Source of the DNA: Minisyncoccota bacterium
GTDB lineage: Bacteria; Patescibacteriota; Minisyncoccia; Phycocordibacterales; UBA1006
Reading direction: 5' to 3'
Assembly: GCA_021734445.1 (NCBI GenBank)
Contig: JAIPIY010000001.1
Location: 110,814 to 174,813, forward strand
Length of the DNA: 64,000 bases
Notes under the pieces: model-generated
The model's database searches: none
What the model saw: the letters and a program-made list of their open reading frames with translations, nothing else
What the model was told of the DNA's origin: nothing
Program-made: the position numbers and the translations under genes
Shown: piece after piece, positions 1-64,000 of the stretch
How the letters are laid out: every line of letters begins with the position of its first letter
How positions within the stretch are numbered: position 1 is the stretch's first letter

Positions 1-860
1 ATACCATCAAAATCAGAACCCAATGCCACATGGTCAATTCCACACAAAGAAATAACATGCTCTATGTGTGCAACAATATCACGAACCGAAGCATCTGTAC
101 CAACGGGATTTAAAAATTCTGGAACAAATGCCACACCAATAACGGCATCTTTTTCTGCCAACAATGCAAACTGGTCATCTTTTAAATTTCGAACATGAGG
201 ATTCAACATATGTGCACAGGTATGAGAATTAATAACCACACCATTAAACAAACGCAGACAATCATAAAACATTGTTTCATTCATGTGCGCTGTATCCAAA
301 GCTATCCCCAGGGATTCCATTTTTTTCAAAAGATGTTCACCTGCAGGTAATAATCCATTTGCAGATAATGTCCCTCCCCCAAAATGATTATCACGATTCC
401 AGACAGGGCCAATAATACGTAAACCTTTTTTATATAATTGCTCCAAATTAGATAGGTCTGCCGCAATCCCCAAAGCATCTTCCAACAACAACACAATACC
501 CAACACACCATCGGTAGTGAATACAAAATCAAGATCTTGTTTCGAAGTGATGATTTTTATTTTTCCATCGCTTTTTTCTGCAAGACCATGATAAAAATCT
601 AATTGTCGTATTGTTTCTTGTTGTGCAAATTCTGGATCAGAGTGAATATCTTTTCCATCAAATGAATAAGGAAAAGTAACACCATATACAATTTTTACAC
701 CCGACCCCGCCAGTCGGACATAATCAACCTGATTTAACTGTTTTTCTGAAAATATTTGAGATGCATCAAATTGATTTTCCATAAAAAAATCCTTGCCCGT
801 TACGTGCAATGTATTAAAAGAAATATCCTGATGGGAATCGATAATCATGTGTTTTTTCAT
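1..860 (-). CDS. Membrane dipeptidase, peptidase M19 (renal dipeptidase) family. Start codon at 858-860; the C-terminal part runs off the window.
   Basis: Uninterrupted minus-strand frame from ATG (cat at 858-860) to position 1, not in the ORF track. My translation MKKHMIIDSHQDISFN...VALGSDFDG shows M19-like D-x-H-x-D and GSDFDG motifs. Confidence 0.6.
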   Translation of the reverse strand, partial: MKKHMIIDSHQDISFNTLHVTGKDFFMENQFDASQIFSEKQLNQVDYVRLAGSGVKIVYGVTFPYSFDGKDIHSDPEFAQQETIRQLDFYHGLAEKSDGKIKIITSKQDLDFVFTTDGVLGIVLLLEDALGIAADLSNLEQLYKKGLRIIGPVWNRDNHFGGGTLSANGLLPAGEHLLKKMESLGIALDTAHMNETMFYDCLRLFNGVVINSHTCAHMLNPHVRNLKDDQFALLAEKDAVIGVAFVPEFLNPVGTDASVRDIVAHIEHVISLCGIDHVALGSDFDG

Positions 861-943
861 ATATATAAACTATACACATAAATAAAGAAAATAAAAAGGG
901 CGCGTTCCATAATGGAAACGCGCCCGATGATACATCACCCTAG

Positions 944-2257
944 TTACTTGTGTACATGAAATAGCTGCTGTATCTTTTCGAAAGACATGGGCATTAATTT
1001 CGTAAGCAGATCTGCTGGTACACGTTCTCCATTCAAAAGATCATATTGACTAAATCCCCTTCTGGATTCAAGCTCAGAAACATATTCTGTGCGAACACTG
1101 ACCATCTTTTGAGACAAGATTTTATTCTGATGAATTAATCCCTGAGGAAAAATAGTGGGATACCGATTTTTAGATTCGGCAATCCTTGTATTCAGAAAAC
1201 CTTTCTCTGTTGATATATCCAGCAACGAACGAACCGAATTTCTCAACTCACGTTCTGCGCAAGATGGAAGAAATCGGAATAATCCCCCTGGAACAATCGT
1301 GTGTCGAAGATGCTTTGGTAACCATGGAAATGTTCCACTGTTTTGCAAAACTTCGAACATCCGAGAAAAGACATTCCGAATTGGTTTACCCTTGAGATAA
1401 TGAATCATGTCAATACCAGAAACGGTGAATGTATCCCCAACCAATACTGAAGGTTCAGCAATTCCCCGTTGCACCTGTTGCCAATAACATGTAATGGCAT
1501 CAAGCATAATCAGGGATTCTTTGATCGGCAAATACCCGCCAATTTCCAATACTACATCTTTTTCGATCATGTATTTGTGACTCTTTTTCATTTCCAAAAA
1601 AGAATCTATCACATCAAAAGACGTAGCTGGTGAAATTTTAGTAACACACCCCATAGGAGAAACAATACGATTAAAAATCCCTGTTTCATACCCCTGCAAG
1701 ATGTATTCCTGATTCGTGATGATAATCTTGAAGAAGTCCCGTACAAATGGAAAATCCAAAAGATCTGCATCAAGAATCACATTTTGATATCCAAGAGCTT
1801 TTTTCTTTGCAATATGGTGCACATGCCCCAGATTGGAACATTGTGCAAATTGTCTGGCCGAAATAAAACCATTGGATAATACTTTTTCGGAACTCAATTG
1901 CAAATATGGAGATAAAACCGCATCATGCTGAATAGCACAATAATGCTTACTGCCACCTTCGAAAATTGTTTCCGGTTCATCAGCGGTATCTCGTACCGAT
2001 TGATTCCCCATGTAATCACAAATGGTGACACCCATGTGTGGATACATGTTATTACTGGGCCAATGAAGCCCAATGTGCGGTGTAGCAAGAATAGACACAC
2101 CTAGAGATGTAAGATGAGAGATATCATCCCCACAAAGCTGGTAAGAGCTACCACCCCAGGGATTTAATCTATCAAAACCAATGATGTGAAATCCAGATTC
2201 CGAAAGAGAAGGATTTTCTTGTTTCCACATTTTCTGCAAAATTTCATGCGTTTTCAT
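944..2257 (-). CDS. Metallophosphoesterase-like protein (calcineurin-type motifs GDDISH ... LGHVHH); function unknown.
   Basis: 437-aa ORF. Motif pattern GDxxH / GNx / GHxHH is read by eye; there is no partner gene in an operon. Confidence 0.4.
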   Translation of the reverse strand: MKTHEILQKMWKQENPSLSESGFHIIGFDRLNPWGGSSYQLCGDDISHLTSLGVSILATPHIGLHWPSNNMYPHMGVTICDYMGNQSVRDTADEPETIFEGGSKHYCAIQHDAVLSPYLQLSSEKVLSNGFISARQFAQCSNLGHVHHIAKKKALGYQNVILDADLLDFPFVRDFFKIIITNQEYILQGYETGIFNRIVSPMGCVTKISPATSFDVIDSFLEMKKSHKYMIEKDVVLEIGGYLPIKESLIMLDAITCYWQQVQRGIAEPSVLVGDTFTVSGIDMIHYLKGKPIRNVFSRMFEVLQNSGTFPWLPKHLRHTIVPGGLFRFLPSCAERELRNSVRSLLDISTEKGFLNTRIAESKNRYPTIFPQGLIHQNKILSQKMVSVRTEYVSELESRRGFSQYDLLNGERVPADLLTKLMPMSFEKIQQLFHVHK

Positions 2258-2513
2258 GATGTTTGAATTTAGGTGATGTTTATGAAATTGTTAAAAAACA
2301 AAAACCAAACCCCAGATTGCTCGGGGGTTTGTTGGTATCAATAAATTTTTTGAGAAATTATATTTTATTCAGACAAACAAAACCCCGAGCGGAAAGCCAG
2401 ATAGGGCGGTACAAGAAACACATGTTTGTGTGAATATGACTATTCATAATATATATACTATAGAAACGAAGTTTTTTGTCAAGAAAAATTAAGACAACAA
2501 AAATCTATCTTAT

Positions 2514-2816
2514 TTATAAAAATACAGAAACAATTAGAAGAACTGTTCCTATAAAAAGCCAGATAGCACCACGAATTGGAGATTCTAAATCAGAACGCGT
2601 TTCAATTTCCTTATATTCACCACCCTCAAACAAAGACATCGCGTCTTGTTTATTTTTAATATTCACCAATAAGCCAACAAAACGATTCCACACAGAAGGT
2701 TTTTTATACAACCATTGCTTTGCAATTAACATGGAAATATCTCCAGATGCAAATGTTATTGAGGCAGCTGATAAACAAAGTGTTCCTATTATAATTATCA
2801 AACTTTGAATATTCAC
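2514..2816 (-). CDS. Small membrane protein, hypothetical.
   Basis: 100-aa ORF with hydrophobic N- and C-terminal segments, co-oriented with its neighbours. The overlapping + strand ORF 2476-2808 is Lys-rich and less plausible. Confidence 0.35.
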   Translation of the reverse strand: MNIQSLIIIIGTLCLSAASITFASGDISMLIAKQWLYKKPSVWNRFVGLLVNIKNKQDAMSLFEGGEYKEIETRSDLESPIRGAIWLFIGTVLLIVSVFL

Positions 2817-2843
2817 AAAAAGAAAAGACTTTAGTTTTAAATT

Positions 2844-3734
2844 TCACGCAGAAGCTGGAGTGCAAACATTAAAACCTGTACCGCCAACACAAGAGATTAT
2901 ACTAAATCCACTATTTATTTCTGTAGACCCAGATTCATTCTCAGCACGAATAATCACCTTATAATTAAAACCTTTTGGTAAAGTAGTTTGAATCTCGTGA
3001 TTTCTACTATTACGTTTTTTAGACTCAAGAGAAGAATATATCTTTGAATCATTACCTTGGTAAATTTTTATAGAACTTTCCGAAGGATAATTTGTTTTCC
3101 AAGAAATTATACATTTTTCTGCATTACAAGAATGATTAACCTCATCAATTTTTAAAGGTGTTTGCTTTGTAGAAAAGGTAACGCGCTCTGTTTTCCAAGA
3201 ATTATCTGCAAGGGCTGTTATATTACCCATATAAGGAATATCACTTTCTAGTCCACCAATATTAACAACGTGATATTTACCAACCCCTTTTTCAGAAAAA
3301 TAAGTATCCCCTTCAATCATTATTTTTGATTCAGAATCTATTGTTGTTTCCCATTTTATTTTTACTGAATACGCTTCGGCATCTGCTTCAATATTCCTAA
3401 TTGAAAGAGTATTTAAATTCGATTCTACTGGCGTTACGTTAGAAGCTACAATAGGGGTAATTATGGGTATAACAGGAGGCTGATAATCTGAAACTAGATT
3501 AATCTTTTTCTCAGTTTCTTTTGATAGAATAGGTGTTTTTTCTTTATCTATAATAACCTTTGATTCCACGGGAGCAACTTCTGCCTCTATCACCACTTCA
3601 TGTTTAGATTCTGAAACCTTTTTATCCTTCTTAAACCAAGAAAATGGGTTCCACCATACGGCAAGTGTTATACTTGGGTAAATTAATACAACTAAAAATA
3701 CAATCAAAATAATCTTTTTATATTCATTTTTCAT
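2844..3734 (-). CDS. Secreted/membrane-anchored hypothetical protein.
   Basis: 296 aa with an N-terminal TM/signal anchor (IILIVFLVVLIYPSITLAVWW). ATG confirmed at 3732-3734. Confidence 0.5.
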   Translation of the reverse strand: MKNEYKKIILIVFLVVLIYPSITLAVWWNPFSWFKKDKKVSESKHEVVIEAEVAPVESKVIIDKEKTPILSKETEKKINLVSDYQPPVIPIITPIVASNVTPVESNLNTLSIRNIEADAEAYSVKIKWETTIDSESKIMIEGDTYFSEKGVGKYHVVNIGGLESDIPYMGNITALADNSWKTERVTFSTKQTPLKIDEVNHSCNAEKCIISWKTNYPSESSIKIYQGNDSKIYSSLESKKRNSRNHEIQTTLPKGFNYKVIIRAENESGSTEINSGFSIISCVGGTGFNVCTPASA

Positions 3735-3764
3735 AATACATTAATTAAACCAATAAACCAGTAG

Positions 3765-3784
3765 TGGGTGACTATCGGGAATCG
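3765..3784. repeat. 20-nt direct copy of the tRNA-His 3' end (identical to 3960-3979), followed by GTCAC.
   Basis: Exact match tgggtgactatcgggaatcg at both positions. The copy begins at T-loop position C56 of the tRNA. Confidence 0.75.
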
Positions 3785-3833
3785 GTCACTCTTGTGGATT
3801 TTCTTTCAGAAAATCTCACGCCATTGACCTCCA
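3785..3833. repeat. Diverged copy of the conserved tRNA-downstream element (GTCAC ... GATTTTCTGAAAGAAAATC hairpin).
   Basis: Starts with gtcac and contains the AATTTTC/GAAAATT-type hairpin, as in the copies at 7309, 10093, 10355 and 15621. Confidence 0.45.
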
Positions 3834-3900
3834 CTCGCCCGCCAGGCTACGCCTGACTTTGTGCGGGCTCGGTTCGATTCCCTCTCGAAAACTTTGTTTT
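3826..3900 (+). other. Degenerate tRNA-like fragment (T-arm consensus GGTTCGATTCC, no complete cloverleaf).
   Basis: ctcggttcgattccctctcg resembles the tRNA-His T-arm, but I cannot build the stems. Confidence 0.25.
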
Positions 3901-3924
3901 CTCGTAGTCACTTTTAGACATAAC

Positions 3925-3952
3925 AAAAACGCAAGCAAAAGCCTGCGTTTTT
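3925..3952. terminator. Bidirectional hairpin terminator (AAAAACGCAAGC aaaa GCCTGCGTTTTT).
   Basis: 12-bp stem with one G.T mismatch and T-runs on both strands, immediately 3' of tRNA-His. Confidence 0.5.
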
Positions 3953-3961
3953 GTTATGCTG

Positions 3962-4034
3962 GGTGACTATCGGGAATCGAACCCGAATCAGAGGCTCCAC
4001 AAACCCCTGTGTTAACCGTTACACCATAGTCACC
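3962..4034 (-). tRNA. tRNA-His (anticodon GTG) with an encoded G-1.
   Basis: Cloverleaf built by hand: acceptor GTGACTA/TAGTCAC with an extra 5' G pairing discriminator C73, anticodon loop TTGTGGA, T-loop TTCGATT. Confidence 0.85.
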
Positions 4035-4105
4035 AATATAAAACACAAGAAAATATCTCTCCTGTGTTGCTTTGTTATACCAAAAAAATCAAATAAAAGC
4101 CAGCC

Positions 4106-5113
4106 CTAGAAAGAAATCTTTTTTCTAGCAATCAGATTTTCCAAATACAACCCTGCGATAGAAGCCAAAATAACAATAGCTAAATACACCAAAAACAATC
4201 CCCAGTATGACCAATTTGATTCTCCTATTTTTACCAAAACAAACATAACATACCATGACACCACTGAAACACTACCAAAAATAAAAACTATCTTTCGCAT
4301 CATTTCAAATGCATGTTTTTCGCCTGTGATATGTGGCTGATCAAAAGGAATTTCCGATAACTGATGACCCACCAATAGATTTACCATGACGCTATTCATA
4401 ATCAACACCAATGTAATAGTCATCACCATTAACATACTACTGGATTCCAATATTGCAGGACCAAATGATGCGTAATATCCGATTCCTACCAAGACAAACA
4501 ATCCCAGGATAAACCACAACAACTGATAGAAAAATCCAATAGTTCCTGCTTCACCTTTTGAAACATGATGATCATGCAATGAACGAAAGAAATACAAATC
4601 TGTCAGGGTCGCAATACCCACACCCAAAGCCAACGCCAACGAATATCCCACAAATAAGATATGTTGATAGGTTGCCAAAATTTCAACCAAACTAAATGGA
4701 AATGAGAACAACGAAATAACAAAAATAAATAATGAAATAGTTGCCGACCCCAAACACCATGAACACCATTCACGCAAAGCAAAAGCCTGGATAGCAACCA
4801 AATACACTGAAAACAACATTGCTAATGTTGTAATGACAATAAATACAAACATCACGCCTGGTGTACCCAAACTAGGCATAATCATGATAGTCGCATATGC
4901 CAAAGCAATCAGAGAATAATAGAAAATTCCCATCCATTCTACTGGTATACCCAAGAAATTTGAAAACCGGCTGTAAATTACCGTATCGCAATTTGCATCC
5001 AAAGGACAAATCATCTTTTCATGTTTTGCTTTTTTGTGTCGAATAAAACTGGCTAAAAAGAATCCTGCAAACGCAAGAAAAACAAGAACAATTTTTGCAA
5101 CTAATGGTGACAT
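4106..5113 (-). CDS. VKOR (vitamin K epoxide reductase) family membrane protein with an extra C-terminal multi-TM domain.
   Basis: Cys pair in the loop (CPLDANCD) and an in-membrane CSWC CxxC motif; many TM segments. Confidence 0.55.
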   Translation of the reverse strand: MSPLVAKIVLVFLAFAGFFLASFIRHKKAKHEKMICPLDANCDTVIYSRFSNFLGIPVEWMGIFYYSLIALAYATIMIMPSLGTPGVMFVFIVITTLAMLFSVYLVAIQAFALREWCSWCLGSATISLFIFVISLFSFPFSLVEILATYQHILFVGYSLALALGVGIATLTDLYFFRSLHDHHVSKGEAGTIGFFYQLLWFILGLFVLVGIGYYASFGPAILESSSMLMVMTITLVLIMNSVMVNLLVGHQLSEIPFDQPHITGEKHAFEMMRKIVFIFGSVSVVSWYVMFVLVKIGESNWSYWGLFLVYLAIVILASIAGLYLENLIARKKISF

Positions 5114-5147
5114 ATGATGAGATTATATACTAAAAACACCTTCAAAG

Positions 5148-7235
5148 CTAGAATTCCGTTACCGGCAAAGGTTCCGTTTCAGTTTCTGTTTCTGTTGGCA
5201 CATTTTCATCATTGCTAACAGATTGTTTTAATTCTGGAAATAAAATTTGAACATCTTCTGGAATAACTGAGACAATTTGATTATTAGCCAACGATGTTAA
5301 TTGCAAAGTATGCTGTACAGACATGGTATCAAAATTACTGGATCCTGAAAAACCATATGGGATAAATGTATTCTCTCGTAGAGATACCAGCCCGGTAAGA
5401 TTTTTTACGGTACGCATAAAATCAGTTTCTAATATTGTTACCATTTCACCAAAAGATTGTATCCTCATAGGATATTGATACATGGGAAGATTCATAACTG
5501 AATGTGACACACCAGGATTTTCTAATACGATAGATTGCAACCCATCTGAAACAGTGTTCACAACACCAGCTATTATTTGAACACTGTCTGGTAATGGTGT
5601 TTCTTCAGGTATGGTATGTATTACCGGTAATCGATACCAAATATCTTTTTGTATATTCAAGTGAGTAAGAATTTCTAGTGATGCTTCTCCGAAAGATACA
5701 TAAGTAAATTCTTGATCAAGTATAAATTTCATACGAACACGCTCCATACCTGATTCACGCGGTATCTCCAACGTAATATTTCCTTCTGATTGTATTCCTG
5801 TATCCCCATTACGTAACCACCCATCCACAGATAACAATGATTCTACAGGTTGTATTACAGGAATTTCTGCGTTCAAATCTTCGGTCACTATTTCTTCTCC
5901 TGCTACTTGCCCTGTTGTAACATCTGAAGATTCTGTTATTTCAACCTCTCCTTGTTCATCATTCATAGGAAAAAACAATGACTGAAATATATCTTTTTCT
6001 GATGTAATACTACCCACATAAGAAAACTGCATTCCTGAATTTGCGGGTAGAATATTTTTCAACGAAGCAAAAGCTTGTTCCGCCAAAGGAACTTCAATCA
6101 CAGTAGTTTCTTCAACAGGCGTTTCTTGATTCAAAAAACCAGAAAACAGCCCCTGTGTATATCCATACAATCCAAAACCAAATATTGCCAACACTAATAA
6201 AATAATAACCGTGATACCTATAATTTTTTGTACAGGATTATGTTTTTTGATAATTACACCATCATCATGTATTTCAGTATCAGGCGTAATTGCCATACCT
6301 CCAAAAGCTGGTGAAGCCTGGGGTGGATTAAAGGATGCCCCTGGATTAACCACAGGAGAAACTGGTTCTGATTTTGTATACCATTCTTGTGCAAAATTTT
6401 GTGCTGGTTTAGGTGCTATCACAGGATCTATAGACTTTGGTGCAATGTTTGATTCAGATGTTTTCATTACCGGTACTGATTCTTTTTCTTGAACCATACC
6501 CACAGGAACGATGGTTGGTTCTGGAATATAAGCCGATGATTGCATTGTATTTTGCATAACCGGCTGCTGTGCCAGTGTTTCTTTTACTGCAATAGATGCG
6601 GGTTGTATACGTGGATCAAAAGAATCAACTGGCTGTACAGGAGGCATCACAACAGGAGTTTTTTCTTCAACAACTGATTGCAAAGGTTCTTCTGCTGGCA
6701 TTTCTTTTACTGGATTTTCAAATGAAATACCTGCAATTTCTTCAGTAGGAGAAGACAAAGAAACATCATTCATTTGTTTTTCATTTAAACTATCAGGAGT
6801 ATTTTGTGTAACAGATTCAATCCCCGCTTGTTCCAAAGAATCATTATCCAAATCTAATACAGTAGACATTTCTTCTTGGGTTTCTGGAATATCTTTCTGT
6901 ACCAATGGAGAATGATCTTTTTCAGAAGAAACAGAAACATCTCCACCTAAATCAACATTTACAACGGGTGCTTGTTCAACCTCTTTGGATTCATACGATG
7001 GTTTTTGTGATGAAATAACTTCATCTTTGTTTTCACCTGTTTTTATTACAGATGATTCCATGGACGCCATAGGGACATCTTGTTCTGAAACACCTACTGA
7101 TTTGAATACTTCATCAACATCATCATGTGTCCATCCACCATATGCGAATAAATCTTTACGAATAATATCAAGGTGATGACCTTTTGCGATACGTAATTGA
7201 ATATAATTTACAAGTTCTGGTGTAATCATACACAC
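5148..7235 (-). CDS. Hypothetical single-TM protein with a long low-complexity (E/P/S/V/Q-rich) linker and a C-terminal extracytoplasmic domain.
   Basis: 695-aa ORF with a central hydrophobic segment IIGITVIILLVLAIFGFGLYGY. Confidence 0.45.
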   Translation of the reverse strand: MCMITPELVNYIQLRIAKGHHLDIIRKDLFAYGGWTHDDVDEVFKSVGVSEQDVPMASMESSVIKTGENKDEVISSQKPSYESKEVEQAPVVNVDLGGDVSVSSEKDHSPLVQKDIPETQEEMSTVLDLDNDSLEQAGIESVTQNTPDSLNEKQMNDVSLSSPTEEIAGISFENPVKEMPAEEPLQSVVEEKTPVVMPPVQPVDSFDPRIQPASIAVKETLAQQPVMQNTMQSSAYIPEPTIVPVGMVQEKESVPVMKTSESNIAPKSIDPVIAPKPAQNFAQEWYTKSEPVSPVVNPGASFNPPQASPAFGGMAITPDTEIHDDGVIIKKHNPVQKIIGITVIILLVLAIFGFGLYGYTQGLFSGFLNQETPVEETTVIEVPLAEQAFASLKNILPANSGMQFSYVGSITSEKDIFQSLFFPMNDEQGEVEITESSDVTTGQVAGEEIVTEDLNAEIPVIQPVESLLSVDGWLRNGDTGIQSEGNITLEIPRESGMERVRMKFILDQEFTYVSFGEASLEILTHLNIQKDIWYRLPVIHTIPEETPLPDSVQIIAGVVNTVSDGLQSIVLENPGVSHSVMNLPMYQYPMRIQSFGEMVTILETDFMRTVKNLTGLVSLRENTFIPYGFSGSSNFDTMSVQHTLQLTSLANNQIVSVIPEDVQILFPELKQSVSNDENVPTETETETEPLPVTEF

Positions 7236-7308
7236 AGTGTACCATATTTATTTTTTATTTTTTACAAAAGGTGTGTAAAAGATTTAAAACAACAAAGGAG
7301 AAGGCTTG

Positions 7309-7358
7309 GTCACAAATAATTTTCCTACAGAAAATTTTCGCGACCCCGCCTCGTCTGC
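7309..7358. repeat. Conserved tRNA-downstream element copy (3' of tRNA-Leu), preceded by a degenerate copy of the tRNA-Leu 3' end (about 7291-7308).
   Basis: gtcacaaataattttcctacagaaaattttcgcgaccccgcctcg, near-identical to the copy at 10355. Anchored to ORF 7306. Confidence 0.6.
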
Positions 7359-7391
7359 CTTGGGCATAACTCCGACCTTCAAGATCCTCAC

Positions 7392-7413
7392 GCGAGCAAA
7401 GCAGTTTGCTCGC
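7392..7413. terminator. Hairpin (GCGAGCAAA gcag TTTGCTCGC) 3' of tRNA-Leu.
   Basis: 9-bp perfect stem. Confidence 0.4.
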
Positions 7414-7438
7414 TTCCTGCGCACAGATGTTCACATTG

Positions 7439-7522
7439 TGCGCAGGAGAGGACTTGAACCTCCACGCCCTTGCGGGCACATCCACCTCAAGGATGCTTGT
7501 CTACCAGTTTCAACACCTGCGC
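7439..7522 (-). tRNA. tRNA-Leu (anticodon GAG), long variable arm.
   Basis: Acceptor GCGCAGG/CCTGCGC, anticodon stem CATCC/GGATG, loop TTGAGGT, variable arm TGCCCGCAAGGGCG, T-loop TTCAAGT. Coordinates anchored via ORF 7306. Confidence 0.85.
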
Positions 7523-7596
7523 AATGTTTTGATTATACATTTTTCGATGATTTTTACAATTTAAAAACCCTGACCATTTCGGGTAGGGTTTTTAAA

Positions 7597-8109
7597 TTAT
7601 TCAGAATCTTTTTGTGTATCTTCTGTTGTTACTACTGGTTCTGATTCTACTGTTGATTCTTCTGGAGCTTCATCAGTTGGTTCATCTTCCGGAAGGATGG
7701 TTGTCAAAAATGGAATAAGATTTCGCATTTTTCGTTTAATATCACGGGCAACCTTGGTTCGAACGTAATATAGTTTAGATCGTCTTACTTTTGATCGACG
7801 TACTACTTCTATTTTTTCAATAGATGGTGAATATAATGGGAAGATACGTTCTACACCTACACCACTGGCTACCTTGCGAACAGTAAAAGTTGCACCAGGT
7901 TCTGTTCCATGTTTTCGCGCGATTAAAAGACCTTCAAAAAGCTGAATACGGGTTTTTCCTTTTTCTTCAATTTTTACATGCACACGAACAGTATCCCCTG
8001 CACGCAGGTCAATATTTTTTCGTTCATGTATTGATACGGGCGTAAAAGCCACAGTTGTACTTGCTGTCATAACGTGAGAAACTATAACATATCCAATTTT
8101 GTTTTGCAA
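7597..8109 (-). CDS. rplS: 50S ribosomal protein L19 with an N-terminal and an acidic C-terminal extension.
   Basis: [31 protein letters not shown]...[21 protein letters not shown] is typical L19. Confidence 0.8.
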
Positions 8110-8822
8110 TAGACCAAAGCATCTTCAAAATCTTTTGGAAAAGGAGCTTCAAAATGGACCCTTTCTCCTGATAAGGTAATAAAATCTATTGCACGCGCAT
8201 GCAATGCCTGACGTTTAAAACCTAACAGATTTGGTCGGTTTGGTGCATATAATGTATCCGCTAACATAGGATGTTGTAGATATTGCATATGCACGCGCAG
8301 TTGGTGGGTTCTTCCTGTTTCTGGCAATAAAACAATATAAGAAACCAAATCATCCTGTAATCGATATTTTGTTCGATAATGAGTTACCGCCTGACGCTCT
8401 TGTCCACGTTTTCCCCTGCCGGCACTATAACGACGAAAATCACGCGGGCTACGCGCAATAGGTGCATCAACGGTCCCTGCATCTTTTTTTACTATACCGT
8501 GCACAAATGCATGATATTCTTTGGTGATCGTATGATTTTGGAATTGTTCTTTGAGATGGAGAAACATTTCAGGAGTTCGTGCAACAATCAAAATTCCCGA
8601 AGTATCTTTATCCAAACGATGCACAATACCAGGACGATCGATAACCGTTCCGTCTTTTAATCTCATGGGTTCTCCTACACCAACAATGTCAGGAAATTGT
8701 TCCACCAAAAAATCCACCAATGTTTTTTCATCGGTGTGTCCATCCGCGTGCACCAACAAACCAGCGGGTTTATTGATGATGAGGAAATGTGGGTCGGTGT
8801 GAAGAATATTTAGATATTTCAT
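8082..8822 (-). CDS. RluA-family pseudouridine synthase.
   Basis: [15 protein letters not shown] catalytic motif. Start moved to the internal ATG MKYLNIL (8822); the ORF-track start at 8984 would overlap the divergent gene. Confidence 0.75.
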
Positions 8823-8844
8823 ATAATATGTTATAGTATACAAT

Positions 8845-9549
8845 ATGAATATAAATTTTGATATAGAAAAATCCCCTATTAAAAAGGAGACTATCAGAAA
8901 ACCTTGGTCTGATGAAAATATTGGGTTTCTCTTAGGAAACATGCACATATTAAAAAACAAAGAGAAAGCGCTCAATGATCCCAATAATTACAGAGAAAAA
9001 AGCATCGAAACATTTAACGAGCTTGATACTTTCCTTAGAGACAATGGGGGCACTCATTATGAAAATATTAATGATTTATATAATCAATATAACAGTACAA
9101 CAAAACCGCTTATTGTAAGAAGAGAAGATCCGATACGTATTGTTAACCTCATAAAAGGTGATTCTATTAAAATGGAATTTGATCCAGAAGTTGTTGGTGA
9201 TAGAGGGGATAAATATGCTAATTCTGCATTATGGCCATATGGACCTATTAATAAAACAAGTGGAATTGCAAATGCATTTCTTGAAGGTCGAGGTGCCGCT
9301 GGACCAATAGTGATCGTTGCTGGATACACACACAACCAAGATCATATGACAATTGAAGACCCTCATGAGCACATGGCAGAAGTTGGGACAATTCAAAGAC
9401 ATGCAATAAAAATCCTTTCAGGAGAAATAGAGACCAAAGATCTAGAATTTCTTATAGTCAGGGCACCAAAAAAGTTTTTTGATCCAACAAAACTAAAACC
9501 AGAAGAACAACATTCAGAGCAAATTTTTAGAGGGTATAAATTTAAATAA
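8845..9549 (+). CDS. Hypothetical protein.
   Basis: 234-aa ORF with no motif I recognise. Confidence 0.4.
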   Translation: MNINFDIEKSPIKKETIRKPWSDENIGFLLGNMHILKNKEKALNDPNNYREKSIETFNELDTFLRDNGGTHYENINDLYNQYNSTTKPLIVRREDPIRIVNLIKGDSIKMEFDPEVVGDRGDKYANSALWPYGPINKTSGIANAFLEGRGAAGPIVIVAGYTHNQDHMTIEDPHEHMAEVGTIQRHAIKILSGEIETKDLEFLIVRAPKKFFDPTKLKPEEQHSEQIFRGYKFK

Positions 9550-9578
9550 AAAAATAGGCTGAAATGATGTAAATCACC

Positions 9579-9923
9579 TCAGCCTTGTTTGTTTTTTGTC
9601 ACTAATACATCAACACAAGAAACGCACGTAAGTGCACCGGGTACCAATCTTAACCTGGCGACCGGTATATCCTGAGAGCATTTTTTACAAATACCATATT
9701 TCCCATCTTTTATAGCATTCAATGCTTCGATGAGAAATGGGGTAACTACCTGTGTTTTTCTTTGTTGATATGGAGTCAAATCTCCTAAAGTAAGAATCTG
9801 CTCTGCAATAAGATCTTTATCATTATAACGATCAATACGAGCTTGAATAATTTCTTTTTGAATTTTTACAAAAGAAGTCCAACCGGGACCATTTCTCACA
9901 AGAATTTCTTCTTTTTCCTCCAT
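9579..9923 (-). CDS. DksA/TraR-family C4 zinc-finger protein.
   Basis: C-terminal CKKCSQDIPVARLRLVPGALTCVSC four-Cys finger; ~114 aa. Confidence 0.6.
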   Translation of the reverse strand: MEEKEEILVRNGPGWTSFVKIQKEIIQARIDRYNDKDLIAEQILTLGDLTPYQQRKTQVVTPFLIEALNAIKDGKYGICKKCSQDIPVARLRLVPGALTCVSCVDVLVTKNKQG

Positions 9924-10039
9924 GGGTGTACAGTTTTTATTCTTTGATATTATACTTTAAAATAATAATAAAGTCAATACCATGCATATTATCTTATTTA
10001 AAACTTATATTTAGAGAAAAACATCATCATGGCAAAAAA

Positions 10040-10059
10040 GCGACCACCTTCGTGGCCGC
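10040..10059. terminator. Hairpin GCGACCAC cttc GTGGCCGC followed by a T-run.
   Basis: 8-bp stem with one mismatch, between the DksA-like gene and the tRNA cluster. Confidence 0.35.
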
Positions 10060-10067
10060 CTTCTTTG

Positions 10068-10092
10068 TTTTATGTGCGCGATGAGGGACTTG
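10068..10092. repeat. 25-nt direct copy of the tRNA-Val 3' end plus 4 trailer nt (identical to 10238-10262), followed by GTCAC.
   Basis: Exact identity confirmed through two overlapping ORF-track frames (10072 and 10215). The copy starts at T-loop C56. Confidence 0.85.
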
Positions 10093-10140
10093 GTCACGAA
10101 TATTTTGCTTTACAAAATTTCTCGACCCCGACTCGGCGAC
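10093..10140. repeat. Conserved tRNA-downstream element copy (3' of tRNA-Val).
   Basis: gtcacgaatattttgctttacaaaatttctcgaccccgactcggcgac. Confidence 0.6.
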
Positions 10141-10244
10141 AATTTTGTAAGACAAAATCGTAAACCGCCTCCGTCTTTCAAGTCCCAATCTCTTGGTAAA
10201 ATACAAAAGCCCGAATGCTTTGCATCCGGACCTTGTATTTTATG

Positions 10245-10317
10245 TGCGCGATGAGGGACTTGAACCCCCGACCTTCTCGGTGTAAACGAGCTGCTCTACC
10301 AACTGAGCTAATCGCGC
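10245..10317 (-). tRNA. tRNA-Val (anticodon TAC).
   Basis: Acceptor GCGCGAT/ATCGCGC, D-arm GCTC AGTTGGTA GAGC, anticodon loop TTTACAC, T-loop TTCAAGT. Confidence 0.85.
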
Positions 10318-10354
10318 TATGTTTTTATTATAAAGAAAAATCTTTACTCCGTGT

Positions 10355-10399
10355 GTCACAAATAATTTTCCTAGCGAAAATTTTCGCGACCCCGACTCG
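10355..10399. repeat. Conserved tRNA-downstream element copy (3' of tRNA-Arg-TCT; the flanking tRNA-end copy is eroded).
   Basis: gtcacaaataattttcctagcgaaaattttcgcgaccccgactcg. Confidence 0.6.
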
Positions 10400-10447
10400 C
10401 CTGTGTTCCAAGTATTCACACTACGGCTCCGTCCGCACACTTCGCTC

Positions 10448-10469
10448 GAATGTAAAGAAATTTACATTC
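10448..10469. terminator. Hairpin GAATGTAAA gaaa TTTACATTC, 3' of tRNA-Arg.
   Basis: 9-bp perfect stem. Confidence 0.4.
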
Positions 10470-10481
10470 TTTACGCTCGTG

Positions 10482-10553
10482 TGCCCCCGCTAGGAATCGA
10501 ACCTAGATTAACGGCTTAGAAGTCCGCAGTTCTATCCATTGAACTACAGGGGC
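10482..10553 (-). tRNA. tRNA-Arg (anticodon TCT).
   Basis: Acceptor GCCCCTG/CGGGGGC, D-arm GTTC AATGGATA GAAC, anticodon loop CTTCTAA (one A.G mismatch at the stem base), T-loop TTCGATT. Confidence 0.7.
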
Positions 10554-10621
10554 ATCTTACCCTATCAGACCGTATACACGGTACCTAAAACGAAGGACCA
10601 ACAAAGTATAGCATATTTCGT

Positions 10622-10933
10622 TTATTGGTCAATATATTCGTTTGCCACCGGACGCATATCATTACGCTCTTCGAGAATTTCCAAAACTTTGTCCAAATTA
10701 TCTTGATGCAACACAGGAACGATCTGATCTGAAATAATTTCTTCTTCTACATGGATACGATCAGATACCACATAATAACGATATACAATTGCTGTAATCC
10801 CGAGGATTATAACGAAGCCAATAAAAAATCCTACTACAGACCATTGCCAAACAATAGTTGGTCGAAATCGTGAACGAATTTTTTTAATCGTTTCCTCAAG
10901 AGTGTTTATTGCTGTATCTGTTTTTATTATCAT
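10622..10933 (-). CDS. Small single-TM protein, first gene downstream of pilO (possible pilus assembly accessory).
   Basis: 103 aa with one TM (WSVVGFFIGFVIILGITAIVY). Confidence 0.4.
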   Translation of the reverse strand: MIIKTDTAINTLEETIKKIRSRFRPTIVWQWSVVGFFIGFVIILGITAIVYRYYVVSDRIHVEEEIISDQIVPVLHQDNLDKVLEILEERNDMRPVANEYIDQ

Positions 10934-10937
10934 ATTT

Positions 10938-11459
10938 TTATATCTGAGGAATAAAACTTGTCATACGACCAGTAATCACCAATCTCCACTGATCAATAAC
11001 TGGATCCTCCCCCTGAAACGGAGCAACAGAAACCTGATCAAGATCAATCACATAGGGTAATACTTCAAAGCGATGCAAGGCACGTGCGATGTTTTCAAAA
11101 TCCCCTCGAAAATCTACCCCCATCAATAAATGTGGTTCTTTTTCCTGTATGATATCCAACTGTGAAAGAGACAACACTACACCTTCTTCTGATGCCAGTG
11201 TTTCTAATTCTTTTATCAAATCAACGATATGCTGTTCTTCGATATGCATATTGTTTAATTGACTTTCAATAGAATCAATATCGCGTGTCATAATTCGTAA
11301 CGATTCAATTTGTTTTGTTTTTTGTTGCTCTTGTGCAAATTGTTTTTGAATTTCTTGGGTTTGTATTACAGTTTCTCGCACTTGTATCACCAAAAAAATA
11401 AACCCTGCAAGGATAAGAAGGCAAAAGATGCTACTGGTAATAAGGAGAGAATGTTTCAT
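10938..11459 (-). CDS. pilO: Type IV pilus assembly protein PilO-like.
   Basis: N-terminal TM plus coiled coil. Position after pilM/pilN. Confidence 0.5.
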   Translation of the reverse strand: MKHSLLITSSIFCLLILAGFIFLVIQVRETVIQTQEIQKQFAQEQQKTKQIESLRIMTRDIDSIESQLNNMHIEEQHIVDLIKELETLASEEGVVLSLSQLDIIQEKEPHLLMGVDFRGDFENIARALHRFEVLPYVIDLDQVSVAPFQGEDPVIDQWRLVITGRMTSFIPQI

Positions 11460-11460
11460 A

Positions 11461-12021
11461 TTATTGTGGTTCAGCTAATATTGCTGATAAAGAAAACGTC
11501 ACATCGTTTCCCGCTACAAAATGTGATACTGGAACAACAACATCAAGAAACGCGGGGTGATTTTTTATCGTTTGTATAAAAAATAATAAATCTTCTCGAG
11601 TCTGTGCAATACCACGCATAAACACAGTACCAGGGTTATCTTCTGTTGATTGAACAATACGTATTTCTTGTAATGCAATTCCTGCTGATGCTTTTTCACC
11701 CAGAACTATAACAATATCTGAAATGGTCGGCTGTTGAAAAGTAACCAAAGCTTTTTTTGTTTTTGTATTCACATCACGGATTCTTTTTACAATATCGCGA
11801 TATTCTTGATTTTCATCTTGATCCAATAACGTTTGCAAAGAAGCTTCTGCAATAGAGTAATTAACCCGTGCATACATATATAATCCCGAAAAAAGAATCC
11901 CCGCACACAACAACAGCGCCATACCCATATACAACACAATCATAACCGAACGTTTTTTCATTTCTCGATCGATTTGTTTTTTGTATTCTGTTGTTAAAAT
12001 ATTAATAGTCATATATTTCAC
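11461..12021 (-). CDS. pilN: Type IV pilus assembly protein PilN-like.
   Basis: Single TM after a short cytoplasmic N-terminus, then a periplasmic coiled coil. Overlaps the pilM stop. Confidence 0.5.
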   Translation of the reverse strand: MKYMTINILTTEYKKQIDREMKKRSVMIVLYMGMALLLCAGILFSGLYMYARVNYSIAEASLQTLLDQDENQEYRDIVKRIRDVNTKTKKALVTFQQPTISDIVIVLGEKASAGIALQEIRIVQSTEDNPGTVFMRGIAQTREDLLFFIQTIKNHPAFLDVVVPVSHFVAGNDVTFSLSAILAEPQ

Positions 12022-13102
12022 CTAATGCCAAACCCAAAGCAGTGGCATATGATAACGATTCTTCTTGGGATAATGCTGGAATATCTTCATCAAAAGACAA
12101 AATATTTTTCCATACCGAAGCTACCGTAACGGGCATATGCATCGTCGATGATAAATATTCTGCAAATCCAGGTAATAACGATCCTCCTCCCACCAAATAC
12201 ATTCCATCAATAGTTCCAGAAACTCCTGGTAATTTACCATGGGCGGTATGCCAATATAGGTAGTGTTTATTTATTTCATCACGCAATGCACTAATATTAT
12301 TAATCACGGTAAAGAAATAATCTTGGTCATCCGTATTGTGTAATAATCCTCGTGATTGTTTTATGGTTTCTGCTTCTTCTTTTGAAATCTGAAAATATTT
12401 TGCGATGGCTTCGGTTAATGAATCAGATCCAATATCCAATGTCGATGTAAACACCGTAGCGCCAGAAACGATAATAGAAAAACCTGATCGATTCTTTCCA
12501 TAGTCAACCAAAATATACGTTCCTGCATCATGTCGAGGAACTGTAACCCGTGATAATGCATGCACCTCTAATTCCCCCACTAATGGACGCAATCCAGCTG
12601 ATAGAAAAGCACGCGTATAGGTTTCAATAATTTCTCGTGGAAATGCAGTAACGCTGATTAATAACGAATCCTCGTGTTCACGAAAAATTTCATATCCAAA
12701 AGAAATATCGGATTCTGGCAAAGGAACATGTTCTTCTATCTGCAAACGAATAGCTTCTTCTAAATGAGGTAAAGCTTTTTTAGGTAACATAATCGAAAAA
12801 ACATACGCATGTTCTTCAGGTAAAGAAAACCGAACCCAACTGGCTTTTGTTTTTTGTTGAATAGAACGCAATGCCGAAGTAAAAGCAGGAATATCATGAA
12901 CAACACCTGAAACAACAATATCTTTTTGGAGAGCATGTTCTCCATATTCTCCTAATTTCAGAGATGTATTTTTTCTTTTCAGGGTAGCAAAACGTAATGT
13001 GTCATCAGAAATATCAATAGACAATGCAGGCATACGTGCAAACGCAGGTGCAGGGAAAAGTTTTTGAATCACGTGAGAAAACTTCATAGATATAGTATAC
13101 AC
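12002..13102 (-). CDS. pilM: Type IV pilus assembly ATPase-fold protein PilM.
   Basis: 366 aa with an actin-like fold signature (LSIDISDDTLRFATLK ... MYLVGGGSLLPGFAEYL). Confidence 0.65.
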   Translation of the reverse strand: MYTISMKFSHVIQKLFPAPAFARMPALSIDISDDTLRFATLKRKNTSLKLGEYGEHALQKDIVVSGVVHDIPAFTSALRSIQQKTKASWVRFSLPEEHAYVFSIMLPKKALPHLEEAIRLQIEEHVPLPESDISFGYEIFREHEDSLLISVTAFPREIIETYTRAFLSAGLRPLVGELEVHALSRVTVPRHDAGTYILVDYGKNRSGFSIIVSGATVFTSTLDIGSDSLTEAIAKYFQISKEEAETIKQSRGLLHNTDDQDYFFTVINNISALRDEINKHYLYWHTAHGKLPGVSGTIDGMYLVGGGSLLPGFAEYLSSTMHMPVTVASVWKNILSFDEDIPALSQEESLSYATALGLALGEIYDY

Positions 13103-13120
13103 GAAATATCTCTCTTGGGT

Positions 13121-13699
13121 CTAGTTTTTTAAAACAAAATAAAGAATTACCATACACACAAATAATATAGTTATCATGCGCAGATGTTTTACATAATGCG
13201 ACAATACGATTCGCGCTCGATCTCCAAATAAAAATACAATATACGCTTCGATATAAAAACGTAATCCACGACCCAACACTGAACCCAAAATAAACGGTAT
13301 CAAAGGGACCTGAAAAAATCCGCCTAAAATGGTAAATAATTTAAACGGAATAGGGGTAAACGCTGTGATAAACATGGTGACAAAAGTAGCTGATGCAAAC
13401 AAATGTGCAATCGTTGTGATATAATTTTTTGTATCATAAAACTGCACCAATGATTCAGCAAAACCTTCAAAAAGAAAAAAACCCAACGCATAACCAGCCA
13501 GCCCGCCCAAGATAGAAGCAACAGTGGTAATACCTGCATATCGCCACCATGCGTGTTTATTAGCAAAAACCATAGGTATCAGTAATATATCAGCTGGAAT
13601 CGGGAAAAAGGAACTTTCTATAAAAGATACAATCGCCAAAACCCATACCGAAGTACGTGATACAAGCCAATTTTGTACTATATGCAACCACCGATTCAT
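13121..13699 (-). CDS. DedA/VTT-domain family membrane protein.
   Basis: FIESSFFPIPADILLIPM ... GRGLRFYIEAYIVFLFGDR are typical DedA motifs. Confidence 0.65.
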   Translation of the reverse strand: MNRWLHIVQNWLVSRTSVWVLAIVSFIESSFFPIPADILLIPMVFANKHAWWRYAGITTVASILGGLAGYALGFFLFEGFAESLVQFYDTKNYITTIAHLFASATFVTMFITAFTPIPFKLFTILGGFFQVPLIPFILGSVLGRGLRFYIEAYIVFLFGDRARIVLSHYVKHLRMITILFVCMVILYFVLKN

Positions 13700-13703
13700 A
13701 TAA

Positions 13704-14051
13704 TTATCGAACCACGGTACCGGGTGCCACAGATGTTTCTGGAACTAAAAATACTGGTTTTCCATCGATACCATCCACCGCCATCAACATACCATTACTG
13801 GTCACACCGCGAATATCACGTGGTTCCAGATTAGTTACATACAATAATTGTTTCCCAACCAATAGTTCATATTCGGGATAATATTCTCGAATTCCAGATA
13901 CAATCTGTCGCAAGACTGAATTCCCTTCGTCATCTTTTTCTCCAAAATCAATCTCACAACGCAATAACTTATCAGACCCCTCGACCGGTTCAACTAATTT
14001 CACAGTACCAATTTGCATGGTTAATTTTTTAAAATCATCGTAGGTAATCAT
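13704..14051 (-). CDS. tRNA-binding domain protein (CsaA/Trbp111/EMAP-like OB fold).
   Basis: LLVGKQLLYVTNLEPRDIRGVTSNGMLMAVDG. Confidence 0.6.
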   Translation of the reverse strand: MITYDDFKKLTMQIGTVKLVEPVEGSDKLLRCEIDFGEKDDEGNSVLRQIVSGIREYYPEYELLVGKQLLYVTNLEPRDIRGVTSNGMLMAVDGIDGKPVFLVPETSVAPGTVVR

Positions 14052-14076
14052 AGGGTTTATAGTAAAGGTTAATCTA

Positions 14077-14493
14077 TTATTTTTGTTTGTCTAAATATCT
14101 TTGTAACATAATCGCAGCTGCTAATGCATCGTCTTCGCCAGTTGGCTTTTTTGCACGACTACGTGACACATTTTTTTCTGGAACCAAAGACTGCAAAGCT
14201 GATCTGGTAGTAAAATCTTCACGTTGAGTATCAATAGGAATCTGCACCAAAAATGACATTTGCCCTATGAAATCTCGCACGTCATCCATAATCGCATTAT
14301 CGTTTCCTTTTGCATCTTTTGATTCTCCTATAATGATTTTTTCTACTCGTTCATCTGATACAATTTTTGCAATCACATGATGAATATCTGCTGTTGTTGG
14401 AATCACTTTGTAAGCAAAAGCCATAGAACCATCATCGTCTGACAATGCTAATCCTATTTTCTTTTTTCCATAATCAATTCCCAAATACCGCAT
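14077..14493 (-). CDS. ruvX: Holliday junction resolvase-like YqgF/RuvX.
   Basis: MRYLGIDYGKKKIGLALSDDDGSMAFAYKVI; 138 aa. Confidence 0.75.
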   Translation of the reverse strand: MRYLGIDYGKKKIGLALSDDDGSMAFAYKVIPTTADIHHVIAKIVSDERVEKIIIGESKDAKGNDNAIMDDVRDFIGQMSFLVQIPIDTQREDFTTRSALQSLVPEKNVSRSRAKKPTGEDDALAAAIMLQRYLDKQK

Positions 14494-14494
14494 A

Positions 14495-15262
14495 TTATTC
14501 AGAAGCTACCGTAATAGGTAACATACATTCATGAGATTGCCCTTCGTCTGGACCAGCAGGATTATTATCAGTAAAAATTAACTGTGCGTTCATATCTGCT
14601 GGAATAGATGATAATGCAGGCACAACCAAAGAGAATGGTTTTGGATTTCCATTCATCCAATCAACAGACAGACTCATCAAAACAGGTCCAGCCAATACGG
14701 TACCCTGCATATCTTTGATCACTACATGACCTGCTTCCCCTTCGAATACAGTCCAATCCTGAGGGTTTGATGTAGGATGAATAAATCCTGAAACTTCTAA
14801 CGGAAAAGAAAGATTTTCTAATGTTGTTGGTTGTGCAATAGCCAACCCTAAACAAGCTTGTGCTTCGTTTTCATTTTCAAATGTGTATTCTGTTTCTTGA
14901 ATTTTCGCATGTAATGCCTGTCTGGTCAGTAGATCCACAATACCAGTTTGTGGTACACCTGCATCCAACTGAAATGCCAACACTGCATCTTCGGTATACG
15001 AATAATAATGCCCGTTTGGTTCCCCATTCAGATATCCATGATCGATAAGAAATTCTTGTAATTTTCGAATCTCTTCGTTGTTCTCCATTCCGTACTGTAA
15101 ATTTTGTGTAAACACAGGAACAAAAGATTCGTCCAATTCTTCGAAATCAACTTCGGAAATAACTTGAACCGGTTCGTCTTTTGATTTTGTATATACTGCG
15201 ATACCAATACCCACGAGAACGATTATAAACAAGCTAAAGAAAAATTTAAATGGTGTTGTCAT
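14495..15262 (-). CDS. Secreted protein with a peptidoglycan-binding (PG_binding_1-like) domain.
   Basis: N-terminal TM/signal; motif YSYTEDAVLAFQLDAGVPQTGIVDLLTRQAL. Confidence 0.5.
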   Translation of the reverse strand: MTTPFKFFFSLFIIVLVGIGIAVYTKSKDEPVQVISEVDFEELDESFVPVFTQNLQYGMENNEEIRKLQEFLIDHGYLNGEPNGHYYSYTEDAVLAFQLDAGVPQTGIVDLLTRQALHAKIQETEYTFENENEAQACLGLAIAQPTTLENLSFPLEVSGFIHPTSNPQDWTVFEGEAGHVVIKDMQGTVLAGPVLMSLSVDWMNGNPKPFSLVVPALSSIPADMNAQLIFTDNNPAGPDEGQSHECMLPITVASE

Positions 15263-15430
15263 ATAAAAAAATAAGTGATAAAAACGGGATTAACCTTGAA
15301 TATAGTATAGCATATATACACTCACCTGAAAAAATTGCAGACTTTTGCTGTATATGATAGGATGCTTTTGTATACATATGTTATACAAAGACCTATCTTA
15401 TAAAGGCAATAATGCTTTTAAAAAGATATT

Positions 15431-15517
15431 GGAGGAGTGGCAGAGAGGTCGATTGCACTTGTCTTGAAAACAAGAGTCTGGGGAACCGGACCGTGAGTTC
15501 GAATCTCACCTCCTCCG
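15431..15517 (+). tRNA. tRNA-Ser (anticodon TGA), type II.
   Basis: Acceptor GGAGGAG/CTCCTCC+G, anticodon stem CTTGT/ACAAG, loop CTTGAAA, long variable arm, T-loop TTCGAAT. Anchored via ORF 15412. Confidence 0.85.
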
Positions 15518-15620
15518 CAACGACCCGAAAGGGTGATGTCTATTACCCGATTGGGTTGTCGGCGCGTGAGAATGTGAGATTCGAAAGACGGAGGCGCGAA
15601 GCCGATTCGCAGAATCGTTG

Positions 15621-15664
15621 CCGAGTCAGGGTCGTGAAATTTTGCGTAGCAAAATATTCCTGAC
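15621..15664. repeat. Conserved tRNA-downstream element copy (3' of tRNA-Ser), ending in CTGAC.
   Basis: ccgagtcagggtcgtgaaattttgcgtagcaaaatattcctgac. Confidence 0.6.
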
Positions 15665-15685
15665 CGAATCTCACCTCCTCCGCAA
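15665..15685. repeat. 21-nt direct copy of the tRNA-Ser 3' end (identical to 15500-15520), beginning at T-loop C56.
   Basis: Exact identity verified through the ORF 15412 frame. Confidence 0.85.
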
Positions 15686-15731
15686 TTAGTATTTAGTATC
15701 GGAGTGACCCAAGAGCTTATAATCAATAAAC

Positions 15732-16148
15732 ATGGCTGAAGACTTTTCTAAAAATTTGGTCAAAGAATACTCGCATTGGAGTATCTATGTGCATGACAAT
15801 CAAGGGTATCTCGGACGATGTGTTATTTGGTGCAAAAGAGAAGATGCTCTCGACATGGTGGATGCAACTGAGGATGAGCAGAGAGAACTCTTTCTAGTAT
15901 TGAGAGATCTCCAAAAAGCTTCCAAAGATTGCTTTAATCCCGACTGGTTCAACTATGCCTTTTTGGGAAACGAAACTCGCCACCTACATGGCCACTTTAT
16001 TCCTCGGTACAAAGAGCCGAAGACTTTTATGGATACTACTTTTGAAGATAAATTATGGGGTCATAACTATAAAACCGACCACTCTTTCATTATTTCAGAC
16101 GAGCTATTGCAAGCGGTTAGAAATAAACTCAAAGCTTCTCTTGGATAG
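15732..16148 (+). CDS. HIT-family (histidine triad) hydrolase-like protein.
   Basis: HLHGHFIPR triad motif; 138 aa. Confidence 0.55.
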   Translation: MAEDFSKNLVKEYSHWSIYVHDNQGYLGRCVIWCKREDALDMVDATEDEQRELFLVLRDLQKASKDCFNPDWFNYAFLGNETRHLHGHFIPRYKEPKTFMDTTFEDKLWGHNYKTDHSFIISDELLQAVRNKLKASLG

Positions 16149-16290
16149 AAATATCTCAACTGACCCGAGTACCTCAAACAAGTCCTCAGAATTACTCTGA
16201 AATACCCTTATGGTGTCTCACCGCTCTGGTACTGAACCCAAGTGGTCCACTATTAACAGATAGCACGACATACCATATGTTAAAGCAAAC

Positions 16291-16316
16291 AAAAAGCACA
16301 AAATTCTGTGCTTTTT
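16291..16316. terminator. Bidirectional hairpin AAAAAGCACA aaattc TGTGCTTTTT between convergent genes.
   Basis: 10-bp stem flanked by A and T runs. Confidence 0.5.
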
Positions 16317-16327
16317 GTTTTACCTAA

Positions 16328-16885
16328 TTATTTGATTATTACCTTGAATTCGTATTCTTGCAAAAATACTGTCTCCATTCCATCACCATACCCGTTTAGT
16401 TTATCTTTCTTGTCTTCTGTATAATGCGGAATCATACGAATTGGAAGAATCTTTAGTCCTTCCAAAACCTGATCGGCATGAGGACTATAAAAGTAAGTGG
16501 AAAATATGTTGGCTCCCGCTGATTCTCCTGCGACAATCTTCTCTTTGAAATAAGAAGACAAATCACCATAAGGCTTGAGCGCCTCTAGTAATTTAGTACT
16601 TACTCCTCCGTGAAAATATATAACATCAGCACCTGCAAGTTGCTTGAGAAAATCATCGTGAGTAGCTACAGTTATATGCAAAATCTTTCCATCAGACACA
16701 ATTTGGAACTCTTTCGAGATTTTTTCTGTGGCAGGGATAATTCTATCCTCATCTTTTGCGAATGGTACAAGAAGAATATTTGTATCATCAGATGCATCTT
16801 TTAGGATCTCAGAATAAAACAGACGATTATCCTCATTTGTTTTGTTTTTATCAAAACCGCCATGGAGAATGAATTTAGTAGCCAT
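16328..16885 (-). CDS. Peptidase S51 (dipeptidase E/cyanophycinase-like) family protein.
   Basis: VIYFHGG ... GESAGANI nucleophile-elbow motif. Confidence 0.5.
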   Translation of the reverse strand: MATKFILHGGFDKNKTNEDNRLFYSEILKDASDDTNILLVPFAKDEDRIIPATEKISKEFQIVSDGKILHITVATHDDFLKQLAGADVIYFHGGVSTKLLEALKPYGDLSSYFKEKIVAGESAGANIFSTYFYSPHADQVLEGLKILPIRMIPHYTEDKKDKLNGYGDGMETVFLQEYEFKVIIK

Positions 16886-16887
16886 AA

Positions 16888-17811
16888 TTAGTTTACTTTG
16901 TTGTTATCAGTTCCTATAGTTAATAAATTGATCATCGATTTGGTGGCCATATCGCTACATAACCTTATCTCTGTTGCCGTATTAAACGCATTCGAAGCAT
17001 TGAAACAATACCAAACTCCCATTGGCAGGTTATTTGATTCTTGGTTATGGATTGGGTGATCAGAAACTCCACGAATACGACCTGTTTTGAGTTCAGCAAG
17101 TAGCGCCTCCTCATCAATAATATTTTCTGCCATAAAAGTCACGAGAAGTGCACCGTCTTTCATTTGTGCCAATTGGTCTTTCCCAAAGAAATTTTTGCCC
17201 GCATCTTTTGAGACACACAAAAATACTATATCGCTATCCTTGAGTAGAGTGTCTAACTCCTTGTATTCAATTTGGGAATCATCGTGTTTATGTTTACTGA
17301 AATATGAAATTGAAGCTGGTCGAAACGGCTGTAGCATTTTTTCAATTTCTTTTCCGATTCTTCCAAGCCCTACGATACCGATATGTTGATTTTCAATCCC
17401 TTTACTCGTCATAAATTTCTTCTCACCGGCACGGCCTAAGTCAAAAACATTTCGATTCATAGCAAGTGCCATGGTCACTGCCCACTCTGCAACAGCATGA
17501 GTTGGAGCATCAGGGGTGTTTGCGATAATAATTCCTTTACTGGTCACATACTCATGATTTGGAATGAAATCCTTGTATCCGATTCCAGTAAACACGATTG
17601 CTTTGAGATTATCAGCTGAATCAATAATCTTATCAGTTAGCGTTTCAATGCCTCCAAGGATATATCCATCTTTTCCCTTAATAGCCTCAATCAACTCTTC
17701 CTCAGTTGCCTGTGGCTTGTCCAAGCGTTCAATCTCAAAACCAGCGTCACGGAGCTTTTCCTCGTGTTCTGAGAGTATGAATAGAGAGTCTGTTATTAGT
17801 ATTGATTTCAT
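16888..17811 (-). CDS. D-isomer-specific 2-hydroxyacid dehydrogenase family, NAD-binding.
   Basis: GIVGLGRIGKEIEKML Rossmann motif; 307 aa. Confidence 0.7.
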   Translation of the reverse strand: MKSILITDSLFILSEHEEKLRDAGFEIERLDKPQATEEELIEAIKGKDGYILGGIETLTDKIIDSADNLKAIVFTGIGYKDFIPNHEYVTSKGIIIANTPDAPTHAVAEWAVTMALAMNRNVFDLGRAGEKKFMTSKGIENQHIGIVGLGRIGKEIEKMLQPFRPASISYFSKHKHDDSQIEYKELDTLLKDSDIVFLCVSKDAGKNFFGKDQLAQMKDGALLVTFMAENIIDEEALLAELKTGRIRGVSDHPIHNQESNNLPMGVWYCFNASNAFNTATEIRLCSDMATKSMINLLTIGTDNNKVN

Positions 17812-17854
17812 AAATCCATTTTAACATTTTTTCAGCTTTTTTTCTATGAGAAAT

Positions 17855-18058
17855 TTATTTTTTATATTCTAAAATATCTCCAGGCTGACAATCTAATGCT
17901 TTGCAAATTGCCTCCAAGGTTCCTAACCGAACAGCTTTTGCCTTTCCATTTTTTAATATAGAAATATTGGCCATGGTTATCCCAACCCTGTCTGCCAGTT
18001 CAGTGACGCTCATTTTTCTTTTTGCCAGCATTACGTCTATGTTGATTATTATTGCCAT
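17855..18058 (-). CDS. XRE-family helix-turn-helix transcriptional regulator.
   Basis: MLAKRKMSVTELADRVGITMANISILKNGKAKAVRLGTLEAICKALDCQPGDIL. Confidence 0.8.
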   Translation of the reverse strand: MAIIINIDVMLAKRKMSVTELADRVGITMANISILKNGKAKAVRLGTLEAICKALDCQPGDILEYKK

Positions 18059-18065
18059 ACTATTT

Positions 18066-18578
18066 TTAAACAGTTAAATCGTTTTCCGACTTTATATCTA
18101 TTGCATGTTGTAATAACCTCTCTAGAATCGCAACAAAAACTGCAACAGTAAATGATGCCCCTACAAAGACAAGCCCAATAACAACAATCCCTGGTGCATC
18201 ATCGGCGTCCGCCAATATAAAGAACTGTGGTAGAGACGCCACATACAAGACACTAATCGTAACAGCACAGTATTTTATTTTTTTCAAAGTCTCTCGGGAA
18301 AATTCCGAAAAAGCGATATTTTTGTCTATACAATTAAGAAGTTTCCAAGCTTGGAACAATGCTATATAAAAAGGAATTGCAGTAAACCAAATAGTAAGAA
18401 CAAGAGGACTAACTAATCGGTCGAAATACGACATATTTCGTATCCCTTCCCCCGCCAAGCCGACAAACATAATAATACACAAGCCCAGCACCATAAGCCC
18501 CAGAACAACGAGAGCCAGCCGGAGAAAAATTGTTGACCCTCGTTTTATAGATAGTATTGATTTATGTTGTATATTCAT
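18066..18578 (-). CDS. Multi-TM membrane protein (DUF2975-like) that usually pairs with short XRE regulators.
   Basis: 170 aa, 4 predicted TM segments, immediately downstream of the XRE gene. Confidence 0.5.
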   Translation of the reverse strand: MNIQHKSILSIKRGSTIFLRLALVVLGLMVLGLCIIMFVGLAGEGIRNMSYFDRLVSPLVLTIWFTAIPFYIALFQAWKLLNCIDKNIAFSEFSRETLKKIKYCAVTISVLYVASLPQFFILADADDAPGIVVIGLVFVGASFTVAVFVAILERLLQHAIDIKSENDLTV

Positions 18579-18783
18579 AGTGCTATCTTAATTTATTATA
18601 TATCGTTTGTCAATATATTATTATTATTATTAAAACAAAAAGTGGTTTTCAAAGAATATTAAGGCAGGAAATGACTGCCAAAAGCTATTGTGCGACATTC
18701 ATAAAACAAGAAAGCGACATTACGGCTTTAATCTTTTATTGTGCGACATTCAAATTCCCTTTCTCTACTTGATCAACATACAA

Positions 18784-19452
18784 TTACGCATCCCCTTCTA
18801 TCTCTTGCCCAACAATATATGTGCACCCTTGGTTGCCTACAATAGCACCGTGCTCAACACCGACAGGAACATCGAATCTTTCCCATTTTGAAACAGTCTT
18901 GTTTATTCCTCCAGAAAAGGTTACCGATCCATCGACAACGAAAAATGATACTCTACCTTGGTGTTTATGGTTTTCATATAGTGTATTTGGTGCGTCGGTC
19001 CATTCGTAGACAATCGGGAAACCTTCAGTTGTCAGAATTTTTTTCAAATACTCATTCCAGATGACAGGTTTATTTTTCCAATACTTTTTTATATGACTAA
19101 ATGATTTTCTTTTGTTGAGATAATCCAAATCAAACATATTATTGTATGCTTCTTGTTCCGTAGAACGTAATAGATATCCCTCCATTCCATATTTACCTTT
19201 TGTGCACAAAATATAAAAATATTCAAAAATATGAAATATCCAACCACCTATAATAAACATTTCTTTTTGTTGGGCAAAGTGAATCAACTCATGATTGATG
19301 AAATAGGGTCTCATCTTTGGGTGGATTTTATTTGTTGTTATAAGAAAAGGATAAAAAGCAGCAGCTTTTGCGTTGCCATGAGTTCCAGTTAATTTGCTGT
19401 ACCAATACAATAATGTATCTGCTTTTATTTCAATATGCCAAATATTTTTCAT
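18784..19452 (-). CDS. Hypothetical protein with an HExxH-type motif (NHELIHFAQQ) and a C-terminal cupin-like region.
   Basis: Motif seen in the translation; function unknown. Confidence 0.4.
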   Translation of the reverse strand: MKNIWHIEIKADTLLYWYSKLTGTHGNAKAAAFYPFLITTNKIHPKMRPYFINHELIHFAQQKEMFIIGGWIFHIFEYFYILCTKGKYGMEGYLLRSTEQEAYNNMFDLDYLNKRKSFSHIKKYWKNKPVIWNEYLKKILTTEGFPIVYEWTDAPNTLYENHKHQGRVSFFVVDGSVTFSGGINKTVSKWERFDVPVGVEHGAIVGNQGCTYIVGQEIEGDA

Positions 19453-20198
19453 ATTTTTTTACAAACAAAAATAAATGTTGCTGGAATCTTATTTGCTTTC
19501 TCTATTGAATAATATTTTTGTGGGTCCCAATATCTTTCTTCATTTGTCTTTGGTTTTGGTTCATAGTACCCAACAACCTCAAAACCAGTCTCTCTAAGTA
19601 ACTTAAACCAGGTTGCGGTTTTGCGATATGTGATATGGGCATCAACACCTCTTTCTTTCCAATTTCTAAGTGTCACTAATTCTTCATCATGATATGAATA
19701 TTCTACAACATATTGACCTTCTTTGTATTGAACATCAGTAAAAATCGTATGATCCCAACTCCAAATAAAAGTCCCACCTGTTTTAAGATAAGCATGAATA
19801 TTTCCAAATGTAACTTTTGGATTTGTTGTCCATCCAATACCATAAACAGAAAATACAACATCTACTGGATCAATATTCAGTTTGTCTTCCATGGCTCCTT
19901 TAAAAACTTCAACTTTCCCAAGTTCTATTCCTTCTTCGTTGAATTTTCGAGCTTCTTCTATTTGAGAGGCCGAGAGATCAAGGGCATGAACTTTTTCAGA
20001 CCCGTTGTCTGTCAGATATTTTATTGAACGACCACTACCACAACCAATTTCAAGAAATCTTTTTCCTTTTATTTCTGGAATTAGATTTAAATCATCACCA
20101 ACTCCAAAAGGGCCCCACACAGGCAAATGACTTGCTTCCATGAAAAGATTTGCTACCACATCCCATGTTTTTTCATTTTCTTGAATGATATGCTTCAT
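19449..20198 (-). CDS. Class I SAM-dependent methyltransferase.
   Basis: FLEIGCGSGRSIKYL motif I; 4-nt overlap with its neighbours. Confidence 0.7.
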   Translation of the reverse strand: MKHIIQENEKTWDVVANLFMEASHLPVWGPFGVGDDLNLIPEIKGKRFLEIGCGSGRSIKYLTDNGSEKVHALDLSASQIEEARKFNEEGIELGKVEVFKGAMEDKLNIDPVDVVFSVYGIGWTTNPKVTFGNIHAYLKTGGTFIWSWDHTIFTDVQYKEGQYVVEYSYHDEELVTLRNWKERGVDAHITYRKTATWFKLLRETGFEVVGYYEPKPKTNEERYWDPQKYYSIEKANKIPATFIFVCKKI

Positions 20199-20632
20199 AA
20201 TTTTTTCTTACGATTAACTCGATCTGCTAATGGTCTATGTTTACGATAATATTTTCTCCACGTTGGATATAATAAAAAGATAACAACTCCAGCCAATGCT
20301 GACCACGCTCCCAATAATACAAAATACCCGAACCAAAGAACTTCTTTTATAAGGAAATTTTGCCCCAGTTTTGAATAACATTCTACGGTAACCGTGTGCA
20401 GTCCATCTCTGATAGCTCTTTCTGCTTCTGCCTCTTGTAGTCTTTCGCTGATGATCGTGTGCTTAAAGGTAAAAAATACTGCTAAAACACCAATCCATTC
20501 TATGGGACCTTTTCCAGCAAAAATACCTACTAGTATCAACGAAATTAATACCACCCCCTCTTCTATGTGGTAGGTGCGAATTTTTGGATGAAGTTTTTTT
20601 ATCCTGTCGATTATTTTTAAAATGAATTTCAT
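20195..20632 (-). CDS. Small membrane protein, hypothetical.
   Basis: 3 TM segments. Start moved to the internal ATG (MKFILKII) to avoid a 65-nt overlap. Confidence 0.4.
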   Translation of the reverse strand: MKFILKIIDRIKKLHPKIRTYHIEEGVVLISLILVGIFAGKGPIEWIGVLAVFFTFKHTIISERLQEAEAERAIRDGLHTVTVECYSKLGQNFLIKEVLWFGYFVLLGAWSALAGVVIFLLYPTWRKYYRKHRPLADRVNRKKKL

Positions 20633-20633
20633 A

Positions 20634-21074
20634 CTATTTTTTCCAAGGCAAAATATACTTTTGACTTGGGTTAGACTCTCTATTGTCGAACAGGGCAAAG
20701 TTTTCTACAGCAACCTTATAAAAACCAGGAATCTCAAGGATTTTTTCATCTTTATTTAATTGATTTTTAAAGAGATGATAAACCTTACTGCCCTTGGTTA
20801 TGTTGTTTAACAATTCAGCACCACCTTCAAAATAAACCCCTCTTACCTTTGACCCCAAAGTGTGCTGAGCGACAATATTACCAGCAACAAATTGATTGCT
20901 CTTTATTTCCTTGCTATGCCGACGATCTAATTTTGAATGAAAATAAATATTCAAATCATCATCATATACAAAATGCACTTCACAAACCCAAGGCTTGTTA
21001 TTTACACATGTTGCAAGAGACATATGACAAATCTCTTTTAAACATTCTCTGATTGCTTTTTCTACATCCAACAT
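20634..21074 (-). CDS. Pyridoxamine 5'-phosphate oxidase-like FMN-binding protein.
   Basis: MSLATCVNNKPWVCEVHFVYDDD ... split-barrel signature. Confidence 0.5.
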   Translation of the reverse strand: MLDVEKAIRECLKEICHMSLATCVNNKPWVCEVHFVYDDDLNIYFHSKLDRRHSKEIKSNQFVAGNIVAQHTLGSKVRGVYFEGGAELLNNITKGSKVYHLFKNQLNKDEKILEIPGFYKVAVENFALFDNRESNPSQKYILPWKK

Positions 21075-21079
21075 ATGTA

Positions 21080-21658
21080 TTATGATTTCAAAATTAATTC
21101 TAATAATTCTGGAAATTCTTTTGTACCTAAATCTGGCTCAGTAAAATGCCCCTTGTCGCTAAATACATGCATGATTATATTGGGTAATTCTTTTTGAATT
21201 CTATCCACTGAATCAAGAATATTTTGTTCATCATCAGTTGAATACATGCAATGCAATTCTATTCTTTCGGACAATGTCGGATCAATAGTAAAATCAAAAT
21301 AATCAGAATCCGGATTTAATCCTTTCAAATACCCTTCAGGATCTAACCATGGTGCAACAAGAATAACCTTCTTTGGTGATAATTCAGAGTGCTCAGATAA
21401 GTAACGTAGCAAAAATCCCCCACCACAACTGTGCCCCGCTAAAATAGTTTCATCTGAAATTTCCATTTGATTCAAAACCTGTTCATGTTCCACATACACA
21501 GGGTCATATGATCGGGGCATTTCCGGGGCCTGAGACAATATACCCTGCTGTGTTAATTGCTGTTGTATCCAAGGAAACCAGTGTGCAGCTGATGACAAGA
21601 TGCCATTCAAAACCTCTTCTTTGTCTGGCAATCCATGAATGAGTATTACTTGTTTCAT
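21080..21658 (-). CDS. Alpha/beta hydrolase (YdeN/RBBP9-like serine hydrolase).
   Basis: GHSCGGGFLLRYL nucleophile elbow; 192 aa. Confidence 0.6.
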   Translation of the reverse strand: MKQVILIHGLPDKEEVLNGILSSAAHWFPWIQQQLTQQGILSQAPEMPRSYDPVYVEHEQVLNQMEISDETILAGHSCGGGFLLRYLSEHSELSPKKVILVAPWLDPEGYLKGLNPDSDYFDFTIDPTLSERIELHCMYSTDDEQNILDSVDRIQKELPNIIMHVFSDKGHFTEPDLGTKEFPELLELILKS

Positions 21659-21661
21659 AAA

Positions 21662-22417
21662 TTATTTCTCATCTCCTACAAAATAATAAACCTTCCACTC
21701 ATCAAAGATATCTTTATATCCTTGCTCAATAAATAATTTTTTAACAGCTTTATAGATTTTTGCTTGTGTTTCAAAATTTCCAGTTCGTGAAATTTCCAGA
21801 TAATCAGCAATAAATTCTTCTACATCAAAAGGTAAAAATTTCAACGGATGATTTTTCAATTCCCATTCAAAATATTTATTATATGGTTTAACTCTTCCTT
21901 CTAATGCATACAAAGCTGCCATAAGAAAAGGCAGAGATTCTACCGCGTCCAGATACCCCGCCATATCTTTTCCATCTCGATAATATTTTGCAGAACGGTA
22001 TACTTCGTTAATGTATGCATCAAGAGAATCTTTAATAACTGACGCTTTTACGTTTTCAGGTAATAACCCCTTTTCTTCCATGATTTTTTCTATTTCTCCT
22101 GTTTTATCAATAATTGGTTTATTGTGTGCAAAATTATATCTATCCCATTCATGACTACCACCCCAAGTTGCGTGATTTTTTAATTCAGTTATATGCATAA
22201 CTCTTATTTCAACCCAACTTGATACATAGCTTTCCATTTTTTCTTTTACTTCTTTTGGTGCTGAATCAGACAAAATCACATAAATATCCATATCTGAATT
22301 TTCTGTGATAAAGTCATCACTTTTCCCCCGTGAACCACCCCAAAACAACCCGATGATATGTTCATTTTCGGTACAATCTTTCAAGACAGATTGATATTTT
22401 TGCTCTAGATTTTCCAT
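21662..22417 (-). CDS. Nucleotidyltransferase-domain protein (ANT/LinB-like).
   Basis: GLFWGGSRGKSDDFITENSDMDIYVIL (GS ... DxD) motif. Confidence 0.5.
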   Translation of the reverse strand: MENLEQKYQSVLKDCTENEHIIGLFWGGSRGKSDDFITENSDMDIYVILSDSAPKEVKEKMESYVSSWVEIRVMHITELKNHATWGGSHEWDRYNFAHNKPIIDKTGEIEKIMEEKGLLPENVKASVIKDSLDAYINEVYRSAKYYRDGKDMAGYLDAVESLPFLMAALYALEGRVKPYNKYFEWELKNHPLKFLPFDVEEFIADYLEISRTGNFETQAKIYKAVKKLFIEQGYKDIFDEWKVYYFVGDEK

Positions 22418-22491
22418 AAATTCATAGTATCATTTTTGCTCTTTTTTTCATAGAAACAATCTCCTTTCCCTTTTATGCAAAATCATTTATA

Positions 22492-22896
22492 GTGTATTTC
22501 ATGAAAAAAGATTCTCTCACCATAACCTTTTTACGAAGCCCAGAAATGGAACAGCGATATTTAGAACAACGAAGATTGCGGACAAAACATCCAGAATTAT
22601 ATCCACCATTTTCTCCTACAGAAAAAGATGCACTAAAAGTTTTTGATTATTGGATAATTATTCCAAATGAATTTCCTTATGATGCAGTGGCAGAACAACA
22701 TGACATGCTATTTACGCGAAGAGTCGTGGCATTTGATTGGGACCTTTTGACCCCCCAAGAATTACATGAACTACAAGAATTAAAGAAATCCTACATAGCA
22801 GATACGTATGATGTATTATATGAAAATCTTCCCCGAGGACGAACCGTTCCCGGTCATTTTCATCTTCATCTCTTGAAATTACGCAGATCTGTATAA
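22492..22896 (+). CDS. HIT-like protein (GHFHLHLL histidine triad).
   Basis: Triad motif near the C-terminus; divergent from the nucleotidyltransferase gene. Confidence 0.45.
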   Translation: MYFMKKDSLTITFLRSPEMEQRYLEQRRLRTKHPELYPPFSPTEKDALKVFDYWIIIPNEFPYDAVAEQHDMLFTRRVVAFDWDLLTPQELHELQELKKSYIADTYDVLYENLPRGRTVPGHFHLHLLKLRRSV

Positions 22897-23103
22897 AAAA
22901 AGCCCCTCCACCTTTACGATGGGGGGCCGAAGCTTGTTCTGGTTTTATTGAAGCCTACCTGGAGGGCCGTTAACCCTCTGTTAGCGAAATGACTGCTTCC
23001 AAGCCAAGCAATCAGGCAGTACCAATACCGAAGAACACCTTTCTGATTGAAAATATACCATATTAATGTATCTTTTTCAACGGATAATTATACAGTCTGA
23101 CTA

Positions 23104-23499
23104 CTATATAAAATCAACTGTAAAATTATACATTCCCATACTACAAAGCCCCTGCATGGTACCCGCCTCGGGAATAGCTAAATCAATAATCTCTTCTCCT
23201 GTTTGGGGTAACATTTTCTGATAACCTATTGATTTTATAACCAAAGCAGAAGAACAATCATATGTTTTATTTGTTTTAACAATTAATTTTGTTGGAATAC
23301 CCGCCTGTGCTATAGATACGCTGGGTGAATACCCTCCTTTTGCATATACGGTGACATATTGAATTCCATCTTTTATTTCAACATTCTCAATAGGTTGATC
23401 ATTACTGAATTCAGGATTATTTTTGGGTTCCATAAAAAAGACAATACCAATTCCGATACAAATAGCAATCGTGATAATAATTGAAGCAGTTTTATTCAT
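23104..23499 (-). CDS. Small secreted/membrane-anchored protein in the copper cluster (putative metal-binding).
   Basis: N-terminal TM (IIITIAICIGIGIVFF). Start moved to MNKTAS. Last gene of the csoR-copA operon. Confidence 0.4.
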   Translation of the reverse strand: MNKTASIIITIAICIGIGIVFFMEPKNNPEFSNDQPIENVEIKDGIQYVTVYAKGGYSPSVSIAQAGIPTKLIVKTNKTYDCSSALVIKSIGYQKMLPQTGEEIIDLAIPEAGTMQGLCSMGMYNFTVDFI

Positions 23500-23506
23500 A
23501 GTGTAA

Positions 23507-24535
23507 TTATATAGTAAATAATGGACTAATAATACCCAACCCCGCAAGACCTGAAAGAAGTGCAAACAATCCCAACCCAATCACGACAATACCCGCTGTT
23601 TTAAAAAACAAAGGAGCATGTTTTCCATGAGCAAACGAAGCTGACCCAAATGACAAAAATGCCAGCATGGGTAATGTTCCCAAAGCAAATGCAAACATAA
23701 TGAAAAATCCTGACGTAAATGACCCACTGCTGATGGCTGACACCTGCATTGATTGTGTAAAACCACATGGCAAGAAAAATGTAGCGAAACCAATAATTAA
23801 TGGTGTCAGTGTTTTATGTTCAATCTTTCTAAAAAAGTTAAACATACCTGAACCGAACGTAAGCTTGTTTTTTGCAAATATTCCCACAAGATTTAATCCC
23901 AGCAACAACATTACCAAAGAAGCAACAATTCCCAATAGAGCTGCCAAAGTAAAATTCATACCAATTACACCACCAATCATTCCCAATACCCCACCCAATA
24001 CTGCAAAACTAACCAATCTTCCTGTATGAAATAATACAAGAGTTTTTGTATCACTAATATCATCCTGTGAAATTTTTGCGGAAAGAGACAAAACCAATCC
24101 ACCAACAATTGCCAGACAGCTTGATACCGATGCAATCAAACCAATAATGAAACTGGTTACCGGAGTTATTTGTTCTCCAATACCAACATTGAGAACACCT
24201 GATTTTTGAAGGAGAAAAAATAACAAGAGAAATCCAAAACCCAAAGGTAAAGCTTTCCATAGTATATCGTTATTTGTCTGTCCCGCAGGCAGATTTTGTT
24301 TTTCTTGTGATTTTTTATCTACTGATACAACATATCCATGAGATTTAATTTTTGTTGTCAGAATTGTTGCAAAATCTTCTGGATTTTGATTGTCACTGGT
24401 TTCAATTTTCAAGGTTTCATTTTTGAGATCAACGTACGCACTTTGAATACCATCTTGTTCTTGTACAATATCTTCGATAAAAATTTTACAAGATGGACAA
24501 TGGGTGCCAGAAACGTGAAATGTGTATGTCTTCAT
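23507..24535 (-). CDS. HMA (heavy-metal-associated) domain fused to a CcdA/DsbD-like transmembrane domain.
   Basis: N-terminal GTHCPSCK metal-binding motif. TM region has SSCLAIVGG and FFLPCGFTQS Cys motifs. Start moved to MKTYTFHV. Confidence 0.5.
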   Translation of the reverse strand: MKTYTFHVSGTHCPSCKIFIEDIVQEQDGIQSAYVDLKNETLKIETSDNQNPEDFATILTTKIKSHGYVVSVDKKSQEKQNLPAGQTNNDILWKALPLGFGFLLLFFLLQKSGVLNVGIGEQITPVTSFIIGLIASVSSCLAIVGGLVLSLSAKISQDDISDTKTLVLFHTGRLVSFAVLGGVLGMIGGVIGMNFTLAALLGIVASLVMLLLGLNLVGIFAKNKLTFGSGMFNFFRKIEHKTLTPLIIGFATFFLPCGFTQSMQVSAISSGSFTSGFFIMFAFALGTLPMLAFLSFGSASFAHGKHAPLFFKTAGIVVIGLGLFALLSGLAGLGIISPLFTI

Positions 24536-24539
24536 ATAA

Positions 24540-26834
24540 TTATAATTTTTTAGACTTAATTCGTAATGAATTACCCACAACAGACACTGACGACATCGCC
24601 ATAGCAAATCCTGCAAAAATTGGATTTAATACCCACCCAAAGATAGGATAAAAAGCTCCCGCTGCAAGAGGAATCCCCACGATGTTATAAATGAATGCCC
24701 AAAAAAGATTTTGTTTGATGCCTCGCATGGTTATGTTCGATAAATTAATTGCCTTGGCAAGCTTTGAAATATCTCCACCCAACAAGGTAATTCCAGCCGA
24801 TTCTATCGCTACATCTGTTCCCGTACCCATAGCAATACCCACATTTGCCTGGGCCAGTGCAGGTGCATCATTTACACCATCTCCAGCCATTGCAACGATT
24901 CGACCCTGTGATTGTAATTCTTTTATTTTTGCTAATTTATCTTGTGGCAATACATGGGCAATCACATCATCAATACCAACCAATGATGCCATATGTTTTG
25001 CGGCTTTTTCATCATCACCTGTAAGCATAATAACCGTGATGCCCAGTTTATGCAGATCAGCGACAGCCTGTTTTGATTCAGGCTTTATTTCATCAGCCAC
25101 CATCACAAAACCAAGAACTGCATCTTTGGTTGCAAGAATAACAGGAGTTTTTCCCTGCATAGTATATTGATCTAACTGCGTAGTATCGAAATTAATCCCA
25201 AGATCTGCAATCAGTTTTGCATTACCTACAAAATATTCAGTATTGTTTATTGTTCCTTTTAATCCCTTGCCCTGGATACCTTCAAAGTTTGAAATTTCTT
25301 TTGCTTCTATATTCTTGCCACTCGCATAATTCACAATAGCGTGCGCAATTGGGTGTTCTGATTTTTTCTCAAGAGATGCTAATACAGAAATCATTTCTTC
25401 GTCTGTTATTGTTGAAAAATTTTGTATATCAACCAGCGTTGGTTTTCCTTTGGTGATTGTTCCTGTTTTATCAACAACGACCGTATTTACCTTGTGAAGT
25501 TTTTCCAGGGTTGCAGCATCTTTTATGAGAATTCCTTCTTTTGCTCCCTTGCCGACACCTACGATAATAGCGGTTGGAGTAGCCAACCCCAAAGCACATG
25601 GACACGCAATAACTAATATTCCAACAAATGACACCAATCCAAACGAAAGAGCTTCAGAAAATCCCAAATACTGCGACCCAACCACAAGCCACACCCCCAG
25701 CGTAAGAAAGGCAAACCCTATCACAATAGGTACAAATACTGCAGAAATTTTATCAGCCAATGCCTGAATAGGAGCCTTGCTACCCTGAGCTTCTTCTACC
25801 ATATGAATAATCTGTGCCAAGAGTGTTTCTAATCCAACTTTTGTTGCTTTGAATACAAATGATCCACTGGTATTCATCGTTCCTGATACAACACTGTCAC
25901 CGATTTTTTTCTGCACAGGCATTGGTTCTCCGGTAACCATGGATTCATCAATAAAAGAATCACCATCAGTAATAACACCATCAACTGGTATTTTTGCACC
26001 CGGTTTCATAATAATCAAATCACCATGTTTGACATCATTCACTGAAATTTCAACCTCTTTACCATCTCGCATCACAAGAGCAGTTTTTGCCTGCAAATTA
26101 AGAAGTTTTTCAATAGCATCTCCTGTTTTTATTTTTGAACGCATTTCAAGATATTTCCCCAAAGCAATAAAAGTAATCACCACAATCGTTACATCGTAAT
26201 ATTGATAGGTCACATTGATAAAAGGTTCTAACAGTTCTTCAAAGGCGCTGACAACAAAACTATAGAGAAAAGCAGCAACTGTCCCAATACCAACCAGTGT
26301 ATCCATGTTCGCCTTGCCATAACGAAGAAATCTATGTAATCCCAGTAAATACGGTTTACCCACAACAAAGAGAATATACGTTGCAAATATTGGTAACAGA
26401 TGATGCATGAATGTAGACACTACAGAACCCATCATCGGAAGGTTTGTAAACTGTGGCAATATTTCCCACACCATAAAAATTACCGAAATAAAAGCAAGGG
26501 GTAATGCTGAAAACACCATTGTACGCATATCGGCTACTTCTGCCAATTTTTCTGCTTTGGATTGATTCAATCCTAAATGCGCAGCGTGTTCATCTTCGCT
26601 CATACCCATTTGACTTGCTGTAGCTGGAATATCCAAAGAATATCCAAGAGGTTCAATGTGTTTGGAAAGATCATGAGGGTTTGTTTTTAATGGATCAAAA
26701 GAAACTTTTGCTTTTTCTGTGCCATAGTTTACTTCTGCCAATTCCACTCCATCAATTTTTTTAAAGGTTTTTTCAATAATCGACGAACAAGAAGCGCAAT
26801 GCATTCCTTTTATGTTATATGTTTGTGTGTGCAT
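24540..26834 (-). CDS. copA: Copper-translocating P1B-type ATPase.
   Basis: N-terminal HMA GMHCASCS, CPC motif ACPCALGLATP, DKTGTIT phosphorylation site, GDGVNDAP hinge. Confidence 0.9.
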   Translation of the reverse strand: MHTQTYNIKGMHCASCSSIIEKTFKKIDGVELAEVNYGTEKAKVSFDPLKTNPHDLSKHIEPLGYSLDIPATASQMGMSEDEHAAHLGLNQSKAEKLAEVADMRTMVFSALPLAFISVIFMVWEILPQFTNLPMMGSVVSTFMHHLLPIFATYILFVVGKPYLLGLHRFLRYGKANMDTLVGIGTVAAFLYSFVVSAFEELLEPFINVTYQYYDVTIVVITFIALGKYLEMRSKIKTGDAIEKLLNLQAKTALVMRDGKEVEISVNDVKHGDLIIMKPGAKIPVDGVITDGDSFIDESMVTGEPMPVQKKIGDSVVSGTMNTSGSFVFKATKVGLETLLAQIIHMVEEAQGSKAPIQALADKISAVFVPIVIGFAFLTLGVWLVVGSQYLGFSEALSFGLVSFVGILVIACPCALGLATPTAIIVGVGKGAKEGILIKDAATLEKLHKVNTVVVDKTGTITKGKPTLVDIQNFSTITDEEMISVLASLEKKSEHPIAHAIVNYASGKNIEAKEISNFEGIQGKGLKGTINNTEYFVGNAKLIADLGINFDTTQLDQYTMQGKTPVILATKDAVLGFVMVADEIKPESKQAVADLHKLGITVIMLTGDDEKAAKHMASLVGIDDVIAHVLPQDKLAKIKELQSQGRIVAMAGDGVNDAPALAQANVGIAMGTGTDVAIESAGITLLGGDISKLAKAINLSNITMRGIKQNLFWAFIYNIVGIPLAAGAFYPIFGWVLNPIFAGFAMAMSSVSVVGNSLRIKSKKL

Positions 26835-26835
26835 A

Positions 26836-27102
26836 TTATTTTCTCTTTAATTTATATACTTTAATAATTTCATCTTTTGCTTTTTGCCCTTGACCCGAAG
26901 TAATCTGATTAATAACACAATGACCAAGATGATTTTCCAAAAGCATATCTTCGACATTAGAGATGCCTTGCTTTACTGCAGATGTTTGTGTAATAACATC
27001 AATACAATAAGTATCATTTTCTACCATCTTTTGTAATCCACGAATTTGACCTTCTATTAATTTTAAACGCCGAATAATGTTTGGTTTGGTGTCATGTTTC
27101 AT
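26836..27102 (-). CDS. csoR: CsoR/RcnR-family metal-sensing repressor.
   Basis: MKHDTKPNIIRRLKLIEGQIRGLQKMVENDTYCIDVITQ ... HLGHCV. The start is moved to MKHD because the ORF-track N-terminal extension covers the operator palindrome. Confidence 0.8.
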   Translation of the reverse strand: MKHDTKPNIIRRLKLIEGQIRGLQKMVENDTYCIDVITQTSAVKQGISNVEDMLLENHLGHCVINQITSGQGQKAKDEIIKVYKLKRK

Positions 27103-27112
27103 ACTGGTAGTA

Positions 27113-27132
27113 TATACCCCCATGGGGGTATA
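27113..27132. promoter_or_regulatory. Perfect 20-bp palindrome TATACCCCCATGGGGGTATA, a putative CsoR operator 10 nt upstream of the csoR start.
   Basis: Self-complementary sequence read directly. It matches the G/C-tract inverted repeat of known CsoR operators. Confidence 0.7.
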
Positions 27133-27234
27133 GTCAAGCATCATCAAATTTATTATAAAATTGTCTATCTGAACAGAATCCCTCGATGTATCTTTTACCC
27201 TTAATCTTTGCTAGAATGCGATTACAAAACACCT

Positions 27235-28500
27235 ATGAATACAAGTACCAAAAACACCATATATGACGTTATTGTTGTCGGAGGCGGAGCATCAGGTATG
27301 ATGGCTGCTGGATCTGCTGGTACCACAGGGAAAAAGGTACTCTTGATCGAGAAAAACAAAAACCTGGGGGAAAAACTGAAAATCACCGGGGGTGGCAGAT
27401 GTAATATCACCAATGCTGAATATGATGAACATGCACTGTTATCACACTATGGCGAGGCAAATCAATATCTGTATTCCCCTTTTTCTCAATTTGGAGTCAA
27501 AGATACGTTTTCATTTTTTAAAAATCTTGATCTTGATATCGTTGTCGAAGCCAGAAAACGCGCATTCCCTGCTACACAAAAAGCTGTTGATGTATACAAT
27601 GCAATGGCAAAATTTGTAGAAAAAAATAATGTTGAAATTACTACTAATTCCCCTATTGTAAAAATCCATACTGAAAATAATTTGATTCAATATATAGAAG
27701 ACAAATATGGTAAACGACACTATGCAAAAAATTACATCTTTGCAACGGGTGGATATTCACGCCCAGAAACAGGATCAACCGGCGATGGATTTCATTGGTT
27801 ATCAGATTTAGGACACACTGTACACAAGCCAACCCCATCTATTGTTCCATTACAAACAAAAGAACCCTGGGTTGCAGATATTTCTGGTGTATCGTTATCA
27901 TTCATGAAAATTACTTTTTTTGTAGATAATAAAAAAGCTTTTGCGAAAAAGGGGAAAATTTTGTTTACCCATTTTGGTCTGTCATCCCCATTAATTCTCA
28001 ATTCCTCGAAACAAGTTGGAGATTTATTGCACACCGGCGAAGTAACTGCAACCATCGACATGTATCCCGATACTGATATTGGATCTTTGGACAAACAACT
28101 GATAAAAACATTTGATCAGAACAAAAATAAATCTTTTAAAAATATCGCAAAAGAAATCACCCCAACGGGCATGCATGCACTGGTTATTAAATTATTATCT
28201 GAACAATTTGATACGGATAAAAAAGTCCACAGCATCACCAAAGAAGAACGCCGAATGATTATCGATTTATTAAAAGGCCTTCAGGTAACCATTGTAGGAT
28301 TAATGGGTTTTGACCGCGCTGTTATTGCAGATGGTGGAATTCCCATGTCAGAAATAGATACACGTACCATGCAATCAAAAAAAATTTCTAATCTATTTTT
28401 AACCGGAGATTTATTGCACGTAAACCGCCCATCGGGTGGATATTCCCTGCAGCTGTGTTGGACAACAGGACATGTCGCCGGAAAATCCGCATCTTTGTAA
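27235..28500 (+). CDS. FAD-dependent flavoprotein, HI0933/BaiN-like family.
   Basis: DVIVVGGGASGMMAAG dinucleotide-binding motif. Start moved to MNTSTKN. Confidence 0.65.
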   Translation: MNTSTKNTIYDVIVVGGGASGMMAAGSAGTTGKKVLLIEKNKNLGEKLKITGGGRCNITNAEYDEHALLSHYGEANQYLYSPFSQFGVKDTFSFFKNLDLDIVVEARKRAFPATQKAVDVYNAMAKFVEKNNVEITTNSPIVKIHTENNLIQYIEDKYGKRHYAKNYIFATGGYSRPETGSTGDGFHWLSDLGHTVHKPTPSIVPLQTKEPWVADISGVSLSFMKITFFVDNKKAFAKKGKILFTHFGLSSPLILNSSKQVGDLLHTGEVTATIDMYPDTDIGSLDKQLIKTFDQNKNKSFKNIAKEITPTGMHALVIKLLSEQFDTDKKVHSITKEERRMIIDLLKGLQVTIVGLMGFDRAVIADGGIPMSEIDTRTMQSKKISNLFLTGDLLHVNRPSGGYSLQLCWTTGHVAGKSASL

Positions 28501-28503
28501 AAA

Positions 28504-28947
28504 CTATTTTTTACTTTCTTTAATTTTTTGATACACTTGAATAATAATCCTCTTGGTATATTCAGGAATGGATATTTTTTCTATTAATCCTATGAAATTT
28601 TCCTGAGGTAAATATCCTTCTATTATGTGATATTTTATTTCATTACTGTCGGGCCCATTATGATGTGCCGTCAAAAAATGATCACACGTAACCAACGATT
28701 CTAATCTGGTAACAATATCACGTGATCGATAATTATCTATACAAACAACCAAATCTTTTTCCAGATCCTGGGTCATGTCATATACTATTTCTAAATCATC
28801 TAAATCTTTTGCTTCAAGTTCAGTTTCTTCTACTATCTTTTTTGCAATATCATTTATTACAAAATGAAAATCTGCCTTGATAACTGGAGGGGTATCAATT
28901 GTGGACTGATCTTTTTTATATTGTTCAAAATTGGGTTTGAATTTCAT
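28504..28947 (-). CDS. Hypothetical protein, downstream partner of the 1144-aa gene.
   Basis: 147-aa ORF separated from the upstream gene by 5 nt. Confidence 0.4.
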   Translation of the reverse strand: MKFKPNFEQYKKDQSTIDTPPVIKADFHFVINDIAKKIVEETELEAKDLDDLEIVYDMTQDLEKDLVVCIDNYRSRDIVTRLESLVTCDHFLTAHHNGPDSNEIKYHIIEGYLPQENFIGLIEKISIPEYTKRIIIQVYQKIKESKK

Positions 28948-28952
28948 ATGTA

Positions 28953-31900
28953 TTATTTTGCGTTATATTCTAACCATTCTTGCGATCTTCTATCTCTTTC
29001 TCGTTCACGGCCTTTTGATTGCAATAATTCCTGCATGTGATTATAAAATTCATTCAATAGAATCTGAGATTTATGTATAATCATTTCTTCTGAAGCTCCC
29101 TGTACATAATAATATCCATCGCCAAGTCTTTTTTGATTATCAAACAAAGAATCTTCAACCCGATTTTCCATAACACCTCCGTATCCTGCATGTTTTTTTG
29201 TATCCAACACTGATTTTGCATTGACTGGACTATTTTCATCCCCCTGAGGTGGTTTCAAAAATATATTATTCACAGCAGTTAATGCATTTACAAAATCGCT
29301 ACGCTGCGAAGAAAATAATGCATCATTGCTAATCATAATAGACTGTTTAAATTCTTCTGATTCGATATTCTTACCTTCAACTAATTTTTTATTTCGAACA
29401 ACATCAACATGTTCAGCAGTATCAATATATTCCCCTTGAGGAGTTAATATATAACCATGAAATTCACTATCAACAAAAGAATTATTATGTTGACCCACAG
29501 CATCAATGGTATCTCTTTTTAATTTCATCCACGCATATACGATATCTCTTTCCTGATCTGAGGCAAAAGATTGTAACAAAGAACCAGTAGTCATTAACAT
29601 TTTTTCAAAATCTTGGGGATTATTTCCTGTTTCACCAAATAAAATAGCCTCCTTACCCAAATATTTATCACACAACTGTATTGCAATTCCCGCATAATGC
29701 GAAGCCATAATAGATTTTTCAAATTGCTCTACGCTGTCAGTTGCCATACCTTTTATCTCACAACGTTCACCAGATTGAATATAATCGGTAAAATTTTCAA
29801 AACTTTTACTATGTATATTTTTTGTATGTATTATTTCCTTTCCGGCAGTTACACCAGTTAATTGTGTCATAGTAAGAAGATTGTTTAAAAAATACATATT
29901 TTCATTCACATGTAATCCATTATCACCCACCAATGACAGATGATATCCCCGAGGAGCATCTTTGTACTGTTTGAAATTTAAATCCATAAACCCCGCTTCT
30001 TGTAATAACCTTACTTCGGCCATCAACATATATGGATTATAGTTTGGTTTTAATGCAATTTCATGAATTGCATCTGCTCCAGTACCGATATTTGTACTCT
30101 CGCTAACCAATTGAATATCTTTTTTATATCCTAAAAAGCTTTCTTCCTTATACATATTTGCAATAGAACCAGTTACTTCATATTCAATACCCATAGAAAC
30201 TTTACACCCATCTGGAATTGCTTCAGGATTATATTGATTCAAAATATTTTCAAATGTATGCATACGACGCGCAAAACCATCAGGATTTTCTGTACCATAT
30301 GCAGTAATTGCCAACGCAATCAAGTGTCTCCCCTTGTCTCCATATTGATTTTCAAATTTTTCTAAAGTGGCCAATATGGGAGTCGGAAGTTTTTCTGGGC
30401 TATTCGTAACCCAAAATGATTCTTGTATGTTTTTCAATCGCGTTTCTTTTATTTGTTGTTCTTGATCTTCTTTTGCATGTAACCGAGAAGCCGAAATAAG
30501 TTTTTCAAAAAGAATATCTTGTATAGAGACATCATCTGTGTATCCCTCTCGTAAAAAAGAAAATCGAGGATTTCCAATAAGGTTTTTCGAAGCGCCATAA
30601 TTCCCTGTTTCTAAAAATACCTGAAAGGCTGATTTTACTTTTTCTACCGCACCAGGTAAAGATAATAATGTTTCAACATCCTTGTACGAGCATACTTGGA
30701 CCGCAAATTCATCATCCCGGGCATTTTGTAATGCGATTTGTAGAAAAGGATTTTTTGCTTCGCTATCTTTATGAAAAAGAACGGTAAGTGCCGTATGGCT
30801 ATTAAGTTCAAATGATTTCTTAATTTTTTCTTCTGCGCCAGACAAATGCAGTAAATTAACGAGAGCTTTTTCTTTTTCAAATACTAAGCCCGTAAAAATG
30901 CCTGGTGAAAGAGTCATTATTGCCCTTTCTTTTAATTCCTTTGTAATCTCTTTTTTTTCTGACAACAATATCGTCTTTGCAATGTTTGGTTTATCGGATA
31001 TTAGGAATTCGACAGAAACCCCAAGAAAATCAGCATACTCAAAAATTTGATCAGCTGATACATTTGGATTCTGAAGAAATTGTTCAACATACTTTTGCTT
31101 TTCTTGCACAGAAAAGTAATTAGGAATTAAAGATATTGGAATAATATAATTGCTCCCCAGAAAGGTGCTTACAAAAGCATTTTCTGAAATTTCTTTTTTC
31201 AAAAGTTTTTCAATCGTATCAGTATTACGTATAATGCTTCGCATCCAAACAGGAATAATGTCCTCACTGTCACTTATCTTATAGCTAGACGCGACACGAA
31301 GAAAATCTAATTTATTTTTAATATCAAAAATCTGTGTATATTGTCCTTCTTGATCAAGTTTTTGTATATATGTTTTAATCTTCTCCATATGCGGAGCCAT
31401 CTCAGATCTACTCAAAGATATTTCTGGATTCTGCTCCCATGCAGATAATATTTCTTCTGCTGAAAAATTCTGCATCTCTACTTCTTTTCCTGTTTTAATT
31501 CTTGCTTGTAATAAAGAGAATATTTTTTCATCAACATCTAATACTGAAATCTTATCATTATATACTTCAATAATCCTATATATATCTATATCTTCATTCT
31601 CAACAGCTGCAGAAAAAATTGATTTTTTTATCAAAATATCATGAAATTCATCCAAAGAATCTAAGACAAAATCTCCATATAATGAATGATTATTTGTTAG
31701 CATATCTAAATCTTTATCGAGATGCATAGACTCTGCAAGTGTTTGTATTTCAGAGAAAATTCTTGATTCCTCTTCATTCGTAGAATGTTCATATTCTACA
31801 TAGGCCAGAAAATCTATACCATAACTGGCAAGACGTTGATTAATTATCTCCCACCCAGAAAGAGTTCTGTTTTTAATTTCTTCGAATTCTTTTCTTATAG

Positions 31901-32387
31901 ATTCTTTATCTTGAATTTCATTAATAGTTTCTTTTTCTAATACAATTTTTGAAATTCCACCATCTTGATCCAATAATGATAATTTTCCTTTTGCTTTTAC
32001 CACCTCTAATTCAGCAAGGCTAACTTTGATTTGATAACCATTCGAATCTTCTTTATTTGATTCTAATTCGGCCAAATTTTTCTCTGCACGATTAAGATTT
32101 TGTTGTAATATGACACGCAATGTTTCTTTTTCTAATTTTTGTGCCTCTGTATGTAATTCATTTATCTTTTTTGTAATCTGTAGTTCTTTTTCTATTTGTT
32201 GTGCAATTTCTGGATTTTTTAGATTGGCAGAACTTACAATTTCTTGGATTTGATTATCTTGGTCTATAAATTCTTTTGTTTTTGCGTGAATTTCTTGTTG
32301 TGTTTTTTTTTGAATTTCAGAAAAAACTTCTTGCTGTGGAGAATTTTCAGATGCTTTTTCTTGATTGTCTTTGTGTTCGATACTCAT
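28953..32387 (-). CDS. Large cytoplasmic protein with an N-terminal coiled coil and, in the C-terminal third, glutamine synthetase-fold amidoligase-like (GCS2/YbdK-like) motifs.
   Basis: 1144 aa with no signal peptide. Motifs VSMGIEYEVTG and RGYHLSLVGDNGLHVNE resemble carboxylate-amine ligase GxExE and GxHxHxG, by eye only. Confidence 0.5.
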   Translation of the reverse strand: MSIEHKDNQEKASENSPQQEVFSEIQKKTQQEIHAKTKEFIDQDNQIQEIVSSANLKNPEIAQQIEKELQITKKINELHTEAQKLEKETLRVILQQNLNRAEKNLAELESNKEDSNGYQIKVSLAELEVVKAKGKLSLLDQDGGISKIVLEKETINEIQDKESIRKEFEEIKNRTLSGWEIINQRLASYGIDFLAYVEYEHSTNEEESRIFSEIQTLAESMHLDKDLDMLTNNHSLYGDFVLDSLDEFHDILIKKSIFSAAVENEDIDIYRIIEVYNDKISVLDVDEKIFSLLQARIKTGKEVEMQNFSAEEILSAWEQNPEISLSRSEMAPHMEKIKTYIQKLDQEGQYTQIFDIKNKLDFLRVASSYKISDSEDIIPVWMRSIIRNTDTIEKLLKKEISENAFVSTFLGSNYIIPISLIPNYFSVQEKQKYVEQFLQNPNVSADQIFEYADFLGVSVEFLISDKPNIAKTILLSEKKEITKELKERAIMTLSPGIFTGLVFEKEKALVNLLHLSGAEEKIKKSFELNSHTALTVLFHKDSEAKNPFLQIALQNARDDEFAVQVCSYKDVETLLSLPGAVEKVKSAFQVFLETGNYGASKNLIGNPRFSFLREGYTDDVSIQDILFEKLISASRLHAKEDQEQQIKETRLKNIQESFWVTNSPEKLPTPILATLEKFENQYGDKGRHLIALAITAYGTENPDGFARRMHTFENILNQYNPEAIPDGCKVSMGIEYEVTGSIANMYKEESFLGYKKDIQLVSESTNIGTGADAIHEIALKPNYNPYMLMAEVRLLQEAGFMDLNFKQYKDAPRGYHLSLVGDNGLHVNENMYFLNNLLTMTQLTGVTAGKEIIHTKNIHSKSFENFTDYIQSGERCEIKGMATDSVEQFEKSIMASHYAGIAIQLCDKYLGKEAILFGETGNNPQDFEKMLMTTGSLLQSFASDQERDIVYAWMKLKRDTIDAVGQHNNSFVDSEFHGYILTPQGEYIDTAEHVDVVRNKKLVEGKNIESEEFKQSIMISNDALFSSQRSDFVNALTAVNNIFLKPPQGDENSPVNAKSVLDTKKHAGYGGVMENRVEDSLFDNQKRLGDGYYYVQGASEEMIIHKSQILLNEFYNHMQELLQSKGRERERDRRSQEWLEYNAK

Positions 32388-32633
32388 GGTTTAGTGGTTT
32401 TTTATATCATTTTGAATCTCTCTTATTTTCTCTGTTTCAATTTTTTCTCGAAACAGCCGAAGGATGCTATTTTTTGCAATCAATAAATTTGAAAATTTTT
32501 GATAAAAGTCTTTTTTTGCAGACTGTATATACTCAATATCTTTTTCACCAGCGGGCAATTGCATATCGCTAGTATATCATTTTTCTTCTTTTTCCTCTAT
32601 GCATCTTGTGTGGCTATGGTATACTGTACACAT

Positions 32634-33116
32634 ATGGAAAAAGAGTCTCGCAAACCAACATTGCTTTCTTGGAAAACTTTGGAACATGTGCACCGACCGC
32701 GTACAAAAGACTGGTACTGGGGTCTAGGTCTGACAACAATCGCTGGGATTGTAATAGCTATCTTGATTGGAAATGCACTGATTGGAGTCATGATTGTTAT
32801 TATTGCATTTACGATATTATTGTATACATTTCATCCCCCTATTACATTGAATATTGCAGTAAACGAAGATGGAATTAAAATCAATAACAAAATGTATCCT
32901 TTTGAAAATGTTCATGCATATGATATCCATGATTACAAAGAAGAAACATCTTTGTTCATTGTTTTAAAAGAAGGTATTTCTCCTTTGATTATTATTCCTA
33001 TCAATAAAGATATTATTGCTCTGGATGATATTCATGAAATATTCCAGGAATTTATTCCCCAGGAACACATGCGGACACCCTTGATTCATCAAATCATGCA
33101 TTATTTGAATATCTAA
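32634..33116 (+). CDS. Small membrane protein, hypothetical.
   Basis: Start moved to the internal ATG (MEKESRKP); 2 TM segments. Confidence 0.4.
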   Translation: MEKESRKPTLLSWKTLEHVHRPRTKDWYWGLGLTTIAGIVIAILIGNALIGVMIVIIAFTILLYTFHPPITLNIAVNEDGIKINNKMYPFENVHAYDIHDYKEETSLFIVLKEGISPLIIIPINKDIIALDDIHEIFQEFIPQEHMRTPLIHQIMHYLNI

Positions 33117-33187
33117 TCTGATATTGCTAAAATTATAAATCAATGCTATAAAATACAGGCATATCCAGGCCTTTTGCAGGATAGATC

Positions 33188-33259
33188 GCTCTCGTCGTTC
33201 AATGGATAGGACATGACTTTGCGGAAGTTAAAATATAGGTTCGATTCCTATCGAGAGCA
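33188..33259 (+). tRNA. tRNA-Arg, anticodon read as GCG (unusual for bacteria).
   Basis: Acceptor GCTCTCG/CGAGAGC+A, D-arm GTTC/GGAC, anticodon stem TGACT/AGTTA, loop TTGCGGA, T-loop TTCGATT. Anchored via ORF 33199. Confidence 0.65.
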
Positions 33260-33266
33260 CATAATA

Positions 33267-33965
33267 TTATAAAACACCCACAGCATAAGAAATCCTTATT
33301 GCCTCTTTTTCTTTTTTTATTTTCCTGATTTTTATTGAGACTATTTGATTCAAATACGCCACATGCGTACCTCCGCAAGGAATACAAAAATCACCATAAA
33401 ACACCGTACGCATAGGTTTCCCATTTTGCAGTTTCGTATCATCAAAAACCAATGTTGTTTTTATATCTCGAGAAATAATAGCATTACATGATTGCTCTAA
33501 TTCGGATAGCAATGTATCAATAGATATATTTTCCATATCGGCCACATATTCAACATAAGATCCCTCTGGGAAATGATATCCTTTTCCCGGCACCCAAGAT
33601 ATTTGCAATTCTTTTAATGCCATATCTATCACATGACCTGCGCTGTGCAGCCGCGAATGTAGTATTCTTTTTTCTTTATCTACAAAACACAATATTTCCA
33701 TACCAACCGATATATCACCCTGTTCTAGTATTCCAATATGATGCACAGCATCGTCTATATACCGAACTTGTTGTACCCGAAATACTACAGCACCATCGGA
33801 TGTTTTTATCACCCCAGTATCATACGGCTGACCACCACCCTGTGGGTAAAAAACCGTTTGATCAAGGATCACAGTAACGCCAATTTCATTTTTTTGTATA
33901 GAGATAATTTTCGCGGAACATTCTGTTTGTTCCATATTTTTCATGTATAAAAGTTCTGTTTTCAT
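33267..33965 (-). CDS. AlaX-like alanyl-tRNA editing protein (tRNA_SAD domain).
   Basis: HSAGHVID ... CGGTHV zinc-binding motifs; 232 aa. Confidence 0.7.
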   Translation of the reverse strand: MKTELLYMKNMEQTECSAKIISIQKNEIGVTVILDQTVFYPQGGGQPYDTGVIKTSDGAVVFRVQQVRYIDDAVHHIGILEQGDISVGMEILCFVDKEKRILHSRLHSAGHVIDMALKELQISWVPGKGYHFPEGSYVEYVADMENISIDTLLSELEQSCNAIISRDIKTTLVFDDTKLQNGKPMRTVFYGDFCIPCGGTHVAYLNQIVSIKIRKIKKEKEAIRISYAVGVL

Positions 33966-34024
33966 ATATCACATAGTATATAAGTTTATAAAAAAGAGGA
34001 AGCTGTACTAGCCCCCTCTTTGCA

Positions 34025-34564
34025 TTAATTCAGCACCGGCATAATTTTGCCATCTCTCTTGAATTCAATTCGTAGTTCGTTCCCCATTTTATAAGGAATA
34101 ATACCCATAATATTATTCCTATCATTATGCAACCGTGGAAGCAGTAGTGGAAATGTTCCACTGGGTAAAGTATTTACATCTTTCTTGATTTCATAACGAG
34201 CAACTTGGGTTGCAAAACCCCCAGCACTGTTACATTCCCAAATTGATACACTATGGATATCTACAGTAGTCTCGAAAAGATTTACGGTATATTCTCGATT
34301 ATACTTACTATACGATAAAGGTTTCAATTCAGGCCCCGCAATAACGCAAAAATTAGCCCGGCAACACATAATTGCATCCATATCGGATATTGTTGCATTA
34401 AATCTTCCCATCTTGATATTGTTTTGTAGACCGAATGCAATATCAGAAACATTTTTAAATGCTGGAAACTTCAATGCAATTACTTCAACCGTCTCCTGGC
34501 TTAATGGGAGAACAAACATGTCTTGATTCATGATTTTATTTTTTAAGTGAACAATCTGATTCAA
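34025..34564 (-). CDS. Hypothetical protein.
   Basis: 179-aa ORF. Confidence 0.35.
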   Translation of the reverse strand: MNQIVHLKNKIMNQDMFVLPLSQETVEVIALKFPAFKNVSDIAFGLQNNIKMGRFNATISDMDAIMCCRANFCVIAGPELKPLSYSKYNREYTVNLFETTVDIHSVSIWECNSAGGFATQVARYEIKKDVNTLPSGTFPLLLPRLHNDRNNIMGIIPYKMGNELRIEFKRDGKIMPVLN

Positions 34565-34651
34565 GTATAGACAAGCGAAAGCAATAAATGAAATTTTATA
34601 TCAAAAGAAACATATTTGTATCTTTTTGTTATATATGATAGATTACAAAAT

Positions 34652-35299
34652 ATGATTAAAATACATGATGTTGTAGAATCTATTTTGTATAAAGACGAAG
34701 AAGCTCTGACTGCCCTGTCTATGGGGTATATGAATCTCTCTCAATATGCAAAGCAAATAAAAAATCAGGTCGAGGATATGACAAAAAAAGATGTTGGCGT
34801 TGCAGGAATTGTTGTTACCCTGTCTCGTATTGCAAAGAAATTAAATGGAAAAAATCCATTAATCCAAGATATCCAAATCAAAAACATAACCACAAAATCC
34901 CCTCTTTCAGAGATTGTATACAGTAAAACCACTGAATCTATTTCCAAATTGGCAAAGATTTATGAAAAGGTAAAAACTGATACTGATGATTTTTTTACTA
35001 TTACTCTTTCCACCACAGAAATTACTGTCATTTGTAGTGATAGAATTAAAATAGAAATAGAAAAAATATTAAAAGAAAAGCCACTTATGGTGGTGAAAAA
35101 TCTGGCATCTATTGGATTGGCATTAGATCCAAAATATTACCCCATGCCCAATATAACCTTTTCTTTAATTCGTAAAATCGCACAAAAAAGAATTCCTTTA
35201 GCAGAAACCATTACCACCCGCACTGAAATAATCTTTATCTTTGAACAAAAATACCTTGCCCAAATGATTGGACTGTACATACCAAAAGATAATGGATAA
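34652..35299 (+). CDS. Hypothetical protein (possibly ACT-like regulatory fold).
   Basis: Start at MIKIHD; the ORF-track start at 34616 is an alternative. Confidence 0.35.
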   Translation: MIKIHDVVESILYKDEEALTALSMGYMNLSQYAKQIKNQVEDMTKKDVGVAGIVVTLSRIAKKLNGKNPLIQDIQIKNITTKSPLSEIVYSKTTESISKLAKIYEKVKTDTDDFFTITLSTTEITVICSDRIKIEIEKILKEKPLMVVKNLASIGLALDPKYYPMPNITFSLIRKIAQKRIPLAETITTRTEIIFIFEQKYLAQMIGLYIPKDNG

Positions 35300-35310
35300 T
35301 ATTAACTTTT

Positions 35311-35568
35311 TTATTTCAATAACTTCTTCTTTACAAAAAAAGAAACACTCATTAACAGTATTCCTAATACAACAGGAAACAATAAAAAGACAAAGAGTTG
35401 ATATGGCCCGCTGCCAAAATTATTATAAGGTGCCGGACCACTTATAATCCATATATAACGTTCATAATTACCATGTATCCACCAATACAATAAAACAGGA
35501 CTAATTAGTAGGATCAAACCTATTCCCAATAGAAGCGATATTAATATATCGAGTAAATATTTTTTCAT
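35311..35568 (-). CDS. Small two-TM membrane protein.
   Basis: 85 aa, hydrophobic. Confidence 0.4.
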   Translation of the reverse strand: MKKYLLDILISLLLGIGLILLISPVLLYWWIHGNYERYIWIISGPAPYNNFGSGPYQLFVFLLFPVVLGILLMSVSFFVKKKLLK

Positions 35569-35618
35569 ATTAAATTAAAAATATTACCACAATAGTAATT
35601 TGAACAACATATAGAAAG

Positions 35619-36242
35619 CTAGTCTTTCTTAAACTGAATAAAACCATTTTTCTGCAACCACGACCACAATATATCAGCGCTTCGACCTTCTTTGATTTCT
35701 CTTTGTGAAAGCTTTTCAAAAATCTCTTCTGCGGACAAAATAACTGTTTCAATATCACCCTGTTCATATTCTTCTAATTCTTGTTCTCCAATATCAGCAT
35801 TTTTTACAAGATAATAATGCAAATCCCATTCTACAGAGGCTCCTGCTTTTGAAACTTCCATAGGAATAAATTCACCACCAGAAATTCCCGCTTCTTCTTT
35901 TCCTTCTTTTTTTGCAGCTATTTCTGCCAAGGGTTCAATAGAATTACCTGATTCTCGATGCTGATCTAATTCGCCCAATGAATCAAACACCTTTCCACCA
36001 GGCAGACGAAAATCAAATCCATTTGCTTCGCGACGGATTTCACGGGTCATAAGAAGAGCTTTTCTGCCGTCTTTTTCTGTTTCGATGATTAATCTCACTC
36101 CGGGTGCACGAACTGCGGCTTCGAATGTTACCCCTGGTTTTCCTTCCCAGGTGACAATTTCAAACATCTTGCCCCGGTATGCAATCTCAAATTTTGGCTT
36201 CATGGTTAGTGTATTTTTACCTGCATGAGATATAGGTTCCAT
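35619..36242 (-). CDS. NUDIX hydrolase.
   Basis: Nudix box GGKVFDSLGELDQHRESGNSIEPLAEIAAKKEGKEEAGI. Confidence 0.6.
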   Translation of the reverse strand: MEPISHAGKNTLTMKPKFEIAYRGKMFEIVTWEGKPGVTFEAAVRAPGVRLIIETEKDGRKALLMTREIRREANGFDFRLPGGKVFDSLGELDQHRESGNSIEPLAEIAAKKEGKEEAGISGGEFIPMEVSKAGASVEWDLHYYLVKNADIGEQELEEYEQGDIETVILSAEEIFEKLSQREIKEGRSADILWSWLQKNGFIQFKKD

Positions 36243-36327
36243 TTTTTCATCATATCATGTTGTAATTATTTTATCTATTTTTTTATGATATAATATAATT
36301 CAATCACTTATTAGTAAGATTTTATAT

Positions 36328-37038
36328 ATGGAACCAGAAACACAAAAACAAGCATTCACCATAAATACACCCACTGCGGTTATTATAGGTAGTATTATTA
36401 TCGCAGTTGCAGTATTCTTTTCAAACGGAGGATCTTTTAAAAAAGAACTAACACCCGAAGAGCTTCATGAAAAACAAGTATCAGCAATGCTACAAATCCA
36501 AGAAGATGATTATGTACGTGGAAACAAAGATGCAGAAATCATTGTCTACGAATATTCTGACATTGATTGCCCTTATTGCCGTGAATTCCACAAAACAATG
36601 AACGAAGCTATGGAGCAAAATGATAACGTAGCTTGGGTATACCGTCATTTCCCATTAGATTCATTGCACCCATTAGCACGCCAAAAAGCAGAAGCTGTAG
36701 AATGTATCGGCAGTATCGGTGGAGAGGATGCATTTTGGGGAGTATTAGATACATTATTCGAAGATGAATCTTTTCATAATGTTTTTGATATTGAAAAAAT
36801 ATCAGCTCTTGGAGAAACATTTGGAGTATCAAAAGATGCATTACAACAATGTATTTCTGATAACACTTTTGCAGAAAAAATTATGGCCCAGCAAAACCAA
36901 GCAACAGATGCCGGAGCCCAAGGAACCCCTTATTCAGTATTGGGAGATAAAGAAGGTAATTTTCTTCTAGAGCTACCTGGATATGTAGATACGGCAACCA
37001 TGAATCAAATACTTAGTAACCCTAACGCATTACAATAA
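36328..37038 (+). CDS. DsbA-family thiol:disulfide oxidoreductase (secreted, CPYC active site).
   Basis: N-terminal TM, YSDIDCPYCREFH thioredoxin-fold motif. Confidence 0.7.
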   Translation: MEPETQKQAFTINTPTAVIIGSIIIAVAVFFSNGGSFKKELTPEELHEKQVSAMLQIQEDDYVRGNKDAEIIVYEYSDIDCPYCREFHKTMNEAMEQNDNVAWVYRHFPLDSLHPLARQKAEAVECIGSIGGEDAFWGVLDTLFEDESFHNVFDIEKISALGETFGVSKDALQQCISDNTFAEKIMAQQNQATDAGAQGTPYSVLGDKEGNFLLELPGYVDTATMNQILSNPNALQ

Positions 37039-37040
37039 TC

Positions 37041-37502
37041 ATGAAATTTTCAACAAATACATCTTTAATTATTATCGTACTATTAGTTGTTGGTGCGGGG
37101 TTTGGAATCTGGTCAGCAGTTAAAAACGCTGATGCTGAAGCAGAATTAACACCCTTTGCACAATGTCTTGGTGAAACTGATACTAAATTCTATGGGGCAT
37201 TCTGGTGTCCACATTGCCAAAGCCAAAAAGAACTATTTGGAAAAGCTAAAAAAGACCTTCCGTATATAGAATGTTCAACAGCTAGTCGATCTCAAAAACA
37301 AGAATGTACTGATGCAGGAATAGAAAGCTACCCTACATGGGTTTTTGCAGATGAATCAGTATTAACTGGTGAAATCTCATTAGAGACACTTTCTGAAAAA
37401 ACAGGATGTATATTACCAGGACAAGAAGAATCTATGACCGAGATTGAAGTTGAAATTGAAACACCTGTCGCAGAAGGTGAAATAATCAAAACAGAAGAAT
37501 AA
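37041..37502 (+). CDS. Thioredoxin-like membrane-anchored protein (CPHC), of the kind often found with VKOR/DsbB.
   Basis: N-terminal TM, GAFWCPHCQSQKELF. Confidence 0.55.
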   Translation: MKFSTNTSLIIIVLLVVGAGFGIWSAVKNADAEAELTPFAQCLGETDTKFYGAFWCPHCQSQKELFGKAKKDLPYIECSTASRSQKQECTDAGIESYPTWVFADESVLTGEISLETLSEKTGCILPGQEESMTEIEVEIETPVAEGEIIKTEE

Positions 37503-37503
37503 T

Positions 37504-38028
37504 ATGTACCCTGTATTTGATACCATTATGGGCTCAGGAATACTGGTATTAGGTATACTGTCCATAATTATATTAGTTCTCTATTTTGTTTCACCAAAAT
37601 ATGCAATCATTTTATGGATACAGAATAATATTTTGATTGTAGGATTTGTTATTGCGTTAGGTGGTGTAATGGGATCTCTTATCTATTCAGAGATTATTGG
37701 ATTCGAACCATGTCGCCTGTGTTGGTATCAAAGAGTTGCATTATTCCCTATTGCACTATTGTCTGGAATAGCAATCATCAAAAAACACTCGTGGATAACC
37801 CTGTATGGATTGGTATTGTCCATTATTGGCGGAATTATCGCCATATATCATATTATTCTAGAAAAAAATATATTTGGTGATGCGGTAAATCTACCCTGTG
37901 CAGCAGATGCGGTATCTTGTACTGTCCAATACGTCTATGTGTTTGATGGTCTGATTACCATCCCATCTATGTCTTTTGTCGTGTTCTTTGCCCTGTTTAC
38001 GGTATTCTTTATTGGTTCAAAAAAATAA
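37504..38028 (+). CDS. Disulfide bond formation protein B (DsbB/BdbC family).
   Basis: EPCRLCWYQR motif plus a second Cys pair (CAADAVSC); 4 TM segments. Confidence 0.7.
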   Translation: MYPVFDTIMGSGILVLGILSIIILVLYFVSPKYAIILWIQNNILIVGFVIALGGVMGSLIYSEIIGFEPCRLCWYQRVALFPIALLSGIAIIKKHSWITLYGLVLSIIGGIIAIYHIILEKNIFGDAVNLPCAADAVSCTVQYVYVFDGLITIPSMSFVVFFALFTVFFIGSKK

Positions 38029-38104
38029 AAACCAGACAATCAAAAATCCCCCATCTGATGATGGGGGATTTTTGCGTCTATTACCAATAAGTGCTATGTA
38101 GTAG

Positions 38105-38731
38105 TTAAACCGAAACAGTGAAAATATTATCCATGGTACGCATTACTTTCTGCGCATAATCAGGGACAATTGATGGTGGATTATACGTTTGCAAAATTTG
38201 AAACGTATCTTTGTCTTTATAATATCGAGAGGTAGAAGGAACATGACCACCTAAATGTTGAGAGATTCTGTCGATTGCTTCTTCATAACTTGAAAAAGAA
38301 ATCTTACATGACCCCCAGCCAAAAGCGGCATACGTTGCCTTTTTACAAGCGAACTTGCCTCCTGTAGATTCAATGAATCCAATAGAAGCCAATAGTCGCC
38401 AATCGATGCCAGAAGCGTCAGCAGCGCGTACAAAGTGAATTCCATATCCAGCCAAAGGAAGATTCCCTTTGCGGATAAAAAAGTCATCAATATATGCAGC
38501 CCGTTCTTCTTCTGTTAGACCATCTACAAGATGTAGATCCTCTGAACCATCTTTTCGTGTTTCGGACACTATGACCATTGCATCATCCGGCGCCAAAGCG
38601 GCAGTTGCATGCAACCCGATTCCCATAGCAAGGAAAAAGATTGCAACAACCAATACATAAGCCGGAGATACAAATCGTATATGCAATTGATAAGGCATAA
38701 CTAGCGATATGAGCTTCGCAAAACTATCCAT
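38105..38731 (-). CDS. Secreted hypothetical protein (possible cell-wall hydrolase-like).
   Basis: N-terminal TM/signal; motif WRLLASIGFIESTGG. Function not established. Confidence 0.35.
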   Translation of the reverse strand: MDSFAKLISLVMPYQLHIRFVSPAYVLVVAIFFLAMGIGLHATAALAPDDAMVIVSETRKDGSEDLHLVDGLTEEERAAYIDDFFIRKGNLPLAGYGIHFVRAADASGIDWRLLASIGFIESTGGKFACKKATYAAFGWGSCKISFSSYEEAIDRISQHLGGHVPSTSRYYKDKDTFQILQTYNPPSIVPDYAQKVMRTMDNIFTVSV

Positions 38732-38952
38732 ACAGGCAGCAGATATCTTTTTTTGAAATGGGTTTCTCTCTTTTGCACGTAGAGATACTTTTCATTCCAA
38801 TAAAAAAGACCTGCATTACAGGACTTCGGAACTGCTATAAGTGTAGCATATTGCAAGAGAAAAGTCAAGCTACTACAACATAATTAATATTATGTCAAAT
38901 CATCCTCTACCCTCAAAAAAGTCTTGTAAATAAAGGGTTTTTCTACAAAAAA

Positions 38953-38972
38953 AGACCCCGGTGAAGGGGCCT
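38953..38972. terminator. Hairpin plus T-run immediately after the rplE stop (end of the ribosomal operon in this locus).
   Basis: AGACCCCGG tgaa GGGGCCT with flanking A/T runs. Confidence 0.5.
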
Positions 38973-38978
38973 TTTTTA

Positions 38979-39557
38979 TTATTTTTTCTTTTTAACAACT
39001 TTCTTTTTCTTTTCGTCTTCTTTTTTAAATGGAACACCTAGGTATTCAAAATATGCCATAGCTTCGGCTCGATTTTTTGCAGTAGTTCCCACAGTAATTG
39101 ATAGACCAAATACATCTTTGATTTCTTCGTCAGGGGTTTCTGGGAAGATAGTGTGTTCGCGAATACCCAATGTCATGTTTCCGATTTCGTCCACGCTTGA
39201 TCGATTTACTCCACGAAAGTCTTTTGTCCGAGGTAATGCAATATGTACTAATTTATCAAAAAAAGATTTCATTCGTGCTCCACGCAAGGTAACCATAACA
39301 CCAACAGGATCTCCCGTACGAATTTTAAATGTCGCAATAGATTTTTTTGCACCACGAATAGAACCTTTTTGACCAGTGATTTTTCCTAATCTATCAACAA
39401 CCAACTGATTGCGATTTTTGTCAGATTTCATACCACGACCTGTACCCACAGACACAACAATCTTTGTTACGTGTGGTACTTGTAATGCATTTTTATACCC
39501 AAATTTTTCTTTTAGGACAGCGAATGCGTTTTTTTGTTTTTGTGTTAATGATTCCAT
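38979..39557 (-). CDS. rplE: 50S ribosomal protein L5 with a Lys-rich C-terminal tail.
   Basis: Classic L5 sequence; ends KKEDEKKKKVVKKKK. Confidence 0.9.
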   Translation of the reverse strand: MESLTQKQKNAFAVLKEKFGYKNALQVPHVTKIVVSVGTGRGMKSDKNRNQLVVDRLGKITGQKGSIRGAKKSIATFKIRTGDPVGVMVTLRGARMKSFFDKLVHIALPRTKDFRGVNRSSVDEIGNMTLGIREHTIFPETPDEEIKDVFGLSITVGTTAKNRAEAMAYFEYLGVPFKKEDEKKKKVVKKKK

Positions 39558-39580
39558 ACTCTGTGCAAACGAATAAATTA

Positions 39581-39886
39581 CTAAATTTCTTGACCGCTTT
39601 TACGTGCAATACGAACGTATGAGTCTCCGACTTTTTTCTTTCCAATACGAGAAGCTTTTTTGGTTTTTGGATCAACGATCATTACATTTGAAACATGCAT
39701 TGGTTTTGCTATTTCAATAACGCCCCCATCTTTGTTCGCAGATGTTTTCTTTACATGTTTTTTCACCTTGTTAAGACCATCTACGATAACTTGATCTGTA
39801 GTAGGAAAAACTTTGGCAATAATACCTGTTTTGCCTTTTTCTTTACCTGTTCGCACTATTACATTGTCTCCTTTTTTTATTTTCAT
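39581..39886 (-). CDS. rplX: 50S ribosomal protein L24.
   Basis: MKIKKGDNVIVRTGKEKGKTGII KOW motif. Confidence 0.85.
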   Translation of the reverse strand: MKIKKGDNVIVRTGKEKGKTGIIAKVFPTTDQVIVDGLNKVKKHVKKTSANKDGGVIEIAKPMHVSNVMIVDPKTKKASRIGKKKVGDSYVRIARKSGQEI

Positions 39887-39891
39887 ATGCA

Positions 39892-40260
39892 TTAAATTAC
39901 TTCTGGTGCTGATGAAGCTATTTTTTGATATCCACGTTCAGCTATCTCTCTTGGGATAGGACCAAACACACGACCACCTCGAGGTTCTTTTTTTGCGTCA
40001 ATCAATACTACTGCATTGTCATCAAAACGAATATATGAACCATCTTTACGTCGAAAAGCTTTTCGTTGACGAACCACAACACCTTTTACTACGTCTTTTT
40101 TCTTTACTCCTTTTCGAGGTTCTGCAACCTTTACAGACAACACAACAACATCACCCAATTCAGCATATCGGCGCTTTGAACCACCAAGGATTTTAAAAAC
40201 CTTTCCTACTTTTCCTCCCGAGTTATCGGTTATTTTTACAACAGTTTCTACTTGAATCAT
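39892..40260 (-). CDS. rplN: 50S ribosomal protein L14.
   Basis: MIQVETVVKITDNSGGK ... ; 122 aa. Confidence 0.9.
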   Translation of the reverse strand: MIQVETVVKITDNSGGKVGKVFKILGGSKRRYAELGDVVVLSVKVAEPRKGVKKKDVVKGVVVRQRKAFRRKDGSYIRFDDNAVVLIDAKKEPRGGRVFGPIPREIAERGYQKIASSAPEVI

Positions 40261-40264
40261 AAGC

Positions 40265-40528
40265 CTATGCGTTTTTTACAATAAATTTTTTATCTTTCGA
40301 ATACGGTCGTGTTTCCTCGATAGAAACATTATCACCCACTTTGAAGGCATTTACCTCGTCATGAGCTTTGTATCGTTTATCGCGCTTGTAATACTTGCCA
40401 TATTTAGGGTGCTTCACAAACTGAGTTACTTTTACAACAACGGTTTTATCCATAGCATCAGAAACCACAACACCTTTGAATGTCTTTTTTAGTGGTTGTT
40501 TTAAATTTTCTTGTGTTTCTTTTTTCAT
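40265..40528 (-). CDS. rpsQ: 30S ribosomal protein S17.
   Basis: [16 protein letters not shown] ... 87 aa. Confidence 0.85.
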
Positions 40529-40547
40529 ATGTTGTAATAATAAGGTG

Positions 40548-40742
40548 TTATGCTTGTGTTTCTTTTTGTGATTGTTGCAATGTCAGTATCCGTGCAATAT
40601 CTTTCTTTAAATTTCGAATCGCTTTTGTATTTGATCCTTTGCTTCCTGATATATCAAATCGTATTTTTTGCAATTCTTTTCTTTTTTCGCCCAAGATTGC
40701 AACCAATTCTTCTTTTTTCTTTTTTAGTAGGTCTTTCATCAT
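40548..40742 (-). CDS. rpmC: 50S ribosomal protein L29.
   Basis: 64 aa, helical, [12 protein letters not shown]; position between L16 and S17. Confidence 0.75.
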
Positions 40743-40746
40743 AGGC

Positions 40747-41169
40747 TTATACTTCGCGAGAAACGATTTTTGTTTTTACTGGTAATTTTGCTCCTGCTTT
40801 TCGTAGTGCTTCGTAAGCAATTTCCTTACTTACTCCATCTACTTCAAACAAAATACGGCCTGGTCGAACTTCGAAACAAAATCCATCTGGATCTCCCTTA
40901 CCTTTACCCATGGGAACTTCGGCAGCTTTTGATGTAATTGGTCGATCTGGGAAGATACGAATCCAATAACGTCCAATTTTGTTCACCATACGTGTAACTG
41001 CTTTTCGGGCAGATTCGATCTGATTAGAACGAATACGCGCTGCAGTCATGGCTTTGAGACCATATGATCCATAAGCCAAGGTAACACCTCGTGTATCAGG
41101 AGTCAACAGTGCCACATCCTTTCGGTGTCTTTGCCATTTTCTGTGTTTTACTTTTTTTGGGAATAACAT
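40747..41169 (-). CDS. rplP: 50S ribosomal protein L16.
   Basis: [16 protein letters not shown] ... typical L16. Confidence 0.9.
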
Positions 41170-41178
41170 AAGCCAATA

Positions 41179-41850
41179 TTACGCGTTATCTTCTTTCTTT
41201 TCTAGAGAATCACCCTTATAAATCCAAACCTTGATTCCAATATCGCCGTATGGAAGATGAGCTTTTTCTGTCGTATAATCAACATCACCTCGTAAAAACT
41301 GCAGCGGGGTTGATCCTCGTTTGATCTTTTCAACTCGAGCCATTTCAGCACCACCTAATCTTCCTGATAAGGTCATTTTGAAACCTTGCACACCTCGGAC
41401 GCCCATAACTTTTTCAGCTGTTTGTTTCATTACCCGTCGAAATGGCATTCTTTTTTCCAAAGCTTCTGCCGACATTTGTGCAACAATAGCTGCATTAGCA
41501 TCAGGTTCTTTTACTTCGATGATATCAATATTGAATTCTTCTGGAATAGGAAGTTTTTTACGCTTCATTTCTTTCATGATATCGCTTTTTAGGCGAATCA
41601 TGTTTTCTCCACTACGTCCGATTACCATACCAGGACGAGATGTTGCAATAGCAACACGCATTGATTTTCGACTACGTTCAATATCAATAGAAGCAACATA
41701 ATTACCTCGAAGTCGTTTGTGTAAAAATTCTCGCAACAGAACATCACCTCGAAGAAAATCTCGGTATTTTTTACCTACTGCAAACCATCGTGATTTCCAA
41801 TCGCGAAGGATGATAAGACGTTGTGAATAAGGGTGTGATACTTGTGACAT
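41179..41850 (-). CDS. rpsC: 30S ribosomal protein S3.
   Basis: KH plus S3-C domains; 223 aa. Confidence 0.9.
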   Translation of the reverse strand: MSQVSHPYSQRLIILRDWKSRWFAVGKKYRDFLRGDVLLREFLHKRLRGNYVASIDIERSRKSMRVAIATSRPGMVIGRSGENMIRLKSDIMKEMKRKKLPIPEEFNIDIIEVKEPDANAAIVAQMSAEALEKRMPFRRVMKQTAEKVMGVRGVQGFKMTLSGRLGGAEMARVEKIKRGSTPLQFLRGDVDYTTEKAHLPYGDIGIKVWIYKGDSLEKKEDNA

Positions 41851-41855
41851 AAGCG

Positions 41856-42311
41856 TTATGATTCTTTGGTAACTTTTTTAGTAGTTTTTTTCGACGTTGT
41901 TTTCTTTGGTGCAGAAACTTTTTCTGGTTCTGGAGTTTCTTTCTTTGCTACCGGTGTTGATTTTTCTTTTGGTGTAACTGCATCAGAACCAGCAACGCCT
42001 AGAACCAACGTTACATGACTACTTCTTTTTAAAATTTGTGCTGCACGACCACGAGCACGAGCACGCCATCGTTTTATCACAGGTGCTTCGTTTACTTCGA
42101 TAGAAGAAACAATAAGACCACGAGATACACCGTTATTTTGAGCCGCATTTGCAACAGCTGATTGTAATAGTTTAATCAATGCAGAAGATGCTCGTTTTGA
42201 GACGAATGAAAGTTGTACCATTGCGTCATCTACTTTTTTACCTCGAATAAGGTCAGCGATAAGGCGGACTTTACGTGGTGATTGTCGATAATTTTTTAGA
42301 ATTGCTTTCAT
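41856..42311 (-). CDS. rplV: 50S ribosomal protein L22 with a Lys/Thr-rich C-terminal extension.
   Basis: MKAILKNYRQSPRKVRLIADLIRGKKV ... tail KKTTSKKTTKKVTKES. Confidence 0.85.
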   Translation of the reverse strand: MKAILKNYRQSPRKVRLIADLIRGKKVDDAMVQLSFVSKRASSALIKLLQSAVANAAQNNGVSRGLIVSSIEVNEAPVIKRWRARARGRAAQILKRSSHVTLVLGVAGSDAVTPKEKSTPVAKKETPEPEKVSAPKKTTSKKTTKKVTKES

Positions 42312-42314
42312 ATA

Positions 42315-42659
42315 CTATTTCTTTTTAGAATCCCCACTTGATTTTGCTGCTTTTGCTGCTGCGATATCTGATTCACGTTTCTTTTGTTCAAGTTCTTTTT
42401 GCATTTTACCTCCGTGTCGTACGAATACTTTTGAAGGTGCAAATTCTCCTAATCGGTGACCAATCATATCTTCTTCTACAAGAACTTCGATATGTTTTTT
42501 ACCGTTATGAACACCAAAAGTAAATCCAACCATTTCCGGAGAAATCATTGAACTACGTGCCCAAGTTTTAACAACCCCTGTTTCTAAGGGTTTTTTTCCT
42601 TCTATTTTTGATAGAAGTTTTGCATCAATATATGGTCCTTTTTTTAAGCTTCGTGACAT
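42315..42659 (-). CDS. rpsS: 30S ribosomal protein S19 with a Lys-rich C-terminal tail.
   Basis: [12 protein letters not shown] ... [10 protein letters not shown]. Start at the internal ATG (42657-42659 confirmed). Confidence 0.85.
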
Positions 42660-42772
42660 AATGTGTATCAAAATAAAGCAAGCTCTGTATGAGCTCGCAT
42701 GTGCATAGTATCAGACTGAAAGAAAATGTCAACAGATAACCTCTGGAAAACCAAAATAGACCACAGGAATAT

Positions 42773-45700
42773 CTATTCATCAATACTGTTATTAGATTCT
42801 GCACCACTATCCTGATCTGCATCACCGGATTCCGAAGAAGAATCTGATTCGGTATTCTGTTCAGGTGATGATTCTGTTGGCGCATCATCTTGCGTCGACT
42901 GGTCTTCTGATGGGAATTCGTCAATAGTTGCATCATTAGTGTCTCCATCAGCTTCTTCTTCAATAATTAGTTCAGATTCAGAAGAATCGTTATTCTCTTC
43001 TTCTCCTTCGTCATCAGGCAACTCATCAATAATTAGTTCATCTGTATCGCCAGAATCATTTTGATTATTATTATTTGATGTATAGATAACCTGTTTTGTA
43101 GATCCATTCATCACTGATTCTAATTCGTCCCCTGTTACGCAAAAATCAGTTCCATCAGATTTTGCAACACAAATTTCTTCTGTATAAATTTCTTTTGCAA
43201 AGAATTTTTGTATCCCATTCCCCGCATCAGCAAACCAATTTCGTATACGTGAAAGAAGTGTTTCATCTGAAAGAGTTTGAATATCCATGAGTTTCAAATC
43301 CATTTCTTTAATTGCTTGTGTAATAACTGCAGTCATCTGAGCATAGTACACTGCTTTGTATCCATCTTCTCTTTCAATTACTAATTCAGGGAAATATTGT
43401 TCTAAATCTTGAGCAATGAACCCGATACGAGTTTTATTTGATTGATCACTGTTGAGAGTATATGAAACTGTTCTTACATTCAAAAGTTTAGAAAGAACAC
43501 CTGAAGATAGGTCGTTAACATTTGATTTTAATTGTTCGTCAGATGCAATAGAAGCAGAATCATACCAAGCTAAAACACCTGAACCATTTGTACCTAACAC
43601 ATAATCCATAGCACCATCTGTTGTTGGCCAATACCAATTTGTAGTACTTGATCCATCATTGTTTGTTAATATCAAACCACTCTCTTGCGCCCTAATACCA
43701 GCAGAACTATTGAGTGAAGGATCTGACCAACTTAATTGTGCATAATTACTAGCAGTAACAATAGCAGAATCTGTATTTGCACCAGCATAACTCATTGATG
43801 CAAAACCACTGTACACACCAATATTCGAAGAAAGACCACCGGGTTCGTCATATCTTAATATGGAACCACTTGAGTCTAAGAGTAACCGCCGAATATCTCC
43901 GCCTCCAAAATCAACAATACCAGAAATTGTATCATTTAAATTATTAACACTAAAACGAGTATCATCTCCAGTATAAAAAATACTATCATCATTATTCCAT
44001 GTGAAAGAATTACTTTGTGCGAGTACTCCGCCATCACCTACAAATAAAATGCTATTTGCATTAGCACTCCCAATTGTATCACCAATAGAGAGAGACCCTC
44101 CTCCACCCGGCACCCAAGTCATTATTCCTTCATCAGTAGAAGAAAGGAAATATCCACTTGCTACTGGATATGCAGTTGGCAATGTATATGTATCTCCTTG
44201 GAATTTCCATTTTGTAATTACATCAGGAATTGCAAATTCGTTTGAAACCGCTATTGCACCTGCACCAAGAGCAATTGCGTCTGAAGCAAACCATTCACCT
44301 ATGTCTGCACCTGCTCCTATTATTGTATTACCAGAACCAGAAACAAGACCAGCTCCTGCCGAATATCCATATGCAGTATTCGAACTTCCAATAGTATTAT
44401 TATATCCAGAATTATAACCAGTAAACACGTTATTAGAGCCTTCTGTATTAAAGAAACCAGCAGAAGGGCCAGAAAAGATATTATTAGAACCTTCTGTGTT
44501 TGCATAGCCAGAATGAGATCCAGAGAAGATGTTACTAGAACCAGTGGTATTTGCATTACCGGCGTTAATACCAGAAAAAATGTTCTCTGTACCTGTAGTG
44601 TTTGAATAACCCGCGTTAGTACCTAAAAAGATGTTATTAGCACTAGATGTATTTGAATGCCCAGCATTATATCCTATAAATATATTATAGTCTCCCCCGG
44701 CATTACTGTATCCCGCTTCGTAACCTTGAAAAATATTGTGACTACCTGTTGTATTCGCAGTTCCTGTATAATTTCCCAAAAAAATATTATGTACTCCCGT
44801 ATCATTTAATACCCCTGCGCCAGTTCCTACAAAAAAGTTACCGACTCCGGTCATAGTCTCATTACCAGATCGATTGTCGAATAAGTTCGTACCGAGAAGT
44901 GTAAATAAACTACCCCCACCTCCCGCTGGAGTTTCCCATGTCAAATTTCCAGAACCATCATTCGTCAGAACTTCTCCTGCACCACCCTGAGCATCTGGCA
45001 TGATCCAGTTGACACCTCGCATATTGAACTGAGTATAAGCTGGTCCAATTAAAAATTGATTTGATGCAGTATTGGTTGCTTGATATCCTAAACCGATACT
45101 GTTCGAATATCCTCCGGTTGAAGTATCATCACCAATTAATATTGAAGTGCCGATACTAGTATTATCAACAGAATCATTCAGCCCTGCATTTTCACCAATA
45201 AAAATACTATTGGCAGCATTTACTGCAGAATTACCTGCATCATATCCAATGAAAATTGACCGAAATGCAGAATACGCGGAATTACCCGCATTATATCCAA
45301 TGAAATTTGACAAATGAGCCCCTTCGGCATATTGGCCTGAACCAGCTCCTAGAAAATTAGAACCATACGCATTTTCTGCCTGATATCCTGCATATTGCCC
45401 GAGGAAGTTTGAACTTGAAGCATTCGTTGCACTGTTCCCTGCATAGACACCTAAAAAGTTTGAGTTGTTTGCGTTAGTTGCATTTTGACCAGATTGTTGT
45501 CCAAAGAAATTGGAATAAGTAGCATCAGTTGCGCCAAGACCAGCAGACCTACCAAAGAAGTTTGAGAATGACGCATTTGTTGCATCACGACCTGTTTGAT
45601 ATCCCAAAAAAACTGAATCTTGTGCGTCAGAATTTAATCCTGCTTCTAATTCTCCACCTGAAAACAAACCAAATATATTAACAAGTGAAATTGCAGATGA

Positions 45701-46741
45701 TCCTCCACCAGAAACTGCCTCCCAAGTTAAATTCCCTGAACCATCATTAGTTAAAACTGTATTAGATCCACCTTGAGTATCTGTCCAATCATAGCTCACA
45801 CCATTAATATAATGTAAATTACCAACTCCAAGATTACCTGGAACACCAACAACTCCTAATGGGTATTGACCGTAAGAGCCTAAGACAGAAAAAAGTGGAC
45901 TATCTCCATTTCCAGAATCAAGAATATTAAAAGCACTAGCATTACTTGCCCAGAAATTCATTTGCCCTCCCGAGTTAATCTGAAACAAATTACCTCCGCT
46001 AGAATTTTGTATCAATAATGGATCTACATCTTCATATGTATCAGACGTTCCTGGAACTTCTGGTGTCCCTTCGGCAAATGTTAACATATAGAAATTATCT
46101 TCGGGTTGTCCTCCAGCATCTATAACAATAGGTGAGTGTCCTGTACCGCTTGCAAAGGTAACAAAGATACCAGAAAAATCAAGATCGACGAGAGGCATGG
46201 GAACACCCGGAGTAATTTCTATCACATCATCAGGAATATCTAATCCACCACAGTTTCCTCCATAGGCAATACGATCATTAGCAAACCCATTATCTGGTGC
46301 TGTATCCCAAATACCGAAAATTAACATACAACCTTCTGGTCCATCGTATTCTCCTGAGAATGTCGCGTCTTGAAGCCCCGCACCAGTATAGTCGACACTG
46401 GCAACAGAACCTGGTGTGCCCGGAATCGTAGGAGTCCCCGGTACAAGAACCTGACCTGTTTGAATGTGTAATTGCGCCAATGGGGAATCTATACCAATAC
46501 CAACCAACCCTTCATCAAAAAATATATCAGTATCATTTGATGCAAAAGACCAAAGAGAACCACCGTCACCAATATCAATAATACAATCTGGATCAGCTGG
46601 TCCTGTACATAAATTATCTCCTACGGGATCTAAAGTTTCTCCTGGTGTAATAGCTGAAACAACAATACCTCCGTAGAGAGTAAGAGCAATGAGAAGAAAG
46701 AAAAAAATGGCGTGTTTTTTTAATGTTGTGAGTAGTTGCAT
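42773..46741 (-). CDS. Giant secreted repeat protein, paralog 1 (~1320 aa). Signal peptide; Cys-containing N-terminal motif AITPGETLDP; two blocks of 17-residue Gly/Asn-rich tandem repeats; C-terminal peptidase S74 intramolecular-chaperone autoprocessing domain; polyacidic tail.
   Basis: S74 signature ASDEQLKSNV ... IGFIAQDLEQYFPELV ... AVYYAQMTAV encoded near 43300-43546. Repeats such as SNFLGVYAGNSATNASS x7 and NNIFLGTNAGYSNTTGT x9. Start set at MQLLTTLKK (46741); the alternative ATG is at 46759. Confidence 0.8.
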   Translation of the reverse strand: MQLLTTLKKHAIFFFLLIALTLYGGIVVSAITPGETLDPVGDNLCTGPADPDCIIDIGDGGSLWSFASNDTDIFFDEGLVGIGIDSPLAQLHIQTGQVLVPGTPTIPGTPGSVASVDYTGAGLQDATFSGEYDGPEGCMLIFGIWDTAPDNGFANDRIAYGGNCGGLDIPDDVIEITPGVPMPLVDLDFSGIFVTFASGTGHSPIVIDAGGQPEDNFYMLTFAEGTPEVPGTSDTYEDVDPLLIQNSSGGNLFQINSGGQMNFWASNASAFNILDSGNGDSPLFSVLGSYGQYPLGVVGVPGNLGVGNLHYINGVSYDWTDTQGGSNTVLTNDGSGNLTWEAVSGGGSSAISLVNIFGLFSGGELEAGLNSDAQDSVFLGYQTGRDATNASFSNFFGRSAGLGATDATYSNFFGQQSGQNATNANNSNFLGVYAGNSATNASSSNFLGQYAGYQAENAYGSNFLGAGSGQYAEGAHLSNFIGYNAGNSAYSAFRSIFIGYDAGNSAVNAANSIFIGENAGLNDSVDNTSIGTSILIGDDTSTGGYSNSIGLGYQATNTASNQFLIGPAYTQFNMRGVNWIMPDAQGGAGEVLTNDGSGNLTWETPAGGGGSLFTLLGTNLFDNRSGNETMTGVGNFFVGTGAGVLNDTGVHNIFLGNYTGTANTTGSHNIFQGYEAGYSNAGGDYNIFIGYNAGHSNTSSANNIFLGTNAGYSNTTGTENIFSGINAGNANTTGSSNIFSGSHSGYANTEGSNNIFSGPSAGFFNTEGSNNVFTGYNSGYNNTIGSSNTAYGYSAGAGLVSGSGNTIIGAGADIGEWFASDAIALGAGAIAVSNEFAIPDVITKWKFQGDTYTLPTAYPVASGYFLSSTDEGIMTWVPGGGGSLSIGDTIGSANANSILFVGDGGVLAQSNSFTWNNDDSIFYTGDDTRFSVNNLNDTISGIVDFGGGDIRRLLLDSSGSILRYDEPGGLSSNIGVYSGFASMSYAGANTDSAIVTASNYAQLSWSDPSLNSSAGIRAQESGLILTNNDGSSTTNWYWPTTDGAMDYVLGTNGSGVLAWYDSASIASDEQLKSNVNDLSSGVLSKLLNVRTVSYTLNSDQSNKTRIGFIAQDLEQYFPELVIEREDGYKAVYYAQMTAVITQAIKEMDLKLMDIQTLSDETLLSRIRNWFADAGNGIQKFFAKEIYTEEICVAKSDGTDFCVTGDELESVMNGSTKQVIYTSNNNNQNDSGDTDELIIDELPDDEGEEENNDSSESELIIEEEADGDTNDATIDEFPSEDQSTQDDAPTESSPEQNTESDSSSESGDADQDSGAESNNSIDE
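44290..44820 (-). repeat. Coding tandem repeat: 51-bp units encoding the 17-aa xNIFxGxxAGxxNTxGS repeats (about 9 units).
   Basis: Periodicity read from the translation. Coordinates are approximate. Confidence 0.6.
45150..45600 (-). repeat. Coding tandem repeat: 51-bp units encoding the 17-aa xSNFxGxxAGxxATNAx repeats (about 7 units).
   Basis: Verified by back-translating 45160-45300 to IGYNAGNSAYSAFRSIFIGYDAGNSAVNAANSIFIGENAG. Confidence 0.6.
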
Positions 46742-46767
46742 ATGGTTGTAGTATAGCATGTTACTAT

Positions 46768-46801
46768 AAAAAGAAAATCCCCTATAGGGGATTTTCTTTT
46801 T
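46768..46801. terminator. Perfect hairpin AAAAAGAAAATCCCC tata GGGGATTTTCTTTTT between the rplB stop and the giant gene 1 start.
   Basis: 15-bp stem. It ends 9 nt before ATG 46759. Confidence 0.6.
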
Positions 46802-46805
46802 ATAT

Positions 46806-47642
46806 TTATCGTTTACCAGTTTTTCTTCGAGAAACAATATTTTTATTTGAGTATTTTTTAGGAGTTCTTGTTTTAACACCGTATGCTAATTTCCCATGAC
46901 GAGTTTTTGGACCACGACGTAAACCGATACCTTGACGTCCTTCTCCACCTCCGTGCGGGTGATCAACAGGGTTCATCGCAGATCCACGCACAGTAGGTCG
47001 AATACCTAACCATCGTGAACGACCAGCTTTTCCAAGATTTCGTAATTTATGTGATTCATTTGAAACTTCTCCGATAGATGCATATGATTTATCAGATACT
47101 TTTCGAATTTCAGTTGATGGCATTTTCAAGTGAGCGTACCCACGATCATGTGCAACTACCTGAGCATAGGTTCCAGCAGAACGAGCTAATTTCGAACCTC
47201 CTTGCGGTTTTAATTCAATGTTATATACAAAAGTACCTACAGAGATTTTTTCCAACGGAAGACGGTTACCTACGGTTACCGGAGCATCTTCGCTAACGAT
47301 AAATGTATCACCTACTTTCATTTTTTGTGGAATAATAACATACCGTCGTTCTCCATCGTGGTAACATACCAAAGCGATAAATGATGAACGGTTGGGATCA
47401 TATTCAACAGTTTCTATTTTTGCAGGAATATTGTGTTTATTGTACAAGAAATCAATTTCTCGATATTTTCTTTTGTGTCCACCCCCTTTGTGTGGGGTAG
47501 TAATGCGTCCTTGATTATTTCTTCCCACATGTCGTTTACCACCTTTTGTCAAAGCTTTGTGTGGTGTACGTGTTGTTAATTCGCTGTAACTTACAGTAAC
47601 TAATTGTCGACGTGATGGGGTTGTTGGTTTATATTTTTTCAT
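46806..47642 (-). CDS. rplB: 50S ribosomal protein L2.
   Basis: 278 aa, GRNNQGRITTPHKGGGHKRKYR ... SAMNPVDHPHGGGEGR. Confidence 0.95.
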   Translation of the reverse strand: MKKYKPTTPSRRQLVTVSYSELTTRTPHKALTKGGKRHVGRNNQGRITTPHKGGGHKRKYREIDFLYNKHNIPAKIETVEYDPNRSSFIALVCYHDGERRYVIIPQKMKVGDTFIVSEDAPVTVGNRLPLEKISVGTFVYNIELKPQGGSKLARSAGTYAQVVAHDRGYAHLKMPSTEIRKVSDKSYASIGEVSNESHKLRNLGKAGRSRWLGIRPTVRGSAMNPVDHPHGGGEGRQGIGLRRGPKTRHGKLAYGVKTRTPKKYSNKNIVSRRKTGKR

Positions 47643-47650
47643 ACCTATGG

Positions 47651-47983
47651 TTATACAAATTCAATAACAGATCCTTCTGCAAGATATACGACTGCTTTTT
47701 TGCCACCAGATTTTGTTCCTTTGATTCCTCTTCGTGCAACTGCCTTAGAAGGAATTTGTGTTACGGAAACTTTGATTGGTGAAACCTTGTAGATTTGTTC
47801 AATAGCCTGAACGATATCTCGTTTTGTAGACCGAGGACTTACCACAAAAGTATACGCACGTCCTTCTGACAATCGAGCAGTTTTTTCAGTAATTCGTGGA
47901 TTTCGTAATACCCAAGAAAGATCTCGAGTTGATTCCACGATTTCTTTTGCTTTTTTATTTTTTCCTGATTGAAATAATGCCAT
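47651..47983 (-). CDS. rplW: 50S ribosomal protein L23.
   Basis: 110 aa; position between L4 and L2; VLRNPRITEKT. Confidence 0.85.
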   Translation of the reverse strand: MALFQSGKNKKAKEIVESTRDLSWVLRNPRITEKTARLSEGRAYTFVVSPRSTKRDIVQAIEQIYKVSPIKVSVTQIPSKAVARRGIKGTKSGGKKAVVYLAEGSVIEFV

Positions 47984-47987
47984 ATAT

Positions 47988-48689
47988 TTATGCTTCTACA
48001 GCGGTTTTCTTTTTCGACTGAGCTACTTTTTTCTCTAACACAGCAATGGTATCTTTCGGTTGCACGAATACTATATACTGATGTGCCGCAACATCCAAAG
48101 CATTAATCTTTGAAAGAGTACGCACAGACAATTTAGGAATATTTCGCATACTTTTTCGAACATTTTCAGCTAATTCTGGACATACCACCAATGTGCTTTT
48201 TCGTTTTTCACCAGAAAGACCAGTGAATCCATCCAAAGAAGACAATGATGTTAATACAGAAGAAGCATCTTTTGTTTTTATTGCAGGAAACCGTAGGTCT
48301 TCTACAAACAAAATCATTCCCGCTTTTAGCTTATCAGACAATACATGGAAAAGTGCTTTTCGGCGAACTTTTTCGTTGATTTTTTTGTCATAATTTTTAT
48401 CAGCGCGTGGACCGTGCGTAATACCTCCACCAATCCAAATTGGCGAACGATTAGATCCATGACGAGCTCGTCCTGTACCTTTTTGTTTCCATGGTTTTTT
48501 ACCACCACCACTGACTTCGGCTTTGTTTTTTGTATGAGCTGTTCCAGCACGAGCATTTGATTGCAAAGAAACAATTACTTGGTGCACAAGGTCGGTATTT
48601 TTTCGAAGACCAAATACTGATTCAGGAAGAGTTACTTTTCCTGCAGGTTTTGCATCTTGCGTATATACATTTGAGGTAAGAGAAGTCAT
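47988..48689 (-). CDS. rplD: 50S ribosomal protein L4.
   Basis: 233 aa; GGGKKPWKQKGTGRARHGS. Confidence 0.9.
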   Translation of the reverse strand: MTSLTSNVYTQDAKPAGKVTLPESVFGLRKNTDLVHQVIVSLQSNARAGTAHTKNKAEVSGGGKKPWKQKGTGRARHGSNRSPIWIGGGITHGPRADKNYDKKINEKVRRKALFHVLSDKLKAGMILFVEDLRFPAIKTKDASSVLTSLSSLDGFTGLSGEKRKSTLVVCPELAENVRKSMRNIPKLSVRTLSKINALDVAAHQYIVFVQPKDTIAVLEKKVAQSKKKTAVEA

Positions 48690-48693
48690 ATAA

Positions 48694-49314
48694 TTATGCA
48701 GTTGCAGTGATTTCTAGTAATGTTCCTCGACGACCTGGCACTGCACCTCCTAGCAATAATTCGCCAGAAGCAGAATCAATAGAAAGAACTTTTAGGTTTT
48801 TTACCGTAATACGATTACCACCCATTCTTCCTGCCATTCGTGTACCTTTCAATACTCGTTGGATACCTCCGGCTCCGATAGAACCTGGTTCACGTTCCGA
48901 GTGTTTTTGACCATGACTACGACGTCCACCGTGGAAACCATGTCGTTTTACACCTCCTTGGAAACCTTTACCTTTTGAAATACCTGAAACGGTAATCATA
49001 TCACCAGCAATGAAATTTTCTAGCAAAATTTCATCACCCACTTTGTAGCTATCTATTTCTTCAGGAGAAACTCGAAATTCTTTTACGTATTTGAAATCTC
49101 CTAAATCTTTGATATGCCCAATGAAAGGTTTTTTCATTCTATCTTTTTTTTGTACACCAAATCCTACTTGAACTGCGGTATAACCGTCGTTTTCAATAGT
49201 TTTGACTTGCGTAACAACAACTTTTCCAACAAAAATACGTGTTGCAGGATGCACCGTACCAGTGGCATCGAAAAATTGCGTCATTTCTTTTTTTTCTCCA
49301 ATTATAAACTTCAT
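48694..49314 (-). CDS. rplC: 50S ribosomal protein L3.
   Basis: 206 aa; GISKGKGFQGGVKRHGFHGG. Confidence 0.9.
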   Translation of the reverse strand: MKFIIGEKKEMTQFFDATGTVHPATRIFVGKVVVTQVKTIENDGYTAVQVGFGVQKKDRMKKPFIGHIKDLGDFKYVKEFRVSPEEIDSYKVGDEILLENFIAGDMITVSGISKGKGFQGGVKRHGFHGGRRSHGQKHSEREPGSIGAGGIQRVLKGTRMAGRMGGNRITVKNLKVLSIDSASGELLLGGAVPGRRGTLLEITATA

Positions 49315-49336
49315 AAGCAGGACATTACTGAATGTA

Positions 49337-49687
49337 TTACATCATTTTGACATCAATTTCAACACCTGAAGGCAAATTTACGTTCGTGAGTGATTCGATC
49401 ACTTTTGGTGATGGGTTGATAATATCGATCAAGCGTTTATGTACTCGTATTTCAAATTGCTCTCGTGCATTTTTGTATACGAACGATGCTCGGTTTACAG
49501 TATACTTCTTTATTTCTGTAGGAAGTGGAACTGGGCCACGCACTTCTGCGTCATGACGCAAAGCAATATCCATAATTTGTTTTACAGAAGTATCAAGAAT
49601 TTTATTCTCGTACGCTCGAACACGAATGCGCAAACGTACTGCAGTTTCTTGTGAATCTCCTTTTTTTGTTTTTGATACTGTCTTCAT
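49337..49687 (-). CDS. rpsJ: 30S ribosomal protein S10.
   Basis: RIRVRAYENKILDTS ... PLPTEIKKYTVNRASFVYK. Confidence 0.9.
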   Translation of the reverse strand: MKTVSKTKKGDSQETAVRLRIRVRAYENKILDTSVKQIMDIALRHDAEVRGPVPLPTEIKKYTVNRASFVYKNAREQFEIRVHKRLIDIINPSPKVIESLTNVNLPSGVEIDVKMM

Positions 49688-49720
49688 ATGACGCTTGTTA
49701 GATATCGTTAGATCAAAATA

Positions 49721-50920
49721 TTAAGCAATAATTTTTGTACAAACACCGGCACCAACGGTTCGACCTCCTTCACGAATAGCGAAGCGTTGTTGTTCTTCTA
49801 GGGCAACTGGCACTAATAGTTTCACTTTCAATTTAACTGTATCTCCTGGCATAACCATTTCTGCACCTTCTGGAAGTGTTACTTCACCAGTTACGTCAGT
49901 TGTACGGATATAAAATTGAGGTTTATATCCTTTAAAGAAAGGAGTGTGTCGTCCACCTTCATCTTTTTTCAAGATGTACACTTCACATTCGAATTCTGTA
50001 TGAGGAGTCAAAGTACCTGGTTTTGACAATACTTGTCCACGTGTGATGTCTTCTTTTTTAAGACCTCGCAATAGAATACCAGCGTTGTCTCCAGCCATAC
50101 CTTCTTGTAATTGTTTATTGAACATTTCAACTCCAGTTACGGTAGTTTTTTGTGTAGCAGCCATTCCAACGATTTCGATTTCTTCACCAACTTTGATGAT
50201 TCCTCGTTCGATTTTACCAGTTACTACGGTTCCACGACCTTCGATAGAGAAGATATCTTCTACAGGCATCAAGAAAGGCTTGTCAGTTTCACGAACTGGC
50301 ATTGGAATATAAGAATCCAAAGTTTCAGCCAATTCGATAATTTTCTTAGCCCATTCATCATCCGCAGATGTTGCATCAAGAGCTTTCAAACCTGAACCTT
50401 TAATAACAGGAGCATTAGCACCATCAAATTCGTATTTTGTAAGCAATTCACGAACCTCTTCTTCAACTAATTCGATCAAATCTGGATCGTCAACCATATC
50501 ACATTTGTTCAAGAAAACGATGATTTTAGGTACACCAACCTGTCGAGCCAACAAAATGTGTTCTCGAGTTTGTGGCATTACACCATCTGTTGCAGCAACT
50601 ACGATGATAGCACCGTCCATCTGAGCCGCACCAGTAATCATGTTTTTAATGTAGTCAGCGTGACCAGGAGCGTCAATGTGAGCATAGTGACGATTTGGTG
50701 TTTCGTATTCATTATGAGAAAGCGCGATAGTAATTCCACGTGCTTTTTCTTCAGGAGCCGAGTCGATTTGACTTACGTCCTTGATTTTTGATGAATAACC
50801 ATTACCTGCAAGGTTAAGAACGTGCAGGATAGCCGCTGTTAATGTTGTTTTTCCGTGGTCAACGTGTCCAATAGTACCTACGTTAACGTGTGGTTTTGAT
50901 CGATCAAATATTTCTGCCAT
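49721..50920 (-). CDS. tuf: Elongation factor Tu.
   Basis: [27 protein letters not shown] ... Start at ATG 50918-50920 confirmed. Confidence 0.97.
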
Positions 50921-51063
50921 GATAATTTGCACTCAGAGGTTCAAAGAGAACATGAGTTAATTAATGAATAATTATAATAAAAACGATTTTTTCGTTTGAG
51001 GTTCGCTTCTTGGATTACAAAAAGTAACACAATGTGCGATAAAACGCATCTTATACTAAAATG

Positions 51064-51096
51064 AAAAAAGAGTCAAGGGGTCTTGACTCTTTTTTG
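51064..51096. terminator. Bidirectional hairpin AGAGTCAAG gggt CTTGACTCT with A-run/T-run flanks, between the 223-aa hypothetical gene and tuf.
   Basis: 9-bp perfect stem. Confidence 0.6.
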
Positions 51097-51114
51097 CATA
51101 GTATTTAGTTTAAA

Positions 51115-51786
51115 TTAATAACCCCTACCACCATTTGGTAATTTGTTTGCATTAAGATGTGGATTTTGATGTGTCGTTGACTGATTCGTTACACCAGCAG
51201 AAGCTTTGCGCCCTTTCTCATTTCCAACTACAGTTAAAACAGTACCTGTTAGGTTTAAGGCACTTCCAGTAATTAATGCAGCATTTTGAACTTTTGGATC
51301 TTTGGAAGCTATACCAATTGCAGTTGCTATTCCACCAGCTATCTGAGTATACGTTCCAGCGGTTTTTAAGTCTTGACCAGTTTTAAGGTCTTTTTGTCTT
51401 TTTTGTTCTGCTGTCCATTGTTCTGGTGTCATTTGTACCGTATTACCAGAAGTATTAGCAGTAGACCCAGCAAATTGCCAAGAGCCATTCACCTTTACCC
51501 ACTGACCCTGAGATTGTGCTGAAGCATCTTCAATATTCCCCATAAGAGTCAATAAACCCATAAATACAGGCAAAACGATTTTTGCTCGTGATGCTAATTC
51601 TGGTGAGAATTTCAAGTTTTCAACATTTTCTCCCAATGAATCAAATTGTGATTGTAATTTTCCAAACAAAGATTGCATACTTTCTAATTTACCACCAATA
51701 AAATCTTGGATTGTTTCCATCTTATTTATAGGTATATTTTCTTGAGCTGTCTTTGGAGTTTGTTTTTTAAAGGGGTTTTCAAACAT
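51115..51786 (-). CDS. Hypothetical protein inserted between fusA and tuf (central hydrophobic segment, Gly-rich C-terminal half).
   Basis: 223-aa ORF with its own downstream terminator. Confidence 0.5.
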   Translation of the reverse strand: MFENPFKKQTPKTAQENIPINKMETIQDFIGGKLESMQSLFGKLQSQFDSLGENVENLKFSPELASRAKIVLPVFMGLLTLMGNIEDASAQSQGQWVKVNGSWQFAGSTANTSGNTVQMTPEQWTAEQKRQKDLKTGQDLKTAGTYTQIAGGIATAIGIASKDPKVQNAALITGSALNLTGTVLTVVGNEKGRKASAGVTNQSTTHQNPHLNANKLPNGGRGY

Positions 51787-51807
51787 GGTAGTGTAGATAT
51801 TAAATTA

Positions 51808-51951
51808 TTAAACAGATTGTTCAGCTATTTCTTCTGATACTTGATCGAGAACGCTGGTAACTTCGTTAATAAATTGTTCTTTGTCTTGTTCAGATACGTT
51901 TTCTCCTGATGCAATACGGTCTGCAAGAGCTTGTAATTCTTCGTTATTCAT
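51808..51951 (-). CDS. Small acidic 47-aa ORF (MNNEELQALADRIASGENVSEQDKEQFINEVTSVLDQVSEEIAEQSV), immediately upstream of the 223-aa gene.
   Basis: Translated by hand. It is below the ORF-track size cut-off and is supported only by its position in a tight gene pair. Confidence 0.3.
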   Translation of the reverse strand: MNNEELQALADRIASGENVSEQDKEQFINEVTSVLDQVSEEIAEQSV

Positions 51952-52017
51952 GGTCTAATTTTAGCACACATTATACTCAAAAGTCAAGTCTTTTTATTCA
52001 GCTGCTGTGTATAACAC

Positions 52018-52046
52018 AAAAATCGCCTGTATTACAGACGATTTTT
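52018..52046. terminator. Hairpin AAAAATCG ... CGATTTTT after the fusA stop.
   Basis: 8-bp stem with a 13-nt loop; a weak terminator. Confidence 0.3.
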
Positions 52047-52066
52047 GGTAGATATAAAATTTTCTT

Positions 52067-54220
52067 TTATCTTCGTCCAGCTCGAGATCCTGCAATATCA
52101 GCAGCAATATTCGATGGAACAACATCATATCGAGAAAATTCCATAGTAAATGAACCACGCCCTGATGTCATAGATCGAAGACTGTTCATATATCCGAACA
52201 TTTCTGACAATGGAACGGTTGCGCGAATAGCCTGAACCATACCGCGATCTTCTGAACCTTCGATTAATCCTCGCTTAGAAGAAATATCTCCTGTTACATC
52301 ACCAACGAAATCTGGCGGAACTACTACTTCGACACGCATCATAGGTTCGAGAATTACGGGACGAGCTTGTTTTGCAGCATCTTGAAATGCCTGAGAAGCA
52401 GCGATTTTAAAGGCAATTTCAGAAGAGTCTACATCATGATATGAACCATCATACAATTCAACAGAAATATCGGTCATTTGATATCCAGCAGAAACCCCTC
52501 GTTGCATTCCTTCTTTGATACCTTTTTCAACAGCAGGAATATATTCCAATGGAACAACCCCTCCTTTGATATTGTTAATGAATTCAAATCCTTCACTTCG
52601 TTTTACGTTCTTTGGTATTTTTTCCATATCAACATCTTTTTCAAGAGGTTTGATTCTGATTTTTACGTGTCCATATTGACCACGACCACCTGATTGTTTT
52701 ACATATTTATGTTCAACATCGGCATTTCCTGTAATAGTTTCTCGATACGCAACCTGTGGTTTTCCAACTGTTGCTTCTACACCAAATTCTCGCTTCATAC
52801 GATCAACCAAAATTTCAAGATGTAATTCACCCATACCTGCAATAATAGTATCCATAGTCTCTGTATCTGTTGAAACTTTGAATGTTGGATCTTCAGCAGA
52901 CAATCGAGATAATGCCATACCCATTTTTTCTTGATCTGCCTTTGTTTTTGGTTCAATCTTTAATTGTACTACTGGTTCTGGAAAATCAATACCTTCTAGT
53001 GTTACTACATGATCTTCATCACACAATGTATCTCCCGTAGTTACATCTTTTAATCCAACCGCAGCAGCAATTTCACCAGCAAATACTTGTTTTACTTCTT
53101 CTCGTTCGTTTGCATGCATACGCAAAATACGTCCGATACGTTCACGTTGTTCTGTACGAGGATTGTACACATATGAACCCGCTTCAAGAATACCAGAATA
53201 TACACGGATATAGGTTAACTGACCAACAAATGGATCTGTTTGTAATTTAAATGCTAATGCAGCAAAAGGCGCAGTATCGTCAGATGGACGTTCTACTTCT
53301 TCTTTTGTTTCTGGGTTTACCCCTTTGATTGGTGGAACATCAATAGGTGATGGAAGATAATCAATAACACCATCCAATACCAACTGTACTCCCTTGTTTT
53401 TTAGTGCTGTTCCACAGAACACAGGAACCAACTGGTTTGCAATAACAGCTTTTCGAGCAGTAGTTTTCAATTCATCCACAGTTATTTCTCCACCTTCAAG
53501 ATAACGATTCATTAATGCTTCGTCATTTTCAACGATTTTTTCAACCAATTCAGAACGATACATATCAGATTCTTCTTTGTATTCTGCAGGAATTTCGTGT
53601 TCTACAATTTGAGAACCCATTTCACCTTCAAAGGTGTATGCCTTCATGCGAATAAAATCAATTACTCCTTTCATGTTTTCTTCTTCTCCCCAAGGCATTT
53701 GAAAACGGACAGCATTTTGGGTAAGACGTTGAAGAATGGATTTGTACGCTTTTTCAAAAGAAGCTCCTGTTCGGTCTAATTTGTTAATAAAACACATACG
53801 AGGAACTTTGTATTTGTCTGCTTGACGCCAAACAGTTTCAGACTGAGGCTCCACACCAGCAACACCATCAAACACAGTTACCGCACCATCCAGAACCTTT
53901 AACGACCGTTCTACCTCTACAGTAAAGTCCACGTGACCAGGGGTGTCAATAATATTGAAACGGTGTTCTCGGTCTTTTGTTCCTGAAGTATCATATGAGG
54001 GTTTCCAGAAACAAGTAGTAGCAGCAGAAGTAATAGTAATACCTCGCTCTTGTTCTTGTTCCATCCAGTCCATGACAGCTGCACCGTCATGCACTTCACC
54101 AATTTTATGTGATACACCTGTGTAAAATAGTACACGTTCTGATGTTGTTGTTTTACCCGCATCGATGTGGGCAATAATTCCAAAGTTTCTTACTTTTTGT
54201 AGTGGATAATCTCGCTTCAT
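52067..54220 (-). CDS. fusA: Elongation factor G.
   Basis: 717 aa; [24 protein letters not shown] ... full five-domain EF-G. Confidence 0.97.
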
Positions 54221-54369
54221 AATGTATGTTCTGTTTTATGTGTTATGTTGTGTGAATAAAAAGAGCGTTCCAGCCGATACAGCGTGCATCAGAAAAGATA
54301 TCATCTTTTTGGAGCGCCCAGATAGGGTTACTATACTATATTTAGATTTTTTTGCAATCGTGTGCAAAA

Positions 54370-56787
54370 TTATTCAATACTGTCCGATTGCTCTTCTGGT
54401 GTTTCAACTGTTTCTTCTGGATCTTCGGATTCAATTTCATCTACTATTTCAGATTGTTCAACCTCATCTTCTGATTCTAAAACTTCTAGGATTTCAATTG
54501 TTGATTCTTCTTCGATCAGAGGAATATCTTCATCTGATATAGATTCTTCGTCTACAACAACATTTTCATCATTAATTATCACATCTCCTTCTTCCAAATC
54601 ATCAGAATCAGTAATAACACCTGTATGAATTAATCGTTTTAACATTTCAGCTTCTTCTTTGTCAAAACACACATTCTCTACACACAACTCTTCGGTCGTA
54701 ATCTTCTTTGCAAAGATGTTTTGAATACCGTTACCTACGTCAGCAAGGAAATCTTTAGCTAAAGTAGTTAATAATGCTAATGAAAATCCACCAGATGCAA
54801 TGGTTTGAGATTCTAAGATGGAAACCTTGAGATCTAACTCTCTAACCGCCTCTACTAATATTGGAGCCATTTGTGCATAATACACGGATTTAAATCCTTC
54901 TTCATTGGTTGCAACCAGCTCTGGGAAATATTGTTCAAGATTTTGAGCAAGAAAACCAATTTGCGGATGTGTTTCGGGTTTGTCATTCCAGTTATAGGTA
55001 ACGGTACGGAGCTGAAGAACTTTATCAAGTATGTTTGACATATCTACAATATTTGTTTTTAATCTTTCGTCAGATGAACATGCAATACCAGTGCCTGTAG
55101 TAATAATACAGTTAGTAGTAGCTGCTTGAATACGTACAGATTCAATTGAACCTGTAGCCAGGGTTGAACCAATCATGAATTGATTTGTAGCAGTGTTGGT
55201 TGCCCCTTTACCAATGGCAATGGAGTTAGAAAATCCTCCAGTAGAGGTTTCATCTCCAATGAGAATAGATGTGAAGTTTGCTGTTGAATTATTTAGTGCA
55301 AGATCTCCTGCTTGAGATCCCGCACTATTTCCAATGAAAATTGAGTTATTTGAATTAGCAGAACCAGCAACACCCACACTAAAAAAACCTGCTTTGGAAC
55401 CAATAAAAGTTGAGTTATAAGCATTAGTCGCACCTTGACCAGCTGAATTACCAAAGAAATTAGAATGCGCAGCATTAGTTGCGCTATTTCCAGCTGTGCG
55501 ACCCAAAAAATTAGAATTACTAGCATTGGTTGCACTATCACCTGCTGAGGCACCAAGGAAGTTTGAACCATTCGCGTTTGAAGCGTTTATACCTGCATTT
55601 GCACCGAAGAAGTTTGAAGAAGAAGCACTTGTTGCACTAGCTCCAGCACCAACTCCAAAGAAGTTTGATTGATATGCGTTTGTTGCATCTTGTCCTGCAC
55701 CATTACCTAGGAAGTTTGACTCAGTAGCATCTACTGCATTTTGACCAGCACCACCTCCCAAGAAGTTTACTGAGTAAACATTTGTTGCACCATTACCAGC
55801 ATTATCTCCTAAGATTATATTTCCACCACCACCTATTGTTCTTCCTTGCCCTGTACCAGAAAGTCCTGATGAATATAGAGTGTCTCCAGATGCACCAATC
55901 GTAATTGATGAAGACCCCCCAGAAACAGTAGCCCAAGAAAGTTGACCATTGCCATCTGTTTGTAATACCTGACCAAGAGCTCCATCAGCTATAGGAAAAG
56001 TATACCAATCTCCACTGAAATCAAAAGTAATACCACTATCATCCAAAGATATACTTTGGGCTCCCGTAATAGTATCTACATATAATTGTGCATATTCACT
56101 GGAAAGAGATAATTCTGATCTATCATTAGCGCCTGTATCTTCATATCTAAAAGAAGCCTCTGTTGCATCAAGTTCCATTGTTGATTCTTTATTGATTACC
56201 AGGTCAGAAAATTGAGATGCAAAACTTGTATCAGTGACATTAAATCCTGTTCGGATATTTCCTCCATCACTCAAAAGAAAGAGTGAAGCTCTTTGAGGAG
56301 CAAATAACATTGTAGAGCTTTCACCACTAGCACCTCCATAACCTACAATTGTCACATGCTCACCAAGACCAAATGCCGTCCCATCACCAACCGCAACAAA
56401 ATTTGATTCGTCAGTAGTCTCATCAACATGAACCATATTAGCACCAGGAATTGTACCATTTGCACTAATTCCCATAATAGTTAAAAAATCAGGAGCCACA
56501 CTATCAGACACCATCATAATTTCACCATTATCAAAATCATAAGTAAAACCTTCAGCAGTTGAAAGTTCACCTGCATTATTTAAAAATAAAACACTATTTG
56601 GATCTAATCCATCATACGGATTAATAGCACATCCAGAATCAGTTGGTCCAGAACACACATTGTTGTGTGTATTTACCGGATCCAATGTTTCCCCTGGCGC
56701 AATAGCAAACACAGCAAATGCAGTAAATGCGATAGAAGAGATGAGTGCACCCAGTATAGACACCTTGTAGTGTGTAGTATAAGACAT
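54370..56787 (-). CDS. Giant secreted repeat protein, paralog 2 (~805 aa). Signal peptide; AIAPGETLDP/CSGPTDSGC N-terminal motif; 17-aa xSNFxGxxAGxxATNAx repeats; peptidase S74 intramolecular-chaperone domain (CSSDERLKTNI); polyacidic tail.
   Basis: S74 signature SSDERLKTNIVDMSNILDKVLQLRTVTYNW ... IGFLAQNLEQYFPELV ... SVYYAQMAP encoded around 55053-55080. Start set at MSYTTHYK (56787); the alternative ATG is at 56805. Confidence 0.8.
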   Translation of the reverse strand: MSYTTHYKVSILGALISSIAFTAFAVFAIAPGETLDPVNTHNNVCSGPTDSGCAINPYDGLDPNSVLFLNNAGELSTAEGFTYDFDNGEIMMVSDSVAPDFLTIMGISANGTIPGANMVHVDETTDESNFVAVGDGTAFGLGEHVTIVGYGGASGESSTMLFAPQRASLFLLSDGGNIRTGFNVTDTSFASQFSDLVINKESTMELDATEASFRYEDTGANDRSELSLSSEYAQLYVDTITGAQSISLDDSGITFDFSGDWYTFPIADGALGQVLQTDGNGQLSWATVSGGSSSITIGASGDTLYSSGLSGTGQGRTIGGGGNIILGDNAGNGATNVYSVNFLGGGAGQNAVDATESNFLGNGAGQDATNAYQSNFFGVGAGASATSASSSNFFGANAGINASNANGSNFLGASAGDSATNASNSNFLGRTAGNSATNAAHSNFFGNSAGQGATNAYNSTFIGSKAGFFSVGVAGSANSNNSIFIGNSAGSQAGDLALNNSTANFTSILIGDETSTGGFSNSIAIGKGATNTATNQFMIGSTLATGSIESVRIQAATTNCIITTGTGIACSSDERLKTNIVDMSNILDKVLQLRTVTYNWNDKPETHPQIGFLAQNLEQYFPELVATNEEGFKSVYYAQMAPILVEAVRELDLKVSILESQTIASGGFSLALLTTLAKDFLADVGNGIQNIFAKKITTEELCVENVCFDKEEAEMLKRLIHTGVITDSDDLEEGDVIINDENVVVDEESISDEDIPLIEEESTIEILEVLESEDEVEQSEIVDEIESEDPEETVETPEEQSDSIE
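55370..55800 (-). repeat. Coding tandem repeat: 51-bp units encoding the 17-aa SNF/GAG/ATNA repeats (about 8 units).
   Basis: Back-translation of 55381-55440 gives GQGATNAYNSTFIGSKAGFF. Confidence 0.6.
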
Positions 56788-56816
56788 ATGAGAATAGTAT
56801 AGCATGATATCCAAAT

Positions 56817-56845
56817 AAAAAAATCCCCACTCGGGGGATTTTTTT
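56817..56845. terminator. Perfect hairpin AAAAAAATCCCC actcg GGGGATTTTTTT between the rpsG stop and the giant gene 2 start.
   Basis: 12-bp stem; same GGGGAT core as the hairpin at 46768. Confidence 0.6.
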
Positions 56846-56864
56846 ATTTGGAGTATTAATTTTC

Positions 56865-57335
56865 TTACCAAGCAAAGTGTGCAAATGCTTTGTTTGCTTC
56901 TGCCATTTTCAAAGTGTTTTCTTTTCGTTTTACTGCTTCACCTTCGTTTTTACTAGCCAAGATAATTTCATCAGACAATTTGATGTACATTGGTTGCCCT
57001 TTTTTCTTTCGAGCAGCTTCCATGATCCATCGCATAGCCAAAGCCAATCGTCGTTCTGGTCGAACTTCTCGTGGAACTTGGTAGTTTGCACCCCCAACAC
57101 GTCGTGATCGAACTTCTAGTGCAGGGCCTGCATTTTTAAAAGCCAAATCAACAACTTCTAGTGGGTTTGGGTTTTCAGATTCTTTTTTGATTCGTTCCAA
57201 AGCTTGATAGACAACAGCACGAGCTGTTTCTTTTCGCCCATCCAACATAACATAGTTAATAAGACGACCTATTTTCTGAGAATTATAGATTGAATCTGGC
57301 CCTGGAATATTTCGATTTTTTACTGGTCTTCGCAT
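56865..57335 (-). CDS. rpsG: 30S ribosomal protein S7.
   Basis: MRRPVKNRNIPGPDSIYNSQKIGRLINYVMLDGRKETARAVVYQALERI. Confidence 0.9.
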   Translation of the reverse strand: MRRPVKNRNIPGPDSIYNSQKIGRLINYVMLDGRKETARAVVYQALERIKKESENPNPLEVVDLAFKNAGPALEVRSRRVGGANYQVPREVRPERRLALAMRWIMEAARKKKGQPMYIKLSDEIILASKNEGEAVKRKENTLKMAEANKAFAHFAW

Positions 57336-57371
57336 AATGAGAAACTAAATAAGAGATAATGAATAGATTAA

Positions 57372-57788
57372 TTATGATTCTTTTGGTCGTTTACGTCCGT
57401 ATTTACTACGAGATTGTCGTCGTTTGTCTACACCCTGAGCATCCAACACACCACGAACGATGTGATATCGTACCCCGATCAAGTCTTTTACACGACCTCC
57501 TCGCAACATTACTACCGAGTGTTCCTGCAGGTTGTGACCCATACCTGGGATGTATGCGGTAACTTCCATACCATTCGTAAGACGTACACGAGCGATTTTT
57601 CGCAAAGCCGAGTTAGGTTTTTTAGGGGTTGTTGTAGATACTTTTGTACACACACCTCGTTTAAAAGGAGAGTTGTGATATACAGGCTTGTTTTTAAGCG
57701 TATTAAAAGAATACGTCATAGCAACAGCCTTTGTTTTTTTAGAGACTTTTGTTCTTGGTTTTCTTCGTAATTGATTGATTGTTGACAT
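57372..57788 (-). CDS. rpsL: 30S ribosomal protein S12.
   Basis: [12 protein letters not shown] ... [22 protein letters not shown] 57786-57788 confirmed. Confidence 0.95.
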
Positions 57789-57865
57789 AATTTTTATGAT
57801 TTGAAAAAAGAGCATACATTGCTCTTTTACATGAACAAAAACAGTATACAGAAAAGTTTTAAAAA

Positions 57866-57910
57866 AGCAAGCCCCTCTACGGAAGAATATTCTCGTAGAG
57901 GGGCTTTGCT
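57866..57910. terminator. Long hairpin AGCAAGCCCCTCTACG ... CGTAGAGGGGCTTTGCT after the 663-aa gene, upstream of the rpsL promoter region.
   Basis: ~16-bp stem with a one-nt bulge. Confidence 0.55.
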
Positions 57911-57922
57911 TATCACTAAAGA

Positions 57923-59914
57923 TTAAGAGACCGTGAAATTCTGATTAATCACACCCTTTGTGGCTTTGAATGGTTGCGAAGTATACACATGTGCATAGGT
58001 ACCATCAGCGTTTTTGCGTTCAATTGTTACATAGTATTCACCCTTTTGCACCAAACAGTAATATTTTCCATCAGCATCGGAAACTTTGTGAGCGACTTCT
58101 TTTTGCAATCGTGCATTAAAGATACGCATAATCGCAAAAGACAAAGGATACCCTGCGCTGTCGGTCAAAATACCATGTGGTTTTGGATGTAATCCAACGA
58201 TATACAAGAACAACATAACAATATACAAACCAACGATAATACCATTAAATATTGACTGAGAAGAAAAGAATGCCAACAACGAAGTAACGAAACCAACTAC
58301 ATACAAAATATTAATAACCCGAATCAACAAAGCATCATGTTTTTTAAAGAAGTTAGCTACCTTCATTTCTTTTTTCGCCTGTTCGTTCCAATCGACCCCT
58401 TCGGCGTCCATAGGAATATTTTTTGTAATCACCTGTCCTTGCTCTGTTACGGAAATTGGTTCACCAAAATAAAGATTTGGATATAATTCATCAGTGGTTC
58501 GCCCTGATAATTTTAATGAAGGAAATGTATAATGAGTTTTCCCTACGGTAATAGTATACAAACCTGGCGCCACAGGAAATCCAAAACGACCATCAAGATC
58601 AGTAATAGAGCTGGCTACTTCTTTACCTGATGCATCCAACAACGAAACGTATGCAGGATCCAACGGTTGTTTTGTTGCAGAATCAAATACCACACCCCAC
58701 GGTTTGTATCTTCGACGAATTCCCAAGAATGACAATAGAATATTCCAAATTCGCAGGAAAGAAGGAATCATTCCCGCCAATCCCGAAGCCAAAGCAACAG
58801 TAGATATCAATTGCAATGTATTCATTGGAGTCTCTTGTGCAAAATATTTTTTCACATTTTGAACTGTTTCATTTGCTAGGAAAGAATCAATCATATCTGA
58901 CGCACCAGAAAAAATTTCAGACGTAGGGGCATCTGTCCCCGGCGTTCCTGTTGGGCCCGTTGGCGTATCAGGTGGTGATGGCGGTAGAGGAGGTTCTTCA
59001 GGTGGCAATGGGGGTTCTTCTGGCGGCAATGGAGTTACCGGTAAAATACAATCCCCATTCTCATCTACAACAAGATTATTGGGAATGGATGTTTGATTTC
59101 CTGAAATATTAGGGCACATATCAGTGCTGTCAGCGATACACTGACCACCATCCATTGAATATCCTATAGGGACAGATGCTTGTATTCCTGATAGATTTGG
59201 ACAAACATCAGTAGTATCAGCAACACAATTTCCTAAATTATCATAAGAAAATCCTGTTGGCATACTGGATTGTGCCCCGACAATATTGGGGCAAACATCA
59301 ATTAAAATACATGCACTACCCACCAACATATATCCAGATGGTACAGATGATTGATTACCATCAATATTCAAACATACATCAGGTGTAGGTGGAGGAACAA
59401 AAACACCCCCACCACCTGGTGTACTGCCGCCATCATCTGTACATTGAAAATCAGTAACCACACATGCAGATCCTGGACAAGAAAATTCTAACCAACCATT
59501 TGAACCAGACCATGCGTATCCATCAAATTCTCCGTCATCGTTCATGGTTACACCGCCACCCTGTGGTGAAAAGTTTACCCAACCAATTTGACTTCCCCAT
59601 GCGTACCCAGACAATGCACCAGTATCACCTGTACATTGCAAAACAACCCCTGTGCTAGTCGGGTCAAGATTAATCCATCCAGCAACATCACCCCATGCAT
59701 ATCCATTAAATTCCCCTGTAGTGTCATCGATATCGACATTGCCACCTGTTGGATTGAAATTTACCGAACCTTGTTCAGATTCTGTAAATTCAGCACAAGA
59801 ATCATTGGTAGAACAGTTTGTACTGGTACCAATGGTTGCTGCATACACCGTTACAGAAACAAAGCTGACAAGTACGATTAAAAAGCGCAATGATATTTTT
59901 TTTAGTATAAACAT
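57923..59914 (-). CDS. Multi-domain cell-surface protein with internal repeats (3 x GYAW ... GW ~35-aa repeats; 4 x DVCPNIxGxQSSxP ~28-aa Cys repeats), a PLPPEEP proline-rich linker, TM segments and a C-terminal CarboxypepD_reg-like beta-sandwich.
   Basis: Repeats read in the translation; [28 protein letters not shown] motif. Confidence 0.5.
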
Positions 59915-59923
59915 ATGAAATTA

Positions 59924-60604
59924 TTATAACACAAGAAATGACAAAGGAATAAGATTCCCAGCAATAAGTGTGTATAAAAATACTACGACCGGCAAAAGAA
60001 GATCCCATAAAAAGAAAACAAAGAAAATCAGCATGAACATCCAGTATTTTTCAAAAAATATTCGGACCGCATTCCAATGTCTTGGAAACAATGCAAACAT
60101 AATATGGTGTCCGTCCAACGGTGGTATCGGAACCAAATTAAATACAGCCAGAACCGTATTTACAATAATAATAATTCCTGCAATTTTTAGTTCTGGAGAA
60201 ACAAAAATCTCTCCAGTCATCGAAACGGAAACAGGATCTACAATCCCGATTGCGATACCAGCATGAGCAATTAATGAAACAAAAATAGCAATTAAAATGT
60301 TAGAAACCGGCCCAGCCAATGCAACCAATGCAGGTCCATATTTTTTATTATCCAATTGATGCAAATTAAAAGGGACTGGTTTTGCCCAACCAATCAGAAA
60401 ACCAGCCTTGGTAACCACTAGTAACAAGGGAATAATAATAGAACCCCAAAGATCCAAATGTTTTATAGGGTTCAACGTCAAACGTCCCGCCATACGTGGA
60501 GTTGGGTCACCCATTGCTTCGGCTGCGTATCCATGAGACAGTTCGTGTAAAATTACTGAAAATAATAATATGAGAATGTAAAAAATGATATCAATTCCTG
60601 CCAT
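59924..60604 (-). CDS. Site-2 protease-type zinc metalloprotease (peptidase M50 family).
   Basis: ILHELSHGYAAEA HExxH plus NLVPIPPLDGHH LDG motif; 226 aa, polytopic. Confidence 0.75.
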   Translation of the reverse strand: MAGIDIIFYILILLFSVILHELSHGYAAEAMGDPTPRMAGRLTLNPIKHLDLWGSIIIPLLLVVTKAGFLIGWAKPVPFNLHQLDNKKYGPALVALAGPVSNILIAIFVSLIAHAGIAIGIVDPVSVSMTGEIFVSPELKIAGIIIIVNTVLAVFNLVPIPPLDGHHIMFALFPRHWNAVRIFFEKYWMFMLIFFVFFLWDLLLPVVVFLYTLIAGNLIPLSFLVL

Positions 60605-60705
60605 GATGAAACCAGTATACCAAAAGGTATGATGAATTACTAATACAAAATACTAATACAAACAAAAAACCACCCTCGGGTGGTTTTTTGTTTGTATTAA
60701 TTTAT

Positions 60706-62214
60706 TTAGATATTCAATCGAATAACATCTCCCCATTCACTTTCTCCCAAACTATAGCCCTGGTTAGTTTGAGTATCGACATAATCAATATCCTCGATAC
60801 CAATGACGAAACTTAGATCATACGCGATATTGTATGAGGCAACCCCATTAAATATATCTTCTGCAATTACCAAGAAATCTAATACCTCTCCATCTTCCAG
60901 TTCGTATCCTGCATTATTGTTGATGTCAAAACTAAATCCTAGTTTAGCTGGTGCACCGTTCCACCCTGGAGATACATTAACCTCTTCTTCCTCGGCAAGG
61001 ATAGTATTACCACCTGTTTCTTTCATTATTAACTCACCAAAGTGTGGAGTATTCCACAAGCTTAGGACCCCGAAATCAATTGACTCAATCTCAACCTCAT
61101 CACCACAATCATTTTCAATAGTGAATCTACCGAGAACAGGCTCACTACTATTCATAATCCATTCTGTCGCACTATTTTGATTTGAAATATGAGTAACCTC
61201 TAGACATTCATTATCCATAGAAGAATTTTGTGATGCATTGATGGTGAACCTACTATCTGAGTAATCATCAACTGCACCATATTGCAAACCAGTATCAATA
61301 TCTATTACTTGTATCTGATATTCTTTTAATCCTGAAGGATATGGAAATGTTGAATTCCAAATATTAGTTGCAGGCAAAGTAATCACTGCTACTCCATTAT
61401 TTACTGGTATTGGATTTGAATTTAACCAACCTGTGGTCATATTCCCCGGAGCCACCGTATTACTATTTGGGGTTTCTTGAATAACAGATACTGGAATATA
61501 CACAAGCTGTATTGCAACACGATGATTTGCTAGCACATTACAATTTGTCCACTTTACTGTAACCTGCTGGCCTGCAGTATATGTTTCCCCACCATTTGGA
61601 GAAGTAACTTTTATCCGAGGAGCTGAATTTGGTAAACAAAGAGTTTGTGGCAAGACAGGTTGAATAGTAATTCCTCCACCTACCGGCATTGAAGGTGCTG
61701 TGGATGTAGTGGTAGTAGTGGTAGTAGTACCACCTGATTTAGTATAACCCGATTCCCCCCAAGATGTTCCCCAGCTATTATTCATCACACTGATTGTATT
61801 TTTTCCTAACAAACCATCTGCATGAAGTTTATGTGCTGTTTGAAATTGAGAAACAGCCAAAAAGGTAGCCTTGTCATATGTTCCTGGCATATATGATCCG
61901 GATTTAAGAAATCCTAACTTCTCGAGCAATTTTTGTGCTCCAGCTACTTCTACTCCCACAGTATCAGGGCGTAATGTTGCTGAAATAGACAAAGGTTTTA
62001 TCTCTGACGCAGTAGTTACCGATGCTTGTGTTGTAGCTGTAGTATTTACTGTAGTCGCTGATCGTGAAGCTAAACCAGCTAACTGAGTACGAATACTTTC
62101 GATTTGATTAATGATGTTTTGTAATAGTGACGTATCTGTGTTTGCTGAAGCAAATGATATTCCTGAGAAGATGAACGTGAATACGAGAACAGAGGTGATA
62201 AGATATTTTTTCAT
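60706..62214 (-). CDS. Secreted protein with a peptidoglycan-binding domain, a poly-Thr linker and a C-terminal beta-rich domain.
   Basis: Signal peptide; QKLLEKLGFLKSGSYMPGTYDKATFLAVSQFQTAHKLHADGLLG; TTTTTTTTST linker. Confidence 0.5.
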   Translation of the reverse strand: MKKYLITSVLVFTFIFSGISFASANTDTSLLQNIINQIESIRTQLAGLASRSATTVNTTATTQASVTTASEIKPLSISATLRPDTVGVEVAGAQKLLEKLGFLKSGSYMPGTYDKATFLAVSQFQTAHKLHADGLLGKNTISVMNNSWGTSWGESGYTKSGGTTTTTTTTSTAPSMPVGGGITIQPVLPQTLCLPNSAPRIKVTSPNGGETYTAGQQVTVKWTNCNVLANHRVAIQLVYIPVSVIQETPNSNTVAPGNMTTGWLNSNPIPVNNGVAVITLPATNIWNSTFPYPSGLKEYQIQVIDIDTGLQYGAVDDYSDSRFTINASQNSSMDNECLEVTHISNQNSATEWIMNSSEPVLGRFTIENDCGDEVEIESIDFGVLSLWNTPHFGELIMKETGGNTILAEEEEVNVSPGWNGAPAKLGFSFDINNNAGYELEDGEVLDFLVIAEDIFNGVASYNIAYDLSFVIGIEDIDYVDTQTNQGYSLGESEWGDVIRLNI

Positions 62215-62332
62215 AAAAATAATGCGTATATTAATAAATGGGAACTTTAATTATATTGTACCCTCTCCCGAGGTGAGTTGTAAAGGTGAAAGTCTTGCAT
62301 TCTATTGAAATACGTGATAGTATCGTATGCAT

Positions 62333-62578
62333 ATGGCAAAACAATGTCCAATCACAGGAAAATCAAGTATTGTTGCGGGTGGGTATTCCAACCGTATTCG
62401 TGCTACCAAATTTAACCCAACAGGTCTACGACGAACACATGCAAATCTTCAGAAAAAGAAGGTATTTGTTCCAGAAACGGGTCAAACTTTGTCTTTGACA
62501 ATTTCTACTCGTGGAATGAAGACTTTGAAGAAAAACGGTGCATACCAAACTCTTCGAAAAGCTGGATTGATTGCTTAA
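62333..62578 (+). CDS. rpmB: 50S ribosomal protein L28.
   Basis: MAKQCPITGKSSIVAGGYSNRIRATKFNPTGLRRTHANLQKKKVF. Confidence 0.8.
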   Translation: MAKQCPITGKSSIVAGGYSNRIRATKFNPTGLRRTHANLQKKKVFVPETGQTLSLTISTRGMKTLKKNGAYQTLRKAGLIA

Positions 62579-62622
62579 TCTTTTCCAAACATAAAAACAG
62601 TCACCATTGCGGTGGCTGTTTT

Positions 62623-63489
62623 TTATTTACCTAACCAAACATCTTTACCATTACCATACATAGTAACGGTACCCATTTCACAGGTAGACAATATAATAAC
62701 ATCTTCACTGGCCAAATTTTTTGTAACTGTCGGGTGTGGATGACCATACCGATTATCACAACCATACGACAACACCGCAAATTGTGGATCAACCCTTTTT
62801 ACAAATTCCAAACCGGTTGATGTTCCCGATCCATGATGGCCTACTTTTAAAATATCTGAATCCAATGTCCCCGTTTCTGAAACTAATATCTGTTCATTTT
62901 CTAATTCTACATCCCCTGTTAATAAAATTTCATTTTCTCCGTACACTAATCGAAAAACCAAAGACGCAGAATTTCTATCGCCACCCCGTTCGACAGATTC
63001 TGGTAATAATGTTTCTAAAAAGATTCCACGTTTTGCATCTAAAATAAAACGCATACCACGACGTGCAACAATATACGGTATATTTTTTTCTTGCACCAAA
63101 TCAACAAGAGCCTGATCGATATTAGTATCAGCCCGCATGCCATTATCAACAAAAGTGCCAACAGAATATTGTTCGATTACAGGTATCAATCCGGTAATAT
63201 GATCCGCATCCGCATGGGTCGCGATAATCATATCAATATGACGGTCAGAAAAATGCATAAATGCACCCAATTCAGATAATACATTTCTTCCTGGTCCACC
63301 ATCAACCAAAATCTGATTTCCACTGGGAGTTTCAATAAATATTGCATCCCCTTGCCCTACATCAAGAAAAGATACGATCATGGGTTTTGGCTGAAAAAAA
63401 TTCCATCCAACATACCCCAACATACCGATCCCGACAGTAAACGAGAAAACAAAAAAACAAAATCGTGATATACTGATATCATTACTCAT
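62623..63489 (-). CDS. MBL-fold metallo-hydrolase, ComEC C-terminal domain-like.
   Basis: IATHADADHITG (HxHxDH) motif; N-terminal TM. The ORF-track start at 63507 is a TTG; the internal ATG is at 63489. Confidence 0.55.
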   Translation of the reverse strand: MSNDISISRFCFFVFSFTVGIGMLGYVGWNFFQPKPMIVSFLDVGQGDAIFIETPSGNQILVDGGPGRNVLSELGAFMHFSDRHIDMIIATHADADHITGLIPVIEQYSVGTFVDNGMRADTNIDQALVDLVQEKNIPYIVARRGMRFILDAKRGIFLETLLPESVERGGDRNSASLVFRLVYGENEILLTGDVELENEQILVSETGTLDSDILKVGHHGSGTSTGLEFVKRVDPQFAVLSYGCDNRYGHPHPTVTKNLASEDVIILSTCEMGTVTMYGNGKDVWLGK

Positions 63490-63510
63490 ACTAATTACAG
63501 TATACAAAAT

Positions 63511-64000
63511 ATGTCATCATATATTCAACATAATTTTTCACTTCCTAAATTAACAGGTATCTCTGAAAAAACAAATGAAGAACACCTAAAATTGTACGCA
63601 GGGTATGTAAAAAACACAAACGAAATACTAGGGTCAATAAAAGATCTCAGCATTGATCCAGCAAAAAATGCATACGTATTAGGTGAATTATCTCGACGAT
63701 TTGCCTTTGAATTTAATGGCATGAAAAACCATGAATATTATTTTCATTCATTCGAAGGCGGTCACACCGAACCAAATATCGAAAGTAATTTATATAAAGC
63801 AATCGTACAAACATGGGGATCATTTGATGCGTGGATGGAATCTTTTATCCTGTTGGCAAAAACCCGCGGTGTAGGTTGGGCAATTTTATATTACGACAAA
63901 GATACTAATCAATTATTAAACACCTGGGTAGATGAACAACATTTAGGTCATTTAAATTCTTGTCAATATATTGTAGGTATCGATATGTGGGAACACGCAT
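63511..64000 (+). CDS. Fe/Mn superoxide dismutase-like protein, 3' end beyond the window.
   Basis: FSLPKL N-terminus, conserved GIDMWEHA (D ... WEH metal ligands). The HHxKHH block is diverged to EEHLKLY. Confidence 0.5.
   Translation, partial: MSSYIQHNFSLPKLTGISEKTNEEHLKLYAGYVKNTNEILGSIKDLSIDPAKNAYVLGELSRRFAFEFNGMKNHEYYFHSFEGGHTEPNIESNLYKAIVQTWGSFDAWMESFILLAKTRGVGWAILYYDKDTNQLLNTWVDEQHLGHLNSCQYIVGIDMWEHA

Follow-up and report, generated by a model that had tools for sequence, protein, structure and literature searches.

The region directly behind the tRNA-Ser(TGA) gene in the window, which is the whole 64,000-nucleotide stretch of DNA analysed here, holds one copy of a widespread Patescibacteria family of small, structured, non-coding elements that has apparently gone undescribed. 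With a probability of roughly 45%, we read this element as a selfish, guide-bearing, intron-like mobile RNA whose duplication of the host 3' part leaves the tRNA intact.

The tRNA-Ser(TGA) locus and the other copies in the window

The following features were delimited at the Ser locus.

15431-15518 (Rfam end 15517), plus strand: tRNA-Ser(TGA), the complete host gene (ARAGORN; Rfam tRNA, 59.8 bits; sequence)
15500-15520, plus strand: X(up), first repeat copy, C56 to C74 plus AA, belonging to the functional tRNA (100% identity)
15521-15563, plus strand: L, spacer with a strong hairpin (RNAfold), missing from the orthologous module-less locus L120
15564-15585, plus strand: guide X' with its two-nucleotide extension NN (inverted repeats I1 and I2, NN covariation in the family, folds)
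15586-15664, plus strand: three-way-junction core (match to covariance model R1, covariation, conserved positions)
15665-15685, plus strand: X(down), second repeat copy and 3' strand of helix P1, running on into native trailer
15686-15731, plus strand: D, native tRNA-Ser trailer and HIT upstream spacer (aligned to the spacer of module-less L120)

A repeat search returned a single direct repeat at this locus, in which 15500-15520 recurs as 15665-15685 with 21/21 identical positions (CGAATCTCACCTCCTCCGCAA) at a spacing of 165 nt, and an exact 21-mer recurring within 165 nt is far beyond chance. The T-arm of the tRNA reads gtgag-ttcgaat-ctcac, with T54 at 15498, T55 at 15499 and C56 at 15500, such that the downstream copy begins exactly at C56; CTGAC (15660-15664) lies directly 5' of it. 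Repeat search and T-arm numbering in this way reproduced the copy that the initial annotation had described, including its identity, its start and the CTGAC before it. The same annotation had placed the element itself at 15621-15664. That stretch is real, but it corresponds to helix P3, the 3' third of an element that R1 matches at 15575-15674 (69.3 bits, E 3e-17), and the antisense guide had been missed. In order, the Ser core comprises the J1 nucleotide A, helix Pa (GAC/GTC), the internal loop GGA/GA, P2, which bears an extra branch of Ser type (GGCGCGAAGCC), a GG junction and P3 (GGGTCG...CTGAC).

Evaluating the guide at the Ser locus, we found that 15574-15583 (GTGAGATTCG) is antisense to C56-C65, that AA at 15584-15585 is antisense to U54-U55, and that 15564-15570 pairs in part with the acceptor 3' strand of the tRNA. 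Inverted repeat I1 matches 15568-15585 to 15498-15515 (tRNA positions 54-71; 18 nt, 89%), and in I2 16 nt of the same segment are antisense to the downstream copy (15665-15680), such that the Ser guide is able to pair with X(up) or with X(down). Folding of the Ser precursor also gave two states: the minimum free energy structure combines the cloverleaf with P1, and the centroid places X' on the tRNA's own T-arm and pairs the 5' acceptor strand of the tRNA with X(down). A role of the module as promoter of the HIT gene, which had been raised, appears unlikely, as the plus strand of 15300-15800 holds no sigma-70-like site and the conserved TATAAT at 15718-15723, inside D, sits in native spacer common to module-less L120.

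ARAGORN found six tRNAs in the window, and the regions 3' of five of them (His, Leu, Val, Arg(TCT) and Ser) can be aligned to one another as homologous modules; an 18-nt core motif occurs four times in the window against 0.00 expected in shuffles. The Ser gene lies on the plus strand and the other four module-bearing genes on the minus strand, with each module following the strand of its tRNA, which upholds the independence of orientation proposed earlier. Two further points of that proposal needed narrowing. Ser is indeed the sole module bearer on the plus strand, but it is not the only plus-strand tRNA, since tRNA-Arg(GCG) at 33188 is also on the plus strand and has no module. Likewise, the C56 junction is common to the Ser, Val, Leu and His copies, but the Arg(TCT) copy joins at C72|A73.

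10083-10187, minus strand: copy behind tRNA-Val(TAC) (10244-10317), R1 66.3 bits, junction C56
7299-7388, minus strand: copy behind tRNA-Leu(GAG) (7438-7522), R1 63.1 bits, junction C56
10345-10445, minus strand: copy behind tRNA-Arg(TCT) (10481-10553), acceptor-end class (R1 57.1 bits; sequence)
3775-3882, minus strand: divergent, variant-type copy behind tRNA-His (3961-4033), R2 117.7 bits, junction C56

The Val repeat measures 25 nt, with X(up) at 10262-10238 and X(down) at 10092-10068. At Leu, X(down) has decayed (12/20), X' has retained its complementarity to the tRNA, and there is a P0 hairpin with a CUGC loop. The Arg(TCT) copy has ACACG as its X(down), and its NN' of GC pairs with G71-C72. 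The His copy, undetected by R1, has X(down) at 3784-3765 and is arranged as X'a (GTGACTA), a P0 hairpin and X'b (GGGAATCG). RNA folds of single window sequences gave z-scores of -5.2 to -7.5 and a common picture, namely a hairpin 3' of the tRNA followed by a multi-branch domain that is closed by the pairing of X' with X(down).

Structure, hosts and guide of the family

Scanning a species-representative genome collection with a 22-nt core pattern revealed at least 119 loci. Among the matches listed, the sources were Patescibacteria or unclassified-bacterium MAGs throughout, with labels such as Nomurabacteria, Paceibacterota, Saccharibacteria, Moranii-, Taylor-, Adler- and Niyogibacteria; the same pattern had 0 matches in 2.9 million viral contigs. 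We derived a consensus from 50 seed sequences with RNAalifold and built covariance model R1, with a second model, R2, built from variant copies. R1 recovered at least 134 copies in the window and 99 other loci. R2 also matches canonical copies, so that canonical and variant types form one superfamily.

A unit is laid out as X(up), spacer L, guide X' plus 2 nt, a core of about 80 nt ending in (C/G)UGAC, and X(down). The family consensus of about 100 nt consists of P1 (X':X), a 3-nt J1, Pa, the loop GGA/GA, P2, a GG joiner and P3 (GUCG...UGAC), with Pa being a helix of 3 bp (GNC/GN'C) in which N covaries as C-G, G-C or A-U. Double compensatory changes were seen in 20 of the 34 pairs among the 50 seeds (RNAalifold) and two-sided changes in 33 of the 34 in the 134-copy alignment, where the share of paired cells was 96.1%, compared with 72% for shuffles and 37-50% for slid partners. 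The near-invariant unpaired nucleotides (GGA, GA, GG and a bulged A) gather at the junction, and the core as a whole is conserved throughout the phylum, with compensatory changes. By definition, a family member combines an R1 or R2 core, a guide X'+NN complementary across the junction, and a host copy X after (C/G)UGAC; the Ser copy has its core at 69.3 bits, its guide at 15568-15585, its repeat at 15665-15685 and AA as its NN against U54-U55.

The P0 hairpin with its conserved CUGC loop is present in 42/134 copies, lying within X' in the T-loop class and being formed by tRNA end, trailer and X' together in the acceptor-end class. A kissing interaction of this CUGC loop with GCAG in the P2 loop was considered and rejected, as the two do not covary. 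Units also occur in tandem arrays at two loci (L068 and L064). Searches of Rfam 15 left the module unmatched, both at the gathering threshold across the whole window and at E<=5 in 3500-16000, with only tRNAs and noise returned; scanning 19 of the loci gave tRNA, tmRNA and rRNA and no family covering the module. A literature search turned up only papers on group I introns and on TIGR-Tas, and no description of such an element.

To the 5' side of 94 of the 134 copies lies a same-strand tRNA, with 19 amino-acid identities covered. The remaining copies are found at locus edges or in tandem arrays, at tmRNA genes (L086, L014) and at the 3' ends of protein genes, namely rplL (L037) and topA (L004, L063). 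The earlier view that the module is independent of tRNA identity therefore stands, given 19 identities across the 99 other loci plus tmRNA, and the feature is genuine and recurrent and no artefact of this locus. X(down) starts in one of two registers, at C56 in the T-loop class or at C72 in the acceptor-end class (junction 71|72), with about half of all copies using the acceptor-end junction. Intact repeats stop sharply at C74, nine of them measuring 19 nt (C56-C74) and six 20-21 nt, and the acceptor-end repeat is C72-A73-C74. In about half of the T-loop copies X(down) has decayed. At topA, the upstream copy X(up) is placed some 100 nt within the coding sequence, and spacer L contains native coding sequence.

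The guide X' is complementary to its own host sequence and varies with it, and the first two J1 nucleotides (NN) pair with the two host nucleotides directly 5' of the repeat boundary. In the acceptor-end class this NN pairing holds in 31/31 copies with 8 different dinucleotides (shuffle mean 10.9, with 0/2000 shuffles reaching 31), and in the T-loop class in 39/41, as AA:UU, GA:UC or CA:UG. The rule extends to rplL (AG against CT) and topA (TG against CA), and the third J1 position never pairs with the host. From this rule it follows that X' plus NN reads the junction NN|X in the upstream RNA, with the GAC of P3 preceding X(down). Pairing of the guide covers 2 nt on the upstream side of the junction and 4-19 nt on the downstream side, and the sequence it pairs with downstream doubles as the 5' end of the unit itself. 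In copies with a decayed X(down), the complementarity of X' to the tRNA is longer than the remaining X(down) match; the two lengths are 16 and 8 nt in L036, 16 and 4 nt in L077, and 17 and 9 nt in L089. Lys and Arg tRNAs of different MAGs are followed by one and the same spacer-plus-core unit, in which NN fits the respective host. G-U against A-C in the guide helices came to 29:21 and 23:16, counts that do not separate pairing at the RNA level from pairing at the DNA level.

These patterns bear on how sites are recognised. The initial annotation had favoured recognition of T-loop structure rather than of a particular sequence, but a copy-specific guide pairs with the host 2 nt past the boundary (39/41 and 31/31), about half of the copies sit at the acceptor end, and rplL and topA have no T-loop. 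Because every copy holds its own host-complementary segment, recognition looks sequence-specific, acting by base pairing with a variable guide, and recognition of T-loop structure is not supported. Two routes for the origin of X(down) were rejected. Self-primed copying of X' does not fit, as there are cases (Val in the window and in the relative L130) in which X(down) agrees with the tRNA and X' disagrees with it. Copying from mature tRNA would leave CCA in X(down) where the gene has none, which was seen in 2 of about 15 intact copies (n.s.), and two cases show the opposite pattern.

Insertion and turnover among close relatives

Among the contigs of HIT homologues P0003-P0017, none shows synteny with the window except L120, whose HIT protein is the closest homologue (86% identical). 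In L120, tRNA-Ser(TGA) and HIT are separated by a spacer of 45 nt that holds no module, and the tRNA end plus downstream sequence of L120 aligns to the window from X(down) on (84% over 398 nt). It follows from this alignment that the Ser locus of the window holds a 165-nt insertion bounded by the repeat, and that the sequence 3' of X(down) is the native trailer; spacer L, judged in the same way, is element-borne and not native tRNA-Ser trailer.

We then compared copies at the same tRNAs in three syntenic contigs, L130, L131 and L132, whose L19 proteins have identities of 94%, 88% and 97%.

His tRNA: variant copy in the window; empty in L130; variant copy in L131; not covered in L132
Val tRNA: canonical copy in the window; variant copy in L130; empty in L131; not covered in L132
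Leu tRNA: canonical in the window; variant in L130; no recognisable module in L131; third core type in L132
Arg(TCT) tRNA: canonical in the window; decayed in L130 (missed by R1); decayed in L131 (28 bits); not covered in L132
Ser tRNA: canonical in the window; empty in L130; empty in L131; not covered in L132

At the level of sequence, these comparisons show copies being gained, lost, replaced and decaying at the same tRNAs between close relatives. The orthologous Arg(TCT) copies have lost invariant nucleotides, and in L132 the third core type at Leu is followed by a variant-type unit that ends at the contig edge. In the His copy of L131, X' and X(down) track that contig's own tRNA-His. The Leu and Val units of L130 differ by 1 nt and both carry an anti-Leu guide, with X(down) being a perfect Val copy, a pattern that reflects a recent move or else gene conversion. 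In the window the native Val terminator is found 3' of X(down), in L130 5' of X'. A recent within-genome burst was rejected, as core identity ranged from 0.25 to 0.79 within genomes against 0.51 between genomes.

Candidate explanations for the element

The structure, the guide rule, the insertion and the turnover are established by the comparisons above; action as RNA, any catalysis and the mode of spread are inferred. If the element is a selfish, intron-like RNA, its guide would have two alternative partners, one being the downstream copy and the other the 3' part of the tRNA together with the two nucleotides that precede the junction. Both pairings would place the boundaries NN|X(up) and GAC|X(down) at a single point of the three-way junction, where some 20 near-invariant nucleotides may form a ribozyme centre, or a binding site for a factor encoded elsewhere, and this centre or bound factor would cut and join at the junction, presumably on RNA, and so drive spread to matching sites. 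Since the unit supplies a replacement host 3' part, the tRNA stays intact and needs no splicing, and this would explain why so many tRNA genes can tolerate a copy, as five of the six do in the window. Strong conservation of the family alongside dispensable, decaying single copies marks a selfish element, with a structure that serves to propagate the element itself. Several observations stand against an intron-like reading: the topA layout does not fit a simple unit inserting at the junction, the Val terminator changes sides relative to the core between the window and L130, copies within a genome are as diverged as those between genomes, and the near-identity of the L130 Leu and Val units is compatible with gene conversion instead of movement.

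Patescibacteria are rich in protein-less self-splicing introns in tRNA genes, and the nearest work concerns group I introns in the anticodon loops of their tRNAs (PMC13011429). The two share phylum and host genes, both are protein-less structured RNAs whose presence varies between genomes and whose individual copies are dispensable, and the guide of the element, in pairing with both sides of the junction, is analogous to the internal guide of the introns (P1/P10). Unlike those introns, however, the new element leaves the gene uninterrupted, uses the T-loop or acceptor end and not the anticodon loop, folds as a three-way junction of about 100 nt without a group I core, pairs its guide with just 2 nt upstream, and duplicates the host 3' part. 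Intron_gpI of Rfam had no match in the window at the gathering threshold, nor in 3500-16000 at E<=5. An obligatory intron can be set aside, as the upstream tRNA is always complete and joining upstream sequence to X(down) never yields an otherwise missing tRNA. With the gene never interrupted and no tRNA reliant on X(down), splicing is unneeded and may not occur.

The element could instead serve the host, as a cis-regulatory switch for tRNA 3'-end maturation with the core as a putative aptamer or protein-binding domain, although we consider this unlikely. The closing helix P1 (X':X(down)) would compete with pairing of X' to the tRNA 3' part and trailer, such that with P1 formed the tRNA would fold and present a free 3' end for RNase Z and CCA addition, and with P1 not formed the tRNA 3' part would be locked in a long helix. 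The two pairings are indeed mutually exclusive and both conserved, and X' fits the genomic trailer and not CCA, which argues for pairing in cis within the precursor. As in riboswitches and T-boxes, a junction domain is closed by a P1 that competes with an alternative pairing and is cis-linked to tRNA biology; the invariant nucleotides of the three-way junction are aptamer-like, in the acceptor-end class a terminator-like hairpin has the tRNA end as its base, and the element abounds at tRNA genes of reduced genomes. A true switch of this kind would be the first cis-acting structured RNA known to govern tRNA 3' ends. Riboswitches and T-boxes differ, however, in that the new element lies downstream of the gene, also behind the protein genes rplL and topA, and is lost and replaced between close relatives: it is absent at the same tRNA in some of them (Ser, His, Val), some orthologous copies decay, and the Leu site is held by three unrelated-looking core types. 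The precision with which the repeats end, like the decay seen in X(down), also resembles an insertion footprint, and no known ligand class is suggested, nor is there an Rfam match.

Insertion polymorphism, and a family that stays conserved as single copies decay, would suit a non-autonomous partner of a trans-encoded, RNA-guided enzyme acting at the DNA level, after the logic of bridge RNAs (IS110/IS1111) or omega RNAs (TnpB/IscB). The module would then combine a guide RNA with miniature element ends, and a transposase, recombinase or nuclease supplied in trans would insert it at guide-matching sites. Bridge RNAs (also seekRNAs) and omega RNAs similarly join a conserved scaffold to a reprogrammable target-matching segment, and in the new element a variable guide matches the target in antisense on both sides of the insertion junction, and target-identical sequence follows directly behind the scaffold, like a 3' guide. 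We nonetheless hold this partnership to be quite improbable. Genes for IS110, TnpB, IscB, an integrase or a reverse transcriptase were found neither within 2.5 kb of the modules at the 119 loci nor among the 40 window ORFs, where Pfam likewise gave no transposase, integrase, reverse transcriptase or TnpB; ORF clustering within 2.5 kb of the modules at the 119 loci returned no linked family, the best being a housekeeping one in 9 loci. The new element has a single guide paired to a target copy in cis, and the mutual complementarity of guide and 3' copy would block a TnpB-type guide. Its repeat of 3-25 nt is also unlike the footprints of IS110 (2-nt core) or IS200/IS605 (none), it shows no sequence or structure match and no similarity to the Rfam families HEARO or IS605-orfB (at E<=5 in 3500-16000), and the motif was absent from the viral contigs. 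An IS110/IS1111 element proper was rejected for want of a DEDD/RuvC-like transposase and for its single guide in a three-way junction where a two-loop bridge RNA would be expected, and an IS200/IS605 TnpB omega-RNA or PATE for lacking tnpB, for having its 3' segment paired to an internal antisense and for its direct repeat. In a MITE the inverted repeat would join the element ends, whereas here it joins the guide and flanking host sequence, and the repeat of 3-25 nt is not fixed.

Very unlikely, in our view, are integrase-mobilised remnants or miniatures (CIME-like), in which a tyrosine integrase would recombine a small circle carrying a tRNA 3' part into the T-loop or 3' end of tRNA and tmRNA genes, with the repeats as attL and attR. 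Integrases reportedly use sublocations in tRNA genes at the T-loop and at the extreme 3' end, and these agree with the two junction classes, with the presence of copies at tmRNA genes and with a block of identity by which the 3' end of the gene is restored. As with tyrosine-integrase elements, a replacement 3' end is supplied and a displaced partial copy is left as a direct repeat: the repeat from C56 or C72 to C74 restores the tRNA, L120 presents a precise empty site, and precise loss between the repeats was observed. Against this, the unit measures 100-170 nt (165 nt at Ser) and not kilobases, and no integrase is enriched beside the modules at the 119 loci or present among the 40 window ORFs. 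The conserved RNA structure, with RNA-type covariation and conserved G-U pairs, is unneeded by att sites, the antisense guide and its 2-nt extension have no role there, the acceptor-end repeat is merely 3-4 nt (repeats go down to 3 nt), and no viral copies were found.

Hammerhead ribozymes, retrozymes and satellite RNAs resemble the new family in their tandem unit arrays and in the order of helices around the junction, with a variable stem I, a hairpin II extended by tandem G-A, a hairpin III and a boundary between III and I. The CUGANGA and GAAA cores of the hammerhead are absent, however, and Pa is an extra 3-bp helix; the known self-cleaving ribozyme classes, hammerhead included, had no Rfam match at E<=5 in 3500-16000.

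Returning to the selfish, guide-bearing reading, a further proposal, which strikes us as a long shot, is that the element represents a catalytic RNA of a new, protein-less class: a mini-intron or ribozyme of guide-and-copy type that performs strand exchange at the host junction. The variable guide would bring the U55|C56 or acceptor-end site beside the element's own 3' boundary, and the outcome could be self-excision, reverse insertion into matching tRNAs, or the exchange of a damaged tRNA 3' part for the spare. Were the spare copy used in this last manner, the element would be an RNA-only repair or immunity device against tRNA-cutting toxins. If the selfish, guide-bearing reading is right, the streamlined genomes of Patescibacteria hold many copies (five in 64 kb) of an unrecognised protein-less RNA with a programmable guide, and natural RNAs that are catalytic or guide-directed, so far few in kind, would gain a new class, with a compact scaffold of about 100 nt and a target set by simple base pairing. 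The element could also account for odd 3' flanks and partial tRNA gene duplications in CPR annotations. At the Ser locus, the predicted reactive positions are known to the nucleotide, namely 15499|15500 and 15664|15665.

Module hosts other than tRNA genes

Surveying the module-bearing loci from other genomes (L-numbered here) revealed modules behind tmRNA genes and at the 3' ends of protein-coding genes.

L086:2934-3041, module behind tmRNA gene
L014:1206-1488, two modules in tandem behind tmRNA gene
L037:3221-3329, module at 3' end of rplL
L004:1057-1163, module at 3' end of topA
L063:2732-2836, module at 3' end of topA, second genome
L031:1146-1244, module at 3' end of a gene for a small basic protein

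In both tmRNA-associated cases the host sequence X is the T-loop of the tRNA-like domain. In the topA hosts X(up) lies inside the coding sequence, about 100 nt upstream. The X(up) and X(down) of L004 differ at two positions, both synonymous in the topA reading frame.

Core classes, P0 hairpin and tandem arrays

On L132, a contig syntenic with the window, the region 2714-2966, 3' of tRNA-Leu (2629-2713), contains a third and unrelated-looking core (ACCTTTTTGAGTTTTTATGAAGCCCGATAGGGCG...TGTAATG). It is flanked by a guide directed against Leu, which carries a P0 hairpin, and by a tRNA copy beginning at T54. This third core suggests that the guide-plus-copy layout is common to several core classes. 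After the tRNA copy a variant-type unit begins and is interrupted by the contig end. The P0 hairpin adjoins or sits within the guide at window 7389-7437 and at many loci; its tetraloop is conserved as CUGC in 42 of 134 copies, with CUUC and CUAC variants also present, and no covariation was seen between this tetraloop and the P2 or P3 loops.

Two tandem arrays are made up of identical units.

L068:4389-4629, tandem module array, period 132 nt
L064:6981-7429, tandem module array, period 335 nt

Both are compatible with unequal crossing-over between X copies. Tandem module arrays additionally occur in L001, L021, L045, L074 and L079.

Other features of the window and its relatives

Several further features of the window concern a tRNA gene, a weak match to R1 (the covariance model of the canonical core), a TATAAT box and protein-coding genes.

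33188-33260, plus strand, tRNA-Arg(GCG), the only window tRNA without a module
33267-33965, minus strand, AlaX-like editing-domain gene (tRNA-synt_2c and tRNA_SAD domains)
37995-38090, minus strand, weak R1 match (24.9 bits), 15 nt past the stop codon of ORF 38105-38731
15718-15723, TATAAT box, 8 nt 5' of the HIT start codon
42773-46879, minus strand, very large ORF (1368 aa), Peptidase_S74 domain
54370-56871, minus strand, very large ORF (833 aa), Peptidase_S74 domain

Only 6 nt separate the 3' end of tRNA-Arg(GCG) from the end of the convergent AlaX-like gene. The weak R1 match has P1 (TTATTGGT/ACCAATAA), Pa (AGAC/GTCT) and a P2 that resembles a terminator, with a T-rich run in place of P3, and may represent either a degenerate relative or chance. 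The TATAAT box, also kept in the module-less close relative L120, is a possible promoter of a nearly leaderless HIT mRNA. Both Peptidase_S74 ORFs, whose domain is a tail-fibre-like endosialidase chaperone, lie within the ribosomal-protein/EF-Tu/EF-G gene cluster.

Among the relatives, the RuvX and tRNA_bind genes are adjacent in the syntenic contig L131, whereas in its counterpart L130 they are separated by another gene.

L130:3365-3730, 23S_rRNA_IVP-family gene, between the RuvX and tRNA_bind genes

In L120 a single gene product matches both the RuvX and tRNA_bind families.

Follow-up and report, generated by a model that had tools for sequence, protein, structure and literature searches.

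The window analysed here is a 64,000-nucleotide stretch of DNA from a public 'Candidatus Pacebacteria' MAG, whose NCBI proteins are named 'Candidatus Pacebacteria bacterium', and the best relatives of its rplC are Campbellbacteria/Paceibacterota MAGs. At 38979-57788, on the minus strand as are all genes and signals of the cluster described below, it carries the order rpsL-rpsG / G1 / fusA / s47-p223 / tuf-rpsJ-rplCDWB / G2 / rpsS…rplE, which is the str-S10-proximal-spc cluster of an uncultured Paceibacteria (Patescibacteria/CPR) bacterium. The cluster begins with rpsL (S12; 57372-57788; TIGR00981 equivalog, 199 bits), whose start is Met10 of the open reading frame, in agreement with 138-aa calls in relatives, and rpsG (S7; 56865-57335; TIGR01029, 178 bits), the protein of which is found identical on nine further contigs; fusA (EF-G; 52067-54220; TIGR00484, 1107 bits), tuf (EF-Tu; 49721-50920; TIGR00485, 694 bits), the rpsJ-rplC-rplD-rplW-rplB block (46806-49687; NCBIfam equivalogs) and the rpsS-rplV-rpsC-rplP-rpmC-rpsQ-rplN-rplX-rplE block (38979-42659) follow. 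Identification was based on NCBIfam equivalogs for S12, S7, EF-G, EF-Tu, S10, L3, L4, L23, L2, S3, S19, L22 and L5, and on precomputed Pfam for L16, L29, S17, L14 and L24. These assignments bear out the canonical order from rpsL through rplE that a preliminary description of the sequence had proposed. Gene order is that of the canonical str-S10-spc super-operon and contiguity is not, with G1, s47-p223 and G2 placed inside the cluster, all three co-oriented with it; the interpretation given in that description, a syntenic cluster with three inserts that ends after rplE, is supported. Of the Lys-rich or acidic terminal extensions that it listed for four ribosomal proteins, those of S19, L22 and L5 are present, at the C-terminus, and the L19 gene lies outside the region concerned, at 7597-8109. 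Such ribosomal protein extensions are a known Parcubacteria trait: in the searched text of Tsurumaki et al. 2022 (PMC9297842) the Ala/Lys-rich extension of Parcubacteria uS19 is already published, and the cluster resembles the CPR features given there in this extension and in the larger size of uL22 and bL19. In the same searched text 'gene order' is absent and 'ribosomal protein operon' occurs solely in the reference list.

The two large inserts, both named 'tail fiber domain-containing protein' by NCBI, are paralogous to each other and to a third gene product (P0025). G1 (54370-56787; MCF7831440.1), between rpsG and fusA, encodes 805 aa and G2 (42773-46741; MCF7831430.1), between rplB and rpsS, 1322 aa; the giant genes previously noted at these two sites are indeed present, with corrected starts, since an 833-aa reading frame for G1 was rejected as an upstream over-extension and a 1368-aa version of G2 overlapping rplB was replaced, the shorter starts agreeing with the NCBI gene calls. 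Against a gathering cut-off of 22 bits, PF13884 (Peptidase_S74) scores 64.3 bits in G1 and 54.3 bits in G2 and is the sole Pfam match at E ≤0.001, no YadA-type anchor or Hep_Hag being found in either protein. The catalytic Ser-Lys motif SDxxxK, defined for S74 MAT fibres (Caulton et al. 2024, PMC10769870), stands where the domain begins, as S572-DERL-K577 (SDERLK) in G1 and as S1067-DEQL-K1072 (SDEQLK) in G2; across an alignment of 50 sequences, conservation of its S and D reaches 90% or more. Both proteins possess an N-terminal hydrophobic anchor and a PGxTLDPxCxPG module that is family-wide, 17-residue beta-solenoid repeats (SNFxGxxAGxxATNAxx) and, beyond the S74 chaperone, an acidic tail some 80-100 residues long; the label of trimeric autotransporter adhesin, attached by JGI to some homologues, was rejected because the C-terminus consists of the S74 domain and the acidic tail. 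G1 matches PHROG tail-fibre families down to 1e-25 and G2 matches tail spike and tail fibre families, and such PHROG matches (tail-fibre, tail-spike, baseplate, virion-structural) are confined to these two proteins, with none for s47, p223 or the 208-aa protein encoded after rplE. A PDB sequence search retrieved tail fibre 8jov for G1 (1.5e-4) and no match for G2. The AlphaFold2 monomer of G1 shows a solenoid at residues 320-470 with pLDDT >90 and a confident C-terminal domain, at a mean pLDDT of 65 and with the N-terminal domain unmodelled, and the best Foldseek matches of this monomer model are 3gw6 chains (intramolecular chaperone), with probabilities mostly of 0.8-0.9, E of about 0.1 and low TM-scores. 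The family comprises at least 430 homologues; those that bear a name are called 'tail fiber domain-containing protein' and come from MAGs of Paceibacteria or of unclassified bacteria. On these sequence features, G1 and G2 are putative membrane-anchored beta-solenoid tail-fibre-like proteins with a C-terminal S74 chaperone/protease, and the fibres would be expected to trimerise and then to cleave off the chaperone.

Comparison between strains indicated that the giant-gene locus at rplB/rpsS is conserved in position and hypervariable in sequence: the site is occupied in L170, L172 and L173 by S74 giants with lengths of 1099 and 1362 aa, and interior identity between strains at the G2 locus is 58-74% versus 92-98% in the flanks. 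G1 is a strain-variable cassette, rpsG and fusA being found without it in L083-L089, which form one sister lineage; L083 matches the window at 57871-56810 and then at 54359-51507, with about 10 nt in between, and G1 may therefore have been gained in the present lineage or precisely lost in that of L083. A recent G2-to-G1 duplication was rejected, as aligned segments share just 31-42% identity and the 5' end of G1 is nearer to the L170/L172 allele.

The third insert corresponds to the pair of 47-aa and 223-aa genes with its own terminator (51064-51095) that had been recognised between fusA and tuf. The acidic 47-aa protein s47 (51808-51951) has no family match in Pfam, NCBIfam or PHROG and is 94% identical in L083-L085, in which the pair at fusA/tuf measures 47 aa and 219 aa. 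The alignment of p223 (51115-51786; MCF7831437.1) contains an invariant hydrophobic segment, SPELASRAKIVLPVF, and a Gly/Thr-rich C-terminal part, and only 8 homologues, at 44-69% identity, were found among 5.8 billion clusters. Both proteins are orphans, and the pair is restricted to this clade.

Terminators are predicted 3' of rpsG, fusA, p223, rplB and rplE, and sigma-70-type promoters 5' of G1, fusA, s47, tuf, G2 and rpsS. The predicted terminator after rpsG (T1, 56810-56852) is a palindromic intrinsic one with a 19-bp stem (-26.2 kcal/mol, z = -7.2), and a similar hairpin exists in the G1-less strain L083; downstream of it lies a putative extended -10 element, TGCTATACT (56796-56804), with the ATG of G1 8 nt further on. 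The same arrangement recurs at G2, where the palindromic terminator after rplB (T4, 46765-46804; -23.6 kcal/mol, z = -6.1) is followed by the same element at 46750-46758, again with the ATG 8 nt downstream, a spacing that predicts leaderless mRNA; the transcripts of G1 and G2 may thus begin as leaderless mRNAs. The predicted fusA promoter (TTGCAA-16-TATAGT, 54330-54357) is conserved in G1-less strains, and beyond fusA the terminator T2 (52014-52049; -17.8 kcal/mol, z = -6.1) precedes a candidate s47-p223 promoter (TTGACT-18-TAAAAT with TG, 51958-51987), whose -10 element has the ATG 6 nt past it. The terminator after p223 (T3, -18.5 kcal/mol, z = -9.0) and the predicted tuf promoter (51048-51076) overlap. 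For the rpsS block, a promoter (TTGACA-16-TACTAT with TG) is predicted together with a 5' leader hairpin and U-tract (42678-42732; -13.1 kcal/mol), and over the 125 nt 5' of the rpsS start L170 and L173 show no difference and L172 shows 5. The promoter scan yielded fewer sites (41) than shuffled sequence (62), so that any single promoter prediction depends on where it lies and how well it is conserved, and an Rfam search over 38.5-58.1 kb at E ≤1 returned two chance matches and no ribosomal protein leader or RNA family. As every insert has a predicted stable terminator on one side and a predicted promoter on the other, the cluster is expected to be transcribed as about seven consecutive units and would no longer be one operon. 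Because G1 and G2 have no terminators of their own, transcription of G1 is also predicted to run on into fusA, and that of G2 into rpsS.

The end of the cluster is marked by a predicted terminator after rplE (T5, 38948-38977; -16.7 kcal/mol, z = -4.0), within which the hairpin reported earlier at 38953-38972 is contained; comparison with L170, L172, L174 and L175 shows a conserved stem and a variable loop. The absence of the rpsN/rpsH…secY continuation was likewise confirmed, as tblastn searches with rpsN, rpsH, rplF, rplR, rpsE, rplO, secY and adk found no match in the 64-kb window, and the distal spc genes are also missing from the 8-10 kb beyond rplE in L170-L175. An L6 query from the closest relative gave 7964 near-equidistant matches, none of them on the known contigs (252,050, 185,849, 61,195 and 18,514 nt), and P0178, a candidate locus for these genes, was discarded as belonging to another genome. 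What follows rplE is, as had been noted, a gene unrelated to the ribosomal cluster (38105-38731, minus strand), encoding a 208-aa membrane-anchored protein, which is hydrophobic in a segment near its N-terminus and matches PF01832 (glucosaminidase) weakly, below threshold; the gene has a predicted promoter of its own at 38840-38868, and the protein is 97% identical, in unchanged position, in L170-L175. In this species group the rpsN-secY part of spc is not next to rplE, and breaks after rplE occur in other lineages as well (L006, L102 and L141).

Close strains were found via exact-protein look-ups of S7 and L14; the relatives retrieved by scanning metagenomes with L5 reached no more than 65% identity and did not include these strains. 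Independent assemblies from other samples, at about 90-96% nucleotide identity, contain the giant gene adjacent to rplB, the break after rplE and the s47-p223 pair, and the rpsJ-rplB block is 92-96% identical at the nucleotide level to those of L083, L170 and L172. The possibility that chimeric joins, at the borders of the giant genes and after rplE, conceal a truly contiguous S10-spc region draws on the tendency of short-read assemblies to break here: the Logan contigs L081 and L082 end or begin inside the palindromic T4, at 46775-46794, L083 and L084 end within the giant gene that lies 3' of rplB in L083-L085, L173 begins 55 nt before the giant gene, and the rpsG/G1 junction is found in the window's own assembly only. 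Against it, the order rplB-giant S74 gene-rpsS…rplE-208-aa gene-DsbB is shared by L170 (JGI, 186-kb contig), L172 (NCBI GCA_964489785.1) and L173-L175, that is, by at least five samples different from that of the window and by three pipelines; the Logan contig L184 covers the 3' end of G1, fusA, s47, p223 and tuf at 99.98% identity and L081 covers G2 and rpsS…rplE plus 10 kb downstream at 100%; and the terminator and promoter sequences at the junctions are well formed and have been kept across strains. Comparison with related genomes, by which the preliminary description proposed to check the layout, has therefore shown it to recur and has cleared most junctions; misassembly is rejected, the chimeric-contig explanation being left with a very small probability.

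A survey of about 110 related Patescibacteria loci, counted without phylogenetic correction, scored gaps of >600 nt between neighbouring genes. Such gaps were found at rpsG/fusA in 4 of 17 loci, fusA/tuf in 13 of 27, tuf/rpsJ in 3 of 46, rpsJ/rplC in 8 of 51, rplW/rplB in 3 of 48, rplB/rpsS in 22 of 52 and rplE/rpsN in 18 of 73, and the remaining junctions comprise 15 with none and two with one each (chi-square for heterogeneity 347, 23 df, phylogenetic non-independence being ignored); a locus found later, L183, carries cargo at rplC/rplD, which had been scored 0/56. Gaps cluster at the four junctions that are interrupted in the window (rpsG/fusA, fusA/tuf, rplB/rpsS and rplE/rpsN); both the sites of insertion and the break recur within the clade. 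The cargo is almost always unrelated, its 112 ORFs falling into 104 clusters of diverse Pfam content, with 79 ORFs co-oriented with the cluster versus 33 not; at the same junctions other lineages carry AcrB, a restriction-modification methylase, a peptidase or a helicase, and two ORFs are IS200-type transposases. Homologous S74 giants occur elsewhere at the cluster, at fusA/tuf in L178 and two genes 5' of rpsL in L179. Distant fibre homologues sit outside ribosomal clusters, one of them after rpoBC-dnaG-rpoD, which indicates that any link between fibres and cluster is local to this clade.

Several known systems offer comparisons. Bdellovibrio bacteriovorus S74 MATs, all of which have a signal peptide ahead of a shared, conserved beta-rich domain of some 130 aa (PMC10769870), resemble G1 and G2 in being cellular rather than viral; common to both are an N-terminal export signal or anchor, a conserved N-terminal module, a long beta-helical fibre, predicted in the case of G1 and G2, and a C-terminal S74 domain with SDxxxK, as well as several mosaic paralogs per genome and an organism that lives by cell contact. 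Unlike MATs, G1 and G2 have the SNFxGxxAGxxATNAxx repeat and the acidic tail, come from a Patescibacterium and lie within a ribosomal cluster; the solved MAT fragments gave no PDB sequence match to them. With phage fibres and spikes (K1F endosialidase 3GW6, T5 pb1 4UW8, 8jov) they have in common PF13884, the cleavage motif, a beta-helical shaft, predicted here, and modular recombination of shaft and tip, whereas their N-terminus is a membrane anchor in place of a virion-attachment domain, a phage gene context is absent, and members of the family are chromosomal genes common across Paceibacteria. As to the cluster, the splits described in PMC6735719 and by Brandis 2021 (PMC8046335) likewise concern a conserved translation-gene cluster with lineage-specific multigene insertions, but there the insertions separated operons, whereas here the recurrent sites fall inside the classical operons, str (rpsG/fusA, fusA/tuf), S10 (rplB/rpsS) and spc (rplE/rpsN), the last of which has lost contact with its distal half. 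No earlier description came up in literature searches, which for Patescibacteria covered tail fibres, intramolecular chaperones and leaderless mRNA, and for the Candidate Phyla Radiation or Parcubacteria covered gene order and insertions into ribosomal operons.

With regard to origin, the phage-like matches of G1 and G2 (PHROG tail-fibre and tail-spike families, a PDB tail fibre for G1, the NCBI names) could suggest tail-fibre genes left behind by integrated phages or transposons, as could the presence or absence of G1 between close lineages and the two IS200-type transposase ORFs in the cargo of related loci. We consider such a prophage or mobile-element remnant unlikely, as the genes beside G1 and G2 are ribosomal and include neither an integrase or transposase gene nor one for capsid, terminase or any other phage function, and neither target-site duplication nor inverted repeats were seen at the G1 borders; composition matches the genome, the N-terminus of both proteins is the hydrophobic anchor and PGxTLDPxCxPG module instead of a virion-attachment end, and in this large family 4 of 4 distant relatives examined have ordinary chromosomal settings. 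A single dedicated mobile element was also rejected because the cargo is heterogeneous. The placement itself might have been selected, through growth-tied expression or through leaderless promoters that would boost fusA and rpsS-rplE by read-through. Consistent with this are the shared orientation and missing terminators of G1 and G2, the retention of the G2 site in all close relatives despite gene turnover, the presence of close homologues at three different cluster junctions and of another two genes 5' of rpsL, the distant homologue located after rpoBC-dnaG-rpoD and the prevailing co-orientation of cargo ORFs (79 to 33). Yet fusA and rpsS have conserved predicted promoters of their own, the L083 lineage manages without G1, same-junction cargo elsewhere is functionally miscellaneous and other fibre homologues are located elsewhere; adjacency is moreover cheap in small, housekeeping-rich genomes, and selected coupling appears rather doubtful.

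The explanation that we consider probable is that the locus is a lineage-specific variant of known cluster erosion, carrying Bdellovibrio-MAT-like fibres in terminator-to-promoter gaps. The junctions would act as permissive sites, at which the arrival of cargo or breakage spares co-translated gene blocks and for which no dedicated mobile element would be needed; fibre genes may move or recombine between them, as the 5' end and promoter of G1 resemble the rplB/rpsS allele of sister strains. By analogy with the Bdellovibrio S74 MAT fibres, G1 and G2 could serve as variable surface adhesins of an episymbiont. A more far-reaching idea, held only tentatively and with some scepticism, is that in this clade the terminator-promoter junctions form a cassette-exchange platform for hypervariable host-recognition fibres, whose leaderless S74 adhesin genes would be copied and recombined from junction to junction via similar terminator-promoter heads and tied to ribosome synthesis by read-through into fusA and rpsS-rplE; if true, the cell would keep its most variable surface genes among its most conserved ones and express the two together.

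Phylogenomics and binning of CPR genomes commonly use a syntenic block of 16 ribosomal proteins on one scaffold. In this clade that block is split at rplB/rpsS and rplE/rpsN, and short-read assemblies tend to break at palindromic terminators or within a repeat-rich giant gene, so that genomes of the clade can be lost or mis-concatenated. The junction map provides a testable picture of cluster organisation in Paceibacteria, with the apparent blocks rpsL-rpsG, fusA, tuf-rpsJ, rplC-rplB, rpsS-rplE and rpsN onward, which are unlike the str/S10/spc borders of E. coli. The S74 fibres, strain-variable, mosaic, multi-copy and parallel to the Bdellovibrio MAT fibres, are plausible host-attachment candidates of uncultured episymbionts and could serve as strain or host-range markers.

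All genes of the ribosomal cluster lie on the minus strand, and the canonical order that a preliminary description had read from the sequence alone was borne out by NCBIfam equivalogs (S12, S7, EF-G, EF-Tu, S10, L3, L4, L23, L2, S3, S19, L22 and L5) and by Pfam matches precomputed for an identical public contig (L16, L29, S17, L14 and L24). The genes run rpsL-rpsG-(G1)-fusA-(s47-p223)-tuf-rpsJ-rplC-rplD-rplW-rplB-(G2)-rpsS-rplV-rpsC-rplP-rpmC-rpsQ-rplN-rplX-rplE, where G1 and its paralog G2 are giant genes for S74 fibre-like proteins and s47-p223 is a pair of small orphan genes. The three insertions are present as described, but the starts of the giant genes had to be corrected to ATG 56787 (G1, 805 aa) and ATG 46741 (G2, 1322 aa), with which the NCBI gene calls agree. 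The reported lack of the spc continuation also stands, as tblastn of the 64 kb with rpsN, rpsH, rplF, rplR, rpsE, rplO, secY and adk queries from relatives gave no match; rplE is instead followed by the hairpin (38948-38977) and the unrelated gene described before, encoding a 208-aa membrane-anchored protein, and then by convergent DsbB and thioredoxin-like genes. L19, which that description also mentioned, is encoded far outside the region (7597-8109), and an Ala/Lys-rich uS19 tail and larger uL22 and bL19 have already been published for Parcubacteria (PMC9297842).

Misassembly at the junctions was ruled out by Logan contigs and by lineages from other samples, in which the arrangement recurs at all junctions except rpsG/G1, the only one without a second assembly. 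Logan contigs (SRR12088350) match the window at 28979-46794 and 46775-50042 with 100% identity and at 50760-54745 with 99.98%, and therefore span G2/rpsS, rplE and its downstream region, and G1/fusA/s47/p223/tuf; they break solely within the palindromic terminator 3' of rplB. Contigs from other samples whose flanks are 90-96% identical (L170, a 186-kb JGI contig; L172, from NCBI GCA_964489785.1; and L173-L175) share the giant gene at the G2 site and the rplE end, in the layout tuf...rplB, giant S74 gene (1099 or 1362 aa), rpsS...rplE, 208/231-aa gene and DsbB. The related loci L083-L085 share the s47-p223 site (fusA, 47 aa, 219 aa, tuf) and have a giant gene 3' of rplB. The ribosomal-cluster feature is genuine, a lineage-specific version of phenomena already known. 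In Gammaproteobacteria and Bacilli, the conserved translation cluster has its operons separated by multigene insertions (PMC6735719, PMC8046335). Our literature search turned up no account of hot spots within operons in CPR, nor of Patescibacteria with S74 fibres.

The pattern of gaps and breaks is clade-wide. Among ~110 mapped Patescibacteria loci, gaps of >600 nt occur at fusA/tuf (13/27), rplB/rpsS (22/52), rplE/rpsN (18/73), rpsG/fusA (4/17), rpsJ/rplC (8/51), tuf/rpsJ (3/46) and rplW/rplB (3/48), while, of the remaining junctions, 15 show no such gap and two show a single one each (chi-square for heterogeneity 347, df 23, uncorrected for phylogeny). The link is lost after rplE in L006, L102 and L141, and before rpsS in L004, L027, L104 and L141. 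Because the 112 cargo ORFs in these gaps fall into 104 clusters, many independent events are indicated; a single element as their source is ruled out by this count and by the varied Pfam content, which includes FG-GAP/DUF285 and NHL proteins, a Schlafen-type helicase, a restriction-modification methylase, AcrB, an M3 peptidase and IS200 transposases. The junction rule is not absolute, since a later locus (L183) carries cargo at rplC/rplD. In two other Patescibacteria genomes, L105 (5044-6756 and 10622-15061) and L142 (1516-2130 and 11613-12851), mutually homologous cargo occupies two separate junctions of the ribosomal cluster, which echoes the G1/G2 case.

Only 207 nt separate rpsG from fusA in L083-L089, with no G1 between them. 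L083 aligns to window positions 57871-56810 and, after a spacer of ~10 nt, to 54359-51507. The G1 cassette (promoter and ORF) is therefore placed at ~54360-56809, with the terminator of rpsG on one side and, on the other, the conserved promoter of fusA, TTGCAA-16-TATAGT. The difference may represent a gain in this lineage or a precise loss in the L083 lineage, and the outgroups L009 and L179, in which rpsG adjoins fusA, favour gain. The first codons of G1, its promoter and the preceding terminator loop are closer to the rplB/rpsS allele of L170/L172 than to G2, a resemblance that suggests cassette movement or recombination between junctions with similar AAAATCCCC…GGGGATTTT terminators; target-site duplications, inverted repeats and recombinase genes were looked for at the G1 borders and none was seen. 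A second presence/absence difference lies at the cluster edge, where L083-L089 carry an additional 223/224-aa gene without a Pfam match between a CarboxypepD_reg gene and rpsL (L083 8717-9388) and the window has just ~60 nt (57871-57933).

At rplB/rpsS, the window and L172/L170 share 92-98% nucleotide identity in the ribosomal flanks; within the giant gene, where gaps are numerous, the figure drops to 58-74%, rising again to 82-88% in the gene's last ~600 nt. At the protein level the segments are reshuffled: residues 395-626 of the L172 giant correspond to 625-855 of G2, and over their first 250 residues the giants of L170 and L172 match G1, not G2. L170 and L173 carry an identical 125-nt sequence ahead of the rpsS start (promoter and 5' hairpin), and the adjoining coding DNA differs by 2-8%. 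The short leader holds, right after the predicted promoter, a stable hairpin with a U-tract (42678-42698, minus strand) that has no Rfam match and could be an attenuator or autoregulatory site. Two window blocks (28517-32581 and 33263-36272), one with a 1144-aa ORF (28953-32387) lacking a Pfam match, are missing from L170 and L173, whose contigs are otherwise collinear, and are additional strain-specific islands beside the cluster.

Minus-strand hairpins are predicted after rpsG (-26.2 kcal/mol), fusA (-17.8), p223 (-18.5), rplB (-23.6) and rplE (-16.7), with z-scores between -4 and -9; among strains, the stem of the rplE hairpin is retained and its loop differs. Promoter-like sites are predicted upstream of fusA, s47, tuf and rpsS, and G1 and G2 have in common the extended -10 sequence TGCTATACT, placed 8 nt ahead of the ATG; no terminator of its own was found for either. 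Since a Shine-Dalgarno-like motif within 25 nt upstream occurs in 1 of 64 window genes and an extended -10 (TGnTAnnnT) ends 6-9 nt before the ATG in nine (example genes of this survey: 8845, 16888-17811, 21662-22417, 35619-36242, 57923-59914 and 59924-60604), leaderless first genes look like the norm here, which suggests SD-independent translation. Neither s47 nor p223 matched a family in NCBIfam, Pfam or PHROG searches; p223, with an invariant SPELASRAKIVLPVF segment, is probably a membrane or secreted protein. Its homologues in the whole collection number only eight (44-100% identity, p223 itself counted), and the two of known context (L172's contig and L083-L085) both belong to this clade.

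By rplC, the nearest relatives among GTDB genomes are Campbellbacteria/Paceibacterota MAGs (55-66% identity), and the window carries type IV pilus genes, with assembly genes (PilM, PilO-like) at 10938-13102, and small, densely packed genes, as is typical of Patescibacteria. The window's proteins match exactly the NCBI entries of a 252-kb contig ('Candidatus Pacebacteria bacterium', K9M36_ tags), in which G1, G2 and a third paralog, encoded outside the window, already bear the name 'tail fiber domain-containing protein'. The named members among at least 430 homologues, from Paceibacteria or unclassified-bacterium MAGs, bear it too. Close homologues elsewhere at the cluster occupy fusA/tuf in L178 and, in L179, a site two genes upstream of rpsL, and more distant ones are located away from it. 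In L178 (JGI; 5229-7747 and 14126-14717), the gene calls split fusA and tuf into several pieces and join the giant S74 gene to a GTP_EFTU segment, which looks like assembly frameshift errors rather than biology.

G1 and G2 both contain Peptidase_S74 (PF13884), far over threshold, with the SDxxxK motif (SDERLK in G1, SDEQLK in G2), and match PHROG tail-fibre and tail-spike families (G1 down to 1e-25); G1 also matches the PDB tail fibre 8jov. A ~22-residue hydrophobic segment and a family-wide PGxTLDPxCxPG module are followed by tandem 17-residue SNFxGxxAGxxATNAxx repeats, the S74 domain and an acidic tail of 80-100 residues. This tail (G1, 54370-54650; G2, 42773-43070; minus strand) is Asp/Glu/Ser-rich and of low complexity, and would come off along with the S74 chaperone. 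In the AlphaFold2 model, which leaves the N-terminal domain unmodelled, the repeats form a regular beta-solenoid (pLDDT >90) and the S74 domain is predicted with confidence; the top Foldseek matches, though weak, are 3gw6 chains (endosialidase intramolecular chaperone). Functionally, the nearest precedent is one subgroup of the Bdellovibrio MAT fibres, the S74 subgroup, whose members are prey-recognising surface trimers and have the same SDxxxK chaperone/protease (PMC10769870). We infer that G1 and G2 may be variable surface fibres that mediate attachment to cells or substrates.

Follow-up and report, generated by a model that had tools for sequence, protein, structure and literature searches.

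A phage-tail-fibre-like gene with a predicted export signal between the ribosomal protein L2 and S19 genes of a Patescibacteria bacterium

Gene and flanking genes

The window, a stretch of 64,000 nucleotides from a Minisyncoccota bacterium (genome of 37% G+C), carries between rplB and rpsS a single uninterrupted open reading frame of 3969 nt on the minus strand (42773..46741, stop codon within these coordinates), here called the fibre gene. Its product of 1322 amino acids, read from the ATG at 46741, is exactly NCBI protein MCF7831430.1, already deposited there under the name 'tail fiber domain-containing protein'. The start was set at this ATG because the NCBI product begins there and a conserved TGnTATACT-N8-ATG motif is found directly 5′. 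Position 46801, the upper coordinate given beforehand, was rejected as the gene start, since it has no start codon and falls within a hairpin.

The upstream neighbour is rplB (ribosomal protein L2; 46806..47642, minus strand; Pfam Ribosomal_L2_N and Ribosomal_L2_C, E from 1e-34 to 1e-50) and the downstream neighbour is rpsS (ribosomal protein S19; 42315..42659, minus strand; Pfam Ribosomal_S19, E 4e-31), the true start of which is MSRSLKKG. The wider surroundings, both in the window and in the relative L001, are tuf, rpsJ to rplB and rpsS to rplE. A gene in this place had been claimed in the original prediction, and the order rplB-fibre-rpsS was recovered in three independent assemblies, i.e., that of the window and those of its relatives GCA_964489785.1 (L001) and Logan SRR26424594 (L083), whose flanking proteins are 97.5–98.5% (L2) and 95.6–96.6% (S19) identical to those of the window. 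The placement is as unusual as had been supposed, the L2–S19 gap having a median of 16 nt and a maximum of 286 nt in 61 other bacteria. All the sequence motifs quoted beforehand were also found (AITPGETLDP...CTGPADPDC; SDEQLK, GFIAQDLEQYFPELV and YYAQM; GNGIQKFFAKEIYTEEICV; the N-terminal hydrophobic segment). The gene and its placement are therefore confirmed as real.

Transcription signals

Directly 3′ of the rplB stop codon, a terminator scan located a perfect 18-bp palindromic hairpin, AAAAAGAAAATCCCC-TATA-GGGGATTTTCTTTTT (46765..46804), which resembles an intrinsic terminator and would act in both directions. Its RNA fold has a minimum free energy of −25.2 kcal/mol and a centroid energy of −23.6 kcal/mol (z −6.3), and none of 200 shuffled sequences folded as well. 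An equivalent hairpin is kept in L001, in L083 and 5′ of a paralogous fibre gene of the window. The hairpin of the fibre gene is followed on the minus strand by an extended −10 promoter-like element, TGcTATACT (46758..46750), and an 8-nt spacer up to the ATG (46742..46758 in all), with no Shine-Dalgarno sequence at the gene start, a layout of the leaderless type. The pattern TGNTATAMT-N8-ATG occurs four times in the window, where 0.22 occurrences would be expected; all four stand at gene starts, and the pattern is invariant across four aligned upstream regions. On the other side, scanning within 42678..42732 (minus strand) revealed ahead of rpsS a promoter-like TTGACA-16-TACTAT with TG (42732..42705) and, 3′ of it, a hairpin GCGAGCTC-ATACA-GAGCTTGC with a U-tract (42698..42678). 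The entire 115-nt spacer 5′ of rpsS is 98% identical in the three assemblies.

These signals do not bear out the proposal that the fibre gene is very highly expressed as part of the most transcribed operon of the cell. Genes co-transcribed in the S10 operon would have neither terminator nor promoter between neighbours, and predicted signals of these kinds occur on both sides of the fibre gene. It seems reasonable to interpret it as an insulated unit, with putative terminator, extended −10 promoter and start codon of its own, outside the S10 operon transcript. Read-through of the hairpin could still couple its expression to the operon.

The L2–S19 junction in related genomes

In Paceibacteria relatives the L2–S19 gap measures 180–4264 nt, versus the median of 16 nt in the 61 other bacteria, and the remaining junctions of the S10 operon stay tight, except S10–L3 in three loci. 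A terminator hairpin is found 3′ of rplB in 13 of 16 of these relatives. The cargo of the gap varies from genome to genome and includes DAGK-like ORFs, toxin-antitoxin-like pairs and other ORFs. By these signs, the junction in related Paceibacteria is a putatively terminator-bounded hotspot with differing cargo. Compared to the canonical S10 operon (rpsJ-rplC-rplD-rplW-rplB-rpsS-rplV-rpsC-rplP...), gene order and tight spacing are the same at all the other junctions, the differences being the terminator-like hairpin after rplB, the promoter-like site before rpsS and the variable cargo in the clade. Throughout the clade, transcription of the operon would thus stop after rplB and resume before rpsS, and this would be the reason why the gap exists. 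Other members of the fibre family sit in unrelated genomic contexts, so the ribosomal location of the fibre gene may be without functional meaning.

N-terminal part of the protein

Residues 1–30 (46652..46741, minus strand) have the appearance of a signal peptide of the Sec type or of a signal anchor (KKH, a hydrophobic core of 20 residues, VSA|I). They were judged by hydropathy, as the sole hydrophobic segment of the protein (maximum of 2.39 at residue 13 in a Kyte-Doolittle window of 19 residues), and cleavage was predicted from the −3/−1 rule. Residues 31–53 (46583..46651, minus strand) hold a conserved motif, ITPGETLDP...C-x7-C, with a Cys45/Cys53 loop; the pattern PGxTLDP...C...C recurs in about 45 of 120 homologues and in the paralog. 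The N-terminal domain proper (residues 54–310; 45812..46582, minus strand) contains a second Cys pair, 138/164, and gave no Pfam match at E ≤ 1, related segments being present in P0003, P0024 and P0034. The six Cys of the protein form three close pairs. A DsbB gene, named by its match to a DsbB-family gene of L001, lies near the fibre gene (37504..38028), and in L001 a thioredoxin/DsbA-like gene lies beyond DsbB. Altogether, export of the fibre protein via Sec is predicted. Concerning cell anchoring, neither sequence inspection nor the Pfam matches pointed to a sortase signal, a lipobox, a C-terminal transmembrane segment or an S-layer homology domain.

Connectors, repeat blocks and distal domain

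A pattern search yielded four copies of a connector motif, Y-x-W...VLTNDGSGNLTW...GGG, the first one at residues 312–347 (45701..45808, minus strand) and the others at 44912-45022, 44096-44203 and 43556-43642. The same motif borders modules in homologues. Between connectors lie two repeat blocks, both on the minus strand: block A (residues 375–561; 45059..45619), with nine units x-S-N-F-x-G-x-x-A-G-x-x-A-T-N-A-x plus two degenerate capping units and a third degenerate unit after it (residues 562–578), and block B (residues 634–837; 44231..44842), with nine units x-N-I-F-x-G-x-x-A-G-x-x-N-T-x-G-S and three degenerate ones. The phased 17-residue repeats described earlier are evident from the self-identity of the protein (0.376 at lag 17 and 0.336 at lag 34, versus about 0.05–0.12 elsewhere), and each block keeps a perfect register. 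The suggestion of a beta-helical fibre agrees with the model of the block tested, A, which was predicted as a beta-solenoid. Block B and the chaperone domain described below have matches among the tailspike and tail-fibre families of PHROG; those to residues 599–831 are with tail spike and virion structural proteins (E from 1e-10 to 7e-13).

Directly before the chaperone, the distal domain (residues 881–1036; 43634..44101, minus strand) has no Pfam match and is, by its position like that of the receptor-binding tip of phage fibres, a candidate ligand-binding tip. Residues 987–1065 share 35% identity with a stretch that precedes the repeat block in the paralog.

Chaperone domain, post-S74 module and acidic tail

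The expected Peptidase_S74 intramolecular chaperone domain was found at residues 1067–1155 (43277..43543, minus strand; Pfam PF13884, 54.4 bits against a cut-off of 22, E 1.5e-14, profile positions 1–57 of 58). Profile comparison matched it to tail-fibre chaperone domains of the PDB (8jov, 1.4e-12; 6f45, 7.6e-10; 3gud, 2.7e-4) and also to 7dc3, the best sequence-profile matches being the phage fibres S16 gp37 (6f45), T5 pb1 (8hqz) and the putative tail fibre 8jov. In the AF2 model, pLDDT exceeds 90 over residues 1067–1156, and Foldseek matched the model to the MyRF, GA-1 and endosialidase chaperones (7dc3, top, E 2.9e-4, probability 1.00; 3gud; 3gw6). In the stretch S1067-D-E-Q-L-K1072, the Ser, Asp1068 and the Lys are invariant in 39 sequences (alignment A1). 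This is the S-D-x-x-x-K arrangement of the Ser-Lys dyad, Ser911/Lys916 in endoNF; the predicted scissile and catalytic Ser1067 is encoded at 43541-43543 and Lys1072 at 43526-43528 (minus strand). To our knowledge, in every characterised S74 domain three chains meet at the chaperone and self-cleavage depends on trimerisation; by family analogy, the fibre would trimerise and cleave itself likewise.

The phage K1F endosialidase and GA-1 neck appendage (3gw6, 3gud) share with the fibre the Pfam family, the fold, the S-D-x-x-x-K motif and the position of S74 directly after a beta-helical body. The fibre differs from them in being cell-encoded, in starting with a putative signal peptide and in having about 165 residues after S74, which is thus not the extreme C-terminus of the precursor. 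We consider this a variant architecture and no ground for exclusion from the domain family. The ICA domain of MyRF (7dc3), a eukaryotic membrane-bound transcription factor, is likewise a cellular, non-viral use of S74 for the trimerisation-dependent self-cleavage presumed here by analogy, although it frees a DNA-binding domain inside the cell while the fibre is predicted to be exported, and context and function are unrelated.

The conserved segment noted after S74 proved to be a widespread module (residues 1156–1213; W-F-x-x-x-x-N-G-I...C-x9-C; 43103..43276, minus strand; alignments A1 and A3), matched by 2693 cluster representatives. The best 150 matches include 88 new representatives with a length of 400 residues or more, of which 84 also contain S74. 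The module has no Pfam family, and its Cys1191 and Cys1201 are invariant. It is predicted to form a helix followed by a beta-hairpin and a helix (AF2 pLDDT of about 83 for hairpin and second helix). It was present in five of five cellular loci tested and in none of 80 viral S74 loci, and, at 85–90% nucleotide identity, no other part of the orthologous alleles is as well conserved. The polyacidic tail of some 100 residues described earlier is indeed there (residues 1216–1322, ending ...SIDE; 42776..43096, minus strand), the last 98 residues containing 38 Asp plus Glu and no Lys or Arg; it is predicted to be disordered, with pLDDT below 50 for the part within the model (residues 1215–1237).

Alleles and paralogs

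The alleles at the rplB-rpsS locus (the window's 1322-aa fibre, or BIG, P0001 and P0012) are 34–42% identical, versus 90–98% for the flanks, the flanking DNA by itself being 90–93% identical, and the middle of the protein is almost wholly different between close relatives. Those of the two relatives are intact and encode 1362 and 1087 residues. The window also contains, between rpsG and fusA, a paralogous fibre gene of 805 aa (54370..56787, minus strand; identical to NCBI protein P0096), preceded by the same hairpin and promoter-like element as the fibre gene. Over their first 180 nt, the alleles of L001 and L083 share 81–86% identity with this paralog, versus 67–72% with the orthologous gene, and this shows that 5′-end modules are exchanged between paralogous loci. 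The family is very large, with at least three paralogs per genome. Recombination, from strain to strain as well as from one paralogous locus to another, would exchange the fibre body, and this suggests a surface protein subject to diversifying selection; the allele pattern is as would be expected of a surface recognition protein.

Discussion

The account that we favour, and regard as probable, is that of a cell-made, Sec-exported, trimeric and self-processing surface fibre, encoded by an insulated unit under diversifying selection and serving most likely to recognise a partner cell or surface and to attach to it. Along such a fibre, a signal peptide and a disulfide-loop motif would be followed by shuffled modules split by the connector motif, two of them beta-solenoid blocks of 17 residues per coil, then by the distal domain and S74. 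Three chains would be joined at the chaperone, which by analogy would template folding toward the N-terminus. Ser1067, activated by Lys1072, would then cut the chain, freeing a fragment of about 256 residues with the chaperone, the Cys-hairpin module and the acidic tail, and leaving the distal domain exposed as the fibre tip. Attachment to a partner would be a plausible role. It counts against this interpretation that none of the anchoring devices named above was seen and that, if S74 cleaves, the best-conserved post-S74 module would be thrown away.

The fibre could instead be a structural or protective coat element (e.g., a spacer fibre, a spike associated with an S-layer, or a decoy for phages); phage or predator pressure, and not partner recognition, would then lie behind its variability. 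Hypervariable alleles in a conserved locus are equally expected of a phage receptor or decoy, and the number of paralogs and the size of the family fit as well. We nevertheless consider this unlikely, given that, in all characterised cases known to us (endoNF, T5 pb1, S16 gp37), a distal domain under a removable chaperone belongs to a receptor-binding fibre. Attachment fibre and coat element are told apart by analogy alone. Less likely still is a tailspike-like depolymerase, whose beta-solenoid would bind and cut a polysaccharide of a partner capsule, a cell wall or the environment. The coils are strictly regular and their register has no gaps, the model of block A lacks long loops for a catalytic groove, identity to enzymes is 6–12%, with non-enzymatic adhesins and antifreeze proteins matching equally well, and nowhere does the protein match a family of glycosidases or lyases.

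The phage homologues of S74 and block B, the NCBI name and the unrelated cargo of the gap in other genomes might suggest a decaying or selfish tail-fibre remnant without cellular function in a permissive intergenic gap. This we hold to be very improbable. At a genomic G+C of 37%, the 3969-nt frame remains uninterrupted, as do both other alleles and the paralog; promoter-like and terminator-like elements are conserved; the post-S74 module is specific to the family; and no virion or other phage genes lie near the fibre gene in the window, nor virion genes near it in L001. Like the long or L-shaped, S74-capped tail fibres of phages, the protein has a mosaic body whose receptor-side part is swapped from strain to strain. 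Unlike them, it is encoded between rplB and rpsS, carries the module missing from the 80 viral loci and has, in place of a virion-docking N-terminus without export signal, a signal-like segment by hydropathy and paired Cys, features that phage fibres, as far as we know, do not have. An assembly chimera caused by the repeats of the gene is effectively refuted because three independent assemblies from different sources (two NCBI MAGs and one assembly of a Logan run) show the same placement with continuous ORFs and both junctions are conserved (hairpin-promoter layout upstream, 98% identical spacer downstream), even though such genes do break assemblies, as one relative's contig starts within the paralogous fibre gene and L003 stops right after rplB.

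Concerning known cellular adhesins, two homologues are named by JGI as trimeric autotransporter adhesins (YadA/UspA1/CbpF heads). In the fibre the C-terminus consists of S74 and the acidic tail, no match at E ≤ 0.1 was obtained to a YadA-type C-terminal beta-barrel anchor or to any Pfam domain of that class, and trimerisation is predicted from S74 instead. Read as a surface fibre, as far as its sequence indicates, the gene would mean that a small-genome Patescibacteria bacterium maintains a secreted, phage-tail-fibre-like protein as a unit of its own between the L2 and S19 genes.

Placement and start of the fibre gene

The minus-strand gene order in the window is tuf, rpsJ, rplC, rplD, rplW, rplB, a long ORF, rpsS, rplV, rpsC, rplP, rpmC, rpsQ, rplN, rplX and rplE, and the identities of L2 and S19 on either side of the long ORF were confirmed with Pfam. 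This ORF, the fibre gene, ends at 42773 (minus strand), and its reading frame remains open upstream into rplB. The ATG at 46741 was taken as the true start because the resulting 1322-residue product (42773..46741) is identical to NCBI protein MCF7831430.1 and because the layout TGnTATACT-N8-ATG is common to homologous genes. The upper coordinate 46801 of the original prediction lies inside a hairpin and offers no start codon. MCF7831430.1, from a contig of 252,050 nt, is named 'tail fiber domain-containing protein [Candidatus Pacebacteria bacterium]'; the gene is thus already annotated, by domain name. The G+C content of the fibre gene is that of its flanks.

The same order, with the fibre gene between rplB and rpsS, was found in three independent assemblies: the window, GCA_964489785.1, which holds the nearest homologue (P0001), and the Logan assembly of SRR26424594, which holds P0012. 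The proposed check of rplB-rpsS synteny in related genomes thus found the gene in both close relatives, and the agreement of the three assemblies led us to reject an assembly chimera. A prophage remnant was also rejected, since no phage genes adjoin the locus, the alleles are intact and a cell-specific module is present. The run of ribosomal genes ends after rplE (window 38105-38979 and downstream), where a 208-residue, weakly glucosaminidase-like protein and DsbB follow; the remainder of the spc operon is not contiguous after rplE, either in the window or at the GCA_964489785.1 locus.

Predicted transcription signals

A perfect 18-bp hairpin (46765-46804) with A- and T-runs on its sides comes right after the rplB stop codon (MFE -25.2 kcal/mol, centroid -23.6 kcal/mol, z -6.3). 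Six bases past it stands TGcTATACT, followed by 8 nt and the fibre ATG, with no Shine-Dalgarno sequence, and an alignment of four upstream regions shows this hairpin-promoter-ATG layout to be conserved. A scan of the window for TGNTATAMT-N8-ATG gave four sites versus 0.22 expected, each at a gene start and without a Shine-Dalgarno sequence, at 46739-46758, 56785-56804 and 59912-59931 on the minus strand and at 32617-32636 on the plus strand. The pattern suggests leaderless mRNAs begun at extended -10 promoters. The genes occupying the L2-S19 gap in two other relatives (L002 and L005) have a similar promoter layout, with a spacer of 6 nt.

Concerning the downstream side, the 115-nt spacer between the fibre gene and rpsS (window 42660-42775) is 98% identical in the three assemblies, versus 90–93% for the flanks. 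It contains TTGACA-16-TACTAT and then a hairpin with a U-tract (42698-42678), which would form the extreme 5′ end of any transcript begun at that site. This hairpin could serve two purposes: ending fibre gene transcripts, and stabilising or attenuating rpsS from the 5′ side. Given the hairpin and own promoter upstream, and the promoter-like site and hairpin downstream, the fibre gene has the look of a unit insulated from its neighbours, and the operon appears to restart with rpsS. The activity of all these elements is inferred. The earlier argument that a position inside the operon implies very high expression is undercut by the predicted terminator after rplB and the predicted promoter of the fibre gene itself.

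The L2-S19 junction in other genomes

In 61 genomes of other groups the L2-S19 gap had a median of 16 nt and a maximum of 286 nt; in 12 Paceibacteria-type relatives it ranged from 180 to 4264 nt, while the other S10-operon junctions of those 12 were tight, except for S10-L3 in three loci. The L2-S19 junction was also tight in three other Patescibacteria (labelled Saccharibacteria or Uhrbacteria). A strong hairpin with an A-run, a GC stem and a T-run follows rplB in 13 of 16 relatives. The cargo of the expanded loci (L004-L016, L002, L008 and L009, with gaps of 180-4055 nt) includes DAGK (L002, with a similar ORF in L005), MazE/MazF-like and other toxin-antitoxin-like ORF pairs, small ORFs, and a 1007-residue protein beside an ORF that is transposase-like by eye; these labels were read from the ORFs, not from family searches, except for DAGK in L002, which was assigned with Pfam. 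The more distant relatives examined had no S74 gene closer to rplB than 10 kb. The unusual placement of the fibre gene is best explained by a lineage-specific operon termination after rplB, which made the junction a safe landing site.

Domains of the fibre protein

The N-terminal features described in the original prediction were recovered: the protein has one hydrophobic segment, at its N-terminus, followed by ITPGETLDP...C-x7-C. Its six cysteines form three close pairs. The 17-residue repeats were likewise found, in two blocks (A, residues 375-561; B, residues 634-837) of perfect 17-residue register, and residue identity was 0.376 at lag 17 and 0.336 at lag 34, versus about 0.05–0.12 at other lags. 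Tandem Repeats Finder returned only a 51-nt, 2.7-copy trace from the gene, because the repeats are kept at the protein level and not at the DNA level. The AlphaFold2 model of block A with its cap and connector had a mean pLDDT of 80.8 (88–98 within the repeats) and a single short strand per 17 residues, so that block A is predicted to be a solenoid, in line with the beta-helical fibre originally suggested. A Foldseek search with this model gave no matches. Block B was matched by PHROG tailspike and virion-protein families, and the S74 domain by PHROG tail-fibre families. Four copies of a connector motif, Y/W-x-x-P...VLTNDGSGNLTW...GGG, lie between the modules, and the same connectors bound the modules of homologues. 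The N-terminal and distal domains had no family match in Pfam, and NCBIfam has no model for the fibre protein or its 805-residue paralog.

The assignment of the S74 intramolecular chaperone domain is well supported. The Pfam check gave Peptidase_S74 at 54.4 bits against a cut-off of 22. Ser1067, Asp1068 and Lys1072 are invariant in a C-terminal alignment of 39 family members, and this S-D-x-x-x-K has the catalytic dyad arrangement of characterised S74 domains. The profile built from that alignment matched, in the PDB, the putative tail fibre 8jov (1.4e-12), the S16 long tail fibre gp37 (6f45, 7.6e-10) and the GA-1 neck appendage chaperone (3gud, 2.7e-4), with MyRF (7dc3, E 0.031) and T5 pb1 (8hqz, E 0.65) below significance, every match being limited to the chaperone part. 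Such an alignment profile was needed, since a single-sequence phmmer search of the PDB with the whole protein yielded chance matches only. Finally, residues 1067-1156 were modelled by AlphaFold2 with pLDDT above 90, the best structural matches being the MyRF ICA, 3gud and 3gw6.

The conserved segment reported after S74 was located at residues 1156-1213 (W-F-x-x-x-x-N-G-I ... C-x9-C, both cysteines invariant). Its AlphaFold2 model shows a helix, then a beta-hairpin and a helix, these last two with pLDDT of about 83. It corresponds to no Pfam family. In a search of 1.84 billion proteins, its profile matched 2693 cluster representatives, 1087 of them at E ≤ 1e-10. The module was near the C-terminus in all 150 of the best matches listed, among which 84 of the 88 new representatives of at least 400 residues also contained S74. 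In the 80 best viral S74 loci of IMG/VR (1.0 Mb) it was undetectable, and no match reached past the chaperone; five of five cellular loci used as controls contained it. The module marks an S74 fibre branch that is cellular and largely Patescibacterial. The polyacidic tail also proved real, with 98 residues, 38 of them Asp or Glu, and no Lys or Arg. Among proteins with the module (P0124-P0259 and homologues), the last residue is Glu in 36% and the last two are Thr-Glu in 17%, in each case preceded by a low-complexity tail that is acidic or rich in Pro; these ends may be a C-terminal recognition signal.

Paralogs and exchange of modules

An 805-residue paralog (54370..56787, minus strand), identical to NCBI protein P0096, lies between rpsG and fusA and shares with the fibre the N-terminal motif, the repeats, S74, the post-S74 module and the acidic tail. 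It interrupts the str operon in the same manner as the fibre gene interrupts rplB-rpsS. The hairpin and TGcTATACT-N8-ATG recur upstream of it, and fusA is preceded by a TTGCAA-17-TATAGT site. GCA_964489785.1 shares this arrangement; its sequence starts within an orthologue of the paralog, directly upstream of fusA. The NCBI contig also encodes a third paralog, P0026, beyond the limits of the window. A family member is found between fusA and tuf in L002, a more distant relative. At that locus (8001-14126), tuf and fusA are broken into fragments and the ORF of this fibre (P0004) reads through, in frame, into the part of tuf that encodes the N-terminal GTPase domain; the joining is probably a product of frameshift-rich assembly and not a real fusion. 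That the family is always in ribosomal operons was rejected, since P0003 and P0008 lie elsewhere and the more distant relatives lack an S74 gene near rplB. P0003 (locus L084) directly follows a Peptidase_M50 gene; in the window, a Peptidase_M50-like gene (59924-60604) adjoins one for a 663-residue protein (57923-59914, minus strand) with a signal peptide, repeated CPN(I/L)xGxQ(S/T)x(V/I)P units, a linker rich in Pro and membrane segments at the C-terminus.

Across the three rplB-fibre-rpsS loci, L2 is 97.5–98.5% and S19 95.6–96.6% identical, and the DNA flanking the GCA_964489785.1 locus is 90–93% identical to the window. The three fibre alleles (1322, 1362 and 1087 residues) share only 34–42% protein identity, with modules rearranged. 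Between the window and GCA_964489785.1 alleles, nucleotide identity is about 50% upstream of S74 and through most of it, 85–90% over the post-S74 module, and lower again in the tail. A body this variable between near-identical genomes is characteristic of proteins that act in recognition or are exposed at the surface. The 5′ ends of the other two alleles are 81–86% identical to the rpsG-fusA paralog of the window versus 67–72% to the orthologous gene, which indicates that modules move between paralogous loci. The idea that the N-terminal 60 residues are conserved at the DNA level between orthologous alleles was rejected, because identity is only 72% and the paralog is closer. Recombination breakpoints are predicted to cluster at the PGETLDP...C motif, the connector motifs and GFIAQDLEQYFPELV.

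Possible function and significance

By analogy with the S74 family, cleavage and trimerisation would be expected of the fibre. Three exported chains would join through the S74 chaperone and, once associated there, fold towards the N-terminus; Ser1067/Lys1072 would then cut off roughly 256 C-terminal residues and leave the distal domain exposed. Orthologous alleles are best conserved in the piece that is predicted to be lost in this way. The paired cysteines suit an extracytoplasmic fibre, as do the DsbB gene (37504..38028, identified by its match to the GCA_964489785.1 locus) and the thioredoxin/DsbA-like gene beyond DsbB in that relative. No cell-anchoring device was found on inspection of the fibre sequence or among its Pfam matches. 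Attachment to a partner cell seems the most economical reading for such an organism.

Within the searchable literature, nothing that links Patescibacteria or CPR to S74, tail fibres or intramolecular chaperones deals with this family. The fibre is S74-capped, cell-encoded and signal-bearing; a C-terminal module specific to its family extends it, and ribosomal-operon junctions carry its gene as a recombining cassette. A bolder proposal, speculative and rather unlikely to be right, is that the partner-recognition organelle of Paceibacteria-type episymbionts is a phage-derived, self-processing, exported receptor-binding fibre, its specificity reset by cassette exchange between paralogous loci at terminator-bounded ribosomal-operon junctions, and that the post-S74 Cys-hairpin module with the acidic tail is an unrecognised device for S74-templated trimer assembly outside the cytoplasm.

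The clade-specific break after rplB, in an otherwise near-universal S10 operon, provides a landing pad for accessory genes and has to be allowed for when these genomes are annotated by operon or mined for phylogenomic markers. Little is known of what determines attachment and host range in Patescibacteria, an abundant and mostly uncultured group thought to rely on partner cells. The fibre family offers an easily recognised attachment candidate (signal peptide, solenoid modules, S74 and a family-specific C-terminal module in 2693 protein clusters) that bears the evolutionary signature of a recognition protein, and it makes testable the self-cleavage of an exported, cell-encoded S74 fibre, the binding specificity of its variable tip and the turnover of its alleles in relation to partner range.
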